Positions 1-64,000 of a stretch of 64,000 nt of DNA are shown here, piece by piece; within the stretch, counting starts at the first letter, position 1, and the number at the start of each line of letters is the position of its first letter. The stretch comes from Penicillus capitatus (Eukaryota; Plantae; Chlorophyta), in the NCBI GenBank assembly GCA_965649825.1, contig OZ287704.1:1-64000 (forward strand), written 5' to 3'. The position numbers and the translations under genes were made by a program. The notes under the pieces are model-generated. The model was given only the letters and a program-made list of their open reading frames with translations. It made no database searches and was not told where the DNA came from.

Positions 1-985
1 CGTATCCCTCTACTTCTCGTACATCGGCATCGTGCGGGAGCTCCTTCGCAGCATCAACTGCATCCACGTAGACGAACAGGCAAATCAGGCATCACTGGAG
101 CATCCGTATGCCGCCTACGCCATCCTGGAGGGCCACAGATCTCTCTGGGCCGAAGACACGAGCGTCATCTGCTTCAAAGGGAGCCACCTCCCTGTCGCCA
201 TTGTAGGAGTCCTCGGCCTGTTTGCCGCCATCTGCGGCATCCTGCTGATCATCTTCTGGCTGCCCCTCAATGCCAAGAACCTGACCAAGACAGGATTCGT
301 CTCGCGTTACTGGTTCTTATATCAAGCCTACCGCAAGACGTGGTACACCAATGCCTGGGAGTCCACTATCTTGACGAGGAAGTGTCTCGTTGCTGCCGTA
401 TTGGTGTTCTCGGCGAATCTGGGCGCGAGTCTCCAGGCATCGATGTGCGCCGGCATCCTCGTCATCGCCCACATGCTGCATTCCTGTTTCTGGCCGTTCA
501 GGATTCCAGAACAGTCACAGTTCGTACCCGTCTACGCTGGACGTGTCTTCGAGGTTCTCCGACTGCCGAGAATGGCGAATTTCTGGGTCGATTTCAACAA
601 CTCCGTCCATCTCAATATCTTGGAGTCGGGTTCCCTCTTCTCTTCCATCGTCGTCTTCTTCTCCGCCATCATCCTGCACGACGCCAATGCCTCCGTGGTG
701 GGCCGCAACTTCATGATCGCCTTCACCCTTGCGATCAATCTCACCTTCCTGCTGTTCATACTGTACCGTCTCTACGCCGGTTTGCATGTCCTGCTGGATC
801 TGAAGCTGGAAATCCGCAGCCCGACCTATATGGCGATCCACGAGAACAGGATGTGCATCTGGAGCTTCATATGCAAGGTCGCCGAGATTATCCGAACGAT
901 CAAGAACTGCGAGAGCGATGTCGAATGTGGTAAAGGCGAAGTGACGTCGGAGATGACTCTGTCGAGCATTAACGAAGACGCCTAG
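1..985 (+). CDS. 3' part (multi-pass TM domain) of a Pmp-repeat/Cys-rich/multi-TM surface protein, paralog 1; 5' end lies outside the window
   Basis: The frame is open from base 2 (VSLYFSYIGIVRELLRSINC...LWAEDTSVICFKGSHLP...FVSRYWFLYQAYRKTWY...AWESTILTRK...LNILESGSLFSSI...LYRLYAGLHVLLDLKLE). It is colinear with the C-termini of ORFs 4901-6127, 37534-38802 and 58095-59390. Stop TAG at 983-985. Confidence 0.9.
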   Translation, partial: VSLYFSYIGIVRELLRSINCIHVDEQANQASLEHPYAAYAILEGHRSLWAEDTSVICFKGSHLPVAIVGVLGLFAAICGILLIIFWLPLNAKNLTKTGFVSRYWFLYQAYRKTWYTNAWESTILTRKCLVAAVLVFSANLGASLQASMCAGILVIAHMLHSCFWPFRIPEQSQFVPVYAGRVFEVLRLPRMANFWVDFNNSVHLNILESGSLFSSIVVFFSAIILHDANASVVGRNFMIAFTLAINLTFLLFILYRLYAGLHVLLDLKLEIRSPTYMAIHENRMCIWSFICKVAEIIRTIKNCESDVECGKGEVTSEMTLSSINEDA

Positions 986-1219
986 ATTCATTCGTCCATT
1001 CTCACGTCCAACGCATACGACAAGAAGACAGATGTATGCGCATTCTTTCCTGCGTTCAAGAAGAAGAACCATCAGAGAGCGACATGAGCCCGTGCGTTAT
1101 TACCATAGTTCCTCGCATGGTGCGTTTTCACGACTCTCATAATCTAACCGACAGATGCATTCCCAATTTTTTGTTGATTTTGTTGCGGATCCGACGGAAT
1201 GATACTTTTTAAGGGTCGG

Positions 1220-1568
1220 TCAAGACAGCATGAATGCATGCTCGAACACAGAATGCTTCAAAACGACGAGGCGCTCAGATGCAATCATCGTCATGCGCGC
1301 TGTCGTTCTGATTGATGTCGTCTGTCGTACACGTGCACCTGAACTTGACGAGCATAACCGGGTCACTCTTCTTCGGAGCACCAGGGTGATCTTCCCTCGA
1401 GGCTCTCGGTTCATTAAGGTTTTGGCGAAACGAACTTCTAGGAGAGAACAGACAGGCGTGTCGGGTTTCGAATGGCGTCCGTGTCATGAGTCGACAACGC
1501 ATGTCCTCGATAACCATAGATCGCGTAACTGATCGTAGCAACCGCGATCCTTTCGTCAAGGCAGACAT
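1220..1568 (-). other. possible small unannotated gene divergent from ZNHIT2
   Basis: An ATG at 1568 gives MSALTKGSRLLRSVTRS, which resembles a mitochondrial presequence, and there are intron-like GT...CTCCTAG segments. No recognisable domain. Confidence 0.25.
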
Positions 1569-1612
1569 TGACGTGCTTCGTTTCGGTGTTGTTAATGCTT
1601 TGCATTTTTTGA

Positions 1613-3022
1613 ATGCAGCGACCCGCCTCCGTGTGCAAAGTGTCGGTGATTGATTTGAGGTGGCCGAAGAGTGAGCGTTGTGTGAGAACAGGTGTTGTCG
1701 GCAGTTCTCGAGGTATACATGTCCTCGTTGCAACTGCCCCTACTGCAGCCTCGACTGCTATCGCCAACACAGCGAAGCCTGCACCGAACGGTTCTACAAG
1801 TTCGGCACCTCTTCTGGCGAACCGCGCTCAAGCATGCTCCTCCTCAGGTCGCAGGTGCAGGAGGGCTTGCGCAACACGCGAGCCACCCCGGAAGAGAAAC
1901 GCAAGACAGAGGAGATCCTGGCCCGATTATACGAAGCCTCGTCGTCGTCGGAGTCCGATGACGCAGATATCTTCCATGGACTCTCAGAGGAGCAGATTTA
2001 CCGTCTTAAAGAGGTGCACCTCTACAGTTGCGAGACAGTACGCAAAGTGAAGGAACGAGTAGACGTGTGAAGGAGACGGAGAGGCAGATGTTGGTCATCT
2101 GGTGCCCGAATCGCTGTTGGCTTCCTTCCATCACCAGCTTCAGACCGGTTTCTCTTCGGATGTGATGCCGATCTTTACGCCGTGGTGGGAGAAGGCGGAT
2201 GCAGCGGAAGTGCAACTCTCGACTTCAGGGACATCATTGGTGGCAAGGTTGGACGAAGCAGCTTCCTCCCGGTCACAAGGTCGACCATCTCCACCCCGCA
2301 AACCGATACCGGCATTCGAAGCTCTGCACAAGGGGCCCGTTTCTGCCACGGTTCCACGGCAGCTGTTGCAGATTCTGTGAGAAACCTGATGCAACGACCA
2401 TCGGAAGGAATCTTGCAGCTGGGTGACTGTTGTAGATATGTCTACGCCTTTGTGTTGAGGAAATACAATGGCGATTGGGAATGGGATGCGACGCAGGTGG
2501 GTCTTCTCTGGACGTCACTCTGTTCGTGTTTCGACCGAAACAGATCGCAACTGGAGAGCTGTGCCGTCGTTGTGCAGGACCTCATGACATCGCTCTTGGC
2601 CGCTCCCGTTGGCCACCCCGACAACAAGTGCGGCCAGAGACACTCTCGCGAGTTCTCACTTCGCAGCGTGCAGGGTCATGGCCCTCTGCGTTCTGAAGGA
2701 CGTGACAAGGATGCTGTCCGTCGGCCGATGCGTCGTAATCCTGGCGCTGTGCGATGTCCAGCGCATGGCGCGTTCGTGCCTGAAACGTCACACATCCAAC
2801 GAGGGATCTCACGCTTCTGGAGACTCGAATGCGACACGCAGTCGCGCTTTACTTAAGGCCGGCCAGCACAAAATCACGTTCCTAATGTCCTGGACCAACA
2901 CGTCCGCCCACGACCAGCAGATTCGGGATCTCGCACGTCAAACCCTGTTCGAATATGCCCGACGTTGCAGCTACCGTGAGACACAGACGTCAGAAACCTG
3001 TACACTACAGTTAAGGGATTAA
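1613..3022 (+). CDS. ZNHIT2: zinc finger HIT domain protein (ZNHIT2-like), multi-exon
   Basis: Splicing GT-AG intron 1642-1691 gives [46 protein letters not shown], a zf-HIT Cys pattern. The last exon has [15 protein letters not shown], similar to the ZNHIT2 C-terminal motif. Stop TAA at 3020-3022. Confidence 0.75.
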
Positions 3023-3549
3023 GGCCGCCTTTGTTCTTCGTTCTCTTTCCAAATCGATCCTCCCTCGAAGAACTCTTTCTTCCAGATCGGCACCTTCGCC
3101 TTCACCTCGTCGATCGCCCAGGAGCATGCCTAACACAACGACCCAGTGACAATGCCTAGCGTGCGACCGCACTGACCTCGAGTGCCTCGCGTCGGTGGGG
3201 AGAGGAGACGGCGATGATGACACTGGGCTCTCCCACGTGGACCGTTCCGACTCGATGCGCCAGAGACACTTTACAGATGTCCCATTTCCTCAGCATCGTT
3301 CCACAGAGACTCTAATCTTCCGAGGATCACGTTCCGGGTGGTCTGCCCTCCATGTCCTACTTCCATCAGGCTCGTGGCCATTTCGGGATAGGCCTCGTAT
3401 TCGAGCTTCGTCACGCCGCGTCCCTCGAAGCTATCTCGCGTGACTCCGGTGAACGTGGCGATGGCTCCGGCCGAGGGTTCGGAGACGAACGACGTATAGC
3501 GCTCCATGCGCAACGGCTCCTCCTCGATTTCGACCAACACTCGACTCAT
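3019..3549 (-). CDS. MOCS2: molybdopterin synthase catalytic subunit (MoaE/MOCS2B/CNX6), multi-exon
   Basis: [13 protein letters not shown]...[32 protein letters not shown]; later exons give [20 protein letters not shown] and [28 protein letters not shown], all MoaE signature motifs. An alternative ATG lies at 3564. Confidence 0.92.
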
Positions 3550-3562
3550 CTCGTCAAATCGC

Positions 3563-4123
3563 ATGATGGCCCGCTGCTCGTTGCGTCTGGCCACTAGGGA
3601 AGGCCATTTTCTTCGCCGTCCTTTGCATTCTGCCCCCAATCCTCGGCGGCGTGCCGCGTGTCTGAGTGTGCGGAGTGAGATCTCCTATGTCATGGTCAAG
3701 CCAGACGGCGTTCAGCGCGGCCTCGTCGGCGAGATCGTGTCGCGGTTCGAACACAAGGGTTACAAACTCAAGGGCCTCAAGATGATGCAGTGTCCGCGCG
3801 AATTGGCCGAGCAGCATTACGTGGAGCTGCAAGACAAGCCCTTCTATCCCAAACTCGTGGACTACATCACGTCGGGGCCCGTCGTCTGTATGGCACTGGA
3901 AGGGAATGGCGTTGTCCGAGGGGCCAGAAATCTCATCGGCGTGACCGATCCAACCGAGGCCGCCGCCGGAACCATTCGAGGCGACTTTGCGATCGACAAA
4001 GGACGCAACGTCGTCCACGGCAGCGATTCGCCAGAGAACGGCATTCGGGAAATGGAGCTTTGGTTTCAGCCAGAAGAGATTGTTCAATGGGATCAGACCA
4101 ATGCACCGTGGATCGAAGAATGA
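3563..4123 (+). CDS. NDK: nucleoside diphosphate kinase with N-terminal organellar (probably plastid) transit peptide; intronless
   Basis: SYVMVKPDGVQRGLVGEIVSRFE...PGTIRGDF-like AGTIRGDF and GRNVVHGSDS (catalytic His). The roughly 35-aa Arg/Ser-rich N-terminal extension looks like a transit peptide. Confidence 0.97.
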   Translation: MMARCSLRLATREGHFLRRPLHSAPNPRRRAACLSVRSEISYVMVKPDGVQRGLVGEIVSRFEHKGYKLKGLKMMQCPRELAEQHYVELQDKPFYPKLVDYITSGPVVCMALEGNGVVRGARNLIGVTDPTEAAAGTIRGDFAIDKGRNVVHGSDSPENGIREMELWFQPEEIVQWDQTNAPWIEE

Positions 4124-4145
4124 GTGAGGCGACGGTCCGCGGGCG

Positions 4146-4720
4146 TCAATCGTACTCGAGTTCGCTCGGCATGATGGGTGCGTCACACGGAATCATCGAC
4201 TCTTTATTTTTGTCGCGCCTCATGGCACGGCGCATGTCCAGTCCATCTTCTGTCCCATTGTAATAGAGCAGCACTCTCCGGTAGACAACGTAGCCCAACT
4301 GTTGGTACATCTGAATGGCCACGGTGTTCGAGGCGCGCACGAACAGATCGACGAAGAATCCTTCGTGCACCGTCTCGGTGATGTCCTCGAGCAGAGCCAT
4401 GAGCTTGCGGGCGAGTTTCAGTCGGCGATACTCGGCCGCCACGGAGATGGCCGTGACGTGCCCATGCCAATTCTGCCTCTCTCCTTCGGCCTTGCCTAGA
4501 AGAGCCATGCGTTCGACGCAGGTCAGACCGTCACAGAGTGCTTGCCCAAGACGTAGCTGGTCATCTGCTGGCCTGGTCCCTCGGCGGCAATGCACATCTC
4601 GGGCCATGTGGCGAGGTATTGAAGGTAGAATTGGAGATTGTAGGTCTCGGTCAGGTGGTCCAAGTTGACGTGGTTGAAACGAAAGAGATCCTCGCAGCGA
4701 AAACGGCGCAGCGTCGTCAT
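4146..4720 (-). CDS. NAA20: N-terminal acetyltransferase B catalytic subunit (NAA20/NAT5), 2 exons
   Basis: MTTLRRFRCEDLFRFNHVNLDHLTETYNLQFYLQYLATWPE, then a GC-AG intron at 4496-4545, then GKAEGERQNWHGHVTAISVAAEYRR...FVDLFVRASNTVAIQMY. Confidence 0.96.
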
Positions 4721-4900
4721 GGCGATGCGTTTGCGCTGAGAATGCCGACATCTGTGGCCTAATGCTCAAATCTATAACAATGATGCCCCATCGCGTCCAC
4801 GGAGAACAGCAACCGCACGGTGAACTGAACCAGTCCCATCCCGCAATCATAACTTGGTCTGAGAAGCGCACATGTCTAGCATGAACGATGAGAATCGGGT

Positions 4901-7900
4901 TTAAGGGGGGACGGAATGCTCAGAGGACTGATCTGCCGAGACTGCGGAATGATCTGATGCGTCTCCTCCCACACATGTCCGACCATAGAAGGCGGTCAAC
5001 ACGAGGACTTTTCTGCTCAGACTGATGACATCCATGCGTCTCTCCTGCCTGGGAGAGATCTTCAGATTGTGCACTTCAAGTTTCAGGTCGACCACGATGA
5101 GGAGTCCACAGTAGAGACGATACAACCCATAGAGCAAGAACCCGATGTTCACGGCAAACGTAAAGATGATCATGCTGACGCGGCCTGGAGAAGTGGCCGA
5201 CGTATCATGGAGTACGATAGCAGCGAAGAACATAGTGATGGATGCGAAGAGCGACATCGATTCGAGGACATTGAGATCGATGGCATTGCTCATCTTGACC
5301 CAGGTGGCCGCCCATCCCGGCAAACGAATCAGCCGAAAAGTGCCGCCTGCATACTCGGGAGTGTTTTGGTGCTCCTCTGGGACTTTGAATGGCAAAATGA
5401 GTGAATGCAATGTGTGACAGATGACAAGGATGCCGACACACATCGCTGCTTGTAGTGTCGGTTCCAGATGAACGGCAAAGACGATGACGGTGGCGATCAG
5501 TGTTTTGCGGGCAAGGATGATCGATTCCCAGCCGTTTGTGTACCACTTCTTGCGGTAGGCTTGATAGAGAAACCAGTAACGGGCAACGAACTCCGTCTTG
5601 CGTCGGTTTCTTCCGTTGAGCGGCAGCCAGACAGCGATCCAGACGATGACGCAGAGCAGAAAGAACAGACCGACGATACCCGCAATGCCCACCGCCAGAT
5701 GTCTCCCCTCGTAACAAACCAGATTTGTATCTTCTGCCCAGACGTGTTGACCGACCGCCTCCGTAGCGTACTGCAGGTAAGGGTGGTCTGGGGAGAGGTC
5801 GGCATGGGAAGCCTGGATCTCGACGCAGTTGATGGCTCGGAGGAATTCTCGCGCAAGATCGATGTAGGAGAAGTAGAGAGCGACGATGCAGATGATGATG
5901 ACATAGGTGAAGAATCGCTGTCGAGCTTCCGCATCTGGCAGGCTGCTATTTCCCGACCGCATTCTGAGCAGATTGGTTACGAGACAGGCGAGCAGCAGCA
6001 CCAGCAAAAGGGCGACCAGAACGATCGCTGGTGTGCTGAGATGCAGCCACAGGGCGTTGGCGGAAGATGAGGTGTGATCTGCTTCGAAATGACATTCGTA
6101 TGGAACGGAGACAAGGAAGTTGGACAACCCGCCAAGACATCCTGGATGACACGTCCGTCACATCAGGGGCAGGGAGAGAGACAGAACCTTGCAGTTTAAG
6201 CAGTCCTTTCAGCACAGAATTCCAGTCCGTCTGCAGCCGCAAAGCGATGCTCGTCACTTGCAGATAGTTAATCAACAGCTGGAAAACGACAGTCGTGAAT
6301 GTGGCTGTCTGCCTCGTTGCCTGGCTTCTCACTTTGAGTGTTTCCGTTAGCTGAACGGTGGCGATGAGCTGCTTTGCAAAAATCTGCTGTGTATTGACGG
6401 TCACCGTTCCTGATTCGGCTGATCCATCTGCACAGCGATCGTTGGAGATGCCGTGGATGAAATGCACACCTGTGCGCTGCGAAGACTGCGGGGAATGGTC
6501 TTGTCGAGAGCTCGTCGTAGCCAACTGCTGAATCCCCCTCGGTCGCGTCCTCGTCACACATCGTAGCTCGTGTTTGACCAACTCAACGCGACTGTTCATG
6601 GACATCAGTGTCACGAGGCAATTCGCCCCGATCAGTATAAAGAGATATCCGCAGCTCAGCAGTAGCTGAAGGCTATTCTTGAAGTTCCCTTCGGGGCACT
6701 CTTTGCATTTTCGCGAATAAGTGTGACCGTAACCGTCTTGACATGACCCACAGAGCGGACCTTCATATCCTGTGGAGCACTGCTGATAATCCGCTGTCTC
6801 CATCGCCGTACTCTCTTGCCCATCCCGCCCGTCAAGGGCGTTCAGGTAAGATTGCAGTCTGGCACCGTCTTCGTAGAAGGCTACCAGACGTGCGCTTCTG
6901 CCATTGTAGGTGCAGGCATCTGGTTCGATGCACTGACGAAAGACAGGCGAGAAAGGAGTGGAGTGCCAGTATCCGTTCTTTGGCACCAGAGCCGCACCTC
7001 CACTGCATTCGGCGTTCTTCTCACAGCTCTCACACTTTTCCAGAAAGGGATCAAATCCGTACTGGTCGTGTGGGCACCTCTGGCAGATATTGACCTGATT
7101 GATCTCGCCTGGATAACACTCTCTGGTGGACAGCCCGACGTCGAGTCGGATACTCCGATCGCGTTCGCTGACGATCGTGAGTGTGGTGGAGACGTTGATA
7201 CCCCAGGCGGCTGTGTTGTTGATCACAGCAATGCCATTCGCTGCTCTGTACCTGAGGTCCCCAACCACGGCGTCCGACACCAGCACGATTTCCAGATTGG
7301 CATCGTCGACGCCTCGAACAATCGTCTGATTAAAGATGTCCTTCACCAGAATTCTGAGCTCCCGCGAGCATGACGCATTACGGGTGTCTTGGCAGGGAAT
7401 CCTCAACTCCTTTCCACTGGCGACGCGTTTCAACGGTCCGTTCCATCCTTCGATCACTAACGAGACGACATTGGTGGCGGCATCGGCCTCGTGAGCTACC
7501 CCATCATCCGATATCTCGTTAGCGGAGATATTCGAGCAGTACGATAAAAGCGATTCAGCTCTTGGAAGACTCCCTGTGAAGTTACGAGCGGTGACATGAG
7601 GCGCGTCGTCAGCACAAGCGACGGCAATTCCTTCCGGCAGACTTGAAAAGACGCCTCCTGCATAATCGGCTCTGTTCCGAGTTACCGTCACATTGGAGAA
7701 GACGAAGATCTGACAAGCGTCCAGACCGATAGCTATGGGGAAGCATGATTTTCTGTGGCCTTGATTCCAGTAGAGTGGATTCATGAACGCAGCAATAGCA
7801 CCTGGAGAGAACGATGAAGAAAGGTCGTTTCTTTACATAGGAAGGTACCTCCTACGACGGCCTCGTTCTCCATAAGCAGAAGATTGCCGAAAATCACTTC

Positions 7901-10062
7901 GACGGCCGTAAACAGCTGCACGTCCAAGAAGGATACACCAATGCCGCCTCCGAATCCCTCTTTCGCATTGGTTATGTACTCGAGCAGTGAAAAATTCCCC
8001 AGATGCCTCGAATAGTTCGGCGCCCGTTCGTGCTCGAAAGATAGTGGCGTGTAGCGTTGACTGGCATCCTCTAACGCCTTTATTTCTGAGGAATCGACCG
8101 GCAGTGCTCGGTTGTTGATAAACAAGCTGTCCGTAATCTGCATGACAGATTCAGTATGGGCATCTACGAATTGTGCACTTCACTTGCAAAAGAAGAAGTG
8201 GGTATAGTCCAGCACGAAAGTATAGACCGCCTCCTGTCACAGCCGTGTTGTTTCGAAAAATCGTTGGCCGCAGATCATCGGACACCACGTAAAAGGCAAC
8301 GACGCTCGCGATATGCATGCCGCCGCCAACATAGGCACGGTTGTTCTCGATAAGGAGGCCATGCAGCACAGCGACTCCGGTGCTTTCCTGGATGGTCATT
8401 GCACCTCCGCTGCGCATGGCCACATTGTCACGGAAGACCAAAGCGGCGAGATTAGTATCGCCTAGGCACATCGATCATCTGCTTGCTGAAGGAGAGATCG
8501 ATGCACTTACCTGCACTGTCAGAAAAGAGCCCTCCACCATAAAGGGCCGTCGAATTCTCGATGTAGCTGAGAAGTGATTTGTCTTCTGGGTCGGTGTCGA
8601 AATTCAGTATGGCATTCTGGTTCACCTCAATGGATCCACCGTAGAGAGCTCTACTGTGCAAGAAGGTCGTGTTGACGATAGTGAGATGCGAGGTGTCTTG
8701 GGAAATCGATCCACCTCTTCTCATAGCGATGTTCGATCTAAAGGTGCAGGTGGAGATTCTGTGCGGCCCCGTCACAGCTGAGAAGGAGCGAAAACTGAGG
8801 GCTCCGCCGTTGACGGCAACGTTGTCCAGGAAGGATATGTTCTTGAGCGTCCAAGCTCGAGAAGATGAATCCAGAGCTTCATGAGCAAGTGCCCCGCCGA
8901 CGTGCGGCGCCCGCAGAAAAGGCTCTGGCAGCTCAAAGCCATGCTGTGTCTCGCAAATAGCTGCATTTCGTTCAAAACGGGAATCGTCTATTCTGTATCT
9001 CCTCGCGATCTCGGACATATCCATTTGATTGCATAGCACAGCAATGGCACCCCCTCCTCGACAGCCGAGATTGTCTGAAAAGACAGATCGGCGGATGGAG
9101 ATTTCCATAGGACTGTGCGCAAAAACGGCACCGCCACGGCCGGCTTCGAGCGATGAAAAATTAAACAAATCCAGTGGACCAGCGTTTAAAGCTATCTCTT
9201 CTCCTTCTTCCGATCCAGCAGTATTGTTCTCAAATGTGGACCCCTCGATCGTCAATGTCGTATTCTGTGAGTTTCGGAAATAGACGGCGCCTCCAGTGAC
9301 GACGGCCGTGTTCTTGGAAAAGGTGGATTGGTTGATGACGATATCCGCATCCTCTGCGAAGATCGCCCCGCCCTTAGAGGCTCGGTTATGTTCGAATGTA
9401 CAGGATTGGAATCGGAGAACGGGTGATGCTGGACACACGTTATCAGCCGCACAGGCCTCTGCTCGGACAGCTGCTCCATGAATCTCGCCTTCTGTTGCGC
9501 CGTTGTGTGAGAAATGCACATTCTCAAATGTGGCTCTCACTCTTCGACGTCTGCCACGCTCGACGACGACGGCCTCTTCGGTACAGTGAGTGAAATACAG
9601 AGAGGATATTCGTGTGTGACCTCGCCTGTGTAAGACAACGTCCTCTCACGAAAGTGTGAGACAAAATCGAAGACGTACTGGATTCTCAACGCGTTCCGCT
9701 GTGCTCTGCGGGGACACCGAACGACGACAGGTGTCTCGCGCGCGGCTTTGAGTGTGACATTGCGCACAGCGATGATAAGAGTGTCCGTTAAAGCGATTTC
9801 CGCGGCGTCCACAGCGACGGTCTGTCCTGTCCGCAAAGTTAGCAACGCTTGTCGAAGCTCCGTTTCCGTTCGAACGGTAACAACCTGCGCATTCTCCTCC
9901 CGAAAACGCTCTCCTTGACGCACTACATTTTAAAGAAATCGACGCTCTCAGTCTGTATCACTGCACGACGAGCACGCACGAACCTCTCTGCGATAGAGAT
10001 AGGGGAAGGACAAAGAGGAGAAGCAATGCACAGCGGTAGTGTGTAACAGGCATCATGAGCAT
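4901..10062 (-). CDS. Pmp-repeat beta-helix / Cys-rich / multi-TM surface protein, paralog 2 (full length, multi-exon)
   Basis: Signal-peptide-like exon MLMMPVTHYRCALLLLFVLPLSLSQR at 10062. Repeated FxxN...GGA[I/V] motifs in 8452-9540. Cys-rich CYPGE...GYWHSTPFSP...CSTGYEGPLCGSC in 5946-7784, then LLINYLQVTSIALRLQTDW and the TM domain in 4901-6127. Confidence 0.88.
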
Positions 10063-11567
10063 GGCTTTCTGGAAGTGGACGTTGAGGGGATGCCCCTAAA
10101 CTGTTCGCAGAGAACACGTCCGATACGTTGGTGTACGAAATCTTTGTCAGCATAAGTGTCGTTGTCGCAACGGATATCGGACAATAACATGAGATGCAAC
10201 CGTCGAGTGAGTTCAAACGTACAAGGCTTCCTTCGCCTGCGACGTTTTAGGAAACTCTGTAGAAAGCCCCAAGCGAAGTGTGTAAAGTTCTTACTGAACT
10301 TCGTCATATCGCTCACTTCCATCGGTTTCTAAGAGAGCTTGAAACGTGACTCGACTATTTTCCGAAAAACGGCGACATGAGTTCTAACGTCGCTATTTGA
10401 TGATGTCTAAGCGTGACACAACAGAGAGAAATTGGATACAAATCTCATCCACCGAAATGAATAATTGTAAATCGAAATGGGGCATAGTAAAACATACTTA
10501 GACATGCGCAACGAGAGATTGAAAGTTGTCTGTTCGTTTTGCACAATGCTACTTTTGGAAACTAAAGTATCTATTGGCCGATTCGAAAATTAAACAGGCC
10601 ATGATAAGAACCCACTTCAGTTTTTGCCGAAACCAGTCCTTGAGATCCTTGGATTCAGTGAAATCGGCAAAATGCCTTGTCACTTTTCGTCGAGATAGCC
10701 TTGAGCGATACAAAATAGACTTCGAACAGAAACCCTGTACTCATTCATTATGTGTTTTATTAACATGTTCTAATTCAAAGTTAAAAGCCAGCACGAAAAG
10801 TTGAAGAGAAGTACGCATAGACGGATCTGATGACACGTCGAGAATCGAGGCCGGAAACAAACTAACCGAACGCCGCTTTGGAGTTTGAAAACGATTATTG
10901 ATGACGCAGAGAATCTTGTGAGGCATGTGAAGCGTTCCACTGTATCAAGCCCGTCATGAAATGAGACCGCTTTGTGAAATGTTTCGAACCCACTTTGGCA
11001 TTTTGCAAGTCAGGTAGGCAGATGTCAGTTCTCTTCAACTCATTAAAATTCGCTTTGTTTGGTTTTCGATATTCAATTCGCACTTTCTATATTGATTAGG
11101 AAGATTTCATACCGATTCTAAAAACGACAATTTACTTTGAAACGTTTCAACAACGGTTGGCGATGTACAAACCGAAATTGCTGTCTTTCAAAGTGGTCCA
11201 ACCACGTTTTACAACAAGTTTGAAAATAACCGATACAATCTTGCCTATTTAAGCGGTTTGGTTCTTGCAATCATACATCAGTTCACTCAGATTCTTGGCC
11301 GTTGCCGAATCGGACTCGATCGCGCGGTTCGTCAACCCGTGGTCGATGTCACTGTCTGTTGAACGACCTCGAATGACAGGCACAGGGTGAGAAATCGCAG
11401 TACCAGGTGTCAACGGATTCTCGAATCGGGACCACGGAAGGACTCCGACCCTCACAGCATTCACAACTCCTCTTATCGCGCCACTCTCGATGACACGTCT
11501 CTGAATTCACTTTCTTAAACTTATATTAAAAGAATGACGACCAGAATGTTGTGTGCGATTCTCGGCC

Positions 11568-12664
11568 TTAGGCGATTTCCATTAAAATAGAAGCACGGCC
11601 GTTTTCGACATCTTGATAGAATCCTCGTCTCATGGGATCGACATCGCACAGTTTTCGATAGATCTTCTTGATCTGCTGAGATGATGCGCGACCTTCACGT
11701 CGGTCCCTGACCTCCAAGAGCACCGCATACGTTAGCAGAGTCCACTTCGAATCAGGATCCAATTCCATCAACTCCTGTTCGAAAAAAGCCACCTCGTCCT
11801 TCAGCACCGCCGCCGTCTCCTCACTCTTTTCCAGATGAAGAAAGTGACTCAACAACCATCGATAGTAGATCCAAGCGCTGGAATCATCGGGATCGGTGAC
11901 AAATGCAGAGTGGACGGTCTGGAATTCGATTTTGAGCGTCTCCAGCGAAACCCACCCGTTCTGAGGCCGCTCTTCCGTAGCCGCTCCTTCTTGCTTGAGG
12001 AGATCTGTGAGCGAGATCGTCGCGATCGGTCGATGGAGTGCCTCTAAGCAACGACTTCGGTGATGCCATGCTGAGTAATTGCTAAAATTCTGTTCAATCA
12101 TTTCTTGACTGAACCCCAGTTCGATCTGCGGCGCTCTCTCACTCTTCTTCGCCAAGAAACGACGATAGTTCCAGGCATGAAAATTTCGACTGTCCTCTGC
12201 TAATTTCTCCTCGACAAAGCGAAACTCTGTTTGCATGTCACACAGGCCAAGCCCCACCAACCAACAACGATGCTGCCAGGCACTGTAGCTCTTGGGCAAG
12301 TTGGAGAGAGCTGCCGAGACGACGGCAAGTTCTTCGAGGCACAGTGCCCTCTTCTTCTCTTCTGTCGTCTCTTCCGAACCAAACAACTGTCATCACACGG
12401 CATGTCACTCTTCTGAAAGTGTGATATTGATGGAGTTGCTTGTGTCAGTGCATCTTTGCGGTAGTTCCATGCGGTGTAGATTTCGGCGTTGAGCGAGAGG
12501 AGCTTTGCCGATGTGGCGAATGTCTGCGCGTCGTATTGACGATCCTGTACACGCGTGAGCACATCCGTGGTGGCATTCTTGAGCAACAGTGTCTTCTTCT
12601 TGAGCTTTTCGCGCTGCTCTGTCGTCGGTTCAAATCCTTTCGGAGGACGGGGACGTCCATGCAT
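11568..12664 (-). CDS. RABGGTA: Rab geranylgeranyltransferase type II alpha subunit
   Basis: N-terminus MHGRPR, then EIYTAWNYRK, PKSYSAWQHRCW, DSRNFHAWNYRRF, NFSNYSAWHHRS and DPDDSSAWIYYRW (PPTA repeats). C-terminal DPMRRGFY. GC-AG intron at 12387-12439. Confidence 0.95.
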
Positions 12665-12672
12665 CGCATCCA

Positions 12673-14558
12673 ATGTCCTTCATCTCATCCATGTTGCGTC
12701 GGCATCTCGCATGTGCAGGTCGAACGCGTCAGCTGCCATGGAGATATCAGAAGCCCAGACGCAGCGTAGTGGCGCTCTGCCAGATCGCCAAGTTGCCGAC
12801 GTATGAGGCACGCGAGGACACCATCGCGGCGGTTGTCACTGGTAAACCCTTTCTCTATCCCTTCACCCCTACCTATCGGTCGAGGGGGATTCTTAGGAAT
12901 GGAGAAAGCGGCTGTGGGTATTGTCCGCATTTCTGGATCTGAGGCGATTTCGCTCTCCCAGCGTCTCTTTCGTCCGAGATCTGAAACTGAATGGCGTCCG
13001 CAATCGCATCGGATTTACCTGGGAGATGTGGTGGATGTCCACGGGAAGGTGTTGGATGAGGTGAGGTTCAAGAAAAGAGTGAGAAGGTAGTGGTGCTCTG
13101 TGTTAGATTCTGTGTCTAGTCTTTCGCCATCCGAAGTCATACACAGCTGAGGATGTAGTGGAGCTGCACTGCCACGGGGGCCGGATCAATGTTCAGCGCG
13201 TTCTGTCTGCCTGTCTCGAGGCCGGAGCTCGAATGGCACGTCCTGGAGAATTCACCCTCCGGGCGTTTCTCAATGGGAAGCTTGATTTGTCGCAGGCACG
13301 TCATGACAGACAAGAGACGTCACATCAGAAAGTGTGATGCAGGCAGAAAGCGTTGGAGAGTTTATCGACGCCCGGACGGTGGGCGCAGCGGACAGTGCTC
13401 TGGCAGGATTGAAAGGCGGGATTGGCGACACGATCCGTGATCTCCGGAGCACATGTCTTGATATTTTGAGCGAATTGGAGGTGAGGTTAAGAAGAAGTGA
13501 GAGAAGAGTGCGAGACAGAATGGATGGAGGCACGGTTGGATTTTGATGAGGATATGCCAGAGATCGACACGACAGCGTTGTTGAAGAGGATAGAAGAAAT
13601 GCAAGCAACGATGGAGTCTTCTCTGAAAACAGCCTCAAGAGGACGACTCTTGCGCCAAGGCCTTCAAGTTGTGCAGCGTTTGACACAGACAACGTCAATG
13701 ACGTTTTCTTTGTGATGGGTAGATTGCCATCGTGGGGCGGCCGAATGTCGGAAAATCGAGTCTCATGAATGCCTGGAGCGGCGCGGATAGAGCCATCGTG
13801 ACAGAGATCCCAGGAACGACAAGAGATGTTGTCGAGGCTGGTGAGATCGATCTCCCTTGTGCCCACACACTCATCGGAGACCATTGCGTGATCAGATTTG
13901 TCAATTCACGGCATACCGGTGACGCTCATGGACACAGCCGGCATTCGAGAAGGACTAGATGTGGTTGAGCGAATGGGCATCGAGCGGGCCGCCGCGACGG
14001 CGAGAGGGGCAGATGTGGTCGTTATGGTGATGGATGTCGATGAGGGATGGACAGAAAGCGACGGGGCTGTTTTCAATGGATTATGGAAAAACGGCGTCCA
14101 AATGCCTTCCCCTGCCATCCTGGTCGCCAACAAAGCGGACAAATCAGGTCCCTCCTTCCTGCTGTAACCACCATGTCATGTGCGATGTCGCAGGTCACGA
14201 GAAACTGCCCTCCTTGCCGCTCACTGTCTCCGAGACATTCGAATCCATCATCCTCACCAGTGCCTTGCAACACGAAGGACTCGATGATTTGAACGCAGCT
14301 GTGATGAAGACCATTGAGCAAGAATCTGTGATCGCGGGTGGCGTGGCCTGGGCCATCAATGAACGTCAGTCCGAGGCGCTGTTCCGATCACATGCTTCTA
14401 TGGAACGCGTCGTCGAGAGCATCAAGAATGAGTTGCCAATGGATCTCTGGACGATCGATCTGCGCGATGCGCTGTTGTCGTTGGGCGAAGTTAGCGGAGA
14501 GGACATTAAGGAAGAGATCCTCGACAACGTTTTCCAACGCTTCTGCATTGGGAAGTAA
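12673..14558 (+). CDS. mnmE: tRNA modification GTPase MnmE/TrmE with N-terminal targeting peptide, multi-exon
   Basis: [69 protein letters not shown] (P-loop), [19 protein letters not shown] and the C-terminal [13 protein letters not shown]. Confidence 0.96.
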
Positions 14559-14586
14559 TGAACGACTGGAAGCAGACAAGGCCTTT

Positions 14587-17500
14587 CTAGAGAGACATCG
14601 ATCCAGAGAGGCCTCGATGTAGCACAGAAAAGAGATTGGCCGTGTCCTGATTCGTCTTTCGTTCTTCGCTTGCTGCGTTTCTCTCTTTCTGAATTTGTTG
14701 AAACAGCGTTTTGTTGTCTCCTCTCTTCACCACCGAGTCCATCATTCTCTTGAATCCTCTCTGGACAGCGATGCCTTCGATGGAGTTCAGAACATCCACG
14801 GCTCTCAGGCAGCTAATGACTAATTCCTGGTGCCGTTCTTTCTGCACAGGGCGCGCGAAAGGCATTAAGTGTGAGAAAGAGCCGTAAAGTGTGACCTACT
14901 TCGTGTTTGACGGCGTCGCTGGGGACGACTTTTGTCAACGCCTTCTGCAATGGCTCGACGATTTTGTCGATGCATGAGAGCACCTCGCCCTCGGCCACAG
15001 AGCAGAGTTTGATGAGCATGGGATAGCAGAGAAGCTTGATGTCGTTCTCATCTGCCAGACCTCTCTGAAGGTGTGGCAGAAACTCTTGAATATTCACACG
15101 AGGCAGGGCCACGTCCAACAGAAGCGTCATACATTCGAAAGTTGCTTTGCGCAGTTCGATGCCATCATCGATGCGATGCTTGAATGGGCCAAAATCTAAT
15201 ACCCTAATGAGCTCCTGTCGTTTCTCTGTCTGATCGTAGAGCTTTGGCAAAATGTCTTCGAGACATTCCTGTACCAAACGATACTTGTGAGCCAGAGCAG
15301 AGCTCAGCAACTGCACAGCCGCCTTTCGAACGTGGCGGCTGTTGTCCGTCAGACTCTGAAGATAGAGAGCCAGTGATCCCTGTAGCTCTCGATCGACATC
15401 GTGTGGCTGATCCACAATAGTGTATCTAGAAAGCGATCGATCTGTCGTTGCGCGGGTAAAGGGGAGAGCACAGACCGAATGCCAGCCACGATCATGTAAC
15501 GGATGTTTTCTGAGGGACTATTGATGTTGTTTCTCAGGGATGGCAGTATGGAGTGAGGATAGAGGAGCGCCAAGTGACCCACACATTCAGCTGCGACATT
15601 ACGGCAATCCTCTTCGAAGTCTTCGCTGGACAACAGCATGTCGCGAATCTCCACGACATGTTCTGTCAGAAAAGCCATACGAGGCATCTCGCAGATGCGT
15701 GGGTCGTGGGAGACGACGTACCTGGAGAGATCGGATCTGGCCTATTGGACTGATTCAAACTGCTGATCACTTCGTTGAGAGACTGCAGCAGGAGATAGAG
15801 CTGTCGCTGGTGTCCACGAGTGGACCGAATCTTCTCCACCAATCCCGGAAGATAATGCGGGAGATTACCTAAGGCGAGTGCTCCCATTGCATAGGATGCC
15901 GCAGATTTGATATCTTCAGAGTCGTCAGCCAAGGACTGTGTCATCAGCCTTTCGACGTCAGGAAAGGCACTGAGGGATGACAGACGTCCGATCTCGCCCA
16001 GACAGAGCAACGCCAAACGACGCATGGTCTCCGATGGTGATGTCTGTCCGACATTGAGCAAGGTCTGGACCGTGGGTGACAGCTCTGCCGTCTTGCCTTT
16101 GCAGCAGAGAGCCGCAATACATCGTGCTGTACTCAGTTGCTGTGTTTTTCCAGGAATCTCGCCCATGAGCGCCGAGAAGAGTTGTTGGTAGTGATCGGCC
16201 AAGGCGACGAAGAAAGATTGAAGTGACTGCAGTGCCGTTCCTTGAAGCAGTGGACTCTGGACCAGATCGAGTGCACGAGGGATCACCAGTTCCTGTACTC
16301 TGGGCTTCGATGATGGGCACACACGGGCCAGAGTGCTCAGAAGGTCTAGACTGTTAGATGCCAAATGCAGATCGTGCTCCGACACAAGCACAGATGCCTC
16401 TTCGATGATGCCATCCACCACATTCTCACTCAAAGACGTGCCGGAACGCAGACAGAAGACCTAAGACCATCACACTTTTGCATAAGACAAACACACAGCA
16501 TTTCTACATTGAGAGCATGGAGTGCAGCCTGCCTTAGTGTGACATTCGCTTTCTTCAAGAAAAGTGTGAGCTCTGTGATGATGGATTGAGTGACGCTGCT
16601 TAGATCCAGCTTCAGAGGAGATGCACCGATGACCGAAAGCGCCTTGGCCGCTGTCAGTCGCGTCGTCTCACTCTTCAGCCGTTCCAGCAGCACCGTCATG
16701 ACGGGTTCGACCTGATCGGCCAAGATATCGCCCAGTGCTCCCATCACGTCGGCCACACATCGAATCGCATACTCTTTGACTTCTTGATCGACATCCTGTG
16801 CCTTGAGGCGGTACATCACTGCTTGAAAGAGTGGCGATATCCATTCCACCATAGCATCGTCGATGATCGTATCGGGACTCGGACGCAGAATGTGCACCAT
16901 TGCGTTGCATGTCCGTAGCGCCTCCGATGTGACTTTGTAGTAGCGCTCACGAACGGCATCGAACACGGGTGGTGCCAGCTGAGATAGGGAAGACTGGAAT
17001 TCGACAGGGGAGCTCTTCAGCATCGCCGCTCTCAGAAACGACAGCACTTCGATCTTGAGATCGGATGAAGCATTCGTTCCTTCCTGTCCACAGCGACGCA
17101 CGCGAGGACAACATCAGCAAGGATGCACCAAATGTGTGATATCACACTTCAAGAGCCTTGGTAATTGGCTGGACAAAGCTCTGGATGTTACGGACGATGT
17201 GCTCAGGTGTTACGATGGCGACCTCCTTGAGCACTTTGAAGACATGCAGTCGGGTCTTGACAGATTTCTCCTTCAGTTGCTTGACAATCATCTTCACCAG
17301 TTGCGGCATGCTTGGCTCCAATACACTGCCAGACATTGTCACACGTTTGCGTTTCTGATTGTCATCTGTTTCAGATCGGACCTGTCGAGATCAAATCCGC
17401 CATACGCCTTGAAACAGCGTCGGACGTAGTGCATCAGGGAAATGTAGGAAGACAAGACATCGAGCTTCACGTTCTCTTCTCTCTCGGAGAAACGCACGAT

Positions 17501-18948
17501 GAGTGATGGTCCCACCTGTCGTCCGCCACCGAATCTGCGATCCTCTGCCTGTCAGATACAGGATCCTACCTTTGGATACATCAGATAGATCTGTTCGATG
17601 TTGTTGGCAAAGATTGCCGTTAAACAACTGGCTGCCGCCTTGCGCACTTTCCAGCTCTCATCTTCATCATCACTCAATCCGTCTTCATCGCTGTAACTGC
17701 GCACCATGGAAAGCGCGTCTATACGCGTTCGCACTCAAATCGCTTACAGGTCCTCCTCCTCATCTTCTGTTTGCATCTCTTCGTCTTCTGTGTCATCGGC
17801 GTCGTCTGCATAGTTTGGATCGAAGCGGAGTAGTTTGAGACAGACGTCGGTGATGGTGTCAATGTAGGAGCGTGTAAATAGCGGAGACCGACTGATGAAA
17901 CTCTCCAGAGCATGCAGACATGATTCAAGCAGTTCCACGTCTTCTTCGGATGCCCGCGACATCAATGACATGATCGATTTAACGCCGGCATCCACGTGGA
18001 GACCCACACGATTGCCAACCACATAACTCACCACACCAATCGCCTGAATGTGCGATGTCAGGAGCTGAGGACGTGCGTCGGCTCGATTCGCGTTATCCAA
18101 AAGGAGCAAAAACAGTTCGTGGAGCTTGGGATCCGGTAGAGAAAGCGACAGGACTCCTGGAGCATACGCCTGAGTTCTCACTCTTTTGAATGTGTGAGAA
18201 AGATACCGATGCAGGAAATGGCTTTCTTTCGCGTCAGTGTCCGAGGCTCGTTGAGCAAATTGAGACAGATTTTGAGCAACGGCTCACCGTTCTCTTCCAA
18301 CGAACTGCCAAACTTGAGCACATACTCCCGTGCAATGTCCAACGACATCAACACAATCTCATCGTTCTACACATCCACCGGCCCGTCCATTCGTCATCAA
18401 TATCTCACTCTTTTTCACACCTTCGATTCCATGCCTTGAATGAGGTGCGGCGTCAGTGCACGGATCACTGTCGTCGCTGCAGGCGAATGTGCCGGAATGC
18501 TTTCAATCACTGTCTTGAGTCCCAGATTTGCCATCTCTCTTCCTTCATGCTCCTTCTTCTCACTCAAAAAACTTTCGAGCAGCGTCTTGAGAATTTCTTG
18601 AAGATTGAAGTCGTGCACTTTGGGTAGCAGAACAGAAAGACTCGAGCAGCACATGACCCATCAGTTATCACGAACAGGCATCGAGGATCATCCCCTCACC
18701 ATTTCACAGCAATCTCTGAGATCTCCCCTGCCGTATCCTGCATCTTCTGCAGCACCACCTGACAGACACGTTTCTCCGTATCTGTATCGAGCCGAATCGT
18801 CTCTTTCTGCAGCTCCGCTAAGAGATCCGACGTCGCCATGAAGCGAAAGTCTTTGTCCGAGGAGTGCAGCTAGAGAAACATCGTTCTCACCATCGCAACG
18901 CCATGTCGTTACTTTGTCGAAAATCTCGTTCAGAACGTGCGACGCCAT
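14587..18948 (-). CDS. CAND1: cullin-associated NEDD8-dissociated protein 1 (HEAT repeats), many introns
   Basis: MASHVLNEIFDKVT, YDPNY-like FDPNYADD acidic loop, YSDEDGLSDDEDESWKVRKAAASCL, QDVDQEVKE, ETTRLTAAKAL, LIRVLDFGPFKHRIDDGIELRKATFECM. These are CAND1 hallmarks. Confidence 0.96.
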
Positions 18949-19000
18949 GACGCCACGCACAATGAGAGACAATGCAAAGAGACGTCGAATGACGAACGTA

Positions 19001-19291
19001 ATGTTGCGAAACGCAGCGCGTCGATGGGCGCCGCCTCTTCGGTCGCTGCACGCATCCAAGTCCTCGCCAAAAGATAAGCCGCCGCCGCCGCCTCCGCCGC
19101 CATCGCATACTCAAGAAGACAAGACGCCGTCCGATCGACCCTCGGTATACGAAGCTCATCGGAAGCTGAGATTTCTGGATGTGTGTATCTAGATCCCACG
19201 GCAGTTTCCTGGAGAGCAAGGAGGACCCAAGGGACCTGAACCGACGCGGTACGGTGATTGGGAGAAGAACGGACGGGTGTCAGATTTCTGA
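19001..19291 (+). CDS. SDHAF4: succinate dehydrogenase assembly factor 4 (SDH8/DUF1674), 2 exons; not visible as a single ORF in the track
   Basis: Exon 1 (19001-19144) gives [19 protein letters not shown], mitochondrial-presequence-like, plus a poly-Pro run. GT-AG intron at 19145-19192. Exon 2 gives [32 protein letters not shown], the SDHAF4 signature. Confidence 0.93.
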
Positions 19292-19331
19292 TGTTACACA
19301 TTTTGATCATCTCACTCACTCAGTCTTTCTA

Positions 19332-22300
19332 TCACTGTTTTGCATGTTTGACCAGGATCCGGTAAAAGTCTTTCAGTCGCTTCTCATCACCTGCCCTCAG
19401 CCGCTGTTCCAATTCGCCTCCAAATTCTGCGGGAAAGCCAGACTCTTCTAGAGATCGAAGCATTCGGTGCAGCACAGGGTCGCCACAAGCACGAAAGAGT
19501 GACTTGCAGCAGACGACCATGTCTTGAAAGAGTGAGTGTGTGGCGGCATCTGAAATGTCCAGTAGACCCTGAACGGCGGACTGAATGCAGACCTCATGAC
19601 CAATCCGATTCAGAAAATAGGCATTCAACTCCTCGTCCTCTTTCATTCGGTCGCTCCATCGTTCCACCAATTGACCATAGATCTGAAAGCAGATGCGCCG
19701 AATGGCGATTTCTGGATGCAGACAAGCGCCCTAAAGACCACAAATGCCGACAGCTGTCACATCGAACGATGTATGACCTGCTGGATCGTCGAGAGCATAA
19801 ACTGCAGGATGTCGGGCATTTCTAAGAACAGCAGGGCGTCGGTATTAGCAAAGATGGCGTACAGGAATCCGTATGTGAGCCGCTGCAGCTCTTCCTTTTC
19901 TCGCATCTCATCCAACATGATAGGCTCCCCTGTTAGGCTTCGTTCACTGGATGCCATTCTCTGGCGTCCTGTCCAGTCCCAATCGGGGCCGAGACACAAC
20001 CAGATATGGCGTAGCATGGTTGCCAGGACGAGAGTTAGAAAAGGGATAAGCTTTTGGCCAAAGGTTGACACCAACTGATGCGTCAGGGTCACTAGTTCAC
20101 AGAGACGTGCCGCTTCGTGTCCCGCCTGCAGGAGAACCTGCAACACAAATAGATCTCGACTGTGAAAAGTGTGAAAAAGAGTGACGTCGAAAGCTGGTTG
20201 CAGGTATGGCAGGATCAATTCTCCCAGCAGCTCAATCATCCGATGCAAAAACGACAGTACTTTGGAGTAAACGGCCATACTTTTGCAGCAGCTCGGAATT
20301 CTCAATGCCAATTCCATACATTGAACAAACACCTCACCTGCACAGCATCCATCGCGAATGATCTCACACAAATCACTCTTTCGATCTCTGTCAGACAAGT
20401 CTGGTGTATGATTGACATCATAGATCATCAGTGGAAGGAGAAGAGTCGTTTCATCATCCAGAGATCGAAAGAGTAAGCGCAGGCGTTGCTTACCCAAAGG
20501 TGGACGGACAGAGGTAACATACTCCTGTCGGAATCCTTTGCTCATCCTTGTCATCATTTCCAACGACTGCAGCAGCCGCCACTCTTCGCCAACGTCTTTC
20601 ATGGCAGACGTTAACTGTGAAACAGACACAAGATCTCATACAATCCAGCTTGCCGCGTGGAACGCCGTCCATCACTTGGAGCATAGCAGGCTGAAGCATA
20701 GACACCAGTGCGTCTTTCTGCTGTTGTGCTTCCAGGTCTTCAATTCCTAACAACAGTCCTGCTGCTTCGAATGCATAGAAGCGCTGGTCGAGTGTCATCG
20801 ATTCTGCAGAGGATTTAGGCCTCGGTGTTGTTAGGACTGTTCCAAAGAAGTCGCCAAGGGACTGCAGGATGTGCATGGCAAAGGGTGACATCACACTTCG
20901 ACAGGATTTGACAAAACGCATAAAGAGATAGCACGCCCGATCCGAAACACCCTGGACACCACAGATGTCGATCATCTCATAGGGCCAAGATCCTGGAGAC
21001 ACAGATATTGACAGGACTTTCTGATCTAGCTTTCCTTTTGCAGCTTCAGAAACAAAGCTATCACATGATGCCTTGCATGTGGTAATAAGCTGCTAAGAGT
21101 GAGAAAATGTGTGTCCTGTACTAAGACTCAAGTCTCACACAAAACAGAAACTCAAGCTGGACAAAACCAGACACATGATCTGAGCCGCACGATGTGACAG
21201 CAGCACTTCCGTGTACGAAGCGTGTGTTGGCTTGTGTGCGGCTAAAGGAATGCATGTTCGCTGAAGTCTAGACCCTGCTCTATGAGAAAGAGCACGGCTG
21301 AAGCATCAGTTCTTCTTTTGTGTGGTATCCCTCTCCATTGCACGACAGAAACGGCAACGGCGATGAGGGATGCCACAGATTTCCATGTACTCATGTCGAA
21401 CATCGCGTGATCGAGATCGTGTGTGATGCTCTACCTCAGCTGGATGCCGGATGCCTTGTGTGCCGATAAAGGTGGACAGGACTCTCGGGAATTCTCCCTG
21501 GTGCTGCAAAGGGACTTTGTAGCAACGCAGATAGAGTTCGAGGATAGCCAAGGCGACAATCTGGTGATGCCTGTTAGGAATCTCGGCTCGGACGAGAGGC
21601 AGAACGAGAGCAGCCAACAGTCCACAACCCGTCTCCTGAAGCGCCACTGACTGCACTTCTCCCAATTCAAAGACCGCTGTGATCAAGACTTCGACATCCT
21701 GTGTGGCACAGAGGGATAAGAATAAGAATCTGAAGGTGTGAGATAGATGCTCAGTTAAGTGAGTTAGTATGTCATCAAGATCCAGAATCGATCTGGAATC
21801 TCTTCTGAGAGAGGAATAACGCATCATTGCATCAAGCGATTCTGATGTGACAGAAGAGTGAGAAAATGTGAGGGCTCAGGAGTGAATGGTGGTTCGATGC
21901 TTGTCAACAAGGCCAGATCCTATCTGGGATCCTTTCTGACGTTTCAAGCATCATGGCCCATGGACGAACAAGATCGCCATCTCACACATTGCTCAGACAG
22001 CATACCCGAGTGTGCATCATTTGATTGATATCAGATGTCACTGTTCACTTAGTGTAGTCATCATTGCTTTGGCAGAGAGAAGATGGCATGGCATCGCACT
22101 CACTTGAAAGGGAGCCTGGGCGTTCTGTAGTGTGATCTGGAGCTGCTCCAGAAGAGTGGAAATGACCACCTCGTGATGAATTCTGACGATATTTTTGAAG
22201 ATGGTAAAGAGATCTCTTCTCTTCTGGTGCACGGACTCGATCTCTTCCATCCCGGTCACTCTGTGAGCCTCCGAGGCATAAGGCCCAGGGGGAACATTTG

Positions 22301-23932
22301 AAGGATCTGGGAAACGCGCAGCAGAGAGGACACCGCCCAGTACATCCCTTACTGCCTCCAGCTCGTTAGCAGGCAGCCGTTTCGTTCTGTGCCACTCACT
22401 CACTTTACAAAGAGTGACTCAAAGAGTGACCTTACCTTTCCTGCACATGTTTTAACCTAAGGATATAGGCAGAGAGAAAGGGCACGACGAACATGGATGT
22501 CTCATACTCTCGAATGCGAATCACCGTCATCACGGCCGGAAACAACGCATCGATCATTTTTTCGCAGTTGCCACAGATCTGATTGGCCTCGCTCTTGACA
22601 GAGCTCTTGATGTCGATCTTACATGCTCGCATACTGATGCAGCCTACATACGATCATGCGTTAGCGCATCCCATGATGCACGCAGATGTACTATTTTCGA
22701 TGCGTTTCCAGCACTCCAGTATCTCACTGCACAACGTGGCCAGCAGTTTCGCACACTTCTCTCTCAAGTCATTGCCTTCGGATCCAGGCAGGCCGTCTTT
22801 CCATGTCGAGCAGCACGGCACGATATCCATCTTCTGAACAATGTGGATTTTTGTCGACGGCTCCATTCCTTTCAGCAGAATCTCATTGAGGCAATCGATC
22901 GATGCCTCCTGCAATGACTCATTCGAGAGCTTCAGCAGCTCAAAAAGCAACGGCATGAACCTGAAAGAGACACAGAGCTTCGGGCACGATGTATGATGGA
23001 GACCGTTATACTGGTTGTTAACTACGAGGCCGATGCTCATCCAGCTGATGTACTTCTGCAGCGTTTGCAGCACGAGGATCGTCAGTTCCGGCTCGGACGT
23101 ATGATACCTCAGAACGAGCTTGTACCATGCATCCACGATGTCATGAATGCACGAGTCTCTCATGGCATCTTTCAACTGCACGCTGACTTTCTGCTCGTGT
23201 GTTGTCCTATATCACACGATGGATTTCGTCTTCGACGGAATCGGTACCTGTGAATATCGAGTGAGATGATGTCGCTGTCGATGGCCAGAAGGATGCGACA
23301 GAACATATCGGCGACCGTTACGCCGCTCTCCAATGCTTTGATCAAGTCATGGAAGAACGTCGGCCACATTTTGGGATACTCCAACTGTCACTCTTCTGTC
23401 ATGACACTCATGGAGATTCGAACGTGCTCACTCGGATGACGGATGTGACCGTCTGTGCGAGTTTGTTGCGCAGAAGAGGCAGCTGCTGCGCCATCCGTGG
23501 ATCCAGGATCCAGTTGACAAAGGCCCCACGTAGCTACGCACAAACAGAAACGTCACATCAGTCACACTTCTTGAAAAGACAGGCACCGTTTCTTTGGCTG
23601 AGGGATCGAGTGTGGCGTACTGTTTTGGAATCACCTGTACAGGAGCTGTAGCGTATGACTGAGTCGGGCCATAGATGCACCTCTTGTAGAGCATTGAGAC
23701 ACCAGAACTTGACCTCGATGTATGACGTGGCGTTGTAGTGCTCTACGAAGAGTTCCCACCATCGTGGATTCGCTAGAAGCTGGGCGCAGTAGACCGCTGC
23801 CTCTGCCTGCAAGGACACCGGTCGTTCGGCAAACGTCCCATCGACGAAGGGCGTCGTATCCACTTTGCGCTGAGCGGCGTCGGGAGACGGGTCGAATTGG
23901 CACAGCACAGCGCGTTCTAGATCATTGGACAT
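19332..23932 (-). CDS. XPOT: exportin-T (tRNA exportin; Los1/PAUSED), many introns
   Basis: MSNDLERAVLCQFD, IEVKFWCL, EYPKMWPTFFHDL, LKDAMRD, QKYISWMSIGLVVN, LQEASIDCLNEILLKGM, HHQIVALAILELYLR, VSDRACYLFMRFVK, QRFYAFEAAGLL. This is colinear with the exportin-T family. Confidence 0.9.
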
Positions 23933-23981
23933 GGCCGACAGTGAAATACAGCCGCACACACGCACACACGAACAACCGCGT

Positions 23982-25223
23982 TCACGTGACTGGAATGGAT
24001 GATGTGACGTCTGGAAGCGAGAAATGCGGCACAAGAATCTTCTCATGCAACCAGTCCAATGAGAATCCCATATGACGCGTGGGACATTCCACAAAGAACA
24101 GTCTTCCGTCTTTATCCAACGCCTTCAGACCGATCCAGTCCTCTTGATAGATCTCCTGTTCTTTGAGGGACAGCAGCGTAGAGCCATTGTAGAAGTAGAA
24201 CCAAGCGGACTCGGGCGGAATGACTGACAGATAGAGGGCGGTAAATGAAGGTCTCGGTGGAAAATGCCTTACCCATGTCGTCGTCTCGAAACTTCACCAT
24301 CACAAATGCCTCCAGTGTCTTGAGGTTCTTTCTGTACTTCTTGTTCTTCGTATCGCCGTCGTTGTTGATATCTTTGAGAAAGAGGCTGTTATTGAGGTAC
24401 TTCTCTATCTGGAACGGATCCTAACAGGCAGCAGTGATCGATGGGGAGGTCGAAATGGAGTGTAAGCGACTTTATAGTACTGTGCTTGGATGATGGTCTC
24501 GGCAATGCGTGGGATGTAGACGCCCGTGTGAATGGCGCGTTGGACGATCTTGCACAAAAGAGACATATCGTGCATGGCACTGTCGAGAACATAAGAGTGA
24601 GAATGTGTGAGAAGGCTCGATGTCGAGACTTGCAGCCAGGGTAGCCCATGACGCCTTGATGCTGACCTCCCAAGGTGACCAGACGTTTCATCCGAGGTCC
24701 CTTGTGTTGACAGCGTTCCACTACAGCCTGAGAAAGGGAATATGATGCAAAAGAGTGAGATAGATGATGACGGGTCACACTCGGAGGAATTGTCCGCCCT
24801 GGGAGAAGCCGATGGCATTGTAGCCGTCTTTTAACTCTTCTATTTGCTTCAACTTCTCACACACTTGAGCCACCTGTGACGCAAAAGTGTGACCTTCATG
24901 CAATTTGTAAAGAGAGAAAGAGGTGGACCTGATCGTTCGCGTTGCCGATGTAACCGGAAGCATAATCCTGTAGATAGGGACCGAAGCCAATGCTGTGTAC
25001 AAAGACACCTGCTCGATCCACAAAAGTCACATCAAAAGTGTGAGATAGTGCGAAGTTTGTAACCGTAGGTCTTTTCCAAATGCTTCTTGATAAATCCCAC
25101 GCTGTGGTCGGAACAGCAGGTATCTCCCATGCCATGCCACAGAACGATGGGCAGTGGTGCAGCTCGAAGCACTTCGGCCAAGAGCGCCACGAAAAAGAGG
25201 GACTGTAACAGGCGCTGTCTCAT
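23982..25223 (-). CDS. PPT1: palmitoyl-protein thioesterase 1 family (secreted/vacuolar), multi-exon
   Basis: Signal peptide followed by [30 protein letters not shown]|[23 protein letters not shown] and [10 protein letters not shown]. Confidence 0.94.
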
Positions 25224-25235
25224 GTCGCTCGCAAA

Positions 25236-26395
25236 ATGATGACGTTAATGCATCGCGTCTGGCAAGGAGAGGCGGATAGAGAACGCGTTTGGTGTGTGGC
25301 ATGGTCACCCGATGGTCTGTCACTTCGATGGTCGACAAGATCTCCCATACCATACTTCTTAGGCAAACGTTTTGCCAGCTGCGGTTCTGAGTCAGTGGTG
25401 CGGATCTGGGAGATGGAAGAGAGTTGGTATTGCTGTGCCGTGCTGGAAGGCATTCATACAAAAACGATTCGACGTGTGCGATGGTCACCCAATGGCAGTC
25501 ACATCGCCTGTGCGAGTTTTGACGCAACGGTGTCCATCTGGGAATGCCGATCGGGTGATGAATGGGAACAAGTGTGCGAGAGACGCTGCCAAGAGTGAGA
25601 GAGGTAGATGATTTGTGTGAGAAGGTCGGATTGCTAGAGGGACACGAGAACGAAGTCAAATGCGTCGCTTGGCATCCAGATGGAAAACGGATCGCCACGT
25701 GCGGAAGGGACAAGACCATCTGGATCTGGGAAGTGGTCGGGCCATACGATTACGAGAGCATCGATGTGAAGCATGCTCACAATCAAGTGTCTTGCCTTTA
25801 AAAAGAGTGAGATAGGTCATTTTGTGTGAGATAGGACGTGAAGCTCGTGGTGTGGCATCCGATGGGACTTTTTCTCGTTTCGGCCAGTTACGACAACACG
25901 ATCAAGATCTGGCAAGACGATGAAGAAGAGGAATGGCAGTGCATTCAGACGCTGGAGGCACACGAGTCCACTGTCTGGGATGTAGATTTCATGCCAGATG
26001 GCAAACAGATGATCTCCTGCAGCGACGATCGTTCGGTAAAGATCTGGTCGATCGACGGAACACGAGTCACGTTTCAGATGTCGCTGTCTGGCTATCACGA
26101 TCGTACCATCTTTTCCGTTCATGTCTCTCCGAAGCGTCTGATCGCAACGGGTGATGCGAAGCTGTCGAGAAGGTGATGAGAGTGAGACAACGTGTACATA
26201 GGGTGCGGAGACGATGCTGTTCGCGTGTTTGATGTGACGTCTGGAGAGGTCACACTTCTGCACCACGTTCCGCAGGCGCACGCCTCGGATGTTAACGTCG
26301 TGTGTTGGAACCCTCGCATCCCTCACCTCCTGCTCTCGGCCGGGGACGATGGCTGTGTCTGTCTATGGCATGTGGTCACAGAGAACGATACTTGA
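25236..26395 (+). CDS. CIAO1: cytosolic Fe-S assembly WD40 protein CIA1/CIAO1, multi-exon
   Basis: [63 protein letters not shown]...[17 protein letters not shown] and [13 protein letters not shown]. Confidence 0.95.
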
Positions 26396-26537
26396 TTCAT
26401 TTGAAACAGCTTTACCAACGTACTGTTGTTTTCTATGTCATCGCTTCTCACAGCACACAGTCCACACGTACTCCGTGATCCGAGTCATGGTATGATGATG
26501 AGAAACGACGTCTCGATAGTTAAGCGAATGTCGCCGT

Positions 26538-28663
26538 TCAGAGTTCGACGTGGTCTTGTACATCTTCATCTTCATCCTCTTCGTCCTCATCTTCCTGCCC
26601 TCCAGCGCCGCCGGCGCCGCCTTTCTCATACGCTTTGGCGATGATGGGCTGACAGATATCTTGTACTTCTTTCATCTTCTCCTTAAAATCGTCGGTTTCC
26701 GCATCGGCCGCCTCCTCGTCGATCCATTCCAGTGCCTCCTCCACTGCCTCTTTCATCTTCTCTTTGTCCTCCTCCTCCAGCACCTCCCCTAGTTTATCCG
26801 AGAGCTGGTTCTTGATGTTGTAACAGTAGGTCTCCAATTCGTTCTTGGCATTGACCTTGTCTTTCATCGCCTTGTCTGCCTCGGCAAACTCTTCTGCCTC
26901 TTTGACCAGTCTCTGGATCTCCTCTTCCGACAACCGACCTTTATCATTGGTAATCGTAATCTGTTCCTTGTTCCCCGTCGATTTATCCTCAGCCGCCACG
27001 TTCAAGATCCCGTTCGCATCGACTTCGAATGTCACTTCGATCTGAGGCGTGCCTCTCGGCGCCGGTGGAATGCCCTTGAGATCGAACTGACCCAACTGAT
27101 GATTATCTTTCGTCATACTCCGTTCTCCTTCGAACACTTGAATGGTGACGGTCGTCTGCTGATCTTGATAAGTGGTAAAGGTCTGTGTCTTCTTCGTCGG
27201 AATGGCTGTATTGCGGCCGATGAGCTTCGTCATCACACCGCCCACCGTTTCGATCCCTAATGTCAGTGGTGCCACATCGATGAGTAGAATCTGACTGCTG
27301 TCTTCATCGCCACTCAGGACACCGCCCTGCACAGCTGCTCCATAGGCCACCGCCTCGTCGGGATTGATGCCTTTGTTCGGCTCACGTCCGTCGAAGAATG
27401 TCTTCAGCAGTTCTTGCACTTTGGGAATCCGTGTCGATCCGCCGACCAACACGATCTCATCAATCTCACTCTTTTTCTTATGCGAATCTTCCAGAGCTTT
27501 GCCCACAGGGCCCAATGTTTTCTTGAAGAGGTCGTTATTGAGTTCTTCGAAACGCGCACGCGTCAGAGGCTCCGACAGATCCATGCCGTCGAAGAGGCTC
27601 TCGATTTCCACACGGACCTGATGCTGCGAAGACAATGCCCTTTTCGCTTTCTCCACCTCTCTCTTCAGTTTCTGCAGCGCTCGGGCATCTTTGGATATAT
27701 CTTTGCTGTACTTCTTTTTGATCAGTTTAATAAAGTACTGCATAACGCGCTGATCGAAATCTTCACCACCCAAATGCGTGTCCCCGTGCGTCGCCACCAC
27801 TTCGAAGATACCATCTTCGATCGTCAAGATACTCACATCGAACGTGCCGCCGCCCAAATCGAACACCAGAATATTCTTTTCGCCCTTCTTGTCCAAGCCG
27901 TACGCAATGGCCGCCGCCGTCGGTTCGTTGATGATCCGGGCGACATTGAGTCCGGCAATGGTACCGGCGTCTTTCGTCGCTTGTCTTTGGTTATCTTGGA
28001 AGTAAGCCGGAACAGTGATGACGGCATTGTCCACTCTCTTGCCCAGATAGCCCTCGGCCGTTTCTTTCATCTTACCCAATATCATTGCCGAAATGGCCTC
28101 CGGTGAGAAACGCTTATCCTCACCGTTGACCTTCACCGAGATGTATGGCTTCCCTGCTTCGTCAACAATCTTAAATGACAAGAGCTTTTTGTCGCGCTGC
28201 ACATCCGGGTCGCTGAAACTGTACATAAGCAGCGAAAAGAGTGAGAATGTGCGACAGACGTTTAGAGATGTCACCTGCGACCGATAAGGCGTTTGACATC
28301 GTAGACCGTTCGTTCGGGATTCTGAGCCGCTTGGTTCTTAGCAGCTTCGCCGATGAGACGCTCCTCGTCCGTAAAAGCGACGTACGATGGCGTGATGCGA
28401 TTTCCCAAGTCGTTCGCAATAATCTCCACTCGGCCGTTTTTGAACACCCCGACGCACGAGTACGTCGTGCCCAAGTCGATGCCGATCACCGTTCCGAGTT
28501 TCTTCTCCTCAGACGACGTCGACGTGGACGCCGAGGCGAGTGCCGCGCAGACGAGGATGAGGCAATAACAACAACCGAACGCACCTACACATCCACCACC
28601 ACCGTGCTGCGTCACAAACACACTGAAAGCATTCTTACGCAGAGAAGGTCGAGGCCGTGCCAT
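26538..28663 (-). CDS. BiP: ER luminal HSP70 chaperone BiP
   Basis: Signal peptide, [57 protein letters not shown] and an acidic tail ending in HVEL. Introns at about 28583-28636 and 28219-28274. Confidence 0.98.
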
Positions 28664-28841
28664 GGTTTTTTGCTGTCGAGAGCACAGAGCAGCTGGTCAA
28701 AAGTCGAGGAACAGAAAATTCGAGAAAGGACGCGAAACGACGCGTTTGTACGTTCAGCTGTGAAGGAGGTGATGTGTCCTTTCACCGGACAGGTGTCCGC
28801 CGACGTCTAGTGCATCGATCCCCGAGTCTCTCGACGCCACG
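28664..28841. promoter_or_regulatory. probable bidirectional promoter shared by BiP and GRP94
   Basis: 178 bp separate the divergent ATGs of two ER-stress chaperone genes. No canonical ERSE was identified. Confidence 0.6.
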
Positions 28842-31640
28842 ATGAAGCGAGGACTCTTGGTGCTTCTCCTGTCGCTTCTCCTTGCCTCATACCTGCCGAT
28901 CTGTGCGTCTCCTTTCCGAACGTACCAACACAATTTGTGCGCTTCTTAGTACGGTCGTATGAAGAAGTCGAAGACGAGCCGCTCGAAACGTGTGACCTGT
29001 TGTGTAAATGCGTCAGTGATGTGACGTGTGTATGTTAGGGGTGGCGGCGCATCGTCGAGTGGTGGACGTTCCATGCGCGCCGCCGCCGAGACATTCGAAT
29101 TCCAGGCAGAAGTCAACCGTCTGATGGATATTATTATCAACTCGCTCTACAGCCATAAAGAGATTTTTCTGCGTGAATTGATCTCCAATGCCTCCGATGC
29201 GCTCGACAAGATTCGTTTTATGTCACTCATGAACGAAAACGTACTAGGACAGGGCGACACGGCAAAGCTGGATATCGAAATCTCGATGGACAAGTCAGCA
29301 AATCGCTTGTCGATTCGAGACCGGGGCATCGGCATGACGAAAACGGATCTGATCAAAAATCTAGGCACGATTGCAAAATCGGGCACATCAGGTGAATCGC
29401 ACACTTTGTCACACAAGAGCGAGAACCGCGCTGTCTAGCGTTCTTGGATCGCATTCAACAGGCTGGAGATTTGAATCTGATTGGACAGTTTGGTGTTGGG
29501 TTCTACTCCGTCTACCTTGTGGCGGACTACGTGGAGGTCATTACCAAACACAACGAAGACAAACAGTAAGACATCGATCTCACAGATGGCACCCATCGGG
29601 TCACATCACGTCGCTGTCAGGTACATTTGGGAATCGGATGCGGGTGGACAGTTTGCCATTTCAGAAGACACCGAAGGGCCGTCTCTTGGCCGAGGCACCC
29701 AGATCAATCTCTATCTGAAGGATGAGACACAGGAATATGCCGACGAGAAATTACTGAAAGATCTCATCAAGAAATACAGCGAGTTCATCAATTTCCCCAT
29801 CTATCTCTACACCGGAGAAGAGGTCGAGGTGGAGACTGCCAAGAAAGAGGAGTCCGGAGACGAAGAAGTCGCAGACGAAGAGGAGCAGGAGACAGAGACG
29901 AAGAAAGAGATGCATTACGAATGGAAATTGGTGAACGATCAAAAGGCACTGTGGCTGCGGAGTCCGTCGGATGTGTCCGATGAGGAGTATCAGAATTTTT
30001 TCAGAGCCGTGAACAAGTTCACCGTGGGCGAGTCACTGTCGTGGGTGCACTTCAAAGCAGAAGGCGATGTGGAGTTCACAGCGCTGCTCTTTGTTCCGAG
30101 AGACGCGCCGATGCACTTCTACGAACGATATTACGAACAGGGCTTCCACAGTCTGAAGCTCTACGTTCGTCGCGTCTTTATCTCAGACGAATTTGACAGT
30201 CTTCTTCCCAAGTGCGTGACCAAAAGAGTGATGCACGGGTATGCTATGATGGTGCAGGTATCTGGGGTTCATGACTGGAGTGGTGGATTCCGATTCACTG
30301 CCACTCAATGTCGGAAGAGAGACGATTCAGGCGCACTCGACTTTGAAGACGATAAAGAAGAAACTCGTGCGGAAGACATTGGAGATGTTAAAGAAGCTCT
30401 CGGAGGAGGACGAGGCGTTTCGGGCAGAGATGGCCGAGGGCGAGGCGCCAAAGGATGAAGAGGAATTCGAAAAGCTAAACAAGTATGCCCGTTTCTGGAA
30501 CGAATTTGGCCGAGCCATACGATTGGGCATCATCGAGGACGAGACCAACCGTCAGCGACTGTCAAAGCTCCTGAGATTCCATTCCTCAAAATCCATAAAG
30601 ACTTACAGTTCCTTGGCAAACTATGTGGCCAGAATGAAACCAGGTGGATGCGTCAGAGAAGGTCGAGCAGAGATGGAAATGGAGTGCATCTGTCTGTAGG
30701 GCAAGATTTTATCTACTATCTCTGCGGCCAGAGCATCACGGAGCTGCAGAAGTCTCCCCATCTGGAGAAGCTTCTGGAAAAGGACTACGAAGTCATTTAC
30801 TTTGTCGAGCCAATGGACGAGTACATGATGCAAGGACTCATCGATTTCGACGACAAGCGTTTTATGGATGCCTCCAAAGAGGATCTGAAACTCGAAAAAG
30901 ATGATACGGTATCAAGCACTCTTATATCTCACACAAATGTGAATGAACATCTGTGGTGCAGGCGAAGAAGCAGATGAAGAAACTGAAGAAAAAATTCAAA
31001 CCGTTGACGGAATGGTGGCAGAGTCTCTTCGCGCGTGATCTCGAGAAGGTCATGGTGAGCAATCGTCTGTCATCCTCTCCCTGTGCGGTGGTGACATCGA
31101 AGTACGGATGGTCGGCCAATATGGAACGCATCATGGCATCCCAAGCGATGAACGATCCGATGCGTGCCGAGATCATGAAGGCGCAGAAGATTCTGGAGAT
31201 CAATCCAGGACATTCCTTAATCAAGGAACTGAACGAGATGGTGCAGCGGGACCCCAATAATCCAGATCCGCGTGCCGTGGCTCAGCTGCTTTACGATGCC
31301 GCTTTGTTGGAATCTGGATTCGATCCCAGCGATCTCCGGCGCTTCACCACAACGTTCACACTATCTCACTCTTTTGCATTCTGCCATACCAGCGTGCATG
31401 TCTAGGCTGCACTCTTTCATCCATGGAGCAATTAATCTGGATGTGCCTTTGGAGAAGATCGAAGTGCCGACGTTTGATGACGAGGACGAGGACGAAACGG
31501 CAGAAGGAGCCGCTGCCGAAGACATCGATGATCAGCACATCGCCCTGGGCGATCTGCTCAGACCAGGGCACGGTGCCGAAACGTCCGACGCCGATGCCGG
31601 CGAAGAAGAGGATGAGGACGATGTCAAAGATGAACTCTGA
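28842..31640 (+). CDS. HSP90B1: ER HSP90 (endoplasmin/GRP94)
   Basis: Signal peptide [94 protein letters not shown] and C-terminal KDEL. Confidence 0.98.
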
Positions 31641-32026
31641 TGGTGCCTTGATCCAAACCATCTCTCTCTGTTAGCTTCTTGCCATTATTTTTGACGACAC
31701 ACCGTCCACGCACGCTCTTTCGCCATCCTGATCAGTTACAATATTCTTCGGGGAGGATTTCGTACGAAATGTCTAGCAATTCAACTGCCACGGCAGGATC
31801 GCACGTCGCATCATCGTCGACCGCATCCGGCGTTTGCGTTTGCCGTCTGTTTATTAAAACATGTGCGGTGACGGTTGTGCATCAGCTGTCAGGGAGGACA
31901 GTAAGTAAGGAATCATCATAATAATCACAAATGTGGGCAGCAGTGCGCAAACAATCTCCACTGTCGGATCACTGCCGCTGTGACGGAAACAACAGGGCAT
32001 ACCATGTTATTCAACTATATCCGTGA

Positions 32027-32706
32027 TTAGACGATCGGGTTGTCGATCACGTACTGGTGCACTTCTACATATCTCGCCATTCTTTTCTGATTGAGCGAGA
32101 CCTGGATGCCTCTGTATATAAAATAGATAATCAGAAGAGTATCTAATGTGTACTCGAAGATGGTAAATGTGTGTCCCCCATGATTAGGATCGTAGTAACT
32201 GACCCAGCTACGAAACCTGCAGGCACAGTATGGTATACATCAGAAGAGCATGTCACATCGTACCGTTCGTGCCAGTCAAAGGGAAAGAAAATTAGGATGC
32301 CATCTTCGACACGCGTGCAGAGATCGATGAAGGAATGCAGTGCGCAAGAAATGGAAAACCACATCAATGCTTCACCCCATCTCTCGTGCAGTACCCAGAC
32401 TCCCATACCGCAGGCCAGATAGAAGACGACGAGAAACGGTGCGTGGAAGAGACTGGTCATCAATTTCCAGAAGTCATTGTGAAAGTAGTACTCGTCATAG
32501 TCAGGACCGTAGAAGGGATTCTGTTCAGAGGGCGGAGAATCTGACTGGAGACGATGAATGAGGTACCAAAGAGTGAGAAGCATGAGAGGTATATCTGGCA
32601 GAATGGACCCAATCAGAAATGCCCGTCCTGTCTGCATCGGCGGACGCCTTCGGTTGAGACAGTCCCAGATAAAGGCAGTGATAAGAAAATGCGAATGGGT
32701 TCGCAT
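32027..32706 (-). CDS. bacterial-type membrane metal-dependent hydrolase-like protein (HxxH...GxxxPD...HxxxD pattern), 2 exons
   Basis: MRTHSHFLITA...FLIGSILPDIP...LHSFIDLCTRVEDG...FFPFDWHER. After a GT-AG intron near 32218-32264 the frame continues FRSWVSYYDPNHGG...VIDNPIV* (stop at 32027-32029). Confidence 0.75.
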
Positions 32707-32957
32707 CGTCGTCGTCGTCTGTATTGTCGTCGTCGAGTCGAAGGTAACGGCGCGAAGATAGCGAGGTGAGTCACGGCGAGGGCGATGGTGTTCAGGCGCG
32801 CCACGTGCCGCGCGGCAGATGTAACGTCAAAGCTTAAGTACTAACCGTCCATGCCTCATTTGTGATCCTCATCCGACTCGGCCAACGGTCCATCGCGGCT
32901 CGGCATATAACTGCACGCGCAGTCCATCGCATAAGGAAGCCACCTTTACGGTGTGTC

Positions 32958-34692
32958 TTACCCCACAGCTGTCTGCTTCCACGAAGGTTCTCTCTCGTCG
33001 AGGTCCCCGATGTTGAGCATCGGTAGAGTGGGTCTTGTCAGCCAGAGCTCCTCTTGCTTGACGATTTCTTCGGTCTTTTTGAGAACGGAACGATCCTCCA
33101 GACGCCATGGCTTCTGCATCGACAGCCAGTGGTCCACTGTCCATCTCTCTCCTGTGCTTCGTCGCTGGCCGATGTTCATCCACTGCCGAAAAGCGAAGGC
33201 ATAGTCTTCATTCGATCGACACTCGAACACAGAATTGAATCCCTCATTATGGTCCCTACGCAGCGTCCGAAAAGCGTGACAAATGATGTGACGTTTGGCA
33301 GTACTTGGGATGGCCGCTGGTAAAAAGACGGCTGCGTGTGTAAAAGATGATCTGCCGATGCAGGTCGGTATCTCCCTCAAAATGCCCTTCGTGATTTTTC
33401 CGCACCGCTACGTTGTAGACGTTCTCGACAAAGGGCAGACGGAAGACAATGGCATGAATGGGGCATCGAATGCGTTTGGCCAAATCCACAAACTCCCCCC
33501 TCTGATCTGCACCCGCACGCCAACATGACACATGAAACCCACAACAATCTCTCGCTCACGCACCCACGGTGAAGTTCATGCGATCGAGGACGATGCAATA
33601 GCCCTGTTTGATAAGATGCTTCGCTTTCAGCACACAGTCTTCTTTCGTCCCACGTTTGCCCAGACGAATAGTGTCTTGATTGATTCGTACCCACGGCAGA
33701 GCTCCGTACTCGACGAGATCCAAAGAGAATTTTGATTTCCCTGACCCTTGGGCCCCTACCGTCAACAACATCATTGGCTCGTACTCCACACCACATCGCT
33801 CTCTGAGGATCGCATCGTCTCGCACGCGACGCGTGAGCGCTTCCAAAGCAGATTCTGAGATGAGAGCCTCCTCCTTTCGCATGGCCAAGATTGATTCGCG
33901 CGTATCGACGCGGAACTCCTCAACGGGCAGATCGACGTTCAGTATCTTGTTGTATAGCTTCCCTCCACCTTCCACCTCGACATAGTTATCCCTTTCCATG
34001 AGTTGTTGCGCAGAAGTGATGGATTTGATCGCCCATGGCGGAAAGGCATGCAGTCGGCGTTCTCGCAGAGCCTGCTGCTCTTTCTCACGGTACGCCTCTC
34101 GCGTTTCTGGATCTGATTCAAGAAAGAGCTCACTCTCCGGCAACTCCTCGTACTCGTCATCAAGTGCAACGGGACGCGGTGCTTGGCCTGTCTGATGCAT
34201 CCATTGCCGACGCGTTCGCCGCAGCGTTCCACCACGAAGGCGATCCAGTATGCCGCCAGTGGTTTTTGGCAGGACAGGAGTGAGATAGTCAAGCCAGAAT
34301 CCCTCTTCGCAGATATCTGGCTGAGTGGGGAGGGGCATCGAGAGAGAGGAGGGTAACATGGAGAGGTAATCGAGAGCGAAACCCGCTTCCGAGATCTCCC
34401 CCGTCGATTCCGGTGCGAATTTATCTTCGATGCGTTGATCGACGAGTCCGTTCACGACATCGTCGCCTTTGGCATCGCCGTCCTTCGGGGTGTCTGAATA
34501 GTGTCGTTTTGGTTGGTACGCGCAGCAGCGCTCGGTCAGGACGGCGAGGTGAAGAGGAGTGGGGGAGAGATCGAGCGACGAAAATGAACGCAAGCTCAGG
34601 AGGGACGAGAGCGCGAAGGCGACAGGGCGCGACGGTTGGAGAAGGAGAGATCGCACCAAAAAGGCATCGCTACGACAGCGCAGACATACCAT
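32958..34692 (-). CDS. P-loop AAA_33/polynucleotide-kinase-like protein with long N-terminal extension (similar to the kinase module of plant aprataxin-like bHLH140)
   Basis: MMLLTVGAQGSGKSKFS (Walker A), PWVRINQDTIRLGKRGTKEDC, CIVLDRMNFT, then RGEFVDLA...HEG. The N-terminus is Arg/Ser/Leu-rich and transit-peptide-like. The 3' end is uncertain. Confidence 0.7.
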
Positions 34693-34838
34693 AATGAATA
34701 ACCCCTAAGACGGACGGTTTCATCATCAAGTTTAATGTTGTTCCTGAGTATTGGACTTTTATAGGAATGAATGGCGTGTACCCGCTTCTCAAATGTGTGA
34801 GAAAAATGTGTGATCTTACGGTTTTTATTTTCATCTTG

Positions 34839-37181
34839 CTAATTGCCTTTAAGAACGTCAATGTTCTTCTCCTCTCTGTTTCTGTCGTCCTCTCCCTGAA
34901 GCCATGCGAATGAGATGGGCTTAAAGAAGCGAGTATGGACTACGGATACGAGATTGTTGTCGAAATGTGAGCAGTGACCGTCGAAAGCATGTGTCTTGTC
35001 GTCTACTGTCTGCATTTGATCCGAAAGAGACACGACAGGTTCGTTAACCGCAAGTTGGCATGTCAGTCCAACGGCATTGCCGTCTGTGACATAGAGTCCC
35101 GGTGCCGTTTCCGCTTCGTTGTCCGTGATGTTGACATAGACGAGTCTCAGCATACGGCACGGCTTACGGGACAAATAGGTGTCAGGACAACCAAGCAGCG
35201 GCTCCAGACTCCATTTACCCTTGATTTCTATCGACAGACCGCCTGTGGCAAAGTGTGATGATCATCAGAAAGTGAAAAGACAGGTGTGTGACCTCCAAAG
35301 ATGGCTTTGTTTTTGTTTAGGAGGACATGGTGGAGAAGCACGTCAGCGATTGCCTTGGAGGGTAGATAATTCAACTCAAGCTGTAACGTCCCGCCGTTAC
35401 GGAGGCCTTCGTTCTCGATCGACTGTTGCTCTGCGATTTCGGCATTCGACAGGCTAAATCTGTTTTCTTTCTGATGACCAGCTCTGTAGAACATGGCAGA
35501 TCCACTGACTGCAATGTTTTTCTGGAAAACAGTTTTGAGTGATTCGGCGGCTGAGGTGAAAGACACAGATGCTACGGCTTCCACGGCAACGCCGCCACCC
35601 CTCTCGCCTGCTTCATTGCCGATGAACGTCGACTGCAGCACCTGCATCATACTGTCGCTGTCAAAGATGTATAATCCGCCGCCATCTTCTGCGGCCGTAT
35701 TCGTCTCGAAGAGCGCATCGCGAACGATGAGATCTCCACATCCGATGCAAGCAATGCCGCCGCCATGCTGCGCCGTGTTTTCGGAGAAGGTGTTGATTTC
35801 TCCACGGCGTTCCTCCGGAGGGAGACCCGAGAGTCCTTCGACCAGCATAAAGGCATTGTTGGTTGCCAGAATGCCGCCGCCGGCTTTATCAGCGACGTTC
35901 TTCTGAAACTTGCATCCCTTCAGCTTGGCGCTTCCGGTATTGCGCAAAAGAACAGCACCTCCAAACCGACTGGCAGTGTTCTCGCTGAATGTGCAGCCTT
36001 CCATGTTCGGTCTCGTGGCAACAGTCGTAACGAGATGGACAGCGCCTCCGTCTCTGGCTGAGTTTTGCTCGAATACACAATTTTGTGCCTTCCATTTGAC
36101 ATAATTCCCTGCCGATATGGTGTAGATCGCCCCTCCAAGTTCGCCTGACGCATCTTCTTCTGGCGGCGCTTGCGCTTCGTTCTTCGTAAAGGTACTCTTC
36201 TGGATGATGATCCGGCGATCGACTGAGTTTTTGGAGGACGCATACGCATCAAAAGACATCTCATGAGCCATCGCTCCGCCAGCCGTTGCTGTGTTGCCAT
36301 CAAAATCACACTGCACGATACGGAGCTCTCCCACATCTCGTGTTCGGAGAGCGCCTCCCGTAGCCGACGGAAACGCAAATCTGAAATAGCGAAAAGGCTC
36401 GATGGGTGCGCCGCCAATGTAGGACACTTCCGTATCATAACCCGTTCCCTTCACACTGTTCTGCAGAAACTGTGATCGTTCGACTCGGCATTCTGCCCTT
36501 TTGCCTTCCACCGCCACAGCACCTCCTCCCGCATCTGCTTCGTTTCCGACGAAGATCGAGTCGAGGATGGTGAGATTGAAGTTCTCAGCGAAGATGGCTC
36601 CGCCCACTCCAGCAACATTGCCAGTGAAGTTGCAGCTTTGGACGATCGCTCCCGGCAAGACACCTGTGTTGCCACGATCGACGGCAGCGCTTAAATAAAT
36701 CCCTCCTCCGTAGCTGTAGTCATCCCATGCGATGTTGTCAATGAAGTTCACTTCATCGAAGCGCGTGAGTGTTGGTTTTTTGGTCTCGATCGTCACAGAC
36801 TGGGGGCAGTTCTCAAAGGTGATCCCCTTGAACTGCACACCATCCGCTTCAACTTCGAACGCTCTGTTTTCGTCGGTGCACGCAATTTTTGTCGCGTGTT
36901 CGGAAATGATGTGAATATTGTCCGTCGTAATGCGCAGGGCAGCGGTCAGTTGGATCGTCTTTGTCTTCAGCACAATCGTCTTCGGACCACTTTCCGCTTG
37001 TCTAATCGCGGCCTCGAGGTCAGCACTGTCCAAAATCGCGCCATTCCAATCAACGGTTTTCGCTGAAGTGAGATGGAGCGCTACGAAAAGCGGATGTCGT
37101 TTTGACTCGGAAATGGAGAGAGCTACCAGGCAGGAAATGAAATAGAATGAGGGCAGGGAGAAGATAGGCGTGGTTAGACAT
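34839..37181 (-). CDS. Pmp-repeat beta-helix protein, paralog 3: ectodomain-only, no Cys-rich stalk or TM domain
   Basis: Signal-like exon MSNHAYLLPALILFHFLPG at 37181. The 601-aa ORF has many F/CxFxxN...GGA[I/M/V] repeats. The last exon (34839-35174) matches the pre-stalk segment of the paralogs and then stops. Confidence 0.82.
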
Positions 37182-37533
37182 ATTCGCCGTTACGCGGCGT
37201 TCTGTTTTCGCCGTTGTCATAAAGTGGCCGAAAAACGTGGAGATGACGTCAGCGGTACAGCGTACTGCAAGGTAACGTCGGGACCACTCGTCCGTGATGC
37301 ATGGAGTAATAGCAGATCATCCGCAAGCCACATCACCGGTGCGCGCACCGATCACCAATTGTCTCGTCTGCTTTACATGGTCACACATTGCTGTACTCTG
37401 CAAACTAGGCAAGAAGGTCACGACATCACAATAGATATAGCTAGGATAGACACATCCAACGTCCACAAATCATGCTAATTCGTGAGGGTCACAATTTTTT
37501 GTCAAAGAAGGGACTATCGGATTCAGACAGCGC

Positions 37534-40500
37534 CTAAACTGCGGATTCCATTTCTACTGTTCCCGAAGTCGTACGTCCTTGATCGCTCTTTCCTCCCATG
37601 AGCACATCTACCTGTATTTTAACGAGATGACATAGTTTGGCGAAGAGATTTGCGGCTCCCAGTTCGTTGCCTTGAACCGTAACAAAATTTGGATCGATCA
37701 TTTCGAGCTTCAGATCGACGAGGACATTCAATCCGCAGTACAGACGATACAACATGTAAGAAATAAAAACAATGCTGACAGCAAAAGCAAAAATAATCAT
37801 GACCAGTGCTCCGAGATCTGTGGCGTTCGGATTATTGAGTATAAGAGCAGAGTAGAAAATAACGATAGAGCAGAAGAGCGAACCGCTTTCGAGCGCGTTC
37901 AGCGTAATTTTGTTGTTGAGCAGGGTCCACTGTTCAGCTAGCTTGTGTATATGCAGGCAACGGAAGAGCGATCCTGCATAGTGTGGGACATAGTAATGGC
38001 CTTCTGGCCTCTTGAATGGTAGGGCCATTGTATGAAAGCCTTGAAAAATAATAAGCACGCCCACACACATGGAAGCTTGGAGATCTAAATCAAGATGGAC
38101 GGAATATACAACCACCGCCGCAATGCACGCTTTACGGATCAGAATCATTGCCTCCCACGGACTCCGATACCACTCATCGCGATACGCTTGATAGATGAAT
38201 CCGTAGCGTGAAACGAAGACGGGGCGTGTCTTGGACCCTTGGTGAAAAGGCATCCATAAGACAATGAATGTAATGATGCCGAGGGCCATGACGAGACCGG
38301 CAATGCCAGCCATGGCTGTGGGGAGATGGGTATCGTCGAAGCAAATGAGGTTGGTATCTTCCGCCCAGACATTATCCCCGCGGCGAATGGCACATGAACG
38401 GTAAGGATGGTTTTCGTCTTCCTCTTTCCCCGTCTGATTCTTGATTTTATCCACTTCGACGCAGTTGATAGCTCTGAGCAGTTCTCGAACCGTGTCGATG
38501 AATGAGAAGGAGACGGTGACCAAAGCAATGACGACGATACTCGTCACGAGATGCTGAGATGTCGAGGCGTTCTGTCTGTTCTGTGCAGTGCTCGTTGTCA
38601 AATGCCGTGTGAGCCAGAAGACGGTGTAGACCACGACGAGAGCGATCGCCACAATGACTGGCGTGAACAGACGCATCCAGATGGCGATGACGGAAGGCGG
38701 CCATGGATATTCATCATCGAAATTGCACTCGAAGGGAGCAGTAAACGCTTCACTCGTAACGCCAACGAAGAGACCTATGGTATCACCGTACCTGATGATC
38801 ATCTAACCGTCGATTGTTGGGAGAGGCACCTTGGACGGAGAGGAGATTAGAAAGGGCAGATCTCCAATCTACTGGCAGTCTGAGAGCGATGCTCGTGATC
38901 TGAAGGTAGTTGATCAGGATCTTGAGCGTCTCCGTCAACTGCACAGCGGCATCTAGGTTCTGTTTCAGAAGGGCGTTGTACTCGACTTCGGATCGGTCTG
39001 TCACGCCTGTCGTCCCACTGACTACAGGCACAGTGCATATATGAGTGATGCATCCTGCCGATAGAGATCATTGCGATCACACCTGTTCTGCCTTGTAACG
39101 CATGCATCTCACGAACCATGTTCTCCGTCACTGGCGGACTGCGCTTGAACGCCGGGCGATGCTGGACGGCATCCTTCCGTGCTTCGAGACGCGCCAGTTC
39201 AATTCGCATTCTGGTGGACAGCAGTGTGACAACACAATTGATGCCGATCACCACAAATGTCCACAGAACGGAAAGAACAGTAAAAAGACGTGTATACTTT
39301 ACTGTCGACGGACATGATTTGCACTCCCCGCTGAAAGAGCGACCAAAGTGTTGCAAACAGGATCCACAAAGAGGCCCATCGTATCCCTCGACGCACTGCG
39401 GATAGTCTGAGAAGTTCATCGGCATTCGCGTGTCTGGATGGGTCTCCGCCAGCATCGACTGAATCTCATCCCACTTAGCTTTGAGTCTCGTGCTGTTGGC
39501 TGAGTACTGTATCAGTCGCTGCGTCCTCTCTGTGTATTTGCATGCTGTTGAACGGACACATCGGTTCATAATGGGAGAGAAAGGGGTCGAGTGCCAGTAG
39601 CCATCGGCAGGCACGAGTGTGGCATTGCCATAGCACTCTGCATGTTCCTCGCAGGGCAGGCAATGTCCGTGGATGTTAAAACTGTACGTTCCTCTGTCGC
39701 ATGGATCGCATTCATCCCCTCTCTTATTCACCTCTCCCGGCAAGCAATCTCTGACAGAGAACTGAACCGTCACATTAACGGATTTGTTGTTTTCGCTCTT
39801 GACGACGAGTGTGGTGCTGCTCATGTTGACGCCGGTGACTTTGGTATCGTTGATGACGATGATACCCTCCTGAGCTGTGTATCTCAATCGCCCTGTCACC
39901 TGTTCGCTCTCCAACGAGACGCTGAGATCTGCCAAGCACTCGTCTCAGGGAGGCAGATGTTAGGCAGGAGAACACGGACCTGCATCTGGTATACCTCCGC
40001 GAATGGTTTGCCCAAAGGCATCTTTGACAGCGACTTTCAGAGGATACCGTTTGATCTGCGTCGAATTGCCATCTGTCCAACGGTACTCGAGCTTATCTCT
40101 GCTGGCGAAGTTTTCTAAGGAACCACGTTGATGTTGGATGACCAGCGATTCGGCTTGGGTTCCGGCATCTGCTCCATCCCTGCCGCTCTGATCCTAATGA
40201 CAAGCTGTCAGGGCACGCCGCCAACGACATCCATCTGTACTTTAAGGGCATTTTGGCCGATGTCGAGACACAGCAGGTCTTTGTATTGATCGAGTTTGAT
40301 CGTGTTGTTCAGCTGTTTCCGAAAAATCTCTCTGAATGTCGCGTTCTTTCCCGGACGGTCCAGATCACATGTCAAAAGGATTCTCTCTGGATGTGCCGTA
40401 AACACACCGCCGGCAAATTTGGCTTTGTTCTCGGCAATGGTCACATTGCTGAGGACAAATCTCCGACAGAACTCAAATCCAATGACCGCTTGTTGACATC

Positions 40501-43343
40501 TGGAATCCGCAGTGCCATTCCAATCTACCTTGGAAAACTGAACATAGATGCCTCCTGTCACAGCCAGAAGAGATCACACATAGATACCGAGCCCTGCACA
40601 AGATCGAACCTCCGACATCTGCTTCGTTGCCATCAATCACGACATTCTGCATGACAATGTCTGAGATGGTAAAGATATGGATATCAAAGAGATTGAGACA
40701 GATGCCGCCTCCCTGGCCATTCTCCAGCACTGTCAGCTGCCGGGCGATCCACGCTTCATCTACGGTGCTCAGAGAAGAGAAGTTTTTCGGCCATCCCGTT
40801 AACCGTAATGTGTAATCTTCCCCTTTGCGTACTAAGGCGGCGATATCACTCTTGTCATAGTGTCGCACTTGGTTCCCCACAAAGCGGGTATCATTTATCA
40901 AGATGTCCAGTGTGATGTAGTGTCCGGGTTCGAGATACATTCCACCTCCGTTCACTGCCGAATTATTTCGAATGATTGTTGGGCGTCCTCTGTGTGATGT
41001 CATTGTCAAATTGGCAGTCGCATAGATATCAATCCCACCACCCACAATAGCACAGTTCTTCTCGATGACGACACCGCGAAGCACCACAGGATGCTTGGCA
41101 TCGTCCACTCGAATCCCTCCACCACTGCGTATGGCTTTGTTGTCTCGAACGACCAGAGCACTCAGATTTGACCCTCCTACGAAGACAGATGCAAAACAGC
41201 TGCTTTGAGAGTAAGAGGGAAGGAATCTTACTGTCGAGCTCGTAGAGAAGGATGCCGCCTCCGTACAGGGCAGTGTTGTTTGAGATGACGGAGATCTTGG
41301 ATAAATCTGCCGAATCTTCTTGGACACTCAGTGAGCTTCCATGCCATATCATCAGACCACCTCCTCCTCTCGCTATGCCTTCGCTAATGTTGGTCGCGAT
41401 CAGCACGATATGGGCATGCCGTGCCAGAATACTCCCTCCAGCAATCATGACAGAGTTTCTCTTGAATATACAGTCTGTGATATTTCTGTCTACCATCGGC
41501 GCTCCGCTAATGTACAGGCCTCCTCCCGAAACGGCCGCATTGTTCAGGAACTGCGATCGCTGGATCGTCCATTGCAATGGTACATCATCGTCAACCACAT
41601 GTGAAATGGCCCCTCCTGTGCCGACAAACGATTCGAGGATATCCACCGTGATGTGCTCTCCACAGCAACTTTGAATGGAGTTGTCGCTGAACACAGAATC
41701 GGACACATTAAACACCGCAGCATTCTCCCAGCCTTCCTCTCGCTGGCCATTCCACACACTCACAGCAGCCCCTCCTCCTGGTGCACGATTGAGATGGAAC
41801 GTGCATTTACTAAGGGTCATCCTCTCAGGGTTTAATGCACAAATGGCGCCGCCTAGACTGTCTTTCTTTTGAGGGACGGTACTCGGACTTGGATAAAGCA
41901 ATGTTAAGTTGAGATCCTTCACGTCCCAGGTGACGTTATTTTCGGTAAATATTGAGTTTCTGATGTCGAGTTCCGTTCTTGGCCTTTTCACGAAGATGGC
42001 ACCTCCACTAACGATTGCTGTGTTTCGCAGAAATGTGGAGTTGTGTATTATCAGATAATAATCTTCGCCATAGATAGCTCCTCCTTGATAAGCCAGGTTC
42101 CTTTCGAATACGCTTGAGACGATCTGCAGTCTGGGTCTGAACACAGAATCGGACACATTAAATACCGCAGCCTTATCCCCGCCTTCCTCTCGTTGGCCAT
42201 TCAACACACTCACAGCAGCCCCTCCTCCTGGTGCACGATTGAGATGGAACGTGCATTTACTAAGGGTCATCCTCTCAGGGTTTAATGCACAAATGGCGCC
42301 GCCTAGACTGTCTTTCCTTTGAGGGACGGTACTCGGACTTGGATAAAGCAATGTTAAGTTGAGATCTTTCACGTCCCAGGTGACGTTATTTTCGGTGAAT
42401 ATCGACTTTCTGATGACGAGTTTCGTTTTTGGCTTTTTCACGAAGATGGCACCTCCACTAACGATTGCTGTGTTTCGCAGAAATGTGGAGTTGCGTATTC
42501 TTAGATGATAATCATCGGCATAGATAGCTCCTCCTTGATAAGCCACGTTCCTTTCGAATACGCTTGAGACGATCTGCACTCTGGGTCTGAAGCATGGTTC
42601 TCTTATGCACCCCAGCATTCTTATTGCCGAGCCATTCATAAAATACTCTTTTCTGCCGTTTCTAAGAAACTGGATGCGCCTGAGGGTAACGGAACGATGT
42701 CCCTGCTGTCCCTCGTTGCGGGATCCCTCGATCACGATGGCGGATGCGCCAATGCACTTCGTAAAATGCAAATCCGACAATTCTATTCCATGACCCCTAA
42801 ACAGCAAAACGGTTCATCTTGCATGGACGCGCACGCGTCTTTCGTCTTTACCCACCTCAAAAGAAAAGCACTTTGCGCGGGTGGACAATAAATCTTCGTC
42901 TCGAACTCGGGATTTCCTCTCAAGATAAGACGCCGGGAGTCAACAACGACTGTCTCTGTAAGTTGTAGCCGCGTCGCATTGAGGAACACGACGATAGGGC
43001 TCTCTGAAACGACGGACAAATTGCCATGAAGCTCAGCTTCGGAAGAAACAGTCACGTAGTCCTCCTGAATGCCGTAACCTGAAATCGACGTCAACTTCGT
43101 CCTCCCTACATGTCCGTTATACACGTCAAACTGCCAGAAGGATGCAAGACGCGTTTCGGAGATTGGAGGAGGGAGACGCGACAGCAACGTCTGGCGTCAA
43201 GTCAAGCGACAGAACAACTCCCAAAAGAGGGAGTCCGCTGCTGTACAGGTTACGTATCGCGTAGGAGGATTACTTAATGGCGCGGCACATCCAATTCGTG
43301 CTGCGCAGAGGCAGAAGGCGAAGAGATAACACAGGATGGGCAT
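37534..43343 (-). CDS. Pmp-repeat / Cys-rich / multi-TM surface protein, paralog 4 (full length, with internal 150-aa duplication)
   Basis: Signal-like MPILCYLFAFCLCAARIGCAAP, GGAI repeats in 41029-42807, CLPGE...GYWHSTPFSP...CVEGYDGPLCGSC in 38847-39935, TETLKILINYLQITSIALRLPVDW and the TM domain in 37534-38802. Confidence 0.88.
41689..42591. repeat. tandem direct duplication, 2 x 450 bp, in frame (150 aa), inside paralog 4
   Basis: ACACAGAATCGGACACATTAAA at 41691 and 42141; CTGGGTCTGA at 42131 and 42581. A by-eye alignment gives 23 mismatches in 450 bp. Confidence 0.97.
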
Positions 43344-44221
43344 TTCAGCAGGGACAACGTGACGAGGGAGAGCAACGAAAGCTTTATTAACGGGAAGACA
43401 CGAGAAAAGTGAACGCATGGCTGGTGTTTGCCGACGTGACTGTCAGTAATCGTCAACAAGAAAAACAAAGCGTGCAGCAGTAAACACAACACGTGTGCGG
43501 ATCACAAGTATGTTTTACATACATTCTAATTGATCCGGCCATTTTGAGCCGCACGGTCACCACGACGCTTCCCCTAAAGTTAGTCATACGGTTCACTGGG
43601 ATGCCTGTCGGTTCATGTGTATTTCACGGACGCAGTACGCGCGATATCAGATCGACGTCCCCAAGAAAAAGAAGCCGCCTGCGGGGCAGAAACGATGTGG
43701 ACATGCCGCAGATGAAGTGATCGTGGCGTTGACGGTTTCATGACGGATTCGCGCGTCCGCGGCTCGGAGTGTTTTTCAGAAACTTTTCTCTAAGACATCC
43801 ATTCTGGAAGAAGTGTTGTGACAGGCATCTGGACATCTCACCGTTCGTGGCATGGCACCTGCTCCACCCTGGTAACGGAGATACGCCAATATCCTGATCG
43901 TTTCGACGATGTGACGACGGATGTTGACATAAAAGACGTTACCGTCAAGAAGACCAATCCAATCACATGACTGTCAATCATAACCATCGGCCGTCTGACG
44001 TCTGCAAAGCGCGCGATATCTATCTGGACAGGCATCTGTCGATGTCACATCAGATCTCCACGTGCCGTTGCTAGGGAAAGATGCTTTGCTCCGATTTCTT
44101 AGCAGACAACGGCATTTCGCTATCTATCGCCGCCAAGATGCCGAATCGAAAACGTCACGTCTATCGGTCCGTCACATCAGCTATCGTCGTCATTCGATTA
44201 CGGACGTGAGGAATCTCGGCG

Positions 44222-47200
44222 ATGGACTCCGGTCTCGAGAGTCTTCTGGCGGGATGCTTGTCCAAAGTCAAAGTCCCACAGCACTATGACCGCGTGTTTA
44301 AAGACGAATGCATGTTTTCGTTCGATACTCCGCTCTCCGAGGGCGGTCTCTACTTGAACCTCAACACACATCAGTCCTTTGGCAAGGAGTACGTAGACAT
44401 GGTCCATCAATCCCGGACGGAATTTCCACTCTATCTGCATATTAAATGGACACGGGTATTGGGCCACTTGTCTGTCTGCAGTGGGATATGGCATGATGTG
44501 ACAGGTGCCTCTATCTGAAGAGGAACTGGAGAAGCTGGAAAGCAAACCAGAGAAGATGGCCATTGGTATGGAGGGAGGTTTTCAGGTGGACAAAGAGAAA
44601 TTCAAAATTGAAAAGTCCTATGCGTTGGTGTTCTTCCCTGACGAGCAAACCTTTCCGCTGCCCAATCCAGACCTCCCCCTTCAACTTCAACTCGCCATTA
44701 CTAAAATTCAAGTCCCCTCCCGGCACCAAACTGCCGAAAAGAGTGATCCGTTCTGAAATGGTGTAGGAGCATCAAAGTGTCACATCACAACAAGAGACGG
44801 CCGCCTGGGAGGATGAGAAGATCGTGAGTCGATACGCCCCTGATCTCGAACAGCTCCATAAGGACGTGACGATCTCGATGGATCCATCTCAGTGGGTCTG
44901 TGAGGAGAGCGGCATGAGAGAGAATCTCTGGCTCAATCTGTCAACGGGTCACATCGGATCGGGTCGTCCAGTGAGAGCCCAGACGCCTCACACTTGCTTC
45001 TCTCATTAAGCTCTTTGTTGGGCAGAACTGGGCCGGAACAGGCGGGACAGGTGCTGCCCTTAAGCATTACGAAGCAACTGGCCGGCTTTATCCCTTGGCC
45101 GTCAAACTGGGTACCATTACTCCTGCTGGAGCAGATGTCTACTCCTATGCAGCAGATGAAGACTGTATGGTCATCGATCCATACCTGGAGAAACATCTCT
45201 TGCATTGGGGCATCGATATGAAGCAAATGGAAAAGACAGCCAAGACATTAACCGAGATGGAGGTGGAATTGAACATGGCCTACGAATTCAACAAGATCAC
45301 GGAGGCACTGACGGAACTCGTTCCTGTGTATGGACCGTGCTATATCGGACTTAAGAACCTTGGCAACAGCTGCTACATGAATGCCGTTCTCCAAGTGCTG
45401 TTTTGCCTCCTTGGAGGCGCCCTTGAAGGAAAGCGCCCTTTTTATAGGTTCTGTGGATGATTCCTGCCGTGCGCCAGCGTTACTTGCAGAACCATGAACT
45501 CATTTTCATGTCTGCTGGAAACGACCCCAGTGAAGACTTCTTTGTCCAGATGGCCAAACTCGGAGCCGCAATGATCGATGGCCGAACGGGACACAACGCC
45601 TCAGGCATGGATGGACACGTCCTTATGGGTGACGTGCTTTGATGGACGTCTCGTTCGTAGAAATGGATGACAGAATGGATCCCGATGCATGGAGTGTCCG
45701 TCCCTGGTCATTCAGATCCCTTGTGGGTCGTGGGCATCCCGAGTTCGCCTCTTCTCATCAACAAGACTCACACCACTACTTTACACATCTCCTGGATGTC
45801 ATGGACACGGCAGAGAAGGCCAATCGCTGTCGTCTGTCCGAAGCAGAAGAGGTCGATCTATCCTAACGCTTTTTTGGTTGGTGATGAGATGGGTATGAAT
45901 GCCGCAGGACTACCGTCTGACTTCTGCCATGTTCTCTTTTCAGACAGAGGAGCGTTTATACTGTCCGGAGTCAGAAGTAGTGGGTTACAAAACGGGACAG
46001 AGTTTGGTATTGGAGCTCGATATTCCGTTGGAAATGGCGATGAACAAATCAGAGGTGGACAATTTCAAAGACAGGGAGATGAAACGACAGAAGCTGCAGG
46101 AATCGGGCGCCGATGCCGAGATCTTGATCGAGCAGATGGAGAACGGCGAACAGAAAATTGTGGAACTCACCATCGACGATGCCACAGAGAAAGTCCTCCC
46201 CGAGGCACTCTCAACAACATCGACGACATCTCCACCTCACAGCCGCGCCTGACCGTCTAGGTTCCTTTCAGCGCATGCCTGGCACAGTACACGGCGGATG
46301 TGGTGGTTGAAGACTACTACAGTCGAGGACTCCAACGCAAGACGCAAGCCGTCAAGAACACAAAGATCAAGACATTCCCTCCTTTCCTTATGATCCAACT
46401 CAAAAGGTGATGTCCCATCGAGCGGCACGTGTGAGAGATGCATCGGTCGGTTTAGGTATTATGTGGACGAGAGATGGCAGCCGAAGAAGATGGAAGTTCT
46501 GGTGGAGCCTCCAGAAGAGCTCCATCTGGAAGGACTCCGAGCAATGGGGCCTCAACCGAACGAAAACGTCCAGCAAGAGTCGGATGACGAGGAAGAAGGC
46601 ATCAAAGCCGATTCAAACCTCGTTTCGGAGCTCGTGACGATGGGATTCAGTGAGAATGGCTGCAAACGGGCTGCCATTGCTGTGAAGAACGCCTCCCTCG
46701 AAGCTGCTATGGACTGGGTGTTGACACACATGGATGACGCCGATTTCAATGCACCGATCGAAAGTGAAACCTCTTCCGCACGAGATGCCTTCTCATCTTT
46801 TCCATCCAGCGAAGCAAAAGAACGCGGAGCCGGATAAGGAAGCCGTCGACTTGCTGCAGAAGATGGGATTCTCGTGGGAGGCGGCTACGGCGGCTCTAAT
46901 CGAGAACGCAGGCAACACAGAGGCTGCTGTAGACTGGCTGGTGAGCAAAGGCTCAGAGCTGGAATCGGTTGTGCCAGTCATTCTGGCCGATCGAGAGGCA
47001 AAGGCCGAGCCGCCGGCCTTCCTCGATGGCGAAGGGCATTACACGCTGGTCGGATTCATCAGTCATATGGGTGCCAGTACGGCTTGCGGGCATTACGTCT
47101 GTCACATCAAGAAGAAAGACAGATGGATTCTCTTCAACGACGAGAAGGTGGCGATCTCGGAGGCGCCGCCACGCGATTTGGGCTACATGTATCTTTACAG

Positions 47201-47231
47201 ACGCCTAGATGTCCAGGGGGTCGAAGAATGA
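44222..47231 (+). CDS. UBP14: ubiquitin carboxyl-terminal hydrolase 14 / isopeptidase T (USP5/13 family)
   Basis: YDRVFKDECMFSFDTP, ENLWLNLSTGHIGSGR (ZnF-UBP), AVKLGTITP, Cys box GLKNLGNSCYMNAVLQ, two UBA-like segments (MGFSENGCKRA; MGFSWEAATAAL) and His box FISHMGASTACGHYVCHIKK. Confidence 0.97.
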
Positions 47232-47259
47232 GATGATGGATGCTCGCATTTAACGTAAT

Positions 47260-48642
47260 ATGTCGTCGGTTAAGATCCGGACCGTCACGTATTTTTCCTC
47301 CCTTCCGCACGAGGACGCGCTGTCTAAAGCGTCGCAGTTCTTGTCGACTGCACGCGAGCGATATACCGATGCAGGTTACACGGTTCAATCGGGACGCATT
47401 GCGACAGACGTCGTCTCCTCGCATACGGCTCGATGGACAGATCTCGATCGAGAACTCAAAGATCGCGATCTAATACTTAACGCCGCGCCGATCTCCGATC
47501 GCTCGACGATCGAGGCGCTTCCGGATCTCCTCGCTGCAACAGAAAACATCTTCTGCCATGTGGCCCTCGAAGAAGACGCTTCACCCGCTCTGCTTCAGAC
47601 CATTGCCTCGACCATTCTGCAGGTTGCTGAAAAAGCAGGTACTGTTTTCGGAAGACTGGATGGCGGATGGCTTGCCTTGATCAGGGGTGCATGGAAATTT
47701 TCGTCTGGGTGTGGGTTGTCAATGTCCGCCCTACATTCCTTACTTTCCATGTTCCTTTGCGGAAGAAGGACAGCCACCATCCTTCGCCATCGGCCTCGAG
47801 AGCTCCGGAATTTTGCAAGAGATTTCAGTGCGCTGTGATCGGGTGGCGATTGGAAATGAGCAATGGATAATACGATAGGTCGAAAGGGGTGAACGGGGAC
47901 AACTCACAGACAGCCTCAGAGACGCCCTCCTGCCCATTCTGCGTCGCCTCGAAGTCATCAGCAAAGACATTGCTGCCGAGACTGGCATACACTACCGACA
48001 TGTCGACAGCAGCATCTGTCCTCGACTAGAGACGCCGCCGATGACGGAGATCTGGCAGCGAATGGGAATCGATCCCTTTGGAGCACCCGGTTCCTTGTCT
48101 CCATAACAGACCTCTCTATAACAGAGGTATCTATCCGTAGGGACGCTGAGTGTCTGTTCGGCAATAACAAAGGCACTTCAATCGCTGCACGTACGAAAAG
48201 GAGGGTTCTCTGGACTGATGTTGCCAGTCTGCGAAGATGCTGGCCTCGTTGCAGCTGCTAAACAGGTCATCTCCTTTTGTGAGGACCCTTGTTGCGGAGA
48301 TCCATTGTCTGCTGGCAGAAGTCTTTTGGAATTCGGGATCTGTTGCTCTACTCTACCGTCTGTGCCTGTGGTCTGGATTGTGTTCCTGTTCCGGGTTACG
48401 GTGATGATGCTCAAGAGAACGTAACCCTCGAGAGGCGCATGGCATCATATTTAGCAGATCTCTGTTCCCTTGCCACCAGGTTTCTCACACATCTCACACA
48501 ATCTGTCCTCTCACTATCGTATTCTGCTAGATTGAAGAAGCCACTCAGTTGTCGATTTCTGCCGGCCCATGGGAGAAAACCAGGCGAGAAGACAACGTTT
48601 AATTTTCCGTATCTGCTTGACGGCAGCGTCATGGAACTATAA
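47260..48642 (+). CDS. DUF711 (UPF0210) family protein, multi-exon
   Basis: MSSVKIRTVTYF, SFAIGLESSG, PFGAPG|TLSVCSAITKAL, GFSGLMLPVCEDAGL, LLLYSTVCACGLDCVPVPG and LKKPLSCRFLP. Confidence 0.85.
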
Positions 48643-48691
48643 GACAAGCACTCGAACGCACAGTCTTTTTCAAAAGAGGTTCTCAGTCTGT

Positions 48692-51600
48692 TTATACATC
48701 GGTGGCCTTTTGCGCAGCTATGCGCTTCTCCACTTCTGTGGCAATGAAATGCGCTTTTTGTACAATGGGTTCTGCCAGGCCAGCTAAACGGGCCACTTGC
48801 ATACCGTAGCTTCTTGGAGCGACACCCTCCTCCAATTTGTAGAGGAACTTCACATCGGGGCACGGTTCAGATACACCCTCGACTCGGCACTTCATATGCT
48901 GTACCGTGATTTCTGATCGATCTCCAAAACTCCGTGCCAGTGAGTGGTAATGTGTGGCGAACAGACCGAGACAGCGCACGTGGGAGGATAGATGCTCCAG
49001 AACAGCGTGGGCGATAGCTTCGCCGTCTGTCGTTGCTGTCCCCCTTCCCAACTCATCCAGAGCCACCAACGAATGCTTTGTCGCCTTTCTCAGCATCGTT
49101 GCCGTTTCGGAAAGCTCTACAAAAAACGTCGACTGCCCACAGATGAGTCGATCCTTGGCGCCCATGCGAACGAAAATGGCATCGACGGGTGTCAATTCCA
49201 AAGAAGCCGCGGGCACACACGCTCCGATCTCCACACCATCCACAGAATGAGATCAGGCGTAGCGTAAACAGAGGCGCACTTGTGCCAGAAGCGTTGCCAG
49301 GCAGACCTGTCTGAGCAAAGTGCTCTTTCCTCCCATGTTTGCCCCCGTCAGCACCATAAAATTCGCACGGCCATCACCCAGATGGATATCGTTGGGGACA
49401 AACCCCCCACGGACGCAGAGATTGGGATGCCGAAGTTCAGTCGCCTTGAACACAGGCGATGCGCTTTCGGACCGCTCCACCAGTCTCGGACGACAAGATG
49501 GCTTCGGCAGACTGACAGCAGCAATGGAGAGGGACATCAATACATCCAACTGAGCAATGGCCTTCACAGCCGCCATCCACGATTCATGATGTTCAACGAA
49601 TCTGCCAAGCAGTTTCTGTAACACATGGCTCGATTCCTTCTCGCAGCGATCTTCTGCATCTTGGATGGTCTGAACGTGCGTCTTCAGCTGCGGAGAGGCA
49701 TAGCGTTTGAAGCCTTTACGTTGTGAGACGAGTTCGAAGTCGATCGGAATCTGCATTGCCAGTCGATCGGCGACTTCGATAACGAACTTGCCTTTCTTAA
49801 CAGGCAGGTAGTTCACTTCAGCCTTGTGTGCTCCGAGCTGTCTCTGTAGCTCCGCTAAATAAACCTGCAGCTTCTCCGTAGCTTCTTTCATCTGATCTTT
49901 GGCAGCGTCGTATTCGCGAACCAGGCCCTAGAAGAGAGAGCATGACAACTGAGACAACTGCCAATAGCTGTACAGGGGATGGAAGAATGCGTCCCGATTC
50001 TTGCGCTTCTTTCCAGTCGGCTGATGCCATCAAGTCATTCAGCTGTTGCTGTATGTCAGGAAATCCCTCTCCAGGTGTCAAGATTCGATGTAGGAGTGGA
50101 CTGATGAGACGAGGTTTCACATGATGGAAGGCAGAGATCGTCCCTTGAACCGTCTGCAGTCCCATCAGTGCCTTAACCAACGCCTGCACTTTCTTCACGG
50201 CCATGTCTTCGTAGAGAACCACGTGCTGCGCTTCCCTTCCTTCAAAGAAGCCTGTCTGACAGGTACTGTGCAGTCGGACGAGGAGACGCTCCAGATCGCC
50301 CAGAGATGCCAAGGAACGCCGGACGCTGCCGACAACGACAGCTGCCGTTGTTAAGAGATCTTGAATAGCGTCTTGGCGTTCTTGGATGGCGGCAATGGAT
50401 ACCAGAGGCTGGCCGAGCCATTTCTTGAGCAGTCTCTTACCAAAAGACGTCACACAATGATCCAGTGATGCCAATAGAGAATTGCCCGTTCGGCCATTGC
50501 TGTCGAGGAAGACTTCGAGGTTCTCAAGAGCGGAGCTGTCGAGCAGGACACGGTCTAGCATCTCATCCTGTAACATCCATCCATCCACTGGCCCATCGAC
50601 GGCACTGTGCCTCGTTTGATGACAGGAGGCATCGAAAGAGACGAGTTCGTAAGACGACATCGGGAAAATGGCAGCATCGAGTTTCGCACGGATCAAAAAC
50701 TGAATGACGGCACCCAGGGACATCAGGAGCTCCACATAGTCCGAATCCCGATCCAGGATTCTCTGCAGGACGGGAGGCACTGGTGGTCCGTCCTCATCAA
50801 AGTACTGGAGGATGGATGCGGCAGAGATATGGGGATCTGTAAAGCCTGCGTCCCCGACAGGCAATGCATTTCTTCTGGCCATCGGGACACAGTGCTCCAG
50901 CAGTTTTGGAAGCTTCTGTGCCGTCTCCTCCTCCGACTTCGGCACCAAGAACTCGACAGGCTCCAACACTAAGCACCATCACCACGCACCTCGTCTTAGC
51001 ATCTCAGTAACATCCACGACAAACGTGAGATCTGTGTTCTCGTTTGTGACATGAGCGCATCGTCCGTCAACTGGCCGAGGATGATTTGACTTGTGGCAAC
51101 ATCGACAGCACAGTAGCCCACGACGTGGCCTCCCTCGTGCTCCGCTCGTGCATAGACTGACATCAAATACTGTGCCTCTCCGTGCCCTGCCATCATCTCA
51201 GCATCTCGTACGGTGCCCTTCGTTACCACCGCCACTTTCTCGCGGTTTACGACTTTGGCCGTTGTCTCTCCGCGTTTCTTCAATGTCTCGTTGCGTTGCC
51301 TCAACTGTTCGGGTGTTTCTGTCTGCTCGATGACGGTGACTTTGTGACCCTTATCTACCAGGGCAGCTGTCATATCGGTATAAGCGGATTCGGGGAAGCC
51401 GCAATGCGGCTGCTCTCCCTTCATGTACTTTAATCCCAGTACCTCCACGGCAACGTGGGCATCCATCTCATACAACTGCACAAACATACCCCGATCCCAT
51501 TTGTCCACAGCTGTATCCACGCACCTCATAGAATTTTCCGACTTTGAAAAGCAGCAGGGAGTCGAAGTGTGTTGCTTTGAATGTCCACCACTGACGTTGT

Positions 51601-52251
51601 CCGGCCGAAATCTTGCAGTCGTCAAACCAGGAGTGCGGGATGTAAAGCGTCGTGGGATCATAATCCAGTTCGTCTGGTCGACGTCCCTTCGCATCGCGTA
51701 TCGTCTCGGGTTGGAGGAATGGAAGCGTCCGCGTCTCTGTATCCAACAACATTGCCTCCTTCCTCACTTCTTCGACCCATAGCCCTTACGTGTCACATCT
51801 GTAGCCTCCGCCGTTGGCAGCGATTCGAGAGCGTCGTGCAGTTCCGGCGTCCAATCCCGAAGCTTCGCTTGACAGAGCGCGCGGGAGGTATGTTCGTTCG
51901 CATGGCTCTGGATCTCTTGTTCTTCAGCGGGTCTGCGTCGTTTGATATCGAAGGTGGATGTCGTCGGCGAACGACTCGAAGGCGGTGCAGCGCGTTTGCG
52001 ACGGGCAATGGGCTCATCGTCGCTCTCGTGATCTTCGACGTCCATCCAATCTTCACGCGTTACGGCGGGTGACATCGAACCACCCTCCTGGCATTCTGAT
52101 AGGCACCGATCGTCAGTCACCCATCGTGGACGACACGTGGCGCACTTGATGCAGTTCTTGAGAAATGGCGAAGGTCTGGGGAATCGCTCATGCCCCGTGG
52201 ACTGGCAGAGAAGTAGAATCCAAGCGTGCGTTGTTTCGGCGGCGTCGACAT
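48692..52251 (-). CDS. MSH6: DNA mismatch repair protein MSH6
   Basis: PIP-box-like N-terminus MSTPPKQRTLGFYF, YDPTTLYIP, LLFKVGKFYE|LYEMDAHV...YMKGEQPHCGFPE (plant MSH6 type), LTGANMGGKSTLLRQ, STFFVELSET and LDELGRGTATTDG. Confidence 0.96.
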
Positions 52252-52318
52252 GCAGATGTTGGTGATGCGACGTTTCGTCGTGACCGTTTTAAAGGCATCG
52301 TGATGTGACGTTACTGTA

Positions 52319-53474
52319 CTAGAAGAGATACTGCTGAATGGGATAGCCCGTTTTCATCGCGTAGAAGAAGACGACTTGACGGAGGAACAGCGCCGCGAGG
52401 ACCAACGCGACAAGCAACGTCAATCGTCGCGCCGACGGATTCGCCATGCGCTCTGGGCCATAGGTGATGGCCAAAATCGAGCCCGAAAAGAGAACATAGA
52501 GTGTGCCCATGATAAACCCCTCGGCACCGAGCTGTTGACCATTTCCTCGATAAAAGATCTGAATCTTGCCGTCCTTAGGCATGGCAAACGGAACCCCACG
52601 AATGATATTGAACATGCCACCCGACGTTGAGAACCAGCAGACGATGACGGCGGCGACCATCCAGATCCAGCGACTTCTCAAAATCGCCGACTGATACAGA
52701 CGCGATGCCGTCCAGATCGACGAGGCGAGGAAGACAAACATGAAGAGCGCCGAGAGACGCGAGGAGAGGAAATCGCTGCGGGGAATGTCGTCGACGGCGA
52801 CGCCGGTTCGCATCTTGACGAACTCGGCAAAGGCCTCTGCTTTCCATGGATAGTCAGGGTAACGCTGGAACGACATTCTCTCTTCGGGCGGAATCTCGAT
52901 CGTGCCGGTCGTGGTGACCGTGGCGTGCGGGGCGAGGCGAAATGCGAAAGGTAGGGCATCGACATTGAGGCGTCGAAAGACGTCCCGTGTCGAATCCAGC
53001 TCAACGGTAACGAAGAAGACCTTGCCGGCACGTTCACTGCTATGGCCGTATTTCTGTTTGTATGCTTGCGAAGCGAGGCCGAATTCTTTGCGGAGAGCGC
53101 GTAGACCGAGCTTCGGTCTGTCCATCAGCTTCTCGGCGAGCAGCAGGAAGACGAGGGAATAGGGACGTGATTTTGCCACGGTGAAACGGTCGAAGTCTTC
53201 TTGGCTGAAATGGATAACGCCATCAGAGGAACGTTGCTGCGCGTCAAAGAGCTCCTGTGGAGACAGGGCGTCGGAACGGAGAAGAAAAGGACAGCTGCGG
53301 TACCGTCTGAAGATTTGAAAGAGACGAACTGTGGCAAAGCAAAGACGCAAAGCACAGCGTCGTAAACAGAATTCCGCTGCGTGAAGCCATCTTCGACGCA
53401 ACGCCGTCGACACCTTCGAATGCACGAGATAGCGAAGAAATGATCATCATCCAGACAATGTGATCAGCACGCAT
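52319..53474 (-). CDS. OST3: oligosaccharyltransferase subunit OST3/OST6 (TUSC3/MAGT1 family)
   Basis: A thioredoxin-like luminal part followed by TM helices with STSGGMFNIIRGVP and GQQLGAEGFIMGTLY, ending KTGYPIQQYLF. The start is inferred. Confidence 0.9.
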
Positions 53475-54196
53475 GGAGTCTGGAAGCGTGCAACTGGGCA
53501 GGGAACAGCTAAGAGACAGCAATGCGTTTTTCAGGTTCTACACTGTCCATGGCGATGATATGGTGCGTGAATACCAGGATGATATCATGTAAAGCCGGTT
53601 CACGATTGTTGTATGCCGTGGTGTCCCTTTGGCTTATGCCCTGTTCTGACAAGTGACGACACATGGCATTCAGTTTCATGGCAGTGCTATTCCTTTTGCC
53701 TCTGTGCCCGATTTCAGTAAGCGAGTAAGAGGCACGCGTATTCGAGTCATGTAATACGTTGCGTACACGGATGGGGGAGTTCCGTCAGTACCGTGCATTC
53801 GGTGTCTTTTTTAGCCACCCTCCGCCGGCTAGTCCATTCTTTGCCGAGGTCGCGGCTGCTCGTGCTAAATTCACAGCGGATTCCTTTTAATCCAACCGAC
53901 ACACACGTCAGCCTCTAATCTCGAAGCGGTTAAGCCTTCGCTTTTCCACGGCGCTTTCGAAAAACGCATTCATGTGGTGGCATAGATACCTGCGCTCGTC
54001 AAAAGCACAGACCCCCATAAAGAATTCCGTTCTTGAGGGATTCTAGACGCGTCAAGAGTGCCCCTTGGCCAGAGGTAAATTCTTTAAATCTGCCACGCAA
54101 CCGTCAGGAGGAATCTACCATACTTATGGCTCTTTGCTGATGGACTGCCCATTGTCGTTTGTCCATGCGCGCTGCACGTCTTGTACTATTCTTCCA

Positions 54197-57100
54197 ATGT
54201 CGAGGCACCCTGTCCGCCATAAACTCCTGCCGTTCTTCTTGTTGACGCTCTTCTGCCGCTTCCACTGTACGTTCTGCCGGCAACCTTAACGATTTATGGT
54301 TCCCTCCAGGCGACGGCGACGACGCATCTTCGCAACGCACGACGACGGTCGTTCGCAATCGAGAAGAACTGCGAGCCGCTCTACAGAACCGCATTCCACA
54401 TCAAAGGCTCATCCTAGAAGCAGAGGAATTTCATTTGACAAAGGCGACGGTTATCGATGTTCCAGGCATTACAGTGGAAGGACGACATGGATCGCAAACG
54501 TCGATTCGTTGCGCAGAGACCCAAAGCGCATTCATCGTTAAGTAAGATCACCTCATTGCTGCATCGTATGGTCGGTCTCACCAGCGACATCTGTACAGAA
54601 GAAACGAAACGCGATTCATCTCTCTGACCTTCCATCGATGCCAAAATCGATCCGCTGTGACGATTCAACCGGAAAAGGGCAAAAGAGAAGAGACAATGGA
54701 CGTCTCCTTTGATCGTGTCCACTTTCTGGAGAACGGAAAGGAAAGAGATCACATCCTAGGCGCCGCCATTCGAGTGGATGGATGCCAAACGACGGCGTGC
54801 GCCAAACCACATCTCCTCTTACAGGAATGCGTCTTCGCCAACAACACCGCACTTCGAGGAGGAGCCATCTACGCTGAGGATACAGATCTAGAGATCCGCA
54901 ACGCAACGTTCCGAGGGAATGCGGCACATCTGACTGGCGGCGCTCTCTATGTTCACAACCGACGCGATGCTATTGTCAATATCAGTGATTCACTCTTCGA
55001 GAATAACGTAGCGCGTGCAGATCCACGTCTGCATCGTCTATCAGAGGAGGAGCTCCTGGTCACGAAGAACGAGACGTTGAAGACATCGGGCATGGGAGGC
55101 GCCATCTTCGTGCATCGTCCTGTTGGCTTTTCGATCCGAGCCTCGAGCTTCGTAAACAATACGGCTTGTAGAGGAGGCGGCGCAGTGGGGGCCTTTCATG
55201 TGATGCTCTCTTCAGAAACCAACACCTCGTTCGCTTTCTCCATCGTCGATTCTGTCATGGAAAGAAACGTGGCGTACTGTGGGTCGCAAGAAGATGCGTT
55301 CAATTTCGATCTGCTCGGCAGTGAAGTGCATTATGGAGGGGCGGTTATGTATGTGTCCCTGGATGGGTCGCCCAATGCGTGGTTACTGGCCAACACCTCT
55401 TTCGTGGGAAACCGTGCCCGTGTCGGTGGGGCGCTCTCCATACGATCGGCGTTTGCCTCGACTGTGGAGCATGATCTTATTTCGTGCACGTTCGATGAAA
55501 ACGTCGCTCTCAGAATCGGAGGATCCGTTATCGTCCACTCAGCACATCTCCGAGTCATGAGCACCATCATCCGGAACAGTCGATCGATTTATGGCGGCGG
55601 CCTCACCATCTGGCAGACCTCATCTGTGGTGTTCTCGCCCAATCCCGTCAATACCTCTGCCTTAAGCTCCATCGAAAGCAACGTGGGGAGCTTCGGAGGC
55701 GGAATCCTGTTGAGCAACGGAGGTAGAATCCTGCCCATTTGCTGCCATTCGCCATTTTGTGTGCAGGCCAGCTGGATCTCTCCTCCGTCGTCATCCGCAA
55801 CAACACGGCTTACCGAGGGGGAGGGGGATTGCGTATCGACAACACACAGCAACGCATCGTCATACGAGGTGTGCTGTTTGAAGACAATCGTTCGTTGCTT
55901 GGAGGAGGTGTCATGATCGATGACGTCATGAGCATCAACTTCACCGCTTTCGATGATCAACCGACGGTTATCCGACAGAACGTCGCAGCAGTGGGGGGAG
56001 GTGTCTATTACGAACCGGGTCGTGTTCCCTATCTCCGTCTAAATGTTGACCACCCCTGAGACACACCATGTCGCTGATCTGTCTGCCGTAGATTGAGGAT
56101 ACTGAATTCATTGAGAACAGTGCTCTGGCTTTAGACACTCCAGAGGTTCAGCATTTGCTGAACGAGAGTCAGCGATATTCCCCGCTGCCGGAAGAATTCA
56201 TTCGAATTCCGCAGCTCTCGGGGCATTTGGAAGCGTTCTCGCTGTTGAGATATCTGGCGCATGTCGAAGAAGGACACGGTGGAGGGATTTGTCTGAATCT
56301 CAAAAATCTCAACCTCTTTTCCATCGCCGAAATTTTCTTTCAGAACCTATTCATGACGCAGAACACTGCCGTCGTCGGCGGTGCGTATCGTGTATTCCGA
56401 GAGTGCTGTGCAGGAGGCAGCTGTTGCGTAGGTGGCATCTCTGCACACATGACAGATCTGTACTGGAATAAAGGCAACAGGTCATCCTGTTTCCCGGCTG
56501 CATTTGGCCTGGACACGTGTCAGAAATTTGTGCTCGTTTATGCGACGATTATAGAAAACAGGGCGGCGTTTGCAGGAGGGGTCTTCTCTACTCTGGCAGA
56601 CGGCATCATCGTTTCGTGCACTCCTGGCGGCGACGTGTACTTCAATGCTCGAGATCTCGTCGCCGAAGATCTGGAAACCGATCCTGTGCGGCCCTACTGC
56701 TCGACGGTTGAGAACAACGGCGTTGTGAATGGGACCGTCCTGCAGGGTGCCAATGCTGGAGGCACAGCTGAGTATCTGGCTGTCGATGGATGGAATGGTC
56801 CACTGAAAACCGTCGCCAGTGGAAAGCATCTGGCCATCCCTTGCAAGAACAATCTCAACGATTCCTGTTCGCAGCAACTGCGCATCATTGTGCGGGACAT
56901 CTTTAATCAGACGATCTCTCGAGGAGTGGATGATGCCAGTCTGGAGATCGTCCTTCAGTCCAGAGACATCGTTGGCGATGTGCGGTACCGAGCGGACCGC
57001 GGTATCGTTGTGATCAACAATACCGTTGCCTGGGGCATCAATGTCAGCAGTACATTACGCATTGTCAGCGAACGAGATCCACGGGTCTCTCTCGAATTGG

Positions 57101-59390
57101 AGCTGTCCACAAGGGCGTGCTATCCTGGAGAGATCAACCAAACAGACCTCTGCCAGATATGCCCGGTCGATCAGTATGGCTTCATTCCATCTCTTGGCAA
57201 GTGTGAAGCGTGTGAAGATCATGCAGAATGTAGTGGAGGAGCTTCCCTTGTGCCAATGGAAGGGTACTGGCACTCGACACCGTTCTCGCCTGTTGTGCGA
57301 AAGTGCATCACGACGGGTGCCTGCAAATACGAAGGCAGGATGGAGAGATTGGATCGGTATTATGCAGATCCGCAGAAACTGGAGCAAGACATTCGGGACT
57401 TGGATGCCTATGTACAGGAACAGGCACCGGTCCCTGAGTTTCTGGGCTATCAGCAGTGCACAGATGGTCATCAAGGCTTGCTCTGTGGGTCTTGTCAACC
57501 TGGGTATGGGCATTCCTATACAGGAACGTGTCACAAGTGTCCGAAGAACGGCACTGTCCTCATCATCCTCGTTTTCTTGTCCAATGCTTGGCTGTTTCTG
57601 CTGATCGGAATCAACTGCGCGTTCACGCTGCTTTCCACGAAGACCCGGGTGGATTTGGTCAAGCATGAGGCCCAGACTGTCGCCAAGGCGAGACCCAGGA
57701 CCGTCGAGCGAGCCGTCGAGCACATCCATCGTTCCCTCACCGTCACTTCCAAACTCTCCGCCGCCGCCACAGGTTCGTCGAGATCTTTGCAAAAACTGGC
57801 AGTTCATGTGCCGCGCTGCACTTAGATCGAACCATTTCACTCCCGTTTATGGATACAGACACACAACTGCTCTTTGCTCAGCAGCTTATCGCGACGGTTC
57901 AACTTTCAGAGACGCTGAAGGTGTGTGATCTCGATCGACGACACTTGGCGTGACGATCACTGGCTGCAGATCTTGATTAACTATCTCCAAGTGACGAGCA
58001 TAGCTGTACGTTTACAGACCGATTGGAATGCTTTCTTCGGCGGCTTCCTTTCAGCACAAGGTATGCACCGAGCTTCTGAGACAGCCGAGACGAAATGAAG
58101 GGCGTTTCTGTCTGCGCAGCCAGTTTTGCAGGAGTATCGAGTTCTGTCATCGTTGCTCCATACGAGTGTAATTTTGATGCCAGTAGCGTCCCGCCCTCCG
58201 TGGCAGCTCTCTGGATGCGGTTGGCAACACCATGGATTCTGTTACTTGCCATGGAGTTGGTTTTTGTGATCAGCTGGTCACTTTGGCGTTTACGCACGCG
58301 TGTCAGCTTTCCCGCTTCCCCTGCAGATCATCTCAACAAAACAAGTCTATTCACCTACGTGATCATCATCTCTATTGTATCGATGTATCTCTCATACATC
58401 AGCGTTGTGAGAGAACTCCTTAGAGCCGTCAACTGTATGAAGATTAAGGAGGAGGTAGGTCATCTCCCAGCAGATCATCCTTACCTAGACTACGCCATCG
58501 AGACAACGGATCAGAAACTGTGGGCGGAAGATACAGATCTGGTATGCTGGAAAGGAAGCCATCTTCCAGTTGGCATCGTTGGCGTCATTGGATTGATCAT
58601 TTCACTCTGCGGTATCATCTCTATCATCGTGTGGCTGCCTCTCCACAAGAAGCACTTGACCAAGACTGAATTTGTTTCCCGCTACTGGTTCATCTATCAA
58701 GCTTATGGTAAAGAATGGTATCGCGTCTCATGGGAGTCCACCATTCTCACGAGAAAGGCACTCATTGCCGGTGTTATCGTCTATTCTGCGCATATGGGTC
58801 CTGGACTCCAGGCTGCCCTCTGTGCCGGAATTCTGAGCCTCTTTCATATGTTACACTCTGTTATCTCTCCCTTCAAGGTATGCAATCAGTACAAGTGCAC
58901 ACCGGAGTATGCTGGCAGCGTTTGGAGAACCCTGTGTCTTCCGAAGCTGGCGCCTCGATGGATCGCCTTCAGCAACTCTGTCCATCTGAATACCTTGGAA
59001 TCCGTTTCTCTGGCATCGACGATCATTGTCTTCTACTGTGCGATTGTGTTGAATGATGCATCTTCAAGCCCCATTGGTCGTGGTCTGATGATCGCTTTCG
59101 CATTTGCAGTGAATTTCGTATTTGTGCTGTACATGCTGTATCGTTTGTATGCTGGGTTGCATGTGCTGGTCGATCTGAAACTGGAGATAGATCATGCAGC
59201 GTTTATGGCTGCCAGTAATAATTCTATGAGCCCTCTGCATCTTCTCGTCAAGATCTTGGTTCTGATTCGAGACAAAATGACTCCTTGTCCTGCCTGTGGC
59301 AGTCAAGACAACGTTACCTTCTCCCCTAGAAACGCCGCCTCTGATGCACGAGAGTGTCCAGAGTCGTCGGAAATTGTCCCGGATCCTTAG
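54197..59390 (+). CDS. Pmp-repeat / Cys-rich / multi-TM surface protein, paralog 5 (full length)
   Basis: Signal-like MSRHPVRHKLLPFFLLTLFCRFHC, GGAI repeats in 54657-55916, CYPGE...GYWHSTPFSP...CTDGHQGLLCGSC in 56155-57825, ILINYLQVTSIAVRLQTDW and the TM domain in 58095-59390. Confidence 0.9.
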
Positions 59391-59802
59391 GGTTTTTGAA
59401 ACTATTGCACGAAACTATGACAATTGATGATCAACAGAAAATAACGCAGCGCCATCTGTTGCTGTCTGACGATGCTTTGTGGTTATCTCCTCGATATCTC
59501 TTGTTGCTAGCAGAAGTTTGATTATGACATCTCGTTCGCGCTCAACGTTTCCGGCAACGCGTTGTGCAACAGTGAGAGTATGCTCCAAGTGCTCCTGCAA
59601 AGAGAACAACGGAATTCTCGACGAGTGACAATGATGACGTCATCTTGACGAGCGGTGCTGCTGAGGAGAGGCTAGCAAGTAAACTTTGTAACCACGTGGC
59701 ATCATTTAAGGCGGCCTGTCTCATTGCCAATAGTCCAAATCTACCTGTGCGTTTTGAATTTCTCCCCTTAGCGAACGTGTGTCGGAAAGAGAATAACGAC
59801 CC

Positions 59803-62800
59803 ATGCCGCCGCGGGTTCTGAGCCTATTCGCCTTGGCGTTATGGCTATCGTCTGTTTTTGCGAAAGGCGGTAAGAAAGCATCAAAGAAAAGGCGAACTTA
59901 GGATGTTTGGTCACAGTTAAGGGACAGTCTCGTGTACTGACACAAACGAACGATTCAACCGAAGTGAAGACTGTCTCCACTGAAAGAGAGCTCAATGACG
60001 CATTGAACGCTGGGCGTCGGGAAAGAAGTCTGAGACTGGCCGTCGACGAGATTCGACTCTCGGAGCCATTGGTGGTTGACGTGCTTCGCGTTTCCATATC
60101 GGGAGCGGCAAACGGCACCGTCATTCACTGTCCGCCGACAGACGGTGCGTTCGTTATCAAGCAAGGCCGCCATCTCTGTATTGACGTACGGCTAAGCCAA
60201 AACCTGTCTTTGCAGGAACGGGAGCGTGTGGCTGGCATCCGTGACCATTACCGGCTGTCATTCGCATTCTGCCGTACAGATAGAATCGAAGAGCGAGCCA
60301 ACCGATGGCGTTATTGACGTCGTCTTCAAAACGGTGTACTTCGTAGAGAATGGAAAAGGTGGCGACATCGAAGCTGGAGCGGCAACGCGCGTCGAGTCCT
60401 GTGGAAAGGGCTCTTGTGTGCGACCCGTGGTCGAATTCAGACGGTGTCGTTTCGATCGCAATCGAGCTGCTATCGGCGGAGCTATTTACGCGACGGATTC
60501 CAAGATCCGCATCAACGACTCGATATTCGAAGAGAACGAGGCCAGCCTTTCTGGCGGTGCTTTGTTTTTTAGCAATACCGATGATGCAGAGTTGACCATC
60601 GAAAATTCCACTCTTCATGGGAACCGGGCTTTAGGTCAAGACAAGCCTCGCGAAACGAAGGCGAGAGCACTCCTTCCGTCGACAGAAGACATCCCGGACA
60701 TGTCTGGCATGGGCGGTGCCGTTTTCGCATACGATCCTGCCCGTCTATACGTAAACGCGACCAACTTCACAGATAATAGCGGATGCCAAGGAGGTGGAGC
60801 GATGATCGTTGTTCAAGCGGCGGCTGGAGCAGCAAACAACGGCACGCACAGTTTCAACATCTCGCACGCATTGTTCGAAGGAAATGCTGCGTACTGTGAT
60901 GCTAAAGATGCCTCTCGGCTGAATGATTATTATAACCAGATGTATCATGGCGGAGCCTTGATGCAAGAGTCCTCCGATTCTATGGTCCATGACTGGACAA
61001 TTATCCATTCCGAATTCCGGCAAAACCGTGCAGCGCTTGGCGGCGCTATCAGTTTTCTTTCCCGTTTGAGGTCGGATGTAGAGCAGAGTGTCATTTCTTG
61101 CAGCTTTATTGAGAATGATGGACTGGTCGCCGGCGGCGCGATTCTGCTGGACGCAACTCGCTTAAAGATCGTGCGTACGGAGATCCGAAACAGCAGATCG
61201 GTTTTTGGCGGCGGTCTCGTCGTCAGACGCAATGCTTTCCTGACGATCGTTCAAGATCCAAAATACCCTGCAGCAAATAGCAGCAGCAGCATCATCGAAG
61301 GAAACATTGGCGTATATGGCGGCGGCATGTTTGTAGATTCTGGCGGTGGGTGACTCTCACCTTACTCAAGACTCGACTCATTGTACTTCGTAGGCGTCCA
61401 TTTAGAAGCGCTGACTGTGCGCAACAATATCGGATATCGAATCGGTGGCGGCTGCCGATTCTTGTCCACGGATCGGCCTTCTTTCCTTCGCGGCGTCCGA
61501 ATCGAAGGCAATCAAGCTTTTGCAGGCGGTGGCATTTCTTTGGGCACGATCGACAATGTCACCTTGGTTGGACTGGGAGAGAAATACAGTGTCATTGCAA
61601 ACAACACGGCAACAGTTGGAGGCGGCCTATATTACGAAGCAGGAGAATTCTACATCTCCTTCATTCGAGTAAGGACCCAGGCAAATAGTCTCTTCGCATA
61701 ACAGACCCGTCGCAGATAGAAGAAACGTTGTTCATTGCCAACAGAGCCTTATCGTCGACGAGTTCAGAGATCGTGGCGTTCAATCGCGAGGCGGAGAAGT
61801 ATCACCTGAAGTATTCTAAAGGGGTAAACGTCTCTAATATCAACGAAGAAACAGAACGCTCCTCCGTTATGGAATATATCAAAACAAGAGAATCGGGACA
61901 TGGCGGCGGCATCAGCATCAACGTATTTCGTACTCGGCCATTCATCATCCACGAAATCGCTTTCCAGAACGTCACGGTTGTCGAGAATGCAGCCATCGTT
62001 GGAGGTGACTTCGTTTGGGAATGTATCTTTGGCATCTTCATTGCTCAGGTGGAATATCTGTTCAGACAAAGAAGGTTCACAAGAATGTCGCCAGCAACGT
62101 TTCCTGCTCCAGTGCTTCGCTTGGTTTCGATACGTGTCAGAGGATTGTGTTCCGCAACGTTACCGTCGCACGGAACAAGGCAGAGTATGCAGGTGGACTG
62201 TTTGTATCTTCTCTGGACTACATGACATTCTCGTGTGGTCCCAACGCGACATGGGCAAGCGATACGCACGAGCCATCGAAAGCCATGGTGGATCAACGGC
62301 GACCCTTTTGCACAGAGATCTCAAACAATACCTTGATCAATGCATCCGCTACAGAAGCGGCCGATATTGGCACACGAGTTGCCAAACTGTCTGTCAAGGG
62401 AGAACACCATCAGCTGAAGCCGATGGCCAGCGGCGACACACTTGTCGTTGTGTGCGAAGACATCCAGAATGCAACCTGTAACCGTTCCTTGGAGATCCTT
62501 GTGAAGGACACTTTCGGTCAGCGCATTGAACAGGGACTCGACGATGCCAACCTGGAACTCACACTCTCCTCTGAAGCCATTCTGGGCGACCACCGATACA
62601 AAGCCATCAGAGGGACGGCTGTGATCGACAGTACTCAGGCCTTTGGTGTGAATGTCAATAAGACACTGATGATCGCTGCTGAGGAAAACCGAGACGTCTA
62701 CGTCCAGCTAGACCTCACCACAAGGGCGTGCTATCCAGGAGAAGTCATTCAGTCAAATCACTGCGCCACCTGTGCCGTTGACAAGTATGAATTCGATCCA

Positions 62801-64000
62801 TCCCAGGAGAAATGTCGAAGCTGCGAAAAAAATGCACGATGCCGTGGAGGGGCTGCGCTTGTGCCGATTGACGGGTACTGGCATTCCACTCCATTCTCGC
62901 CCGTCTTCTGCAAGTGCATCGATCAGAAGGCCTGCCAGTATGGAGGAAGGACAGACAAGCTCATGGCTTTCTATGAAAATGCTAGTGCATTGACGTCGCG
63001 ACTGAGTGCTCTGAATAAATTTATCGAAAAAGGAGGTCAGATGCCAGATTTCTCAGAATACCAGCAGTGCCTTGAAGGGTACGATGGGCCGCTCTGTGGT
63101 TCTTGTCAGCCGGACTACGGCCATTCGCACTCCTATGGATGCGAAGAATGTCCACAGGAGAAGACGACCGGCGTCCGCTTGACATTCGTAGCGGTATGGC
63201 TTTTCGTTGTGATCGGGTTGAACTGTGTCGTCACGTTGATGACCACCAATACCAGAATTGCATTCGCCAAATACGAACGGCAAGCAAAGATCATCACCGA
63301 AACAAGGGTTCTTCAAAGAACGGAGCACATTCAGGCCGCGCCTGTGCGAATCCCTCATCCTTTATCGGGCGAATCAGGTTTGTTAACGAACGATGTCATG
63401 CGCCTTCCCTTGGCCACCAGTAGCACAACCGCAGTTGCCGCCGCCACCCAGAGAAGACTCTATGCTCAGCAACTCATGCTTGCCGTTACCTTGACAGAGA
63501 TTCTTAAGGTCATGCCCGGCACGCACTGAACAGTTTGGAGACTCTGTTTCAGATTCTGGTCAACTACTTGCAAGTCACGGGCACTGCCTTACGCTTACAG
63601 ACGGAATGGACGGGGCCGCTTCGTATCCTGTTGCAGTTCGAAGGTAATTGCTGGTCAATCATATCTAGTCCTAAAATCGTGTTGACTCAGCTGGGTGGGT
63701 CGGATTCCTTGACGCCTTCATGTCGACTCCATTCGAGTGCGGTCTGGAAAAGGGTATCGCACCCGCATCCGTTTCTGCACTGTGGATGCGATTAACCATG
63801 CCGTGGTTGGCCCTGGCGGCTATAGAACTCACCTTTGTACTTGTCTGGCTCTGCACGCAACGCTATCGACACATGCGGGAGTTTCAACTCCCAACCTGCC
63901 TCATAGTGATCGCTCTCGTGTCTGTGAACTTCTCCTTCATCGACGTCACCAGAGAGCTCATGAGAGCCGTCAACTGTGTGCAGATCGCAGAGATGTGCAC
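59803..64000 (+). CDS. Pmp-repeat / Cys-rich / multi-TM surface protein, paralog 6 (runs off the window end)
   Basis: Signal peptide MPPRVLSLFALALWLSSVFAKG, GGAI repeats in 60226-61353, CYPGE...GYWHSTPFSP...CLEGYDGPLCGSC, TEILK|ILVNYLQVTGTALRLQTEW and finally VTRELMRAVNC at the window edge. Confidence 0.9.

Follow-up and report, generated by a model that had tools for sequence, protein, structure and literature searches.

What kind of protein is encoded by the six related genes that crowd a single 64,000-nucleotide stretch of DNA (the window, for short), and what might such a family do? The DNA is nuclear and comes from a siphonous green alga, a giant single-celled seaweed of the order Bryopsidales, nearest to Caulerpa: BiP shares 88% identity with its counterpart in Caulerpa lentillifera, against 77% for Bryopsis and 75% for Ostreobium, and the window has eukaryotic gene structure and housekeeping neighbours. 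The ER genes BiP, GRP94 and OST3 adjoin the family copies.

An earlier note on this DNA had placed six paralogs here, on both strands and partly in tandem, and had put their share at roughly 40%. Searches by tblastn with pieces of copy E and with its spliced model return homologous blocks at all six places, about 23.7 kb in sum, or about 37% of the window. Signal-like hydrophobic N-termini with start codons, as well as the stop codons, lie exactly where the note had set the gene ends. The copies, lettered in window order, and their parts are as follows.

1..985, forward strand: copy A (first aligned base 2), the C-terminal ~330 aa with most of the multi-TM domain and the cytosolic tail, cut by the window start
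4901..10062, reverse strand: copy B, full length, from open reading frames, Pfam matches (Chlam_PMP, Beta_helix, DUF7630) and domain mapping onto E
~7481-9539, 7136-7480 and 6695-7135, reverse strand: copy B ectodomain (Pmp beta-helix, stalk and Cys-rich module, in that order)
6611-6694, 6335-6610 and 5068-6334, reverse strand: copy B membrane part (TM1, loop and Flc/Pkd2-like TM domain)
34842..37181, reverse strand: copy C, signal peptide, Pmp beta-helix and helix C-cap, in tandem with D and downstream of it
37534..43343, reverse strand: copy D, full length, from Pfam, tblastn, a signal-like start and domain mapping onto E
~40166-42710, 39764-40165, 39311-39763, 39227-39310 and 37695-38922, reverse strand: copy D Pmp helix, stalk, Cys-rich module, TM1 and TM domain
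41687..42591, reverse strand: tandem duplication within the copy D Pmp beta-helix, 450 bp, in frame, 2.0 copies, 94-95% identical
54197..59390, forward strand: copy E, full length; the spliced model has 8 exons, encodes 1609 aa and has GT..AG introns of 43-71 nt
54197-54266, 54310-54541, 54599-55722 and 55767-56044, forward strand: copy E exons 1-4
56092-57772, 57826-57920, 57970-58060 and 58132-59390, forward strand: copy E exons 5-8, with the junction 57772/57826 (loop region) and the acceptor at 58132 the least certain points of the model
54687..56757, forward strand: copy E Pmp-type right-handed beta-helix, residues ~131-790, Chlam_PMP E 3e-18
56758-57102 and 57103-57543, forward strand: copy E stalk and Cys-rich module, where DUF7630 matches weakly, under its gathering score (E 6e-5)
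57544-57627, forward strand: copy E TM1 (hydropathy peak 2.68, residues 1057-1075), followed by a loop to 57969
57970..59390, forward strand: copy E multi-TM domain (predicted TM2-TM9) and cytosolic tail, from alignments, profile search and AlphaFold
59803..64000, forward strand: copy F, in tandem after E, leaving the window end within the TM domain
~60304-62368, 62369-62713, 62714-63154 and 63155-63235, forward strand: copy F Pmp helix, stalk, Cys-rich module and TM1

Four copies have the full architecture, in the order signal peptide, Pmp-type beta-helix, stalk, Cys-rich module, TM1, loop, multi-TM domain. The spliced coding sequence of E is open throughout and colinear with the orthologous locus L004; copy B opens with the signal-like start MLMMPVTHYRCALLLLFVLPLSLS at 10062; and the truncated copy A is 56% identical to E residues 1273-1570 by tblastn. 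The layout described in the earlier note thus holds for the full copies, by Pfam and by mapping onto E, but not for C, which is a beta-helix-only derivative. C has a 653-codon open frame at 35231-37189 (Chlam_PMP E 4.5e-25) and is 26% identical to E residues 43-670. Because stalk, Cys-rich module and TM domain are all absent before the stop at 34842, which ends its last exon, C is presumably a secreted or truncated product.

The ectodomain is of the Pmp type, as the note had proposed from its repeats. In copies B, C, D and E, Pfam finds Beta_helix as well as Chlam_PMP (E 1e-17 to 1e-25), and the beta-helix of E contains six GGA[ILV] motifs (shuffle mean 0.1, maximum 2) and 11 FxxN motifs (shuffle mean 2.4). 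There are 32 Cys and 21 N-glycosylation sequons in the E ectodomain. The loop after TM1, on the other hand, is variable, K/R-rich and presumably cytosolic, with zero Cys and zero sequons. These features and the conserved Cys in outward-predicted loops are the indicators for the predicted topology of nine TM helices (1 + 8), with the N-terminus outside, the C-terminus inside, and a loop of ~80 aa parting TM1 from the bundle.

The bundle itself has about 50 invariant residues, including polar ones within helices, and the motifs quoted in the note (INYLQ..W, ECNFD, WAEDT..C..HLP, RYWFxYQAY..WE) are all present and invariant or nearly so in an alignment of 21 sequences. No Pfam family matches this domain directly in the window copies, and none of these copies matches PF06011 itself, even at E<=1. 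We then consider the relatives: a profile of the window TM domain collects 1256 cluster representatives at E<=1e-3, and PF06011 is matched by 23 of 51 TM-only and 10 of 29 full-length relatives tested, being the sole Pfam family with matches in more than two of the 51. Relatives at TM-profile E 1e-47 to 1e-25 exceed the PF06011 gathering score, among them P0065 of Ostreobium, at 49.8 bits, and P0096 of Bryopsis, at 32.8 bits; the PF06011 stretch of P0065, 1318-1590, overlaps the window-profile stretch, 1283-1531. Since the relatives match PF06011, transitive homology supports the "TRP/Flc-like" label of the note, and the TM domain is probably a divergent member of the PF06011 ("TRP") superfamily. 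In an AlphaFold model without TM1 and TM2 (pLDDT 87.5, pTM 0.83) the last exon forms seven long helices, while an earlier model that included TM1 and TM2 was poor (pLDDT 57). Foldseek finds nothing like the confident model in PDB (best E 0.69, TM-score <=0.19), and so gives no support to the fold of a GPCR, of a canonical TRP or of a known transporter, which the note had listed for checking. To our knowledge, no structure has been solved for the PF06011 family, and its channel activity rests on a few fungal studies.

The fungal PF06011 proteins compared (S. pombe Pkd2, S. cerevisiae Flc1-3/Yor365c, C. neoformans Flc1 and A. nidulans TrpR) appear to share a homologous membrane domain with the window copies, transitively, through the algal relatives. 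In the fungi the ectodomain is small and of the ML-like/TRP_N type (Pfam PF14558), whereas the window copies carry a unit of ~1000 aa made of Pmp beta-helix, stalk and Cys-rich module, have the 80-aa loop between TM1 and the bundle, are too diverged for a direct PF06011 match, and form tandem arrays. The predicted layout is common to both: a signal peptide and an extracellular N-terminal domain, then some nine TM helices and a cytosolic C-tail (PMC9727806). Yeast Flc1-3 and S. pombe Pkd2 belong to PF06011. Canonical TRP channels and polycystin-2 resemble the window proteins solely in the Pfam name "TRP" and in being proposed to pass Ca2+ and to sense mechanical force: these are 6-TM tetrameric cation channels, the window TM model superposes on none of them in PDB, the sole TRP in its Foldseek list is TRPM5 (E 6.7, TM-score 0.10), and helix counts differ too.

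On the ectodomain side, the likeness is to chlamydial Pmp autotransporters, which have GGA[ILV]/FxxN repeats, Chlam_PMP matches and a predicted right-handed beta-helix, the coils of which serve in adhesion (PMC11166332, PMC10715098, PMC6701047). Unlike these, the window proteins have introns, a signal peptide and an alpha-helical TM anchor, and no autotransporter beta-barrel. Trichomonas vaginalis has an expanded family of Pmp-repeat proteins as well, also eukaryotic. Those studied are reportedly far smaller, the candidates being of 67-68 kDa, and cross the membrane once before a short tail with endocytic motifs; they are not known to have the Cys-rich module or a PF06011-like multi-TM domain. 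They traffic through the secretory pathway, with a proposed role in adhesion (PMC6701047).

Colinear full-length homologs are found in Caulerpa, Bryopsis and Ostreobium. The note had spoken of several protists, but the organism itself and every named relative (these three, Chlamydomonas eustigma and Gonium) are green algae. It was right in calling the family uncharacterised: literature searches found no described member, and the sources label members hypothetical. In a neighbor-joining tree, built without support values and with the named species represented solely by 50%-identity cluster representatives, the window paralogs form one clade adjoining three Caulerpa proteins, which suggests the lineage-specific expansion that the note had anticipated.

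Paralog identity to E is 30-37% in the Pmp helix, 40-64% in the stalk, 45-58% in the Cys-rich module and 49-59% in the multi-TM domain, so that divergence is greater in the ectodomain than in the membrane part, as the note had claimed; across paralogs and orthologs together, conservation peaks in the stalk and Cys-rich module. The source of diversity is old tandem duplication and internal repeat duplication, such as the 450-bp one in D (Tandem Repeats Finder score 1649; frame open across both copies; 150 aa of added helix coils). The "diversifying repertoire" of the note therefore stands as far as diverged paralog ectodomains and the recent duplication in D are concerned, but not in its selection: the dN/dS comparison of ectodomain and TM region that it had suggested gives omega of 0.09-0.19 across all domains of E against the orthologous locus, indicating purifying selection in every domain and in the same range as the neighbours OST3 (0.23) and MutS (0.05-0.22). 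Copy F, at 0.37-0.48, evolves faster than E and is still below 1. This pattern better suits sensors of different fixed specificities than an arms-race repertoire.

Our tentative reading, which we consider quite possible, is that an ectodomain which binds wall or matrix is coupled to a membrane module that is Pkd2/Flc-like and handles calcium. The products would be large multi-pass glycoproteins with a ~650-aa Pmp beta-helix facing outside (or the lumen), in which the beta-helix, stalk and Cys-rich unit may have replaced the fungal ML-like ectodomain. The beta-helix would bind a polymer of the cell wall or extracellular matrix; the rigid stalk and the Cys-rich module would relay force or ligand occupancy to the Flc/Pkd2-like domain, and this domain would gate or regulate Ca2+ flux upon turgor- or wound-induced strain of membrane and wall. 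Tandem duplication in the algal lineage may have enlarged the family, with ectodomains then diverging, partly via internal repeat duplication, and each paralog now probably maintained by purifying selection. Such a mechanism would mirror the stretch response of S. pombe Pkd2, which passes Ca2+ under membrane stretch when reconstituted; Flc1 homologues are described as regulators of Ca2+ homeostasis (PMC9600462). If so, the family could plausibly sense strain or wounding at the cell surface. The family, itself unstudied, combines a Pmp-type ectodomain with a predicted nine-helix membrane domain distantly related to the fungal Flc/Pkd2 proteins.

The recognition of microbes or carbohydrates put forward in the note is pure inference. 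In its broader form, a pure adhesin or recognition repertoire (for microbes, mates or substrates) under positive selection, with the membrane domain a mere anchor or signalling scaffold, would be in keeping with the adhesin role of Pmp repeats in Chlamydia, the increased adhesion conferred by Trichomonas Pmp proteins (PMC6701047), the divergence of the ectodomain as the most variable part among paralogs, the 150-aa internal duplication in D, the elevated omega of F, and copy C, which could be secreted. We judge it unlikely: omega of the E beta-helix is 0.19, with no 100-codon window above 0.47, as in housekeeping neighbours, and an anchor alone needs no eight-helix bundle with so many invariant residues, intrahelical polar ones included. 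These same polar residues are compatible with a solute path, and the protein might instead act in the secretory pathway, as an Flc-like ER/Golgi carrier or regulator, its lumenal beta-helix handling wall polysaccharide precursors. Yeast Flc proteins are described as flavin carriers required for wall biogenesis. The flavin carriers Flc1-3 are in PF06011, and Pkd2 is found in ER and plasma membrane (PMC9600462, PMC11333956); the ER genes next to the copies point weakly the same way. Such a role is nonetheless improbable, given that a Cys-rich, sequon-heavy and paralog-divergent ectodomain of ~1000 aa is more typical of surface proteins, and that the C-terminus of E has no ER-retention motif.

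A membrane-anchored wall-modifying enzyme, with the beta-helix as a pectate-lyase- or GH28-type lyase or hydrolase, is hinted at by the Beta_helix (PF13229) matches and by a distant relative auto-named "Probable pectate lyase C" in UniRef, yet it is very hard to credit: at E<=1 the E ectodomain has no lyase or glycoside hydrolase match in Pfam, only Chlam_PMP and a weak NosD, and GGA[ILV]/FxxN repeats are the signature of non-enzymatic Pmp passengers. The "adhesion-GPCR-like" comparison of the note, which would set an adhesive ectodomain upon a seven-helix domain coupled to G proteins, draws on layout alone, a large ectodomain ahead of numerous TM helices, and is close to refuted by nine predicted helices, one of them set off by the loop, by the absence of 7tm, GPS and GAIN from the Pfam matches, and by GPCR chains that enter the Foldseek list at chance level (E>=8, TM-score <=0.22).

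Two copies can be tied to individual database entries: copy A is protein P0008, with an ortholog in another species, P0007, that is 85% identical, and the last exon of D is P0032. The orthologous locus L004 contains the F gene in full, with a further copy after it.

tblastn searches, for which we used pieces of copy E as well as the spliced 1609-aa model of E (8 exons) that serves here as the reference, recovered all six copies of the family that an earlier note had placed in the window. The copies are:

A, 1-985 (+), cut by the window edge
B, 4901-10062 (-), hydrophobic signal-like start at 10062
C, 34842-37181 (-), hydrophobic signal-like start at 37181
D, 37534-43343 (-), hydrophobic signal-like start at 43343
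E, 54197-59390 (+), hydrophobic signal-like start at 54197
F, 59803->64000 (+), hydrophobic signal-like start at 59803, cut by the window edge

Together they take up ~37% of the window and form two tandem pairs, D-C (minus strand) and E-F (plus strand); elsewhere on the contig, outside the window, there is an additional paralog (P0012). The surroundings are gene-dense eukaryotic nuclear DNA with a G+C content of ~52%, in which long open frames are split by short introns (43-71 nt, GT..AG). Interspersed among the family copies are housekeeping genes for nucleoside diphosphate kinase, a GNAT acetyltransferase, protein prenyltransferase alpha subunit, CAND1/TIP120, an exportin, BiP-type Hsp70, Hsp90, a ubiquitin hydrolase, a MutS homolog and OST3. 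The introns, the eukaryotic housekeeping neighbours and the algal top matches rule out a bacterial origin. The ER BiP (Hsp70) is 88% identical to its best named match, from Caulerpa lentillifera, 77% to Bryopsis, 75% to Ostreobium and ~74% to Volvocales, so that the source is a bryopsidalean siphonous green alga, to which Caulerpa is closer than Bryopsis or Ostreobium.

The full architecture attributed to every copy (beta-helix, Cys-rich repeats and a multi-TM domain) needs one correction: copy C consists of a signal peptide, a beta-helix and a C-terminal cap, followed by a stop. C, located directly downstream of D, is a helix-only derivative, presumably secreted or decaying; it could be a secreted decoy-like form or a degenerating duplicate. 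Identity to E is lowest in the beta-helix (30-37%) and higher in the stalk (40-64%), the Cys-rich module (45-58%) and the multi-TM domain (49-59%). The TM motifs singled out earlier (INYLQ...W, ECNFD, WAEDT...C...HLP and RYWFxYQAY...WE) are indeed invariant or nearly so in an alignment of 21 sequences.

The ectodomain of E consists, from N- to C-terminus, of a signal peptide, a short N-terminal cap, ~650 aa of Pmp coils, a 115-aa stalk and a 147-aa Cys-rich module, with 32 cysteines and 21 N-glycosylation sequons in the whole. Copies B, C, D and E match the Chlam_PMP family of Pfam with E-values of 1e-17 to 1e-25, and likewise match Beta_helix; GGA[ILV] and FxxN motifs are well in excess of the shuffled expectation. 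These repeats are common to the window copies and the Pmp autotransporters of chlamydiae. The latter, however, end in an autotransporter beta-barrel, in place of which the window copies have an alpha-helical TM bundle; no Autotransporter match was found in the family copies with Pfam, and they are therefore not Pmp autotransporters. The Cys-rich part has a sub-threshold match to DUF7630, and a PDB sequence search with the stalk/Cys-rich region returned nothing meaningful. In copy D, 450 bp of the beta-helix are duplicated in tandem and in frame (41687-42591, two copies in exact register, 94-95% identical). This is a recent internal repeat expansion, from which it follows that the length of the beta-helix changes by duplication of internal repeats.

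Pfam scans matched no family to the TM domain of the window copies. In particular PF06011, the Pfam "TRP" family that contains yeast Flc1-3 and S. pombe Pkd2, was found in the window TM regions neither at E<=0.1 (copies E, B, D and A) nor at E<=1 (E, B and D), and a PDB sequence search with the TM-domain profile produced no match. We compared the same profile to 1.84 billion cluster representatives and found 1256 proteins at E<=1e-3, 62 of them at E<=1e-30. They include a relative from Ostreobium (P0065, E 1.3e-47) and one from Bryopsis (P0096, E 7e-30), both of which are above the gathering score of PF06011; in the Ostreobium protein, the stretch matched by PF06011 overlaps the stretch matched by the window profile. 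PF06011 matches 10 of 29 full-length and 23 of 51 TM-only relatives, and is the sole Pfam family matched by more than two of the latter. From these matches of the relatives we conclude, by transitive sequence homology, that the window TM domain represents a diverged branch of the PF06011 superfamily, and it is in this sense that the earlier label "TRP/Flc-like" was right. The N-terminal domain of Pkd2 lies outside and its C-tail in the cytosol (PMC9727806); a similar arrangement, with about nine TM helices, is predicted for the window copies. The ectodomains are different: PF06011 proteins have an ML-like/TRP_N domain, to which Pfam finds no match here, and the window copies have Chlam_PMP/Beta_helix repeats and the Cys-rich module instead.

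Hydropathy, AlphaFold models and the distribution of sequons, Cys and Lys/Arg residues predict nine TM helices (1 + 8, with the INYLQ helix counted), the N-terminus outside and the C-terminus inside. In E, the first helix is strongly hydrophobic (residues 1057-1075) and is followed by a basic loop of 80 aa with neither cysteines nor sequons, and then by the conserved region; the conserved cysteines sit in predicted outward-facing loops. The AlphaFold model of the last exon of E, built on a 51-sequence alignment (pLDDT 87.5, pTM 0.83), has seven long helices, of which helices 2 and 3 are joined by a structured loop bearing the invariant NC...WAEDT...C...H motif. Polar residues conserved in the wider family, H156, Q239, N299 and E302 in last-exon numbering, are located within or at the ends of helices, which we read as compatible with a putative conduction or binding path. 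Foldseek comparison of this model to PDB gave no match at E<=0.001 (best E 0.69, TM-scores <=0.19). Another model, of a 580-aa region that includes the first TM helix, was built on a 21-sequence alignment and reached pLDDT 57; its Foldseek matches are noise. The canonical six-TM TRP fold finds no support, as there is no Ion_trans or PKD_channel match in Pfam and the confident model has no fold match in PDB; the latter also argues against a known transporter fold. The family provides, with confidence, the model of a membrane fold for which PDB has no counterpart.

The best full-length matches are from Caulerpa lentillifera and are colinear over ~1500 residues at ~36% identity; others come from Bryopsis sp., Ostreobium quekettii, Chlamydomonas eustigma and Gonium pectorale. 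Each is labelled hypothetical or has an automatic name ("TRP C-terminal domain-containing", "Adhesin-like" and similar). Family members are already present, unannotated, in public algal proteomes. We found no paper on the combination of a Pmp beta-helix with a PF06011 domain and nothing relevant on DUF7630 or PF02415 in algae, and the family goes unmentioned in the paper on the Bryopsis genome.

A second assembly contains an orthologous region that is colinear with 48233-64000 of the window at 83.6% nucleotide identity and includes MutS, OST3, E and F. Past F it has at least one more tandem copy (17877-21173 of the orthologous locus, L004), so the array probably extends beyond the window end. 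The dN/dS values against the orthologs, from protein-guided codon alignments, are as follows:

E, whole gene 0.18; beta-helix 0.19; stalk 0.09; Cys-rich module 0.18; TM domain 0.15
F, helix block 0.48; middle block 0.37
OST3 (neighbouring gene), 0.23
MutS pieces (neighbouring gene), 0.05-0.22

In 100-codon windows along E the ratio stays at or below 0.47, and both values for F are below 1. Evolution of F (59803-64000 compared to L004 12005-15799) is two to three times faster than that of E, next to it in the tandem, and amino acid identity to the ortholog is 68% for F and 87% for E, which indicates unequal constraint within a single array. A neighbour-joining tree of TM domains, computed without support values and with the named genomes represented only by 50%-identity cluster representatives, unites window paralogs, their orthologs from the second species and metagenomic copies in one clade; it adjoins three Caulerpa proteins, and other Bryopsis, Ostreobium and Caulerpa proteins branch deeper. 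This grouping points to an expansion within this lineage, which took place before the two sampled species separated. On the whole, the paralogs are old, have diverged from one another and are individually conserved. Of the two-part pattern that the earlier note had set against its idea of a diversifying repertoire, near-uniform purifying selection is what we see in E, and a lack of lineage-specific expansion is not what we see.

In siphonous green algae (Caulerpa, Bryopsis and Halimeda among them) a single cell measures centimetres to metres and survives wounding by very fast responses, for which we know of no sensors. Reconstituted fission-yeast Pkd2 passes Ca2+ on membrane stretch, and Pkd2 shapes the Ca2+ spikes of osmotic shock and cytokinesis (PMC9727806). 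Flc1 homologues are described as controlling Ca2+ homeostasis (PMC9600462), and Pmp repeats as forming beta-helices that act as adhesins (PMC11166332, PMC10715098, PMC6701047). By analogy, the beta-helix would bind a wall or matrix component, the rigid stalk and the Cys-rich module would couple it to the Pkd2/Flc-like module, and that module would handle Ca2+ under strain. We are highly confident of the architecture and homology; this mechanism we offer tentatively, at slightly less than an even chance. With its tandem expansion, and with a presumed wall- or ligand-binding beta-helix attached to a relative of the stretch-activated fungal Pkd2/Flc module, the family is a concrete, testable candidate for a sensor behind the wound responses. 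It also extends PF06011 proteins, studied so far only in fungi, to green algae, with an entirely different ectodomain. Should the channel idea fail, the family remains a large, conserved, unannotated class of algal surface proteins.

Several other explanations, which we consider less likely, share parts of the same evidence. A repertoire of adhesins, with the TM domain as a passive anchor, draws on the same properties of Pmp repeats; a Flc-like carrier of the secretory pathway draws on the relationship of the TM domain to the Flc proteins. A wall enzyme might also be built on a beta-helix; no lyase or glycoside hydrolase family of Pfam, GH28 included, matches the ectodomain of E at E<=1. The adhesion-GPCR-like receptor of the earlier note, which the layout of a large ectodomain and a helical bundle had brought to mind, is not borne out: nine TM helices are predicted, there is no 7tm_2 or GPS match in Pfam, and the few GPCR chains found by Foldseek appear, together with TRPM5 (E 6.7, TM-score 0.10), only at the chance level of E>=6.7.

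The strain-responsive Ca2+-handling mechanism may be extended to a more specific proposal, which we consider improbable. In giant coenocytic algae the copies would be the sensors of wall strain or wounds: with the beta-helix tethered to the xylan/mannan wall, tearing or turgor loss would pull the stalk and open a nine-helix module, Pkd2-like and permeable to Ca2+, whose fold has no solved representative, and the paralogs would differ in the wall polymer or body region that each reports.

Some observations concern the rest of the window. tRNA and Rfam scans of 1-64000 produced nothing at threshold. The G+C content has its minimum, 0.45 (vs ~0.52), at 10001-12000, upstream of copy B and around the prenyltransferase alpha gene. 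Two ORFs with bacterial-type Pfam matches, 32143-32706 (-) to the YdjM inner-membrane protein and 47260-47838 (+) to DUF711, the latter just at threshold, lie in otherwise eukaryotic surroundings. The genes for BiP-type Hsp70, 26538-28696 (-), and Hsp90, 29025-31637 (+), are head-to-head ER chaperone genes with ~330 bp between them; the former product ends in HVEL, and the latter, with a last exon that ends in KDEL, is GRP94-like. This arrangement suggests a common bidirectional promoter, possibly for the unfolded-protein response. An ORF matching NAD-GH (PF10712) at 28241-28810 (+) is antisense to the Hsp70 gene, and we take it to be the familiar spurious antisense-Hsp70 frame and not a gene. 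On a contig of another assembly (L001, 10964-17371), a family member adjoins an ankyrin-repeat gene and a large gene with NACHT plus HEAT repeats, an NLR-like architecture.

Follow-up and report, generated by a model that had tools for sequence, protein, structure and literature searches.

A conserved short motif without transcription-strand preference in introns of a Penicillus capitatus gene neighbourhood

About half of the short introns in a ~35-kb gene neighbourhood of Penicillus capitatus share a strongly enriched motif that is restricted to introns, shows no preference for the transcribed strand and is conserved in both of its orientations. The motif resides in old introns, is confined to one region, is biased with respect to the chromosome strand and recurs with a 10–12 nt phasing. 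The neighbourhood lies within the window, the 64,000-nucleotide stretch of contig OZ287704.1 that was analysed. The features of the motif agree better with a signal at the DNA level than with jumping introns or a conventional splice signal. The regional confinement, the orientation along the chromosome strand and the spacing of copies at 10–12 and 20–22 nt are new here.

The motif family and its location in introns

AAGAGTGAGA has 16 exact matches on the two strands, compared with 0.23 expected and a maximum of 2 in shuffled sequence, and GAGTGAGA has 23 matches compared with 4.95 expected. The same motif ranks top in unbiased k-mer counts (CTCACTCTT, 19 vs 0.8 expected; TCACTCTT, 31 vs 3.3), confirming that the shared intronic motif of the original prediction is real. 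These counts yield the consensus (T)CTCAC[T/A]CTTTT, termed M1, and a second, related motif, M2, with the sequence TGATGTGAC(GT) (TGATGTGAC, 16 vs 1.0 expected). M2 includes TGACGT, which we take to be bZIP-like. Alignment of 50 instances confines the information to ~12 positions with none in the 14-nt flanks on either side, and the similarity from intron to intron extends over 10–12 nt and no further. The aligned instances show no visible target-site duplications or terminal repeats. The exact 10-mers at 27464, 16666, 12137 and 9535 are chance matches in exons with K-S-E-like coding and are not copies of the element.

Gene models were compared with a sister genome (relative B, 86% identical). 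The introns are predictions, with a check against solved proteins for PPT1, CIAO1 and BiP: the alignment of the spliced PPT1 model with bovine PPT1 runs from end to end, the CIAO1 model aligns to human CIAO1, and the BiP intron is consistent with the BiP alignment. Pfam domains and models place CAND1, XPOT, PPT1 and BiP on the minus strand and CIAO1, GRP94, MnmE, the ZNHIT2-like gene and UBP14 on the plus strand, as originally proposed. Motif density is 7.1 per kb in the ~50-nt introns, 0.9 in exons and 0.3 between genes, with 30 matches in 4.2 kb of intron compared with 1 in 3.7 kb of intergenic DNA. A 6-nt core in either orientation occurs in 26 of 56 high-confidence introns, where each orientation is expected in 1–2, so the earlier figure of about 20 introns was right or low. 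Motif-bearing introns carry about one copy, occasionally two (Table 1).

The motif reads on the sense strand as TCTCACTCTT (forward) in PPT1, BiP, XPOT and the GRP94 intron 31354–31405, and as AAGAGTGA (reverse) in CIAO1, CAND1 (18367–18420 and 18157–18206), MnmE (13061–13106), the ZNHIT2-like gene (1642–1704), GRP94 (30212–30257) and UBP14 (44712–44766), in accord with the orientations first assigned. The RABGGTA site at 12405 lies across the end of an exon and a GTGACA donor. At 1667, 30222 and 44737, only 8–9 of the 10 bases match.

Among 85 predicted introns, the sense-strand 8-mers are 18 forward and 13 reverse (p = 0.47), and for the commonest sense 6-mers the counts nearly equal those of the reverse complements (GTGAGA 12 vs 11, GTGTGA 11 vs 11). 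The TCACACTT variant occurs 6–8 times on the sense strand vs 1, which may reflect a sense preference and hint at an RNA-level component. Forward and reverse copies both lie mid-intron, at a median of ~19 nt from the donor and 24–26 nt from the acceptor. The distance from motif end to acceptor is unconstrained, ranging from 3 to 48 nt within introns of 46–64 nt. Introns with the motif show no visible excess length over other introns. RNA folding revealed no general hairpin, the motif being mostly unpaired. The proposal of an orientation-free intronic element, or DNA-level site, is thus supported by the orientation counts, by the equal position and conservation of the two classes and by the strong restriction to introns. 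Two features pull the other way. The near-absence of the motif between genes is atypical of transcription-factor sites and expected of a splicing-linked element. For a binding site the density, close to one copy in every two introns, is also very high, which counts against a DNA-binding reading.

Table 1 Motif-bearing introns and related features of the window.
Feature	Positions	Strand	Motif content and remarks
Domain of motif concentration	1500–48500	.	core ~10–35 kb; from match and intron counts per 5 kb
ZNHIT2-like intron	1642–1704	+	AAGAGTGAG + TGTGTGAGA on sense strand, reverse; 8-mer fully conserved in B
MnmE intron	13061–13106	+	AAAAGAGTGAGA on sense strand, reverse
MnmE intron	13300–13346	+	GACGTCACATCAG (M2), then AAAGTGTGATG
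CAND1 intron	14842–14899	-	two forward copies (TCACACTT), 20 nt spacing
CAND1 intron	16461–16507	-	AAAAGTGTGATG on sense strand, reverse
CAND1 intron	17084–17147	-	perfect 14-bp palindrome GTGTGATATCACAC at intron start
CAND1 intron	18157–18206	-	inverted pair TTCTCAC...GTGAGAA; only AAGAGTGAGAAC arm kept in B
CAND1 intron	18367–18420	-	AAAAGAGTGAGATA (reverse), the sole conserved block
XPOT intron	19731–19777	-	GATGTGACA (M2); intron missing from relative C
XPOT intron	20138–20185	-	GTCACTCTTTTTCACACTTTTCACAG..., two forward copies, 10 nt spacing
XPOT intron 3' end, 5' end unfixed	21095–21104	-	forward copy TTCTCACTCTTAG
XPOT intron 3' end, boundaries unfixed	21854–21863	-	forward copy, then M2 (TCTCACTCTTCTGTCACATCAG)
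XPOT intron	22387–22435	-	two forward copies (GTCACTCTTTG), 12 nt spacing; 23-nt conserved block
PPT1 intron	23990–24032	-	GACGTCACATCATCC (M2)
PPT1 intron	24580–24629	-	TCTCACACAT-TCTCACTCTT, two forward boxes, 10 nt spacing
PPT1 intron	24728–24780	-	CTATCTCACTCTTTTGCAT (forward)
PPT1 intron	24874–24928	-	GGTCACACTTTTGC (forward)
PPT1 intron	25009–25063	-	TATCTCACACTTTTGATGTGAC, M1-M2 fusion
CIAO1 intron	25572–25624	+	AAGAGTGAGA + TGTGTGAGA (reverse); unconserved in B
CIAO1 intron	25787–25834	+	AAAAAGAGTGAGATAG + TTTTGTGTGAGATAG (reverse, 20 nt spacing); kept in B
BiP exonic chance match	27464–27473	-	codes KKSEI; outside the element
BiP intron	28219–28274	-	CACATTCTCACTCTTTT (forward)
GRP94 intron	28990–29038	+	GTGATGTGACGT (M2)
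GRP94 intron	29392–29438	+	degenerate inverted pair; canonical TCTCACACTTTTG...AAAGAGTGAGAA in B; intron missing from C
GRP94 intron	29566–29620	+	GGTCACATCACGTC (M2), opposite in orientation to the 28990 copy
GRP94 intron	30212–30257	+	GACCAAAAGAGTGATGCA (reverse); 18-nt conserved block
GRP94 intron	30909–30961	+	weaker forward-type copy GCACTCTT...ATCTCACACAAATG; poorly conserved in B
GRP94 intron	31354–31405	+	CTATCTCACTCTTTTGCAT (forward)
Intron, unnamed gene	32208–32263	-	GATGTGACAT (M2) immediately 3' of donor
Intron	33256–33304	-	AAACGTCACATCATTT (M2); 18-nt conserved block
UBP14 intron	44712–44766	+	GAAAAGAGTGATCC (reverse); codon-only model, no B comparison

Conservation of the motif and age of its host introns

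Identity of the window to relative B is 92% at motif positions and 73% at the remaining intron-core positions, a difference reached in 0 of 2000 permutations. Conservation is 90% for one orientation, 89% for the other and 100% for M2, and the motif makes up the longest stretch without a mismatch in ~20 of 37 introns. B retains 13 of 24 exact 8-mers unchanged, compared with a neutral expectation that we estimate at ~8% (0.73 to the 8th power). The motif thus appears to be under purifying selection relative to neighbouring intron DNA, at odds with the decayed copies originally envisaged. Copies also turn over: 13 are common to the window and B, 11 are found in the window only and 8 in B only, and the differences resemble substitutions rather than clean insertions.

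In a distant relative, C, an intron occupies the same codon position for 16 of the 18 motif-bearing introns that could be determined, so the check for recent gain finds most of them to be old; the two missing from C are those at 19777 (XPOT) and 29392 (GRP94). The motif is absent from the orthologous introns of C, and from these comparisons it would be younger than the introns that host it.

Regional distribution, chromosomal orientation and spacing

Matches to TCACWCWT number 4, 7, 8, 11, 15, 7, 5, 3, 4, 1, 1, 1 and 0 in successive 5-kb segments of the window, and the fractions of introns with the core, also per 5 kb, are 1/7, 1/7, 4/8, 5/12, 8/13, 6/8, 3/7, 2/5, 2/8, 1/7 and 0/3. The density is bell-shaped and centred at ~20–30 kb. 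The core is present in 21 of 48 introns (44%) at 1.5–35 kb, in 5 of 26 at 35–64 kb and in 3 of 61 (5%) across six further loci from the two genomes (Fisher, 1e-6), a contrast that rests on a small and biased sample of ~130 kb because all of these other loci were reached via one paralogous gene family. Raw motif counts agree with it.

Counted by chromosome strand, the orientations are 24 vs 7 (p = 0.003), a bias spotted post hoc in one 64-kb window. The majority orientation per gene is the same in 10 genes vs 0, with one tie, and motif strand shows no dependence on gene strand (Fisher, 0.64). The only independent loci from this contig hold few copies: at locus L009 the split is 7 vs 4, leaning the way predicted (4 vs 0 for the 9-mer), and loci L010 and L011 are at chance. 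No polarity switch was seen in this small sample.

Same-strand TCAC pairs number 26 compared with 3.1 expected. Twelve are 9–13 nt apart (0.56 expected, shuffle maximum 3) and four are 20–23 nt apart. Inverted pairs also occur, as does the perfect palindrome GTGTGATATCACAC. Tandem duplication of the unit could also yield the 9–13-nt spacing.

Readings of the motif

The motif is tentatively read as a cis-element under selection that is recognised in double-stranded form, is linked to one chromosomal domain and sits in pre-existing introns. It would have evolved in the free middle of existing ~50-nt introns after the split from the nearest sampled outgroup, selection would maintain it, and its tie would be to a ~35–45 kb chromosomal domain rather than to splicing in general. 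The simplest reader of the M1 and M2 sites would be a sequence-specific binding protein, and the function of the domain may lie in chromatin, replication or chromosome organisation. We propose that introns house the motif because neither coding sequence nor the very short promoter spacers can.

Several known systems share parts of this pattern. Homotypic site clusters for transcription factors, and enhancers within introns, are likewise short, conserved and independent of orientation; their sites turn over from species to species, are helically phased and at times form palindromes. Intron 1 of Chlamydomonas RBCS2 contains an orientation-independent enhancer, and plants have motifs for intron-mediated enhancement. 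Unlike such clusters, the present motif is missing from promoters and intergenic DNA, is scattered through introns of a dozen or so neighbouring genes instead of belonging to a single one, and is biased by chromosome strand. Regional recruitment motifs, such as the Drosophila MSL recognition elements (MREs) and C. elegans rex/MEX, are short, enriched in one chromosomal territory and often intronic, and polar motifs (bacterial KOPS and Chi, CTCF orientation) are oriented with the chromosome and not with genes. These act over whole chromosomes, replichores or domain borders, whereas the territory here is ~35–45 kb. The periodic A/T clusters (PATCs) of C. elegans are also intron-resident and strand-symmetric with a ~10-bp periodicity, yet they are compositional A/T runs over long introns and not a specific 10–12-mer with a GC-containing core in 50-nt introns. 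It is possible, if rather unlikely, that a selected, strand-polarised intronic motif marks a domain of tens of kilobases across about a dozen unrelated neighbouring genes, with a candidate DNA-binding factor acting on replication, chromatin or folding and not on splicing, as a eukaryotic counterpart of MRE/rex, KOPS/Chi and oriented CTCF sites.

A micro-repeat with no function of its own, which copies itself locally or evolves in concert and is tolerated only in introns, is a doubtful explanation. If templated repair or short-tract conversion copied the segment between introns close to one another, always in the same chromosomal orientation, this would account for the bell-shaped density, for the uniform chromosomal strand regardless of gene strand, for frequent tandem copies at 10–12 nt (the unit length), for the ongoing turnover and for the lack of the motif in C. 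However, a similarity of 10–12 nt is too short for homology-driven conversion, neither target-site duplications nor terminal repeats were seen, motif-bearing introns show no visible excess length, and the differences from B resemble substitutions. Furthermore, both species keep one consensus, and orthologous motif positions are conserved well above their flanks.

Unlikely, too, are two complementary kinds of RNA-level splicing element that compensate for the very weak donor consensus of the lineage, with sense-strand UCUCACUCUUUU as a module of branch site and pyrimidine tract, and AAGAGUGAGA or GAUGUGAC as a 5'-splice-site-like or purine-rich enhancer. The donors are indeed highly degenerate (GTGTGA, GTCTCG, GTTCAC and GTCCAC among them), and the strict confinement to introns, the roughly single copy per intron, the lineage-specific consensus and the match of CTCAC to yUnAy, followed by a T-run, all resemble a branch site with a polypyrimidine tract. 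In forward introns the A is found ~16–38 nt from the acceptor. Because the core T-S-A reverse-complements to itself, U-N-A is available in both motif orientations. ACACUU is complementary to AAGUGU of U2 snRNA, adjoining GUAGUA, which also counts in favour; an snRNA of this organism was sought for pairing with the motif and none was found. Branch signals can be lineage-specific, as in yeast UACUAAC and the fused ACTAACACACAG of Trichomonas and Giardia, and since relative C uses a different 3' intron signal, GTTTTAG, splice signals do shift in this clade. Nonetheless, branch-site signals are strand-specific, genome-wide and at a fixed distance from the acceptor, whereas this motif lacks a sense-strand preference and varies in acceptor distance, and its 10-mer has the same flanks, mid-intron position and conservation in both orientations. 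Its orientation tracks the chromosome strand rather than the gene strand. A core signal would be genome-wide, and most introns in the small, biased sample of other loci and at 35–64 kb are without the motif; being regional, it is unlike a general splice signal.

Introners are intron-generating transposons known from Micromonas, Aureococcus, dinoflagellates and others and common in algae, and under their working definition member introns resemble each other almost up to both splice boundaries (PMC9860276). Like introners, the present introns share sequence in both orientations to the gene and are short and uniform in length, and one motif strand was noted to resemble a donor and the other a branch site. 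That they were born from a small transposon of this kind, leaving the motif as a remnant, is nevertheless highly improbable: the similarity is internal and stops short of the splice boundaries, the motif is constrained and not decaying, and the introns are mostly old ones shared with a motif-free outgroup. Nor is there need for the proposed element that could be spliced in both directions, since nearly all introns have their actual donors and acceptors outside the motif.

Short introns are usually regarded as near-neutral spacers with splice signals alone. Here, about half of the introns in one gene neighbourhood bear a conserved, orientation-free motif that fades within tens of kilobases. If the motif is a DNA-level signal, compact genomes would park chromosome-level information in introns, and the motif would offer a concrete sequence handle towards its factor. 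Should it instead act in splicing, intron recognition here would be independent of strand and specific to a region, which is rare. On either reading one false positive is removed from the introner model, and where introns share a motif, their age and the extent of their similarity should be tested before transposition is inferred.

Gene models and other features of the window

A BiP gene is clearly identifiable in the window, and its best named relatives are green algae, with Caulerpa lentillifera first at 86% amino-acid identity, which suggests kinship with the siphonous Bryopsidales. A 593-kb ENA long-read metagenome contig (L002) matches the window at 99.88%, not 100%, and the look-up ranges place the window at its positions 46,543-110,542, reversed. 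The ENA assemblies holding the contigs are ERZ25074695 (ctg340406) and ERZ26696514 (ctg303809). Owing to the 0.12% difference between the window and L002, a protein search by exact sequence returned no record for a 422-aa ORF of the window. Two relatives were used for comparison. The close relative B, a 1.6-Mb ENA contig (loci L001 and L005), is colinear with window positions 1516-38220 at 83-87% nucleotide identity. Relative C, from Logan (L003) and with 44% GC, is still syntenic and far more distant than B, with 65-76% identity in coding DNA.

Gene finding by codon usage only was rejected, as everything was chained through cheap introns; the codon log-odds separate the frames by just ~0.18 bit per codon. 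Two further approaches were too permissive and were rejected: listing every GT..AG pair that lies between open frames, and testing locally for an intron at each motif. Codon usage being too weak, conservation with B and conserved GT/AG were therefore added. Exons were chained into gene models by dynamic programming, with differences to B scored as synonymous or radical and with a conserved GT and AG mandatory. The resulting introns have a median length of 50 nt. The spliced PPT1 product aligns with bovine PPT1 over its full length, spanning seven junctions, the CIAO1 product aligns with human CIAO1 as one stretch, and the BiP intron is consistent with the BiP alignment. The middle of XPOT (~21.0-22.1 kb) lies outside the gene model, and two motif copies there were placed at intron 3' ends only.

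Predicted introns at 1500-48000 fall within a narrow length range of 41-64 nt. Their donors are very degenerate and comprise barely more than GT (GTGTGA, GTGACA, GTCTCG, GTTCAC, GTCCAC), and ACAG and TAG are frequent acceptors that lack a pyrimidine tract next to them. Introns of relative C are 38-52 nt long and end in GTTTTAG. No snRNA genes for U1/U2 pairing were found in the window, L001, L003 or L005.

The conserved segment within XPOT exceeds the identity of typical coding DNA, was in part not fitted as exons, and contains several C-box/D-box-like ATGATG...CTGA pairs; it may represent intron-hosted snoRNAs. A segment of ~1.26 kb with no predicted gene on either strand interrupts the colinearity with B, only about half of it aligning, and motif polarity is the same on both of its sides. 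Candidate identities for this segment are an origin, a centromere-like element or a spacer rich in promoters. The ER chaperone genes BiP and GRP94 diverge from a spacer of ~200-250 bp, an arrangement kept in B and C. Long ORFs, most of them single-exon, form a large lineage-specific family with faint Chlam_PMP/Beta_helix Pfam matches; it has at least 40 paralogues, nearly all in ENA metagenome assemblies of the organisms studied here and a few in Logan assemblies, and only one is also in NCBI.

Coordinates of features in the window and in the comparison loci, and introns carrying the motif core by region.
Feature	Location	Strand	Remark
BiP	26538-28700	minus	
GRP94	28900-31640	plus	
Conserved segment within XPOT	21030-22110	minus	>93% identity to B
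Rfam match to C/D-box snoRNA SNORD67	22025-22104		weak, sub-threshold, E=0.5
Segment with no predicted gene	10300-11560		lowest GC of the window, 42%
Chlam_PMP/Beta_helix-like ORF family	4900-10150, 35230-42810, 54550-63530; also L006-L011		among housekeeping genes
422-aa ORF	37534-38802		
GRP94 intron with sense-strand TCTCACTCTT	31354-31405		
GRP94 intron with sense-strand AAGAGTGA	30212-30257		
CAND1 introns with sense-strand AAGAGTGA	18367-18420, 18157-18206		
Extended M2, examples	29016-29027, 24001-24012, 33283-33296		
Perfect 14-bp palindrome GTGTGATATCACAC	17134-17147	minus	first 14 bases of a CAND1 intron
Ty3/gypsy-type retroelement	L006, 3184-7445		RVT_1, rve and aspartic protease matches
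Introns with core	window 1.5-35 kb		21/48
Introns with core	window 35-64 kb		5/26
Introns with core	six other loci		3/61
Introns with core	relative C		0/18

Two related motifs in both orientations within introns

The sequence AAGAGTGAGA occurs 16 times in the window against 0.23 expected. An unbiased k-mer scan ranks the same motif first (CTCACTCTT, 19 versus 0.8; TCACTCTT, 31 versus 3.3) and yields a second motif, TGATGTGAC (16 versus 1.0). The motifs were defined as M1, (T)CTCAC[T/A]CTTTT, and M2, TGATGTGAC(GT), with a TCAC/GTGA core common to both. Matches to TCAC[AT]C[AT]T at 1516-34760 number 7.1 per kb in introns, 0.9 in exons and 0.27 in intergenic DNA; several of the exon matches are clearly introns overlooked by the model, and the sole intergenic match falls in the unmodelled part of XPOT. 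The 6-nt core is present in either orientation in 26 of 56 high-confidence introns, where chance would account for only 1-2 introns per orientation. Four exact 10-mers are chance matches in exons. M2 is often extended to TGATGTGACGT and thus includes TGACGT, the bZIP site core (CRE/as-1 type); L009, on the same contig, contains a bZIP gene. No motif of this kind is described in the literature searched on introners or on intron features of Bryopsidales genomes.

The gene models of PPT1, XPOT, BiP, GRP94, CIAO1 and others bear out the original prediction that the motif lies in both orientations inside introns. The sense strand carries TCTCACTCTT in the minus-strand genes PPT1, XPOT and BiP and in one GRP94 intron, and AAGAGTGA in CIAO1, MnmE, the ZNHIT2-like gene and UBP14, as well as in two CAND1 introns and another GRP94 intron. 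Relative to transcription, the 8-mer is forward (T-rich form on the sense strand) 18 times and reverse 13 times in 85 predicted introns (p=0.47), and for the top sense-strand 6-mers, e.g. GTGAGA and GTGTGA, the reverse complements occur at similar frequency. Both classes sit mid-intron, with a median of ~19 nt to the donor and 24-26 nt to the acceptor; the distance to the acceptor spans 3-48 nt.

Motif orientation tracks the chromosome strand. Intronic copies have the T-rich form on the minus strand of the window in 24 cases and on the plus strand in 7 (p=0.003), in a test framed after the data had been seen. Scored by the majority within each gene, 10 genes have this bias, none the opposite and one is tied; gene strand and motif strand are independent (Fisher 0.64). 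The bias accounts for the reverse orientation in the plus-strand genes ZNHIT2-like, MnmE, CIAO1 and UBP14 and the forward orientation in the minus-strand genes PPT1, XPOT and BiP. In L009 the predicted direction is seen in 7 versus 4 copies (4 versus 0 for the 9-mer), numbers too small to confirm it. The motif is nearly absent from L010 and L011, which are on that contig too, as from L009, leaving few copies for a replication-type polarity test; this near absence is itself a regional finding.

Conservation, age and regional confinement

In alignments of window introns with those of B, the motif is usually a surviving island in a diverged remainder, and the longest perfectly conserved block includes M1 or M2 in ~20 of 37 introns. 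Identity is 92.1% at motif positions and 73.3% in the rest of the intron core, and 2000 random placements inside these introns all stayed below 92.1%. Conservation is 90% for forward M1, 89% for reverse M1 and 100% for both M2 forms. B retains 13 of the 24 exact 8-mers unaltered, compared with our own neutral estimate of ~8% (0.73 to the 8th power). B exhibits the same k-mer enrichment, and copies turn over, with 11 found only in the window and 8 only in B.

The age of the introns was determined by mapping the flanking peptides of each onto relative C. An intron occupies the same position in C for 16 of 18 determinable motif-bearing introns, the exceptions being 19777 and 29392, and the orthologous introns of C lack M1 and M2, having the GTTTTAG ending instead. 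The introns are therefore old, contrary to the recent gain expected of an introner-like family, and the motif arose inside pre-existing introns in the lineage that gave rise to the window organism and B. The introner assignment also fails on sequence similarity. The working definition of introners calls for similarity up to both splice boundaries and explicitly excludes interior-only similarity (PMC9860276), whereas an alignment of 50 instances is informative at only ~12 internal positions, with random flanks. Taken together, these properties exclude a transposon as the recent source of the introns. A Ty3/gypsy-type retroelement was seen in L006, on a contig other than that of the window but from the same sample; the genome thus carries retroelement coding sequence, and none was seen in the window.

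The 67 matches to TCAC[AT]C[AT]T in the window number 4, 7, 8, 11, 15, 7, 5, 3, 4, 1, 1, 1 and 0 per successive 5 kb. The share of introns with the core follows the same bell shape and peaks at 62-75% at 20-30 kb. Loci L006 to L011 (~130 kb in total, from the same two genomes, three on the same contig) have raw motif counts at or close to chance. With a single uniform codon-only predictor used everywhere, the intron fractions of window 1.5-35 kb and the six other loci differ with a Fisher p of 1e-6, the latter all having been reached via one paralogous gene family and being intron-poorer. M2 follows the same regional pattern as the M1 core.

Copy architecture and interpretation

Successive TCAC pairs on the same strand number 26 versus 3.1 expected. 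Twelve are spaced at 9-13 nt (0.56 expected, largest shuffle 3) and four at 20-23 nt, and a recurrent composite consists of TCTCACACA, a few bases and TCTCACTCTTTT. Inverted motif pairs are also present. The first half of the palindrome GTGTGATATCACAC also serves as a donor, and its copy in B is one base off perfect.

The very high density of the motif in introns and its near absence from intergenic DNA weigh against a DNA-level reading and keep a role tied to splicing alive; its regional restriction would not be expected of a core splicing signal. Regional clustering and uniform polarity would also suit a locally copied micro-repeat, but homology-driven copying is difficult for a unit of 10-12 nt whose flanks are random. 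A general RNA hairpin was rejected as unlikely, since folding z-scores of 16 motif-bearing introns range from +1.2 to -1.9 with the motif largely unpaired, and an in-frame stop-codon (NMD) function was rejected because the T-rich orientation contains no stop codon.

The properties of the motif fit recognition of double-stranded DNA better than any RNA-level role, given its symmetry with respect to transcription, the equal conservation and position of both orientations and its short length, together with the phased clusters and palindromes, the regional confinement and the chromosome-strand bias. Our tentative reading is that the motif may be a DNA-level element maintained by selection and linked to a chromosomal domain.
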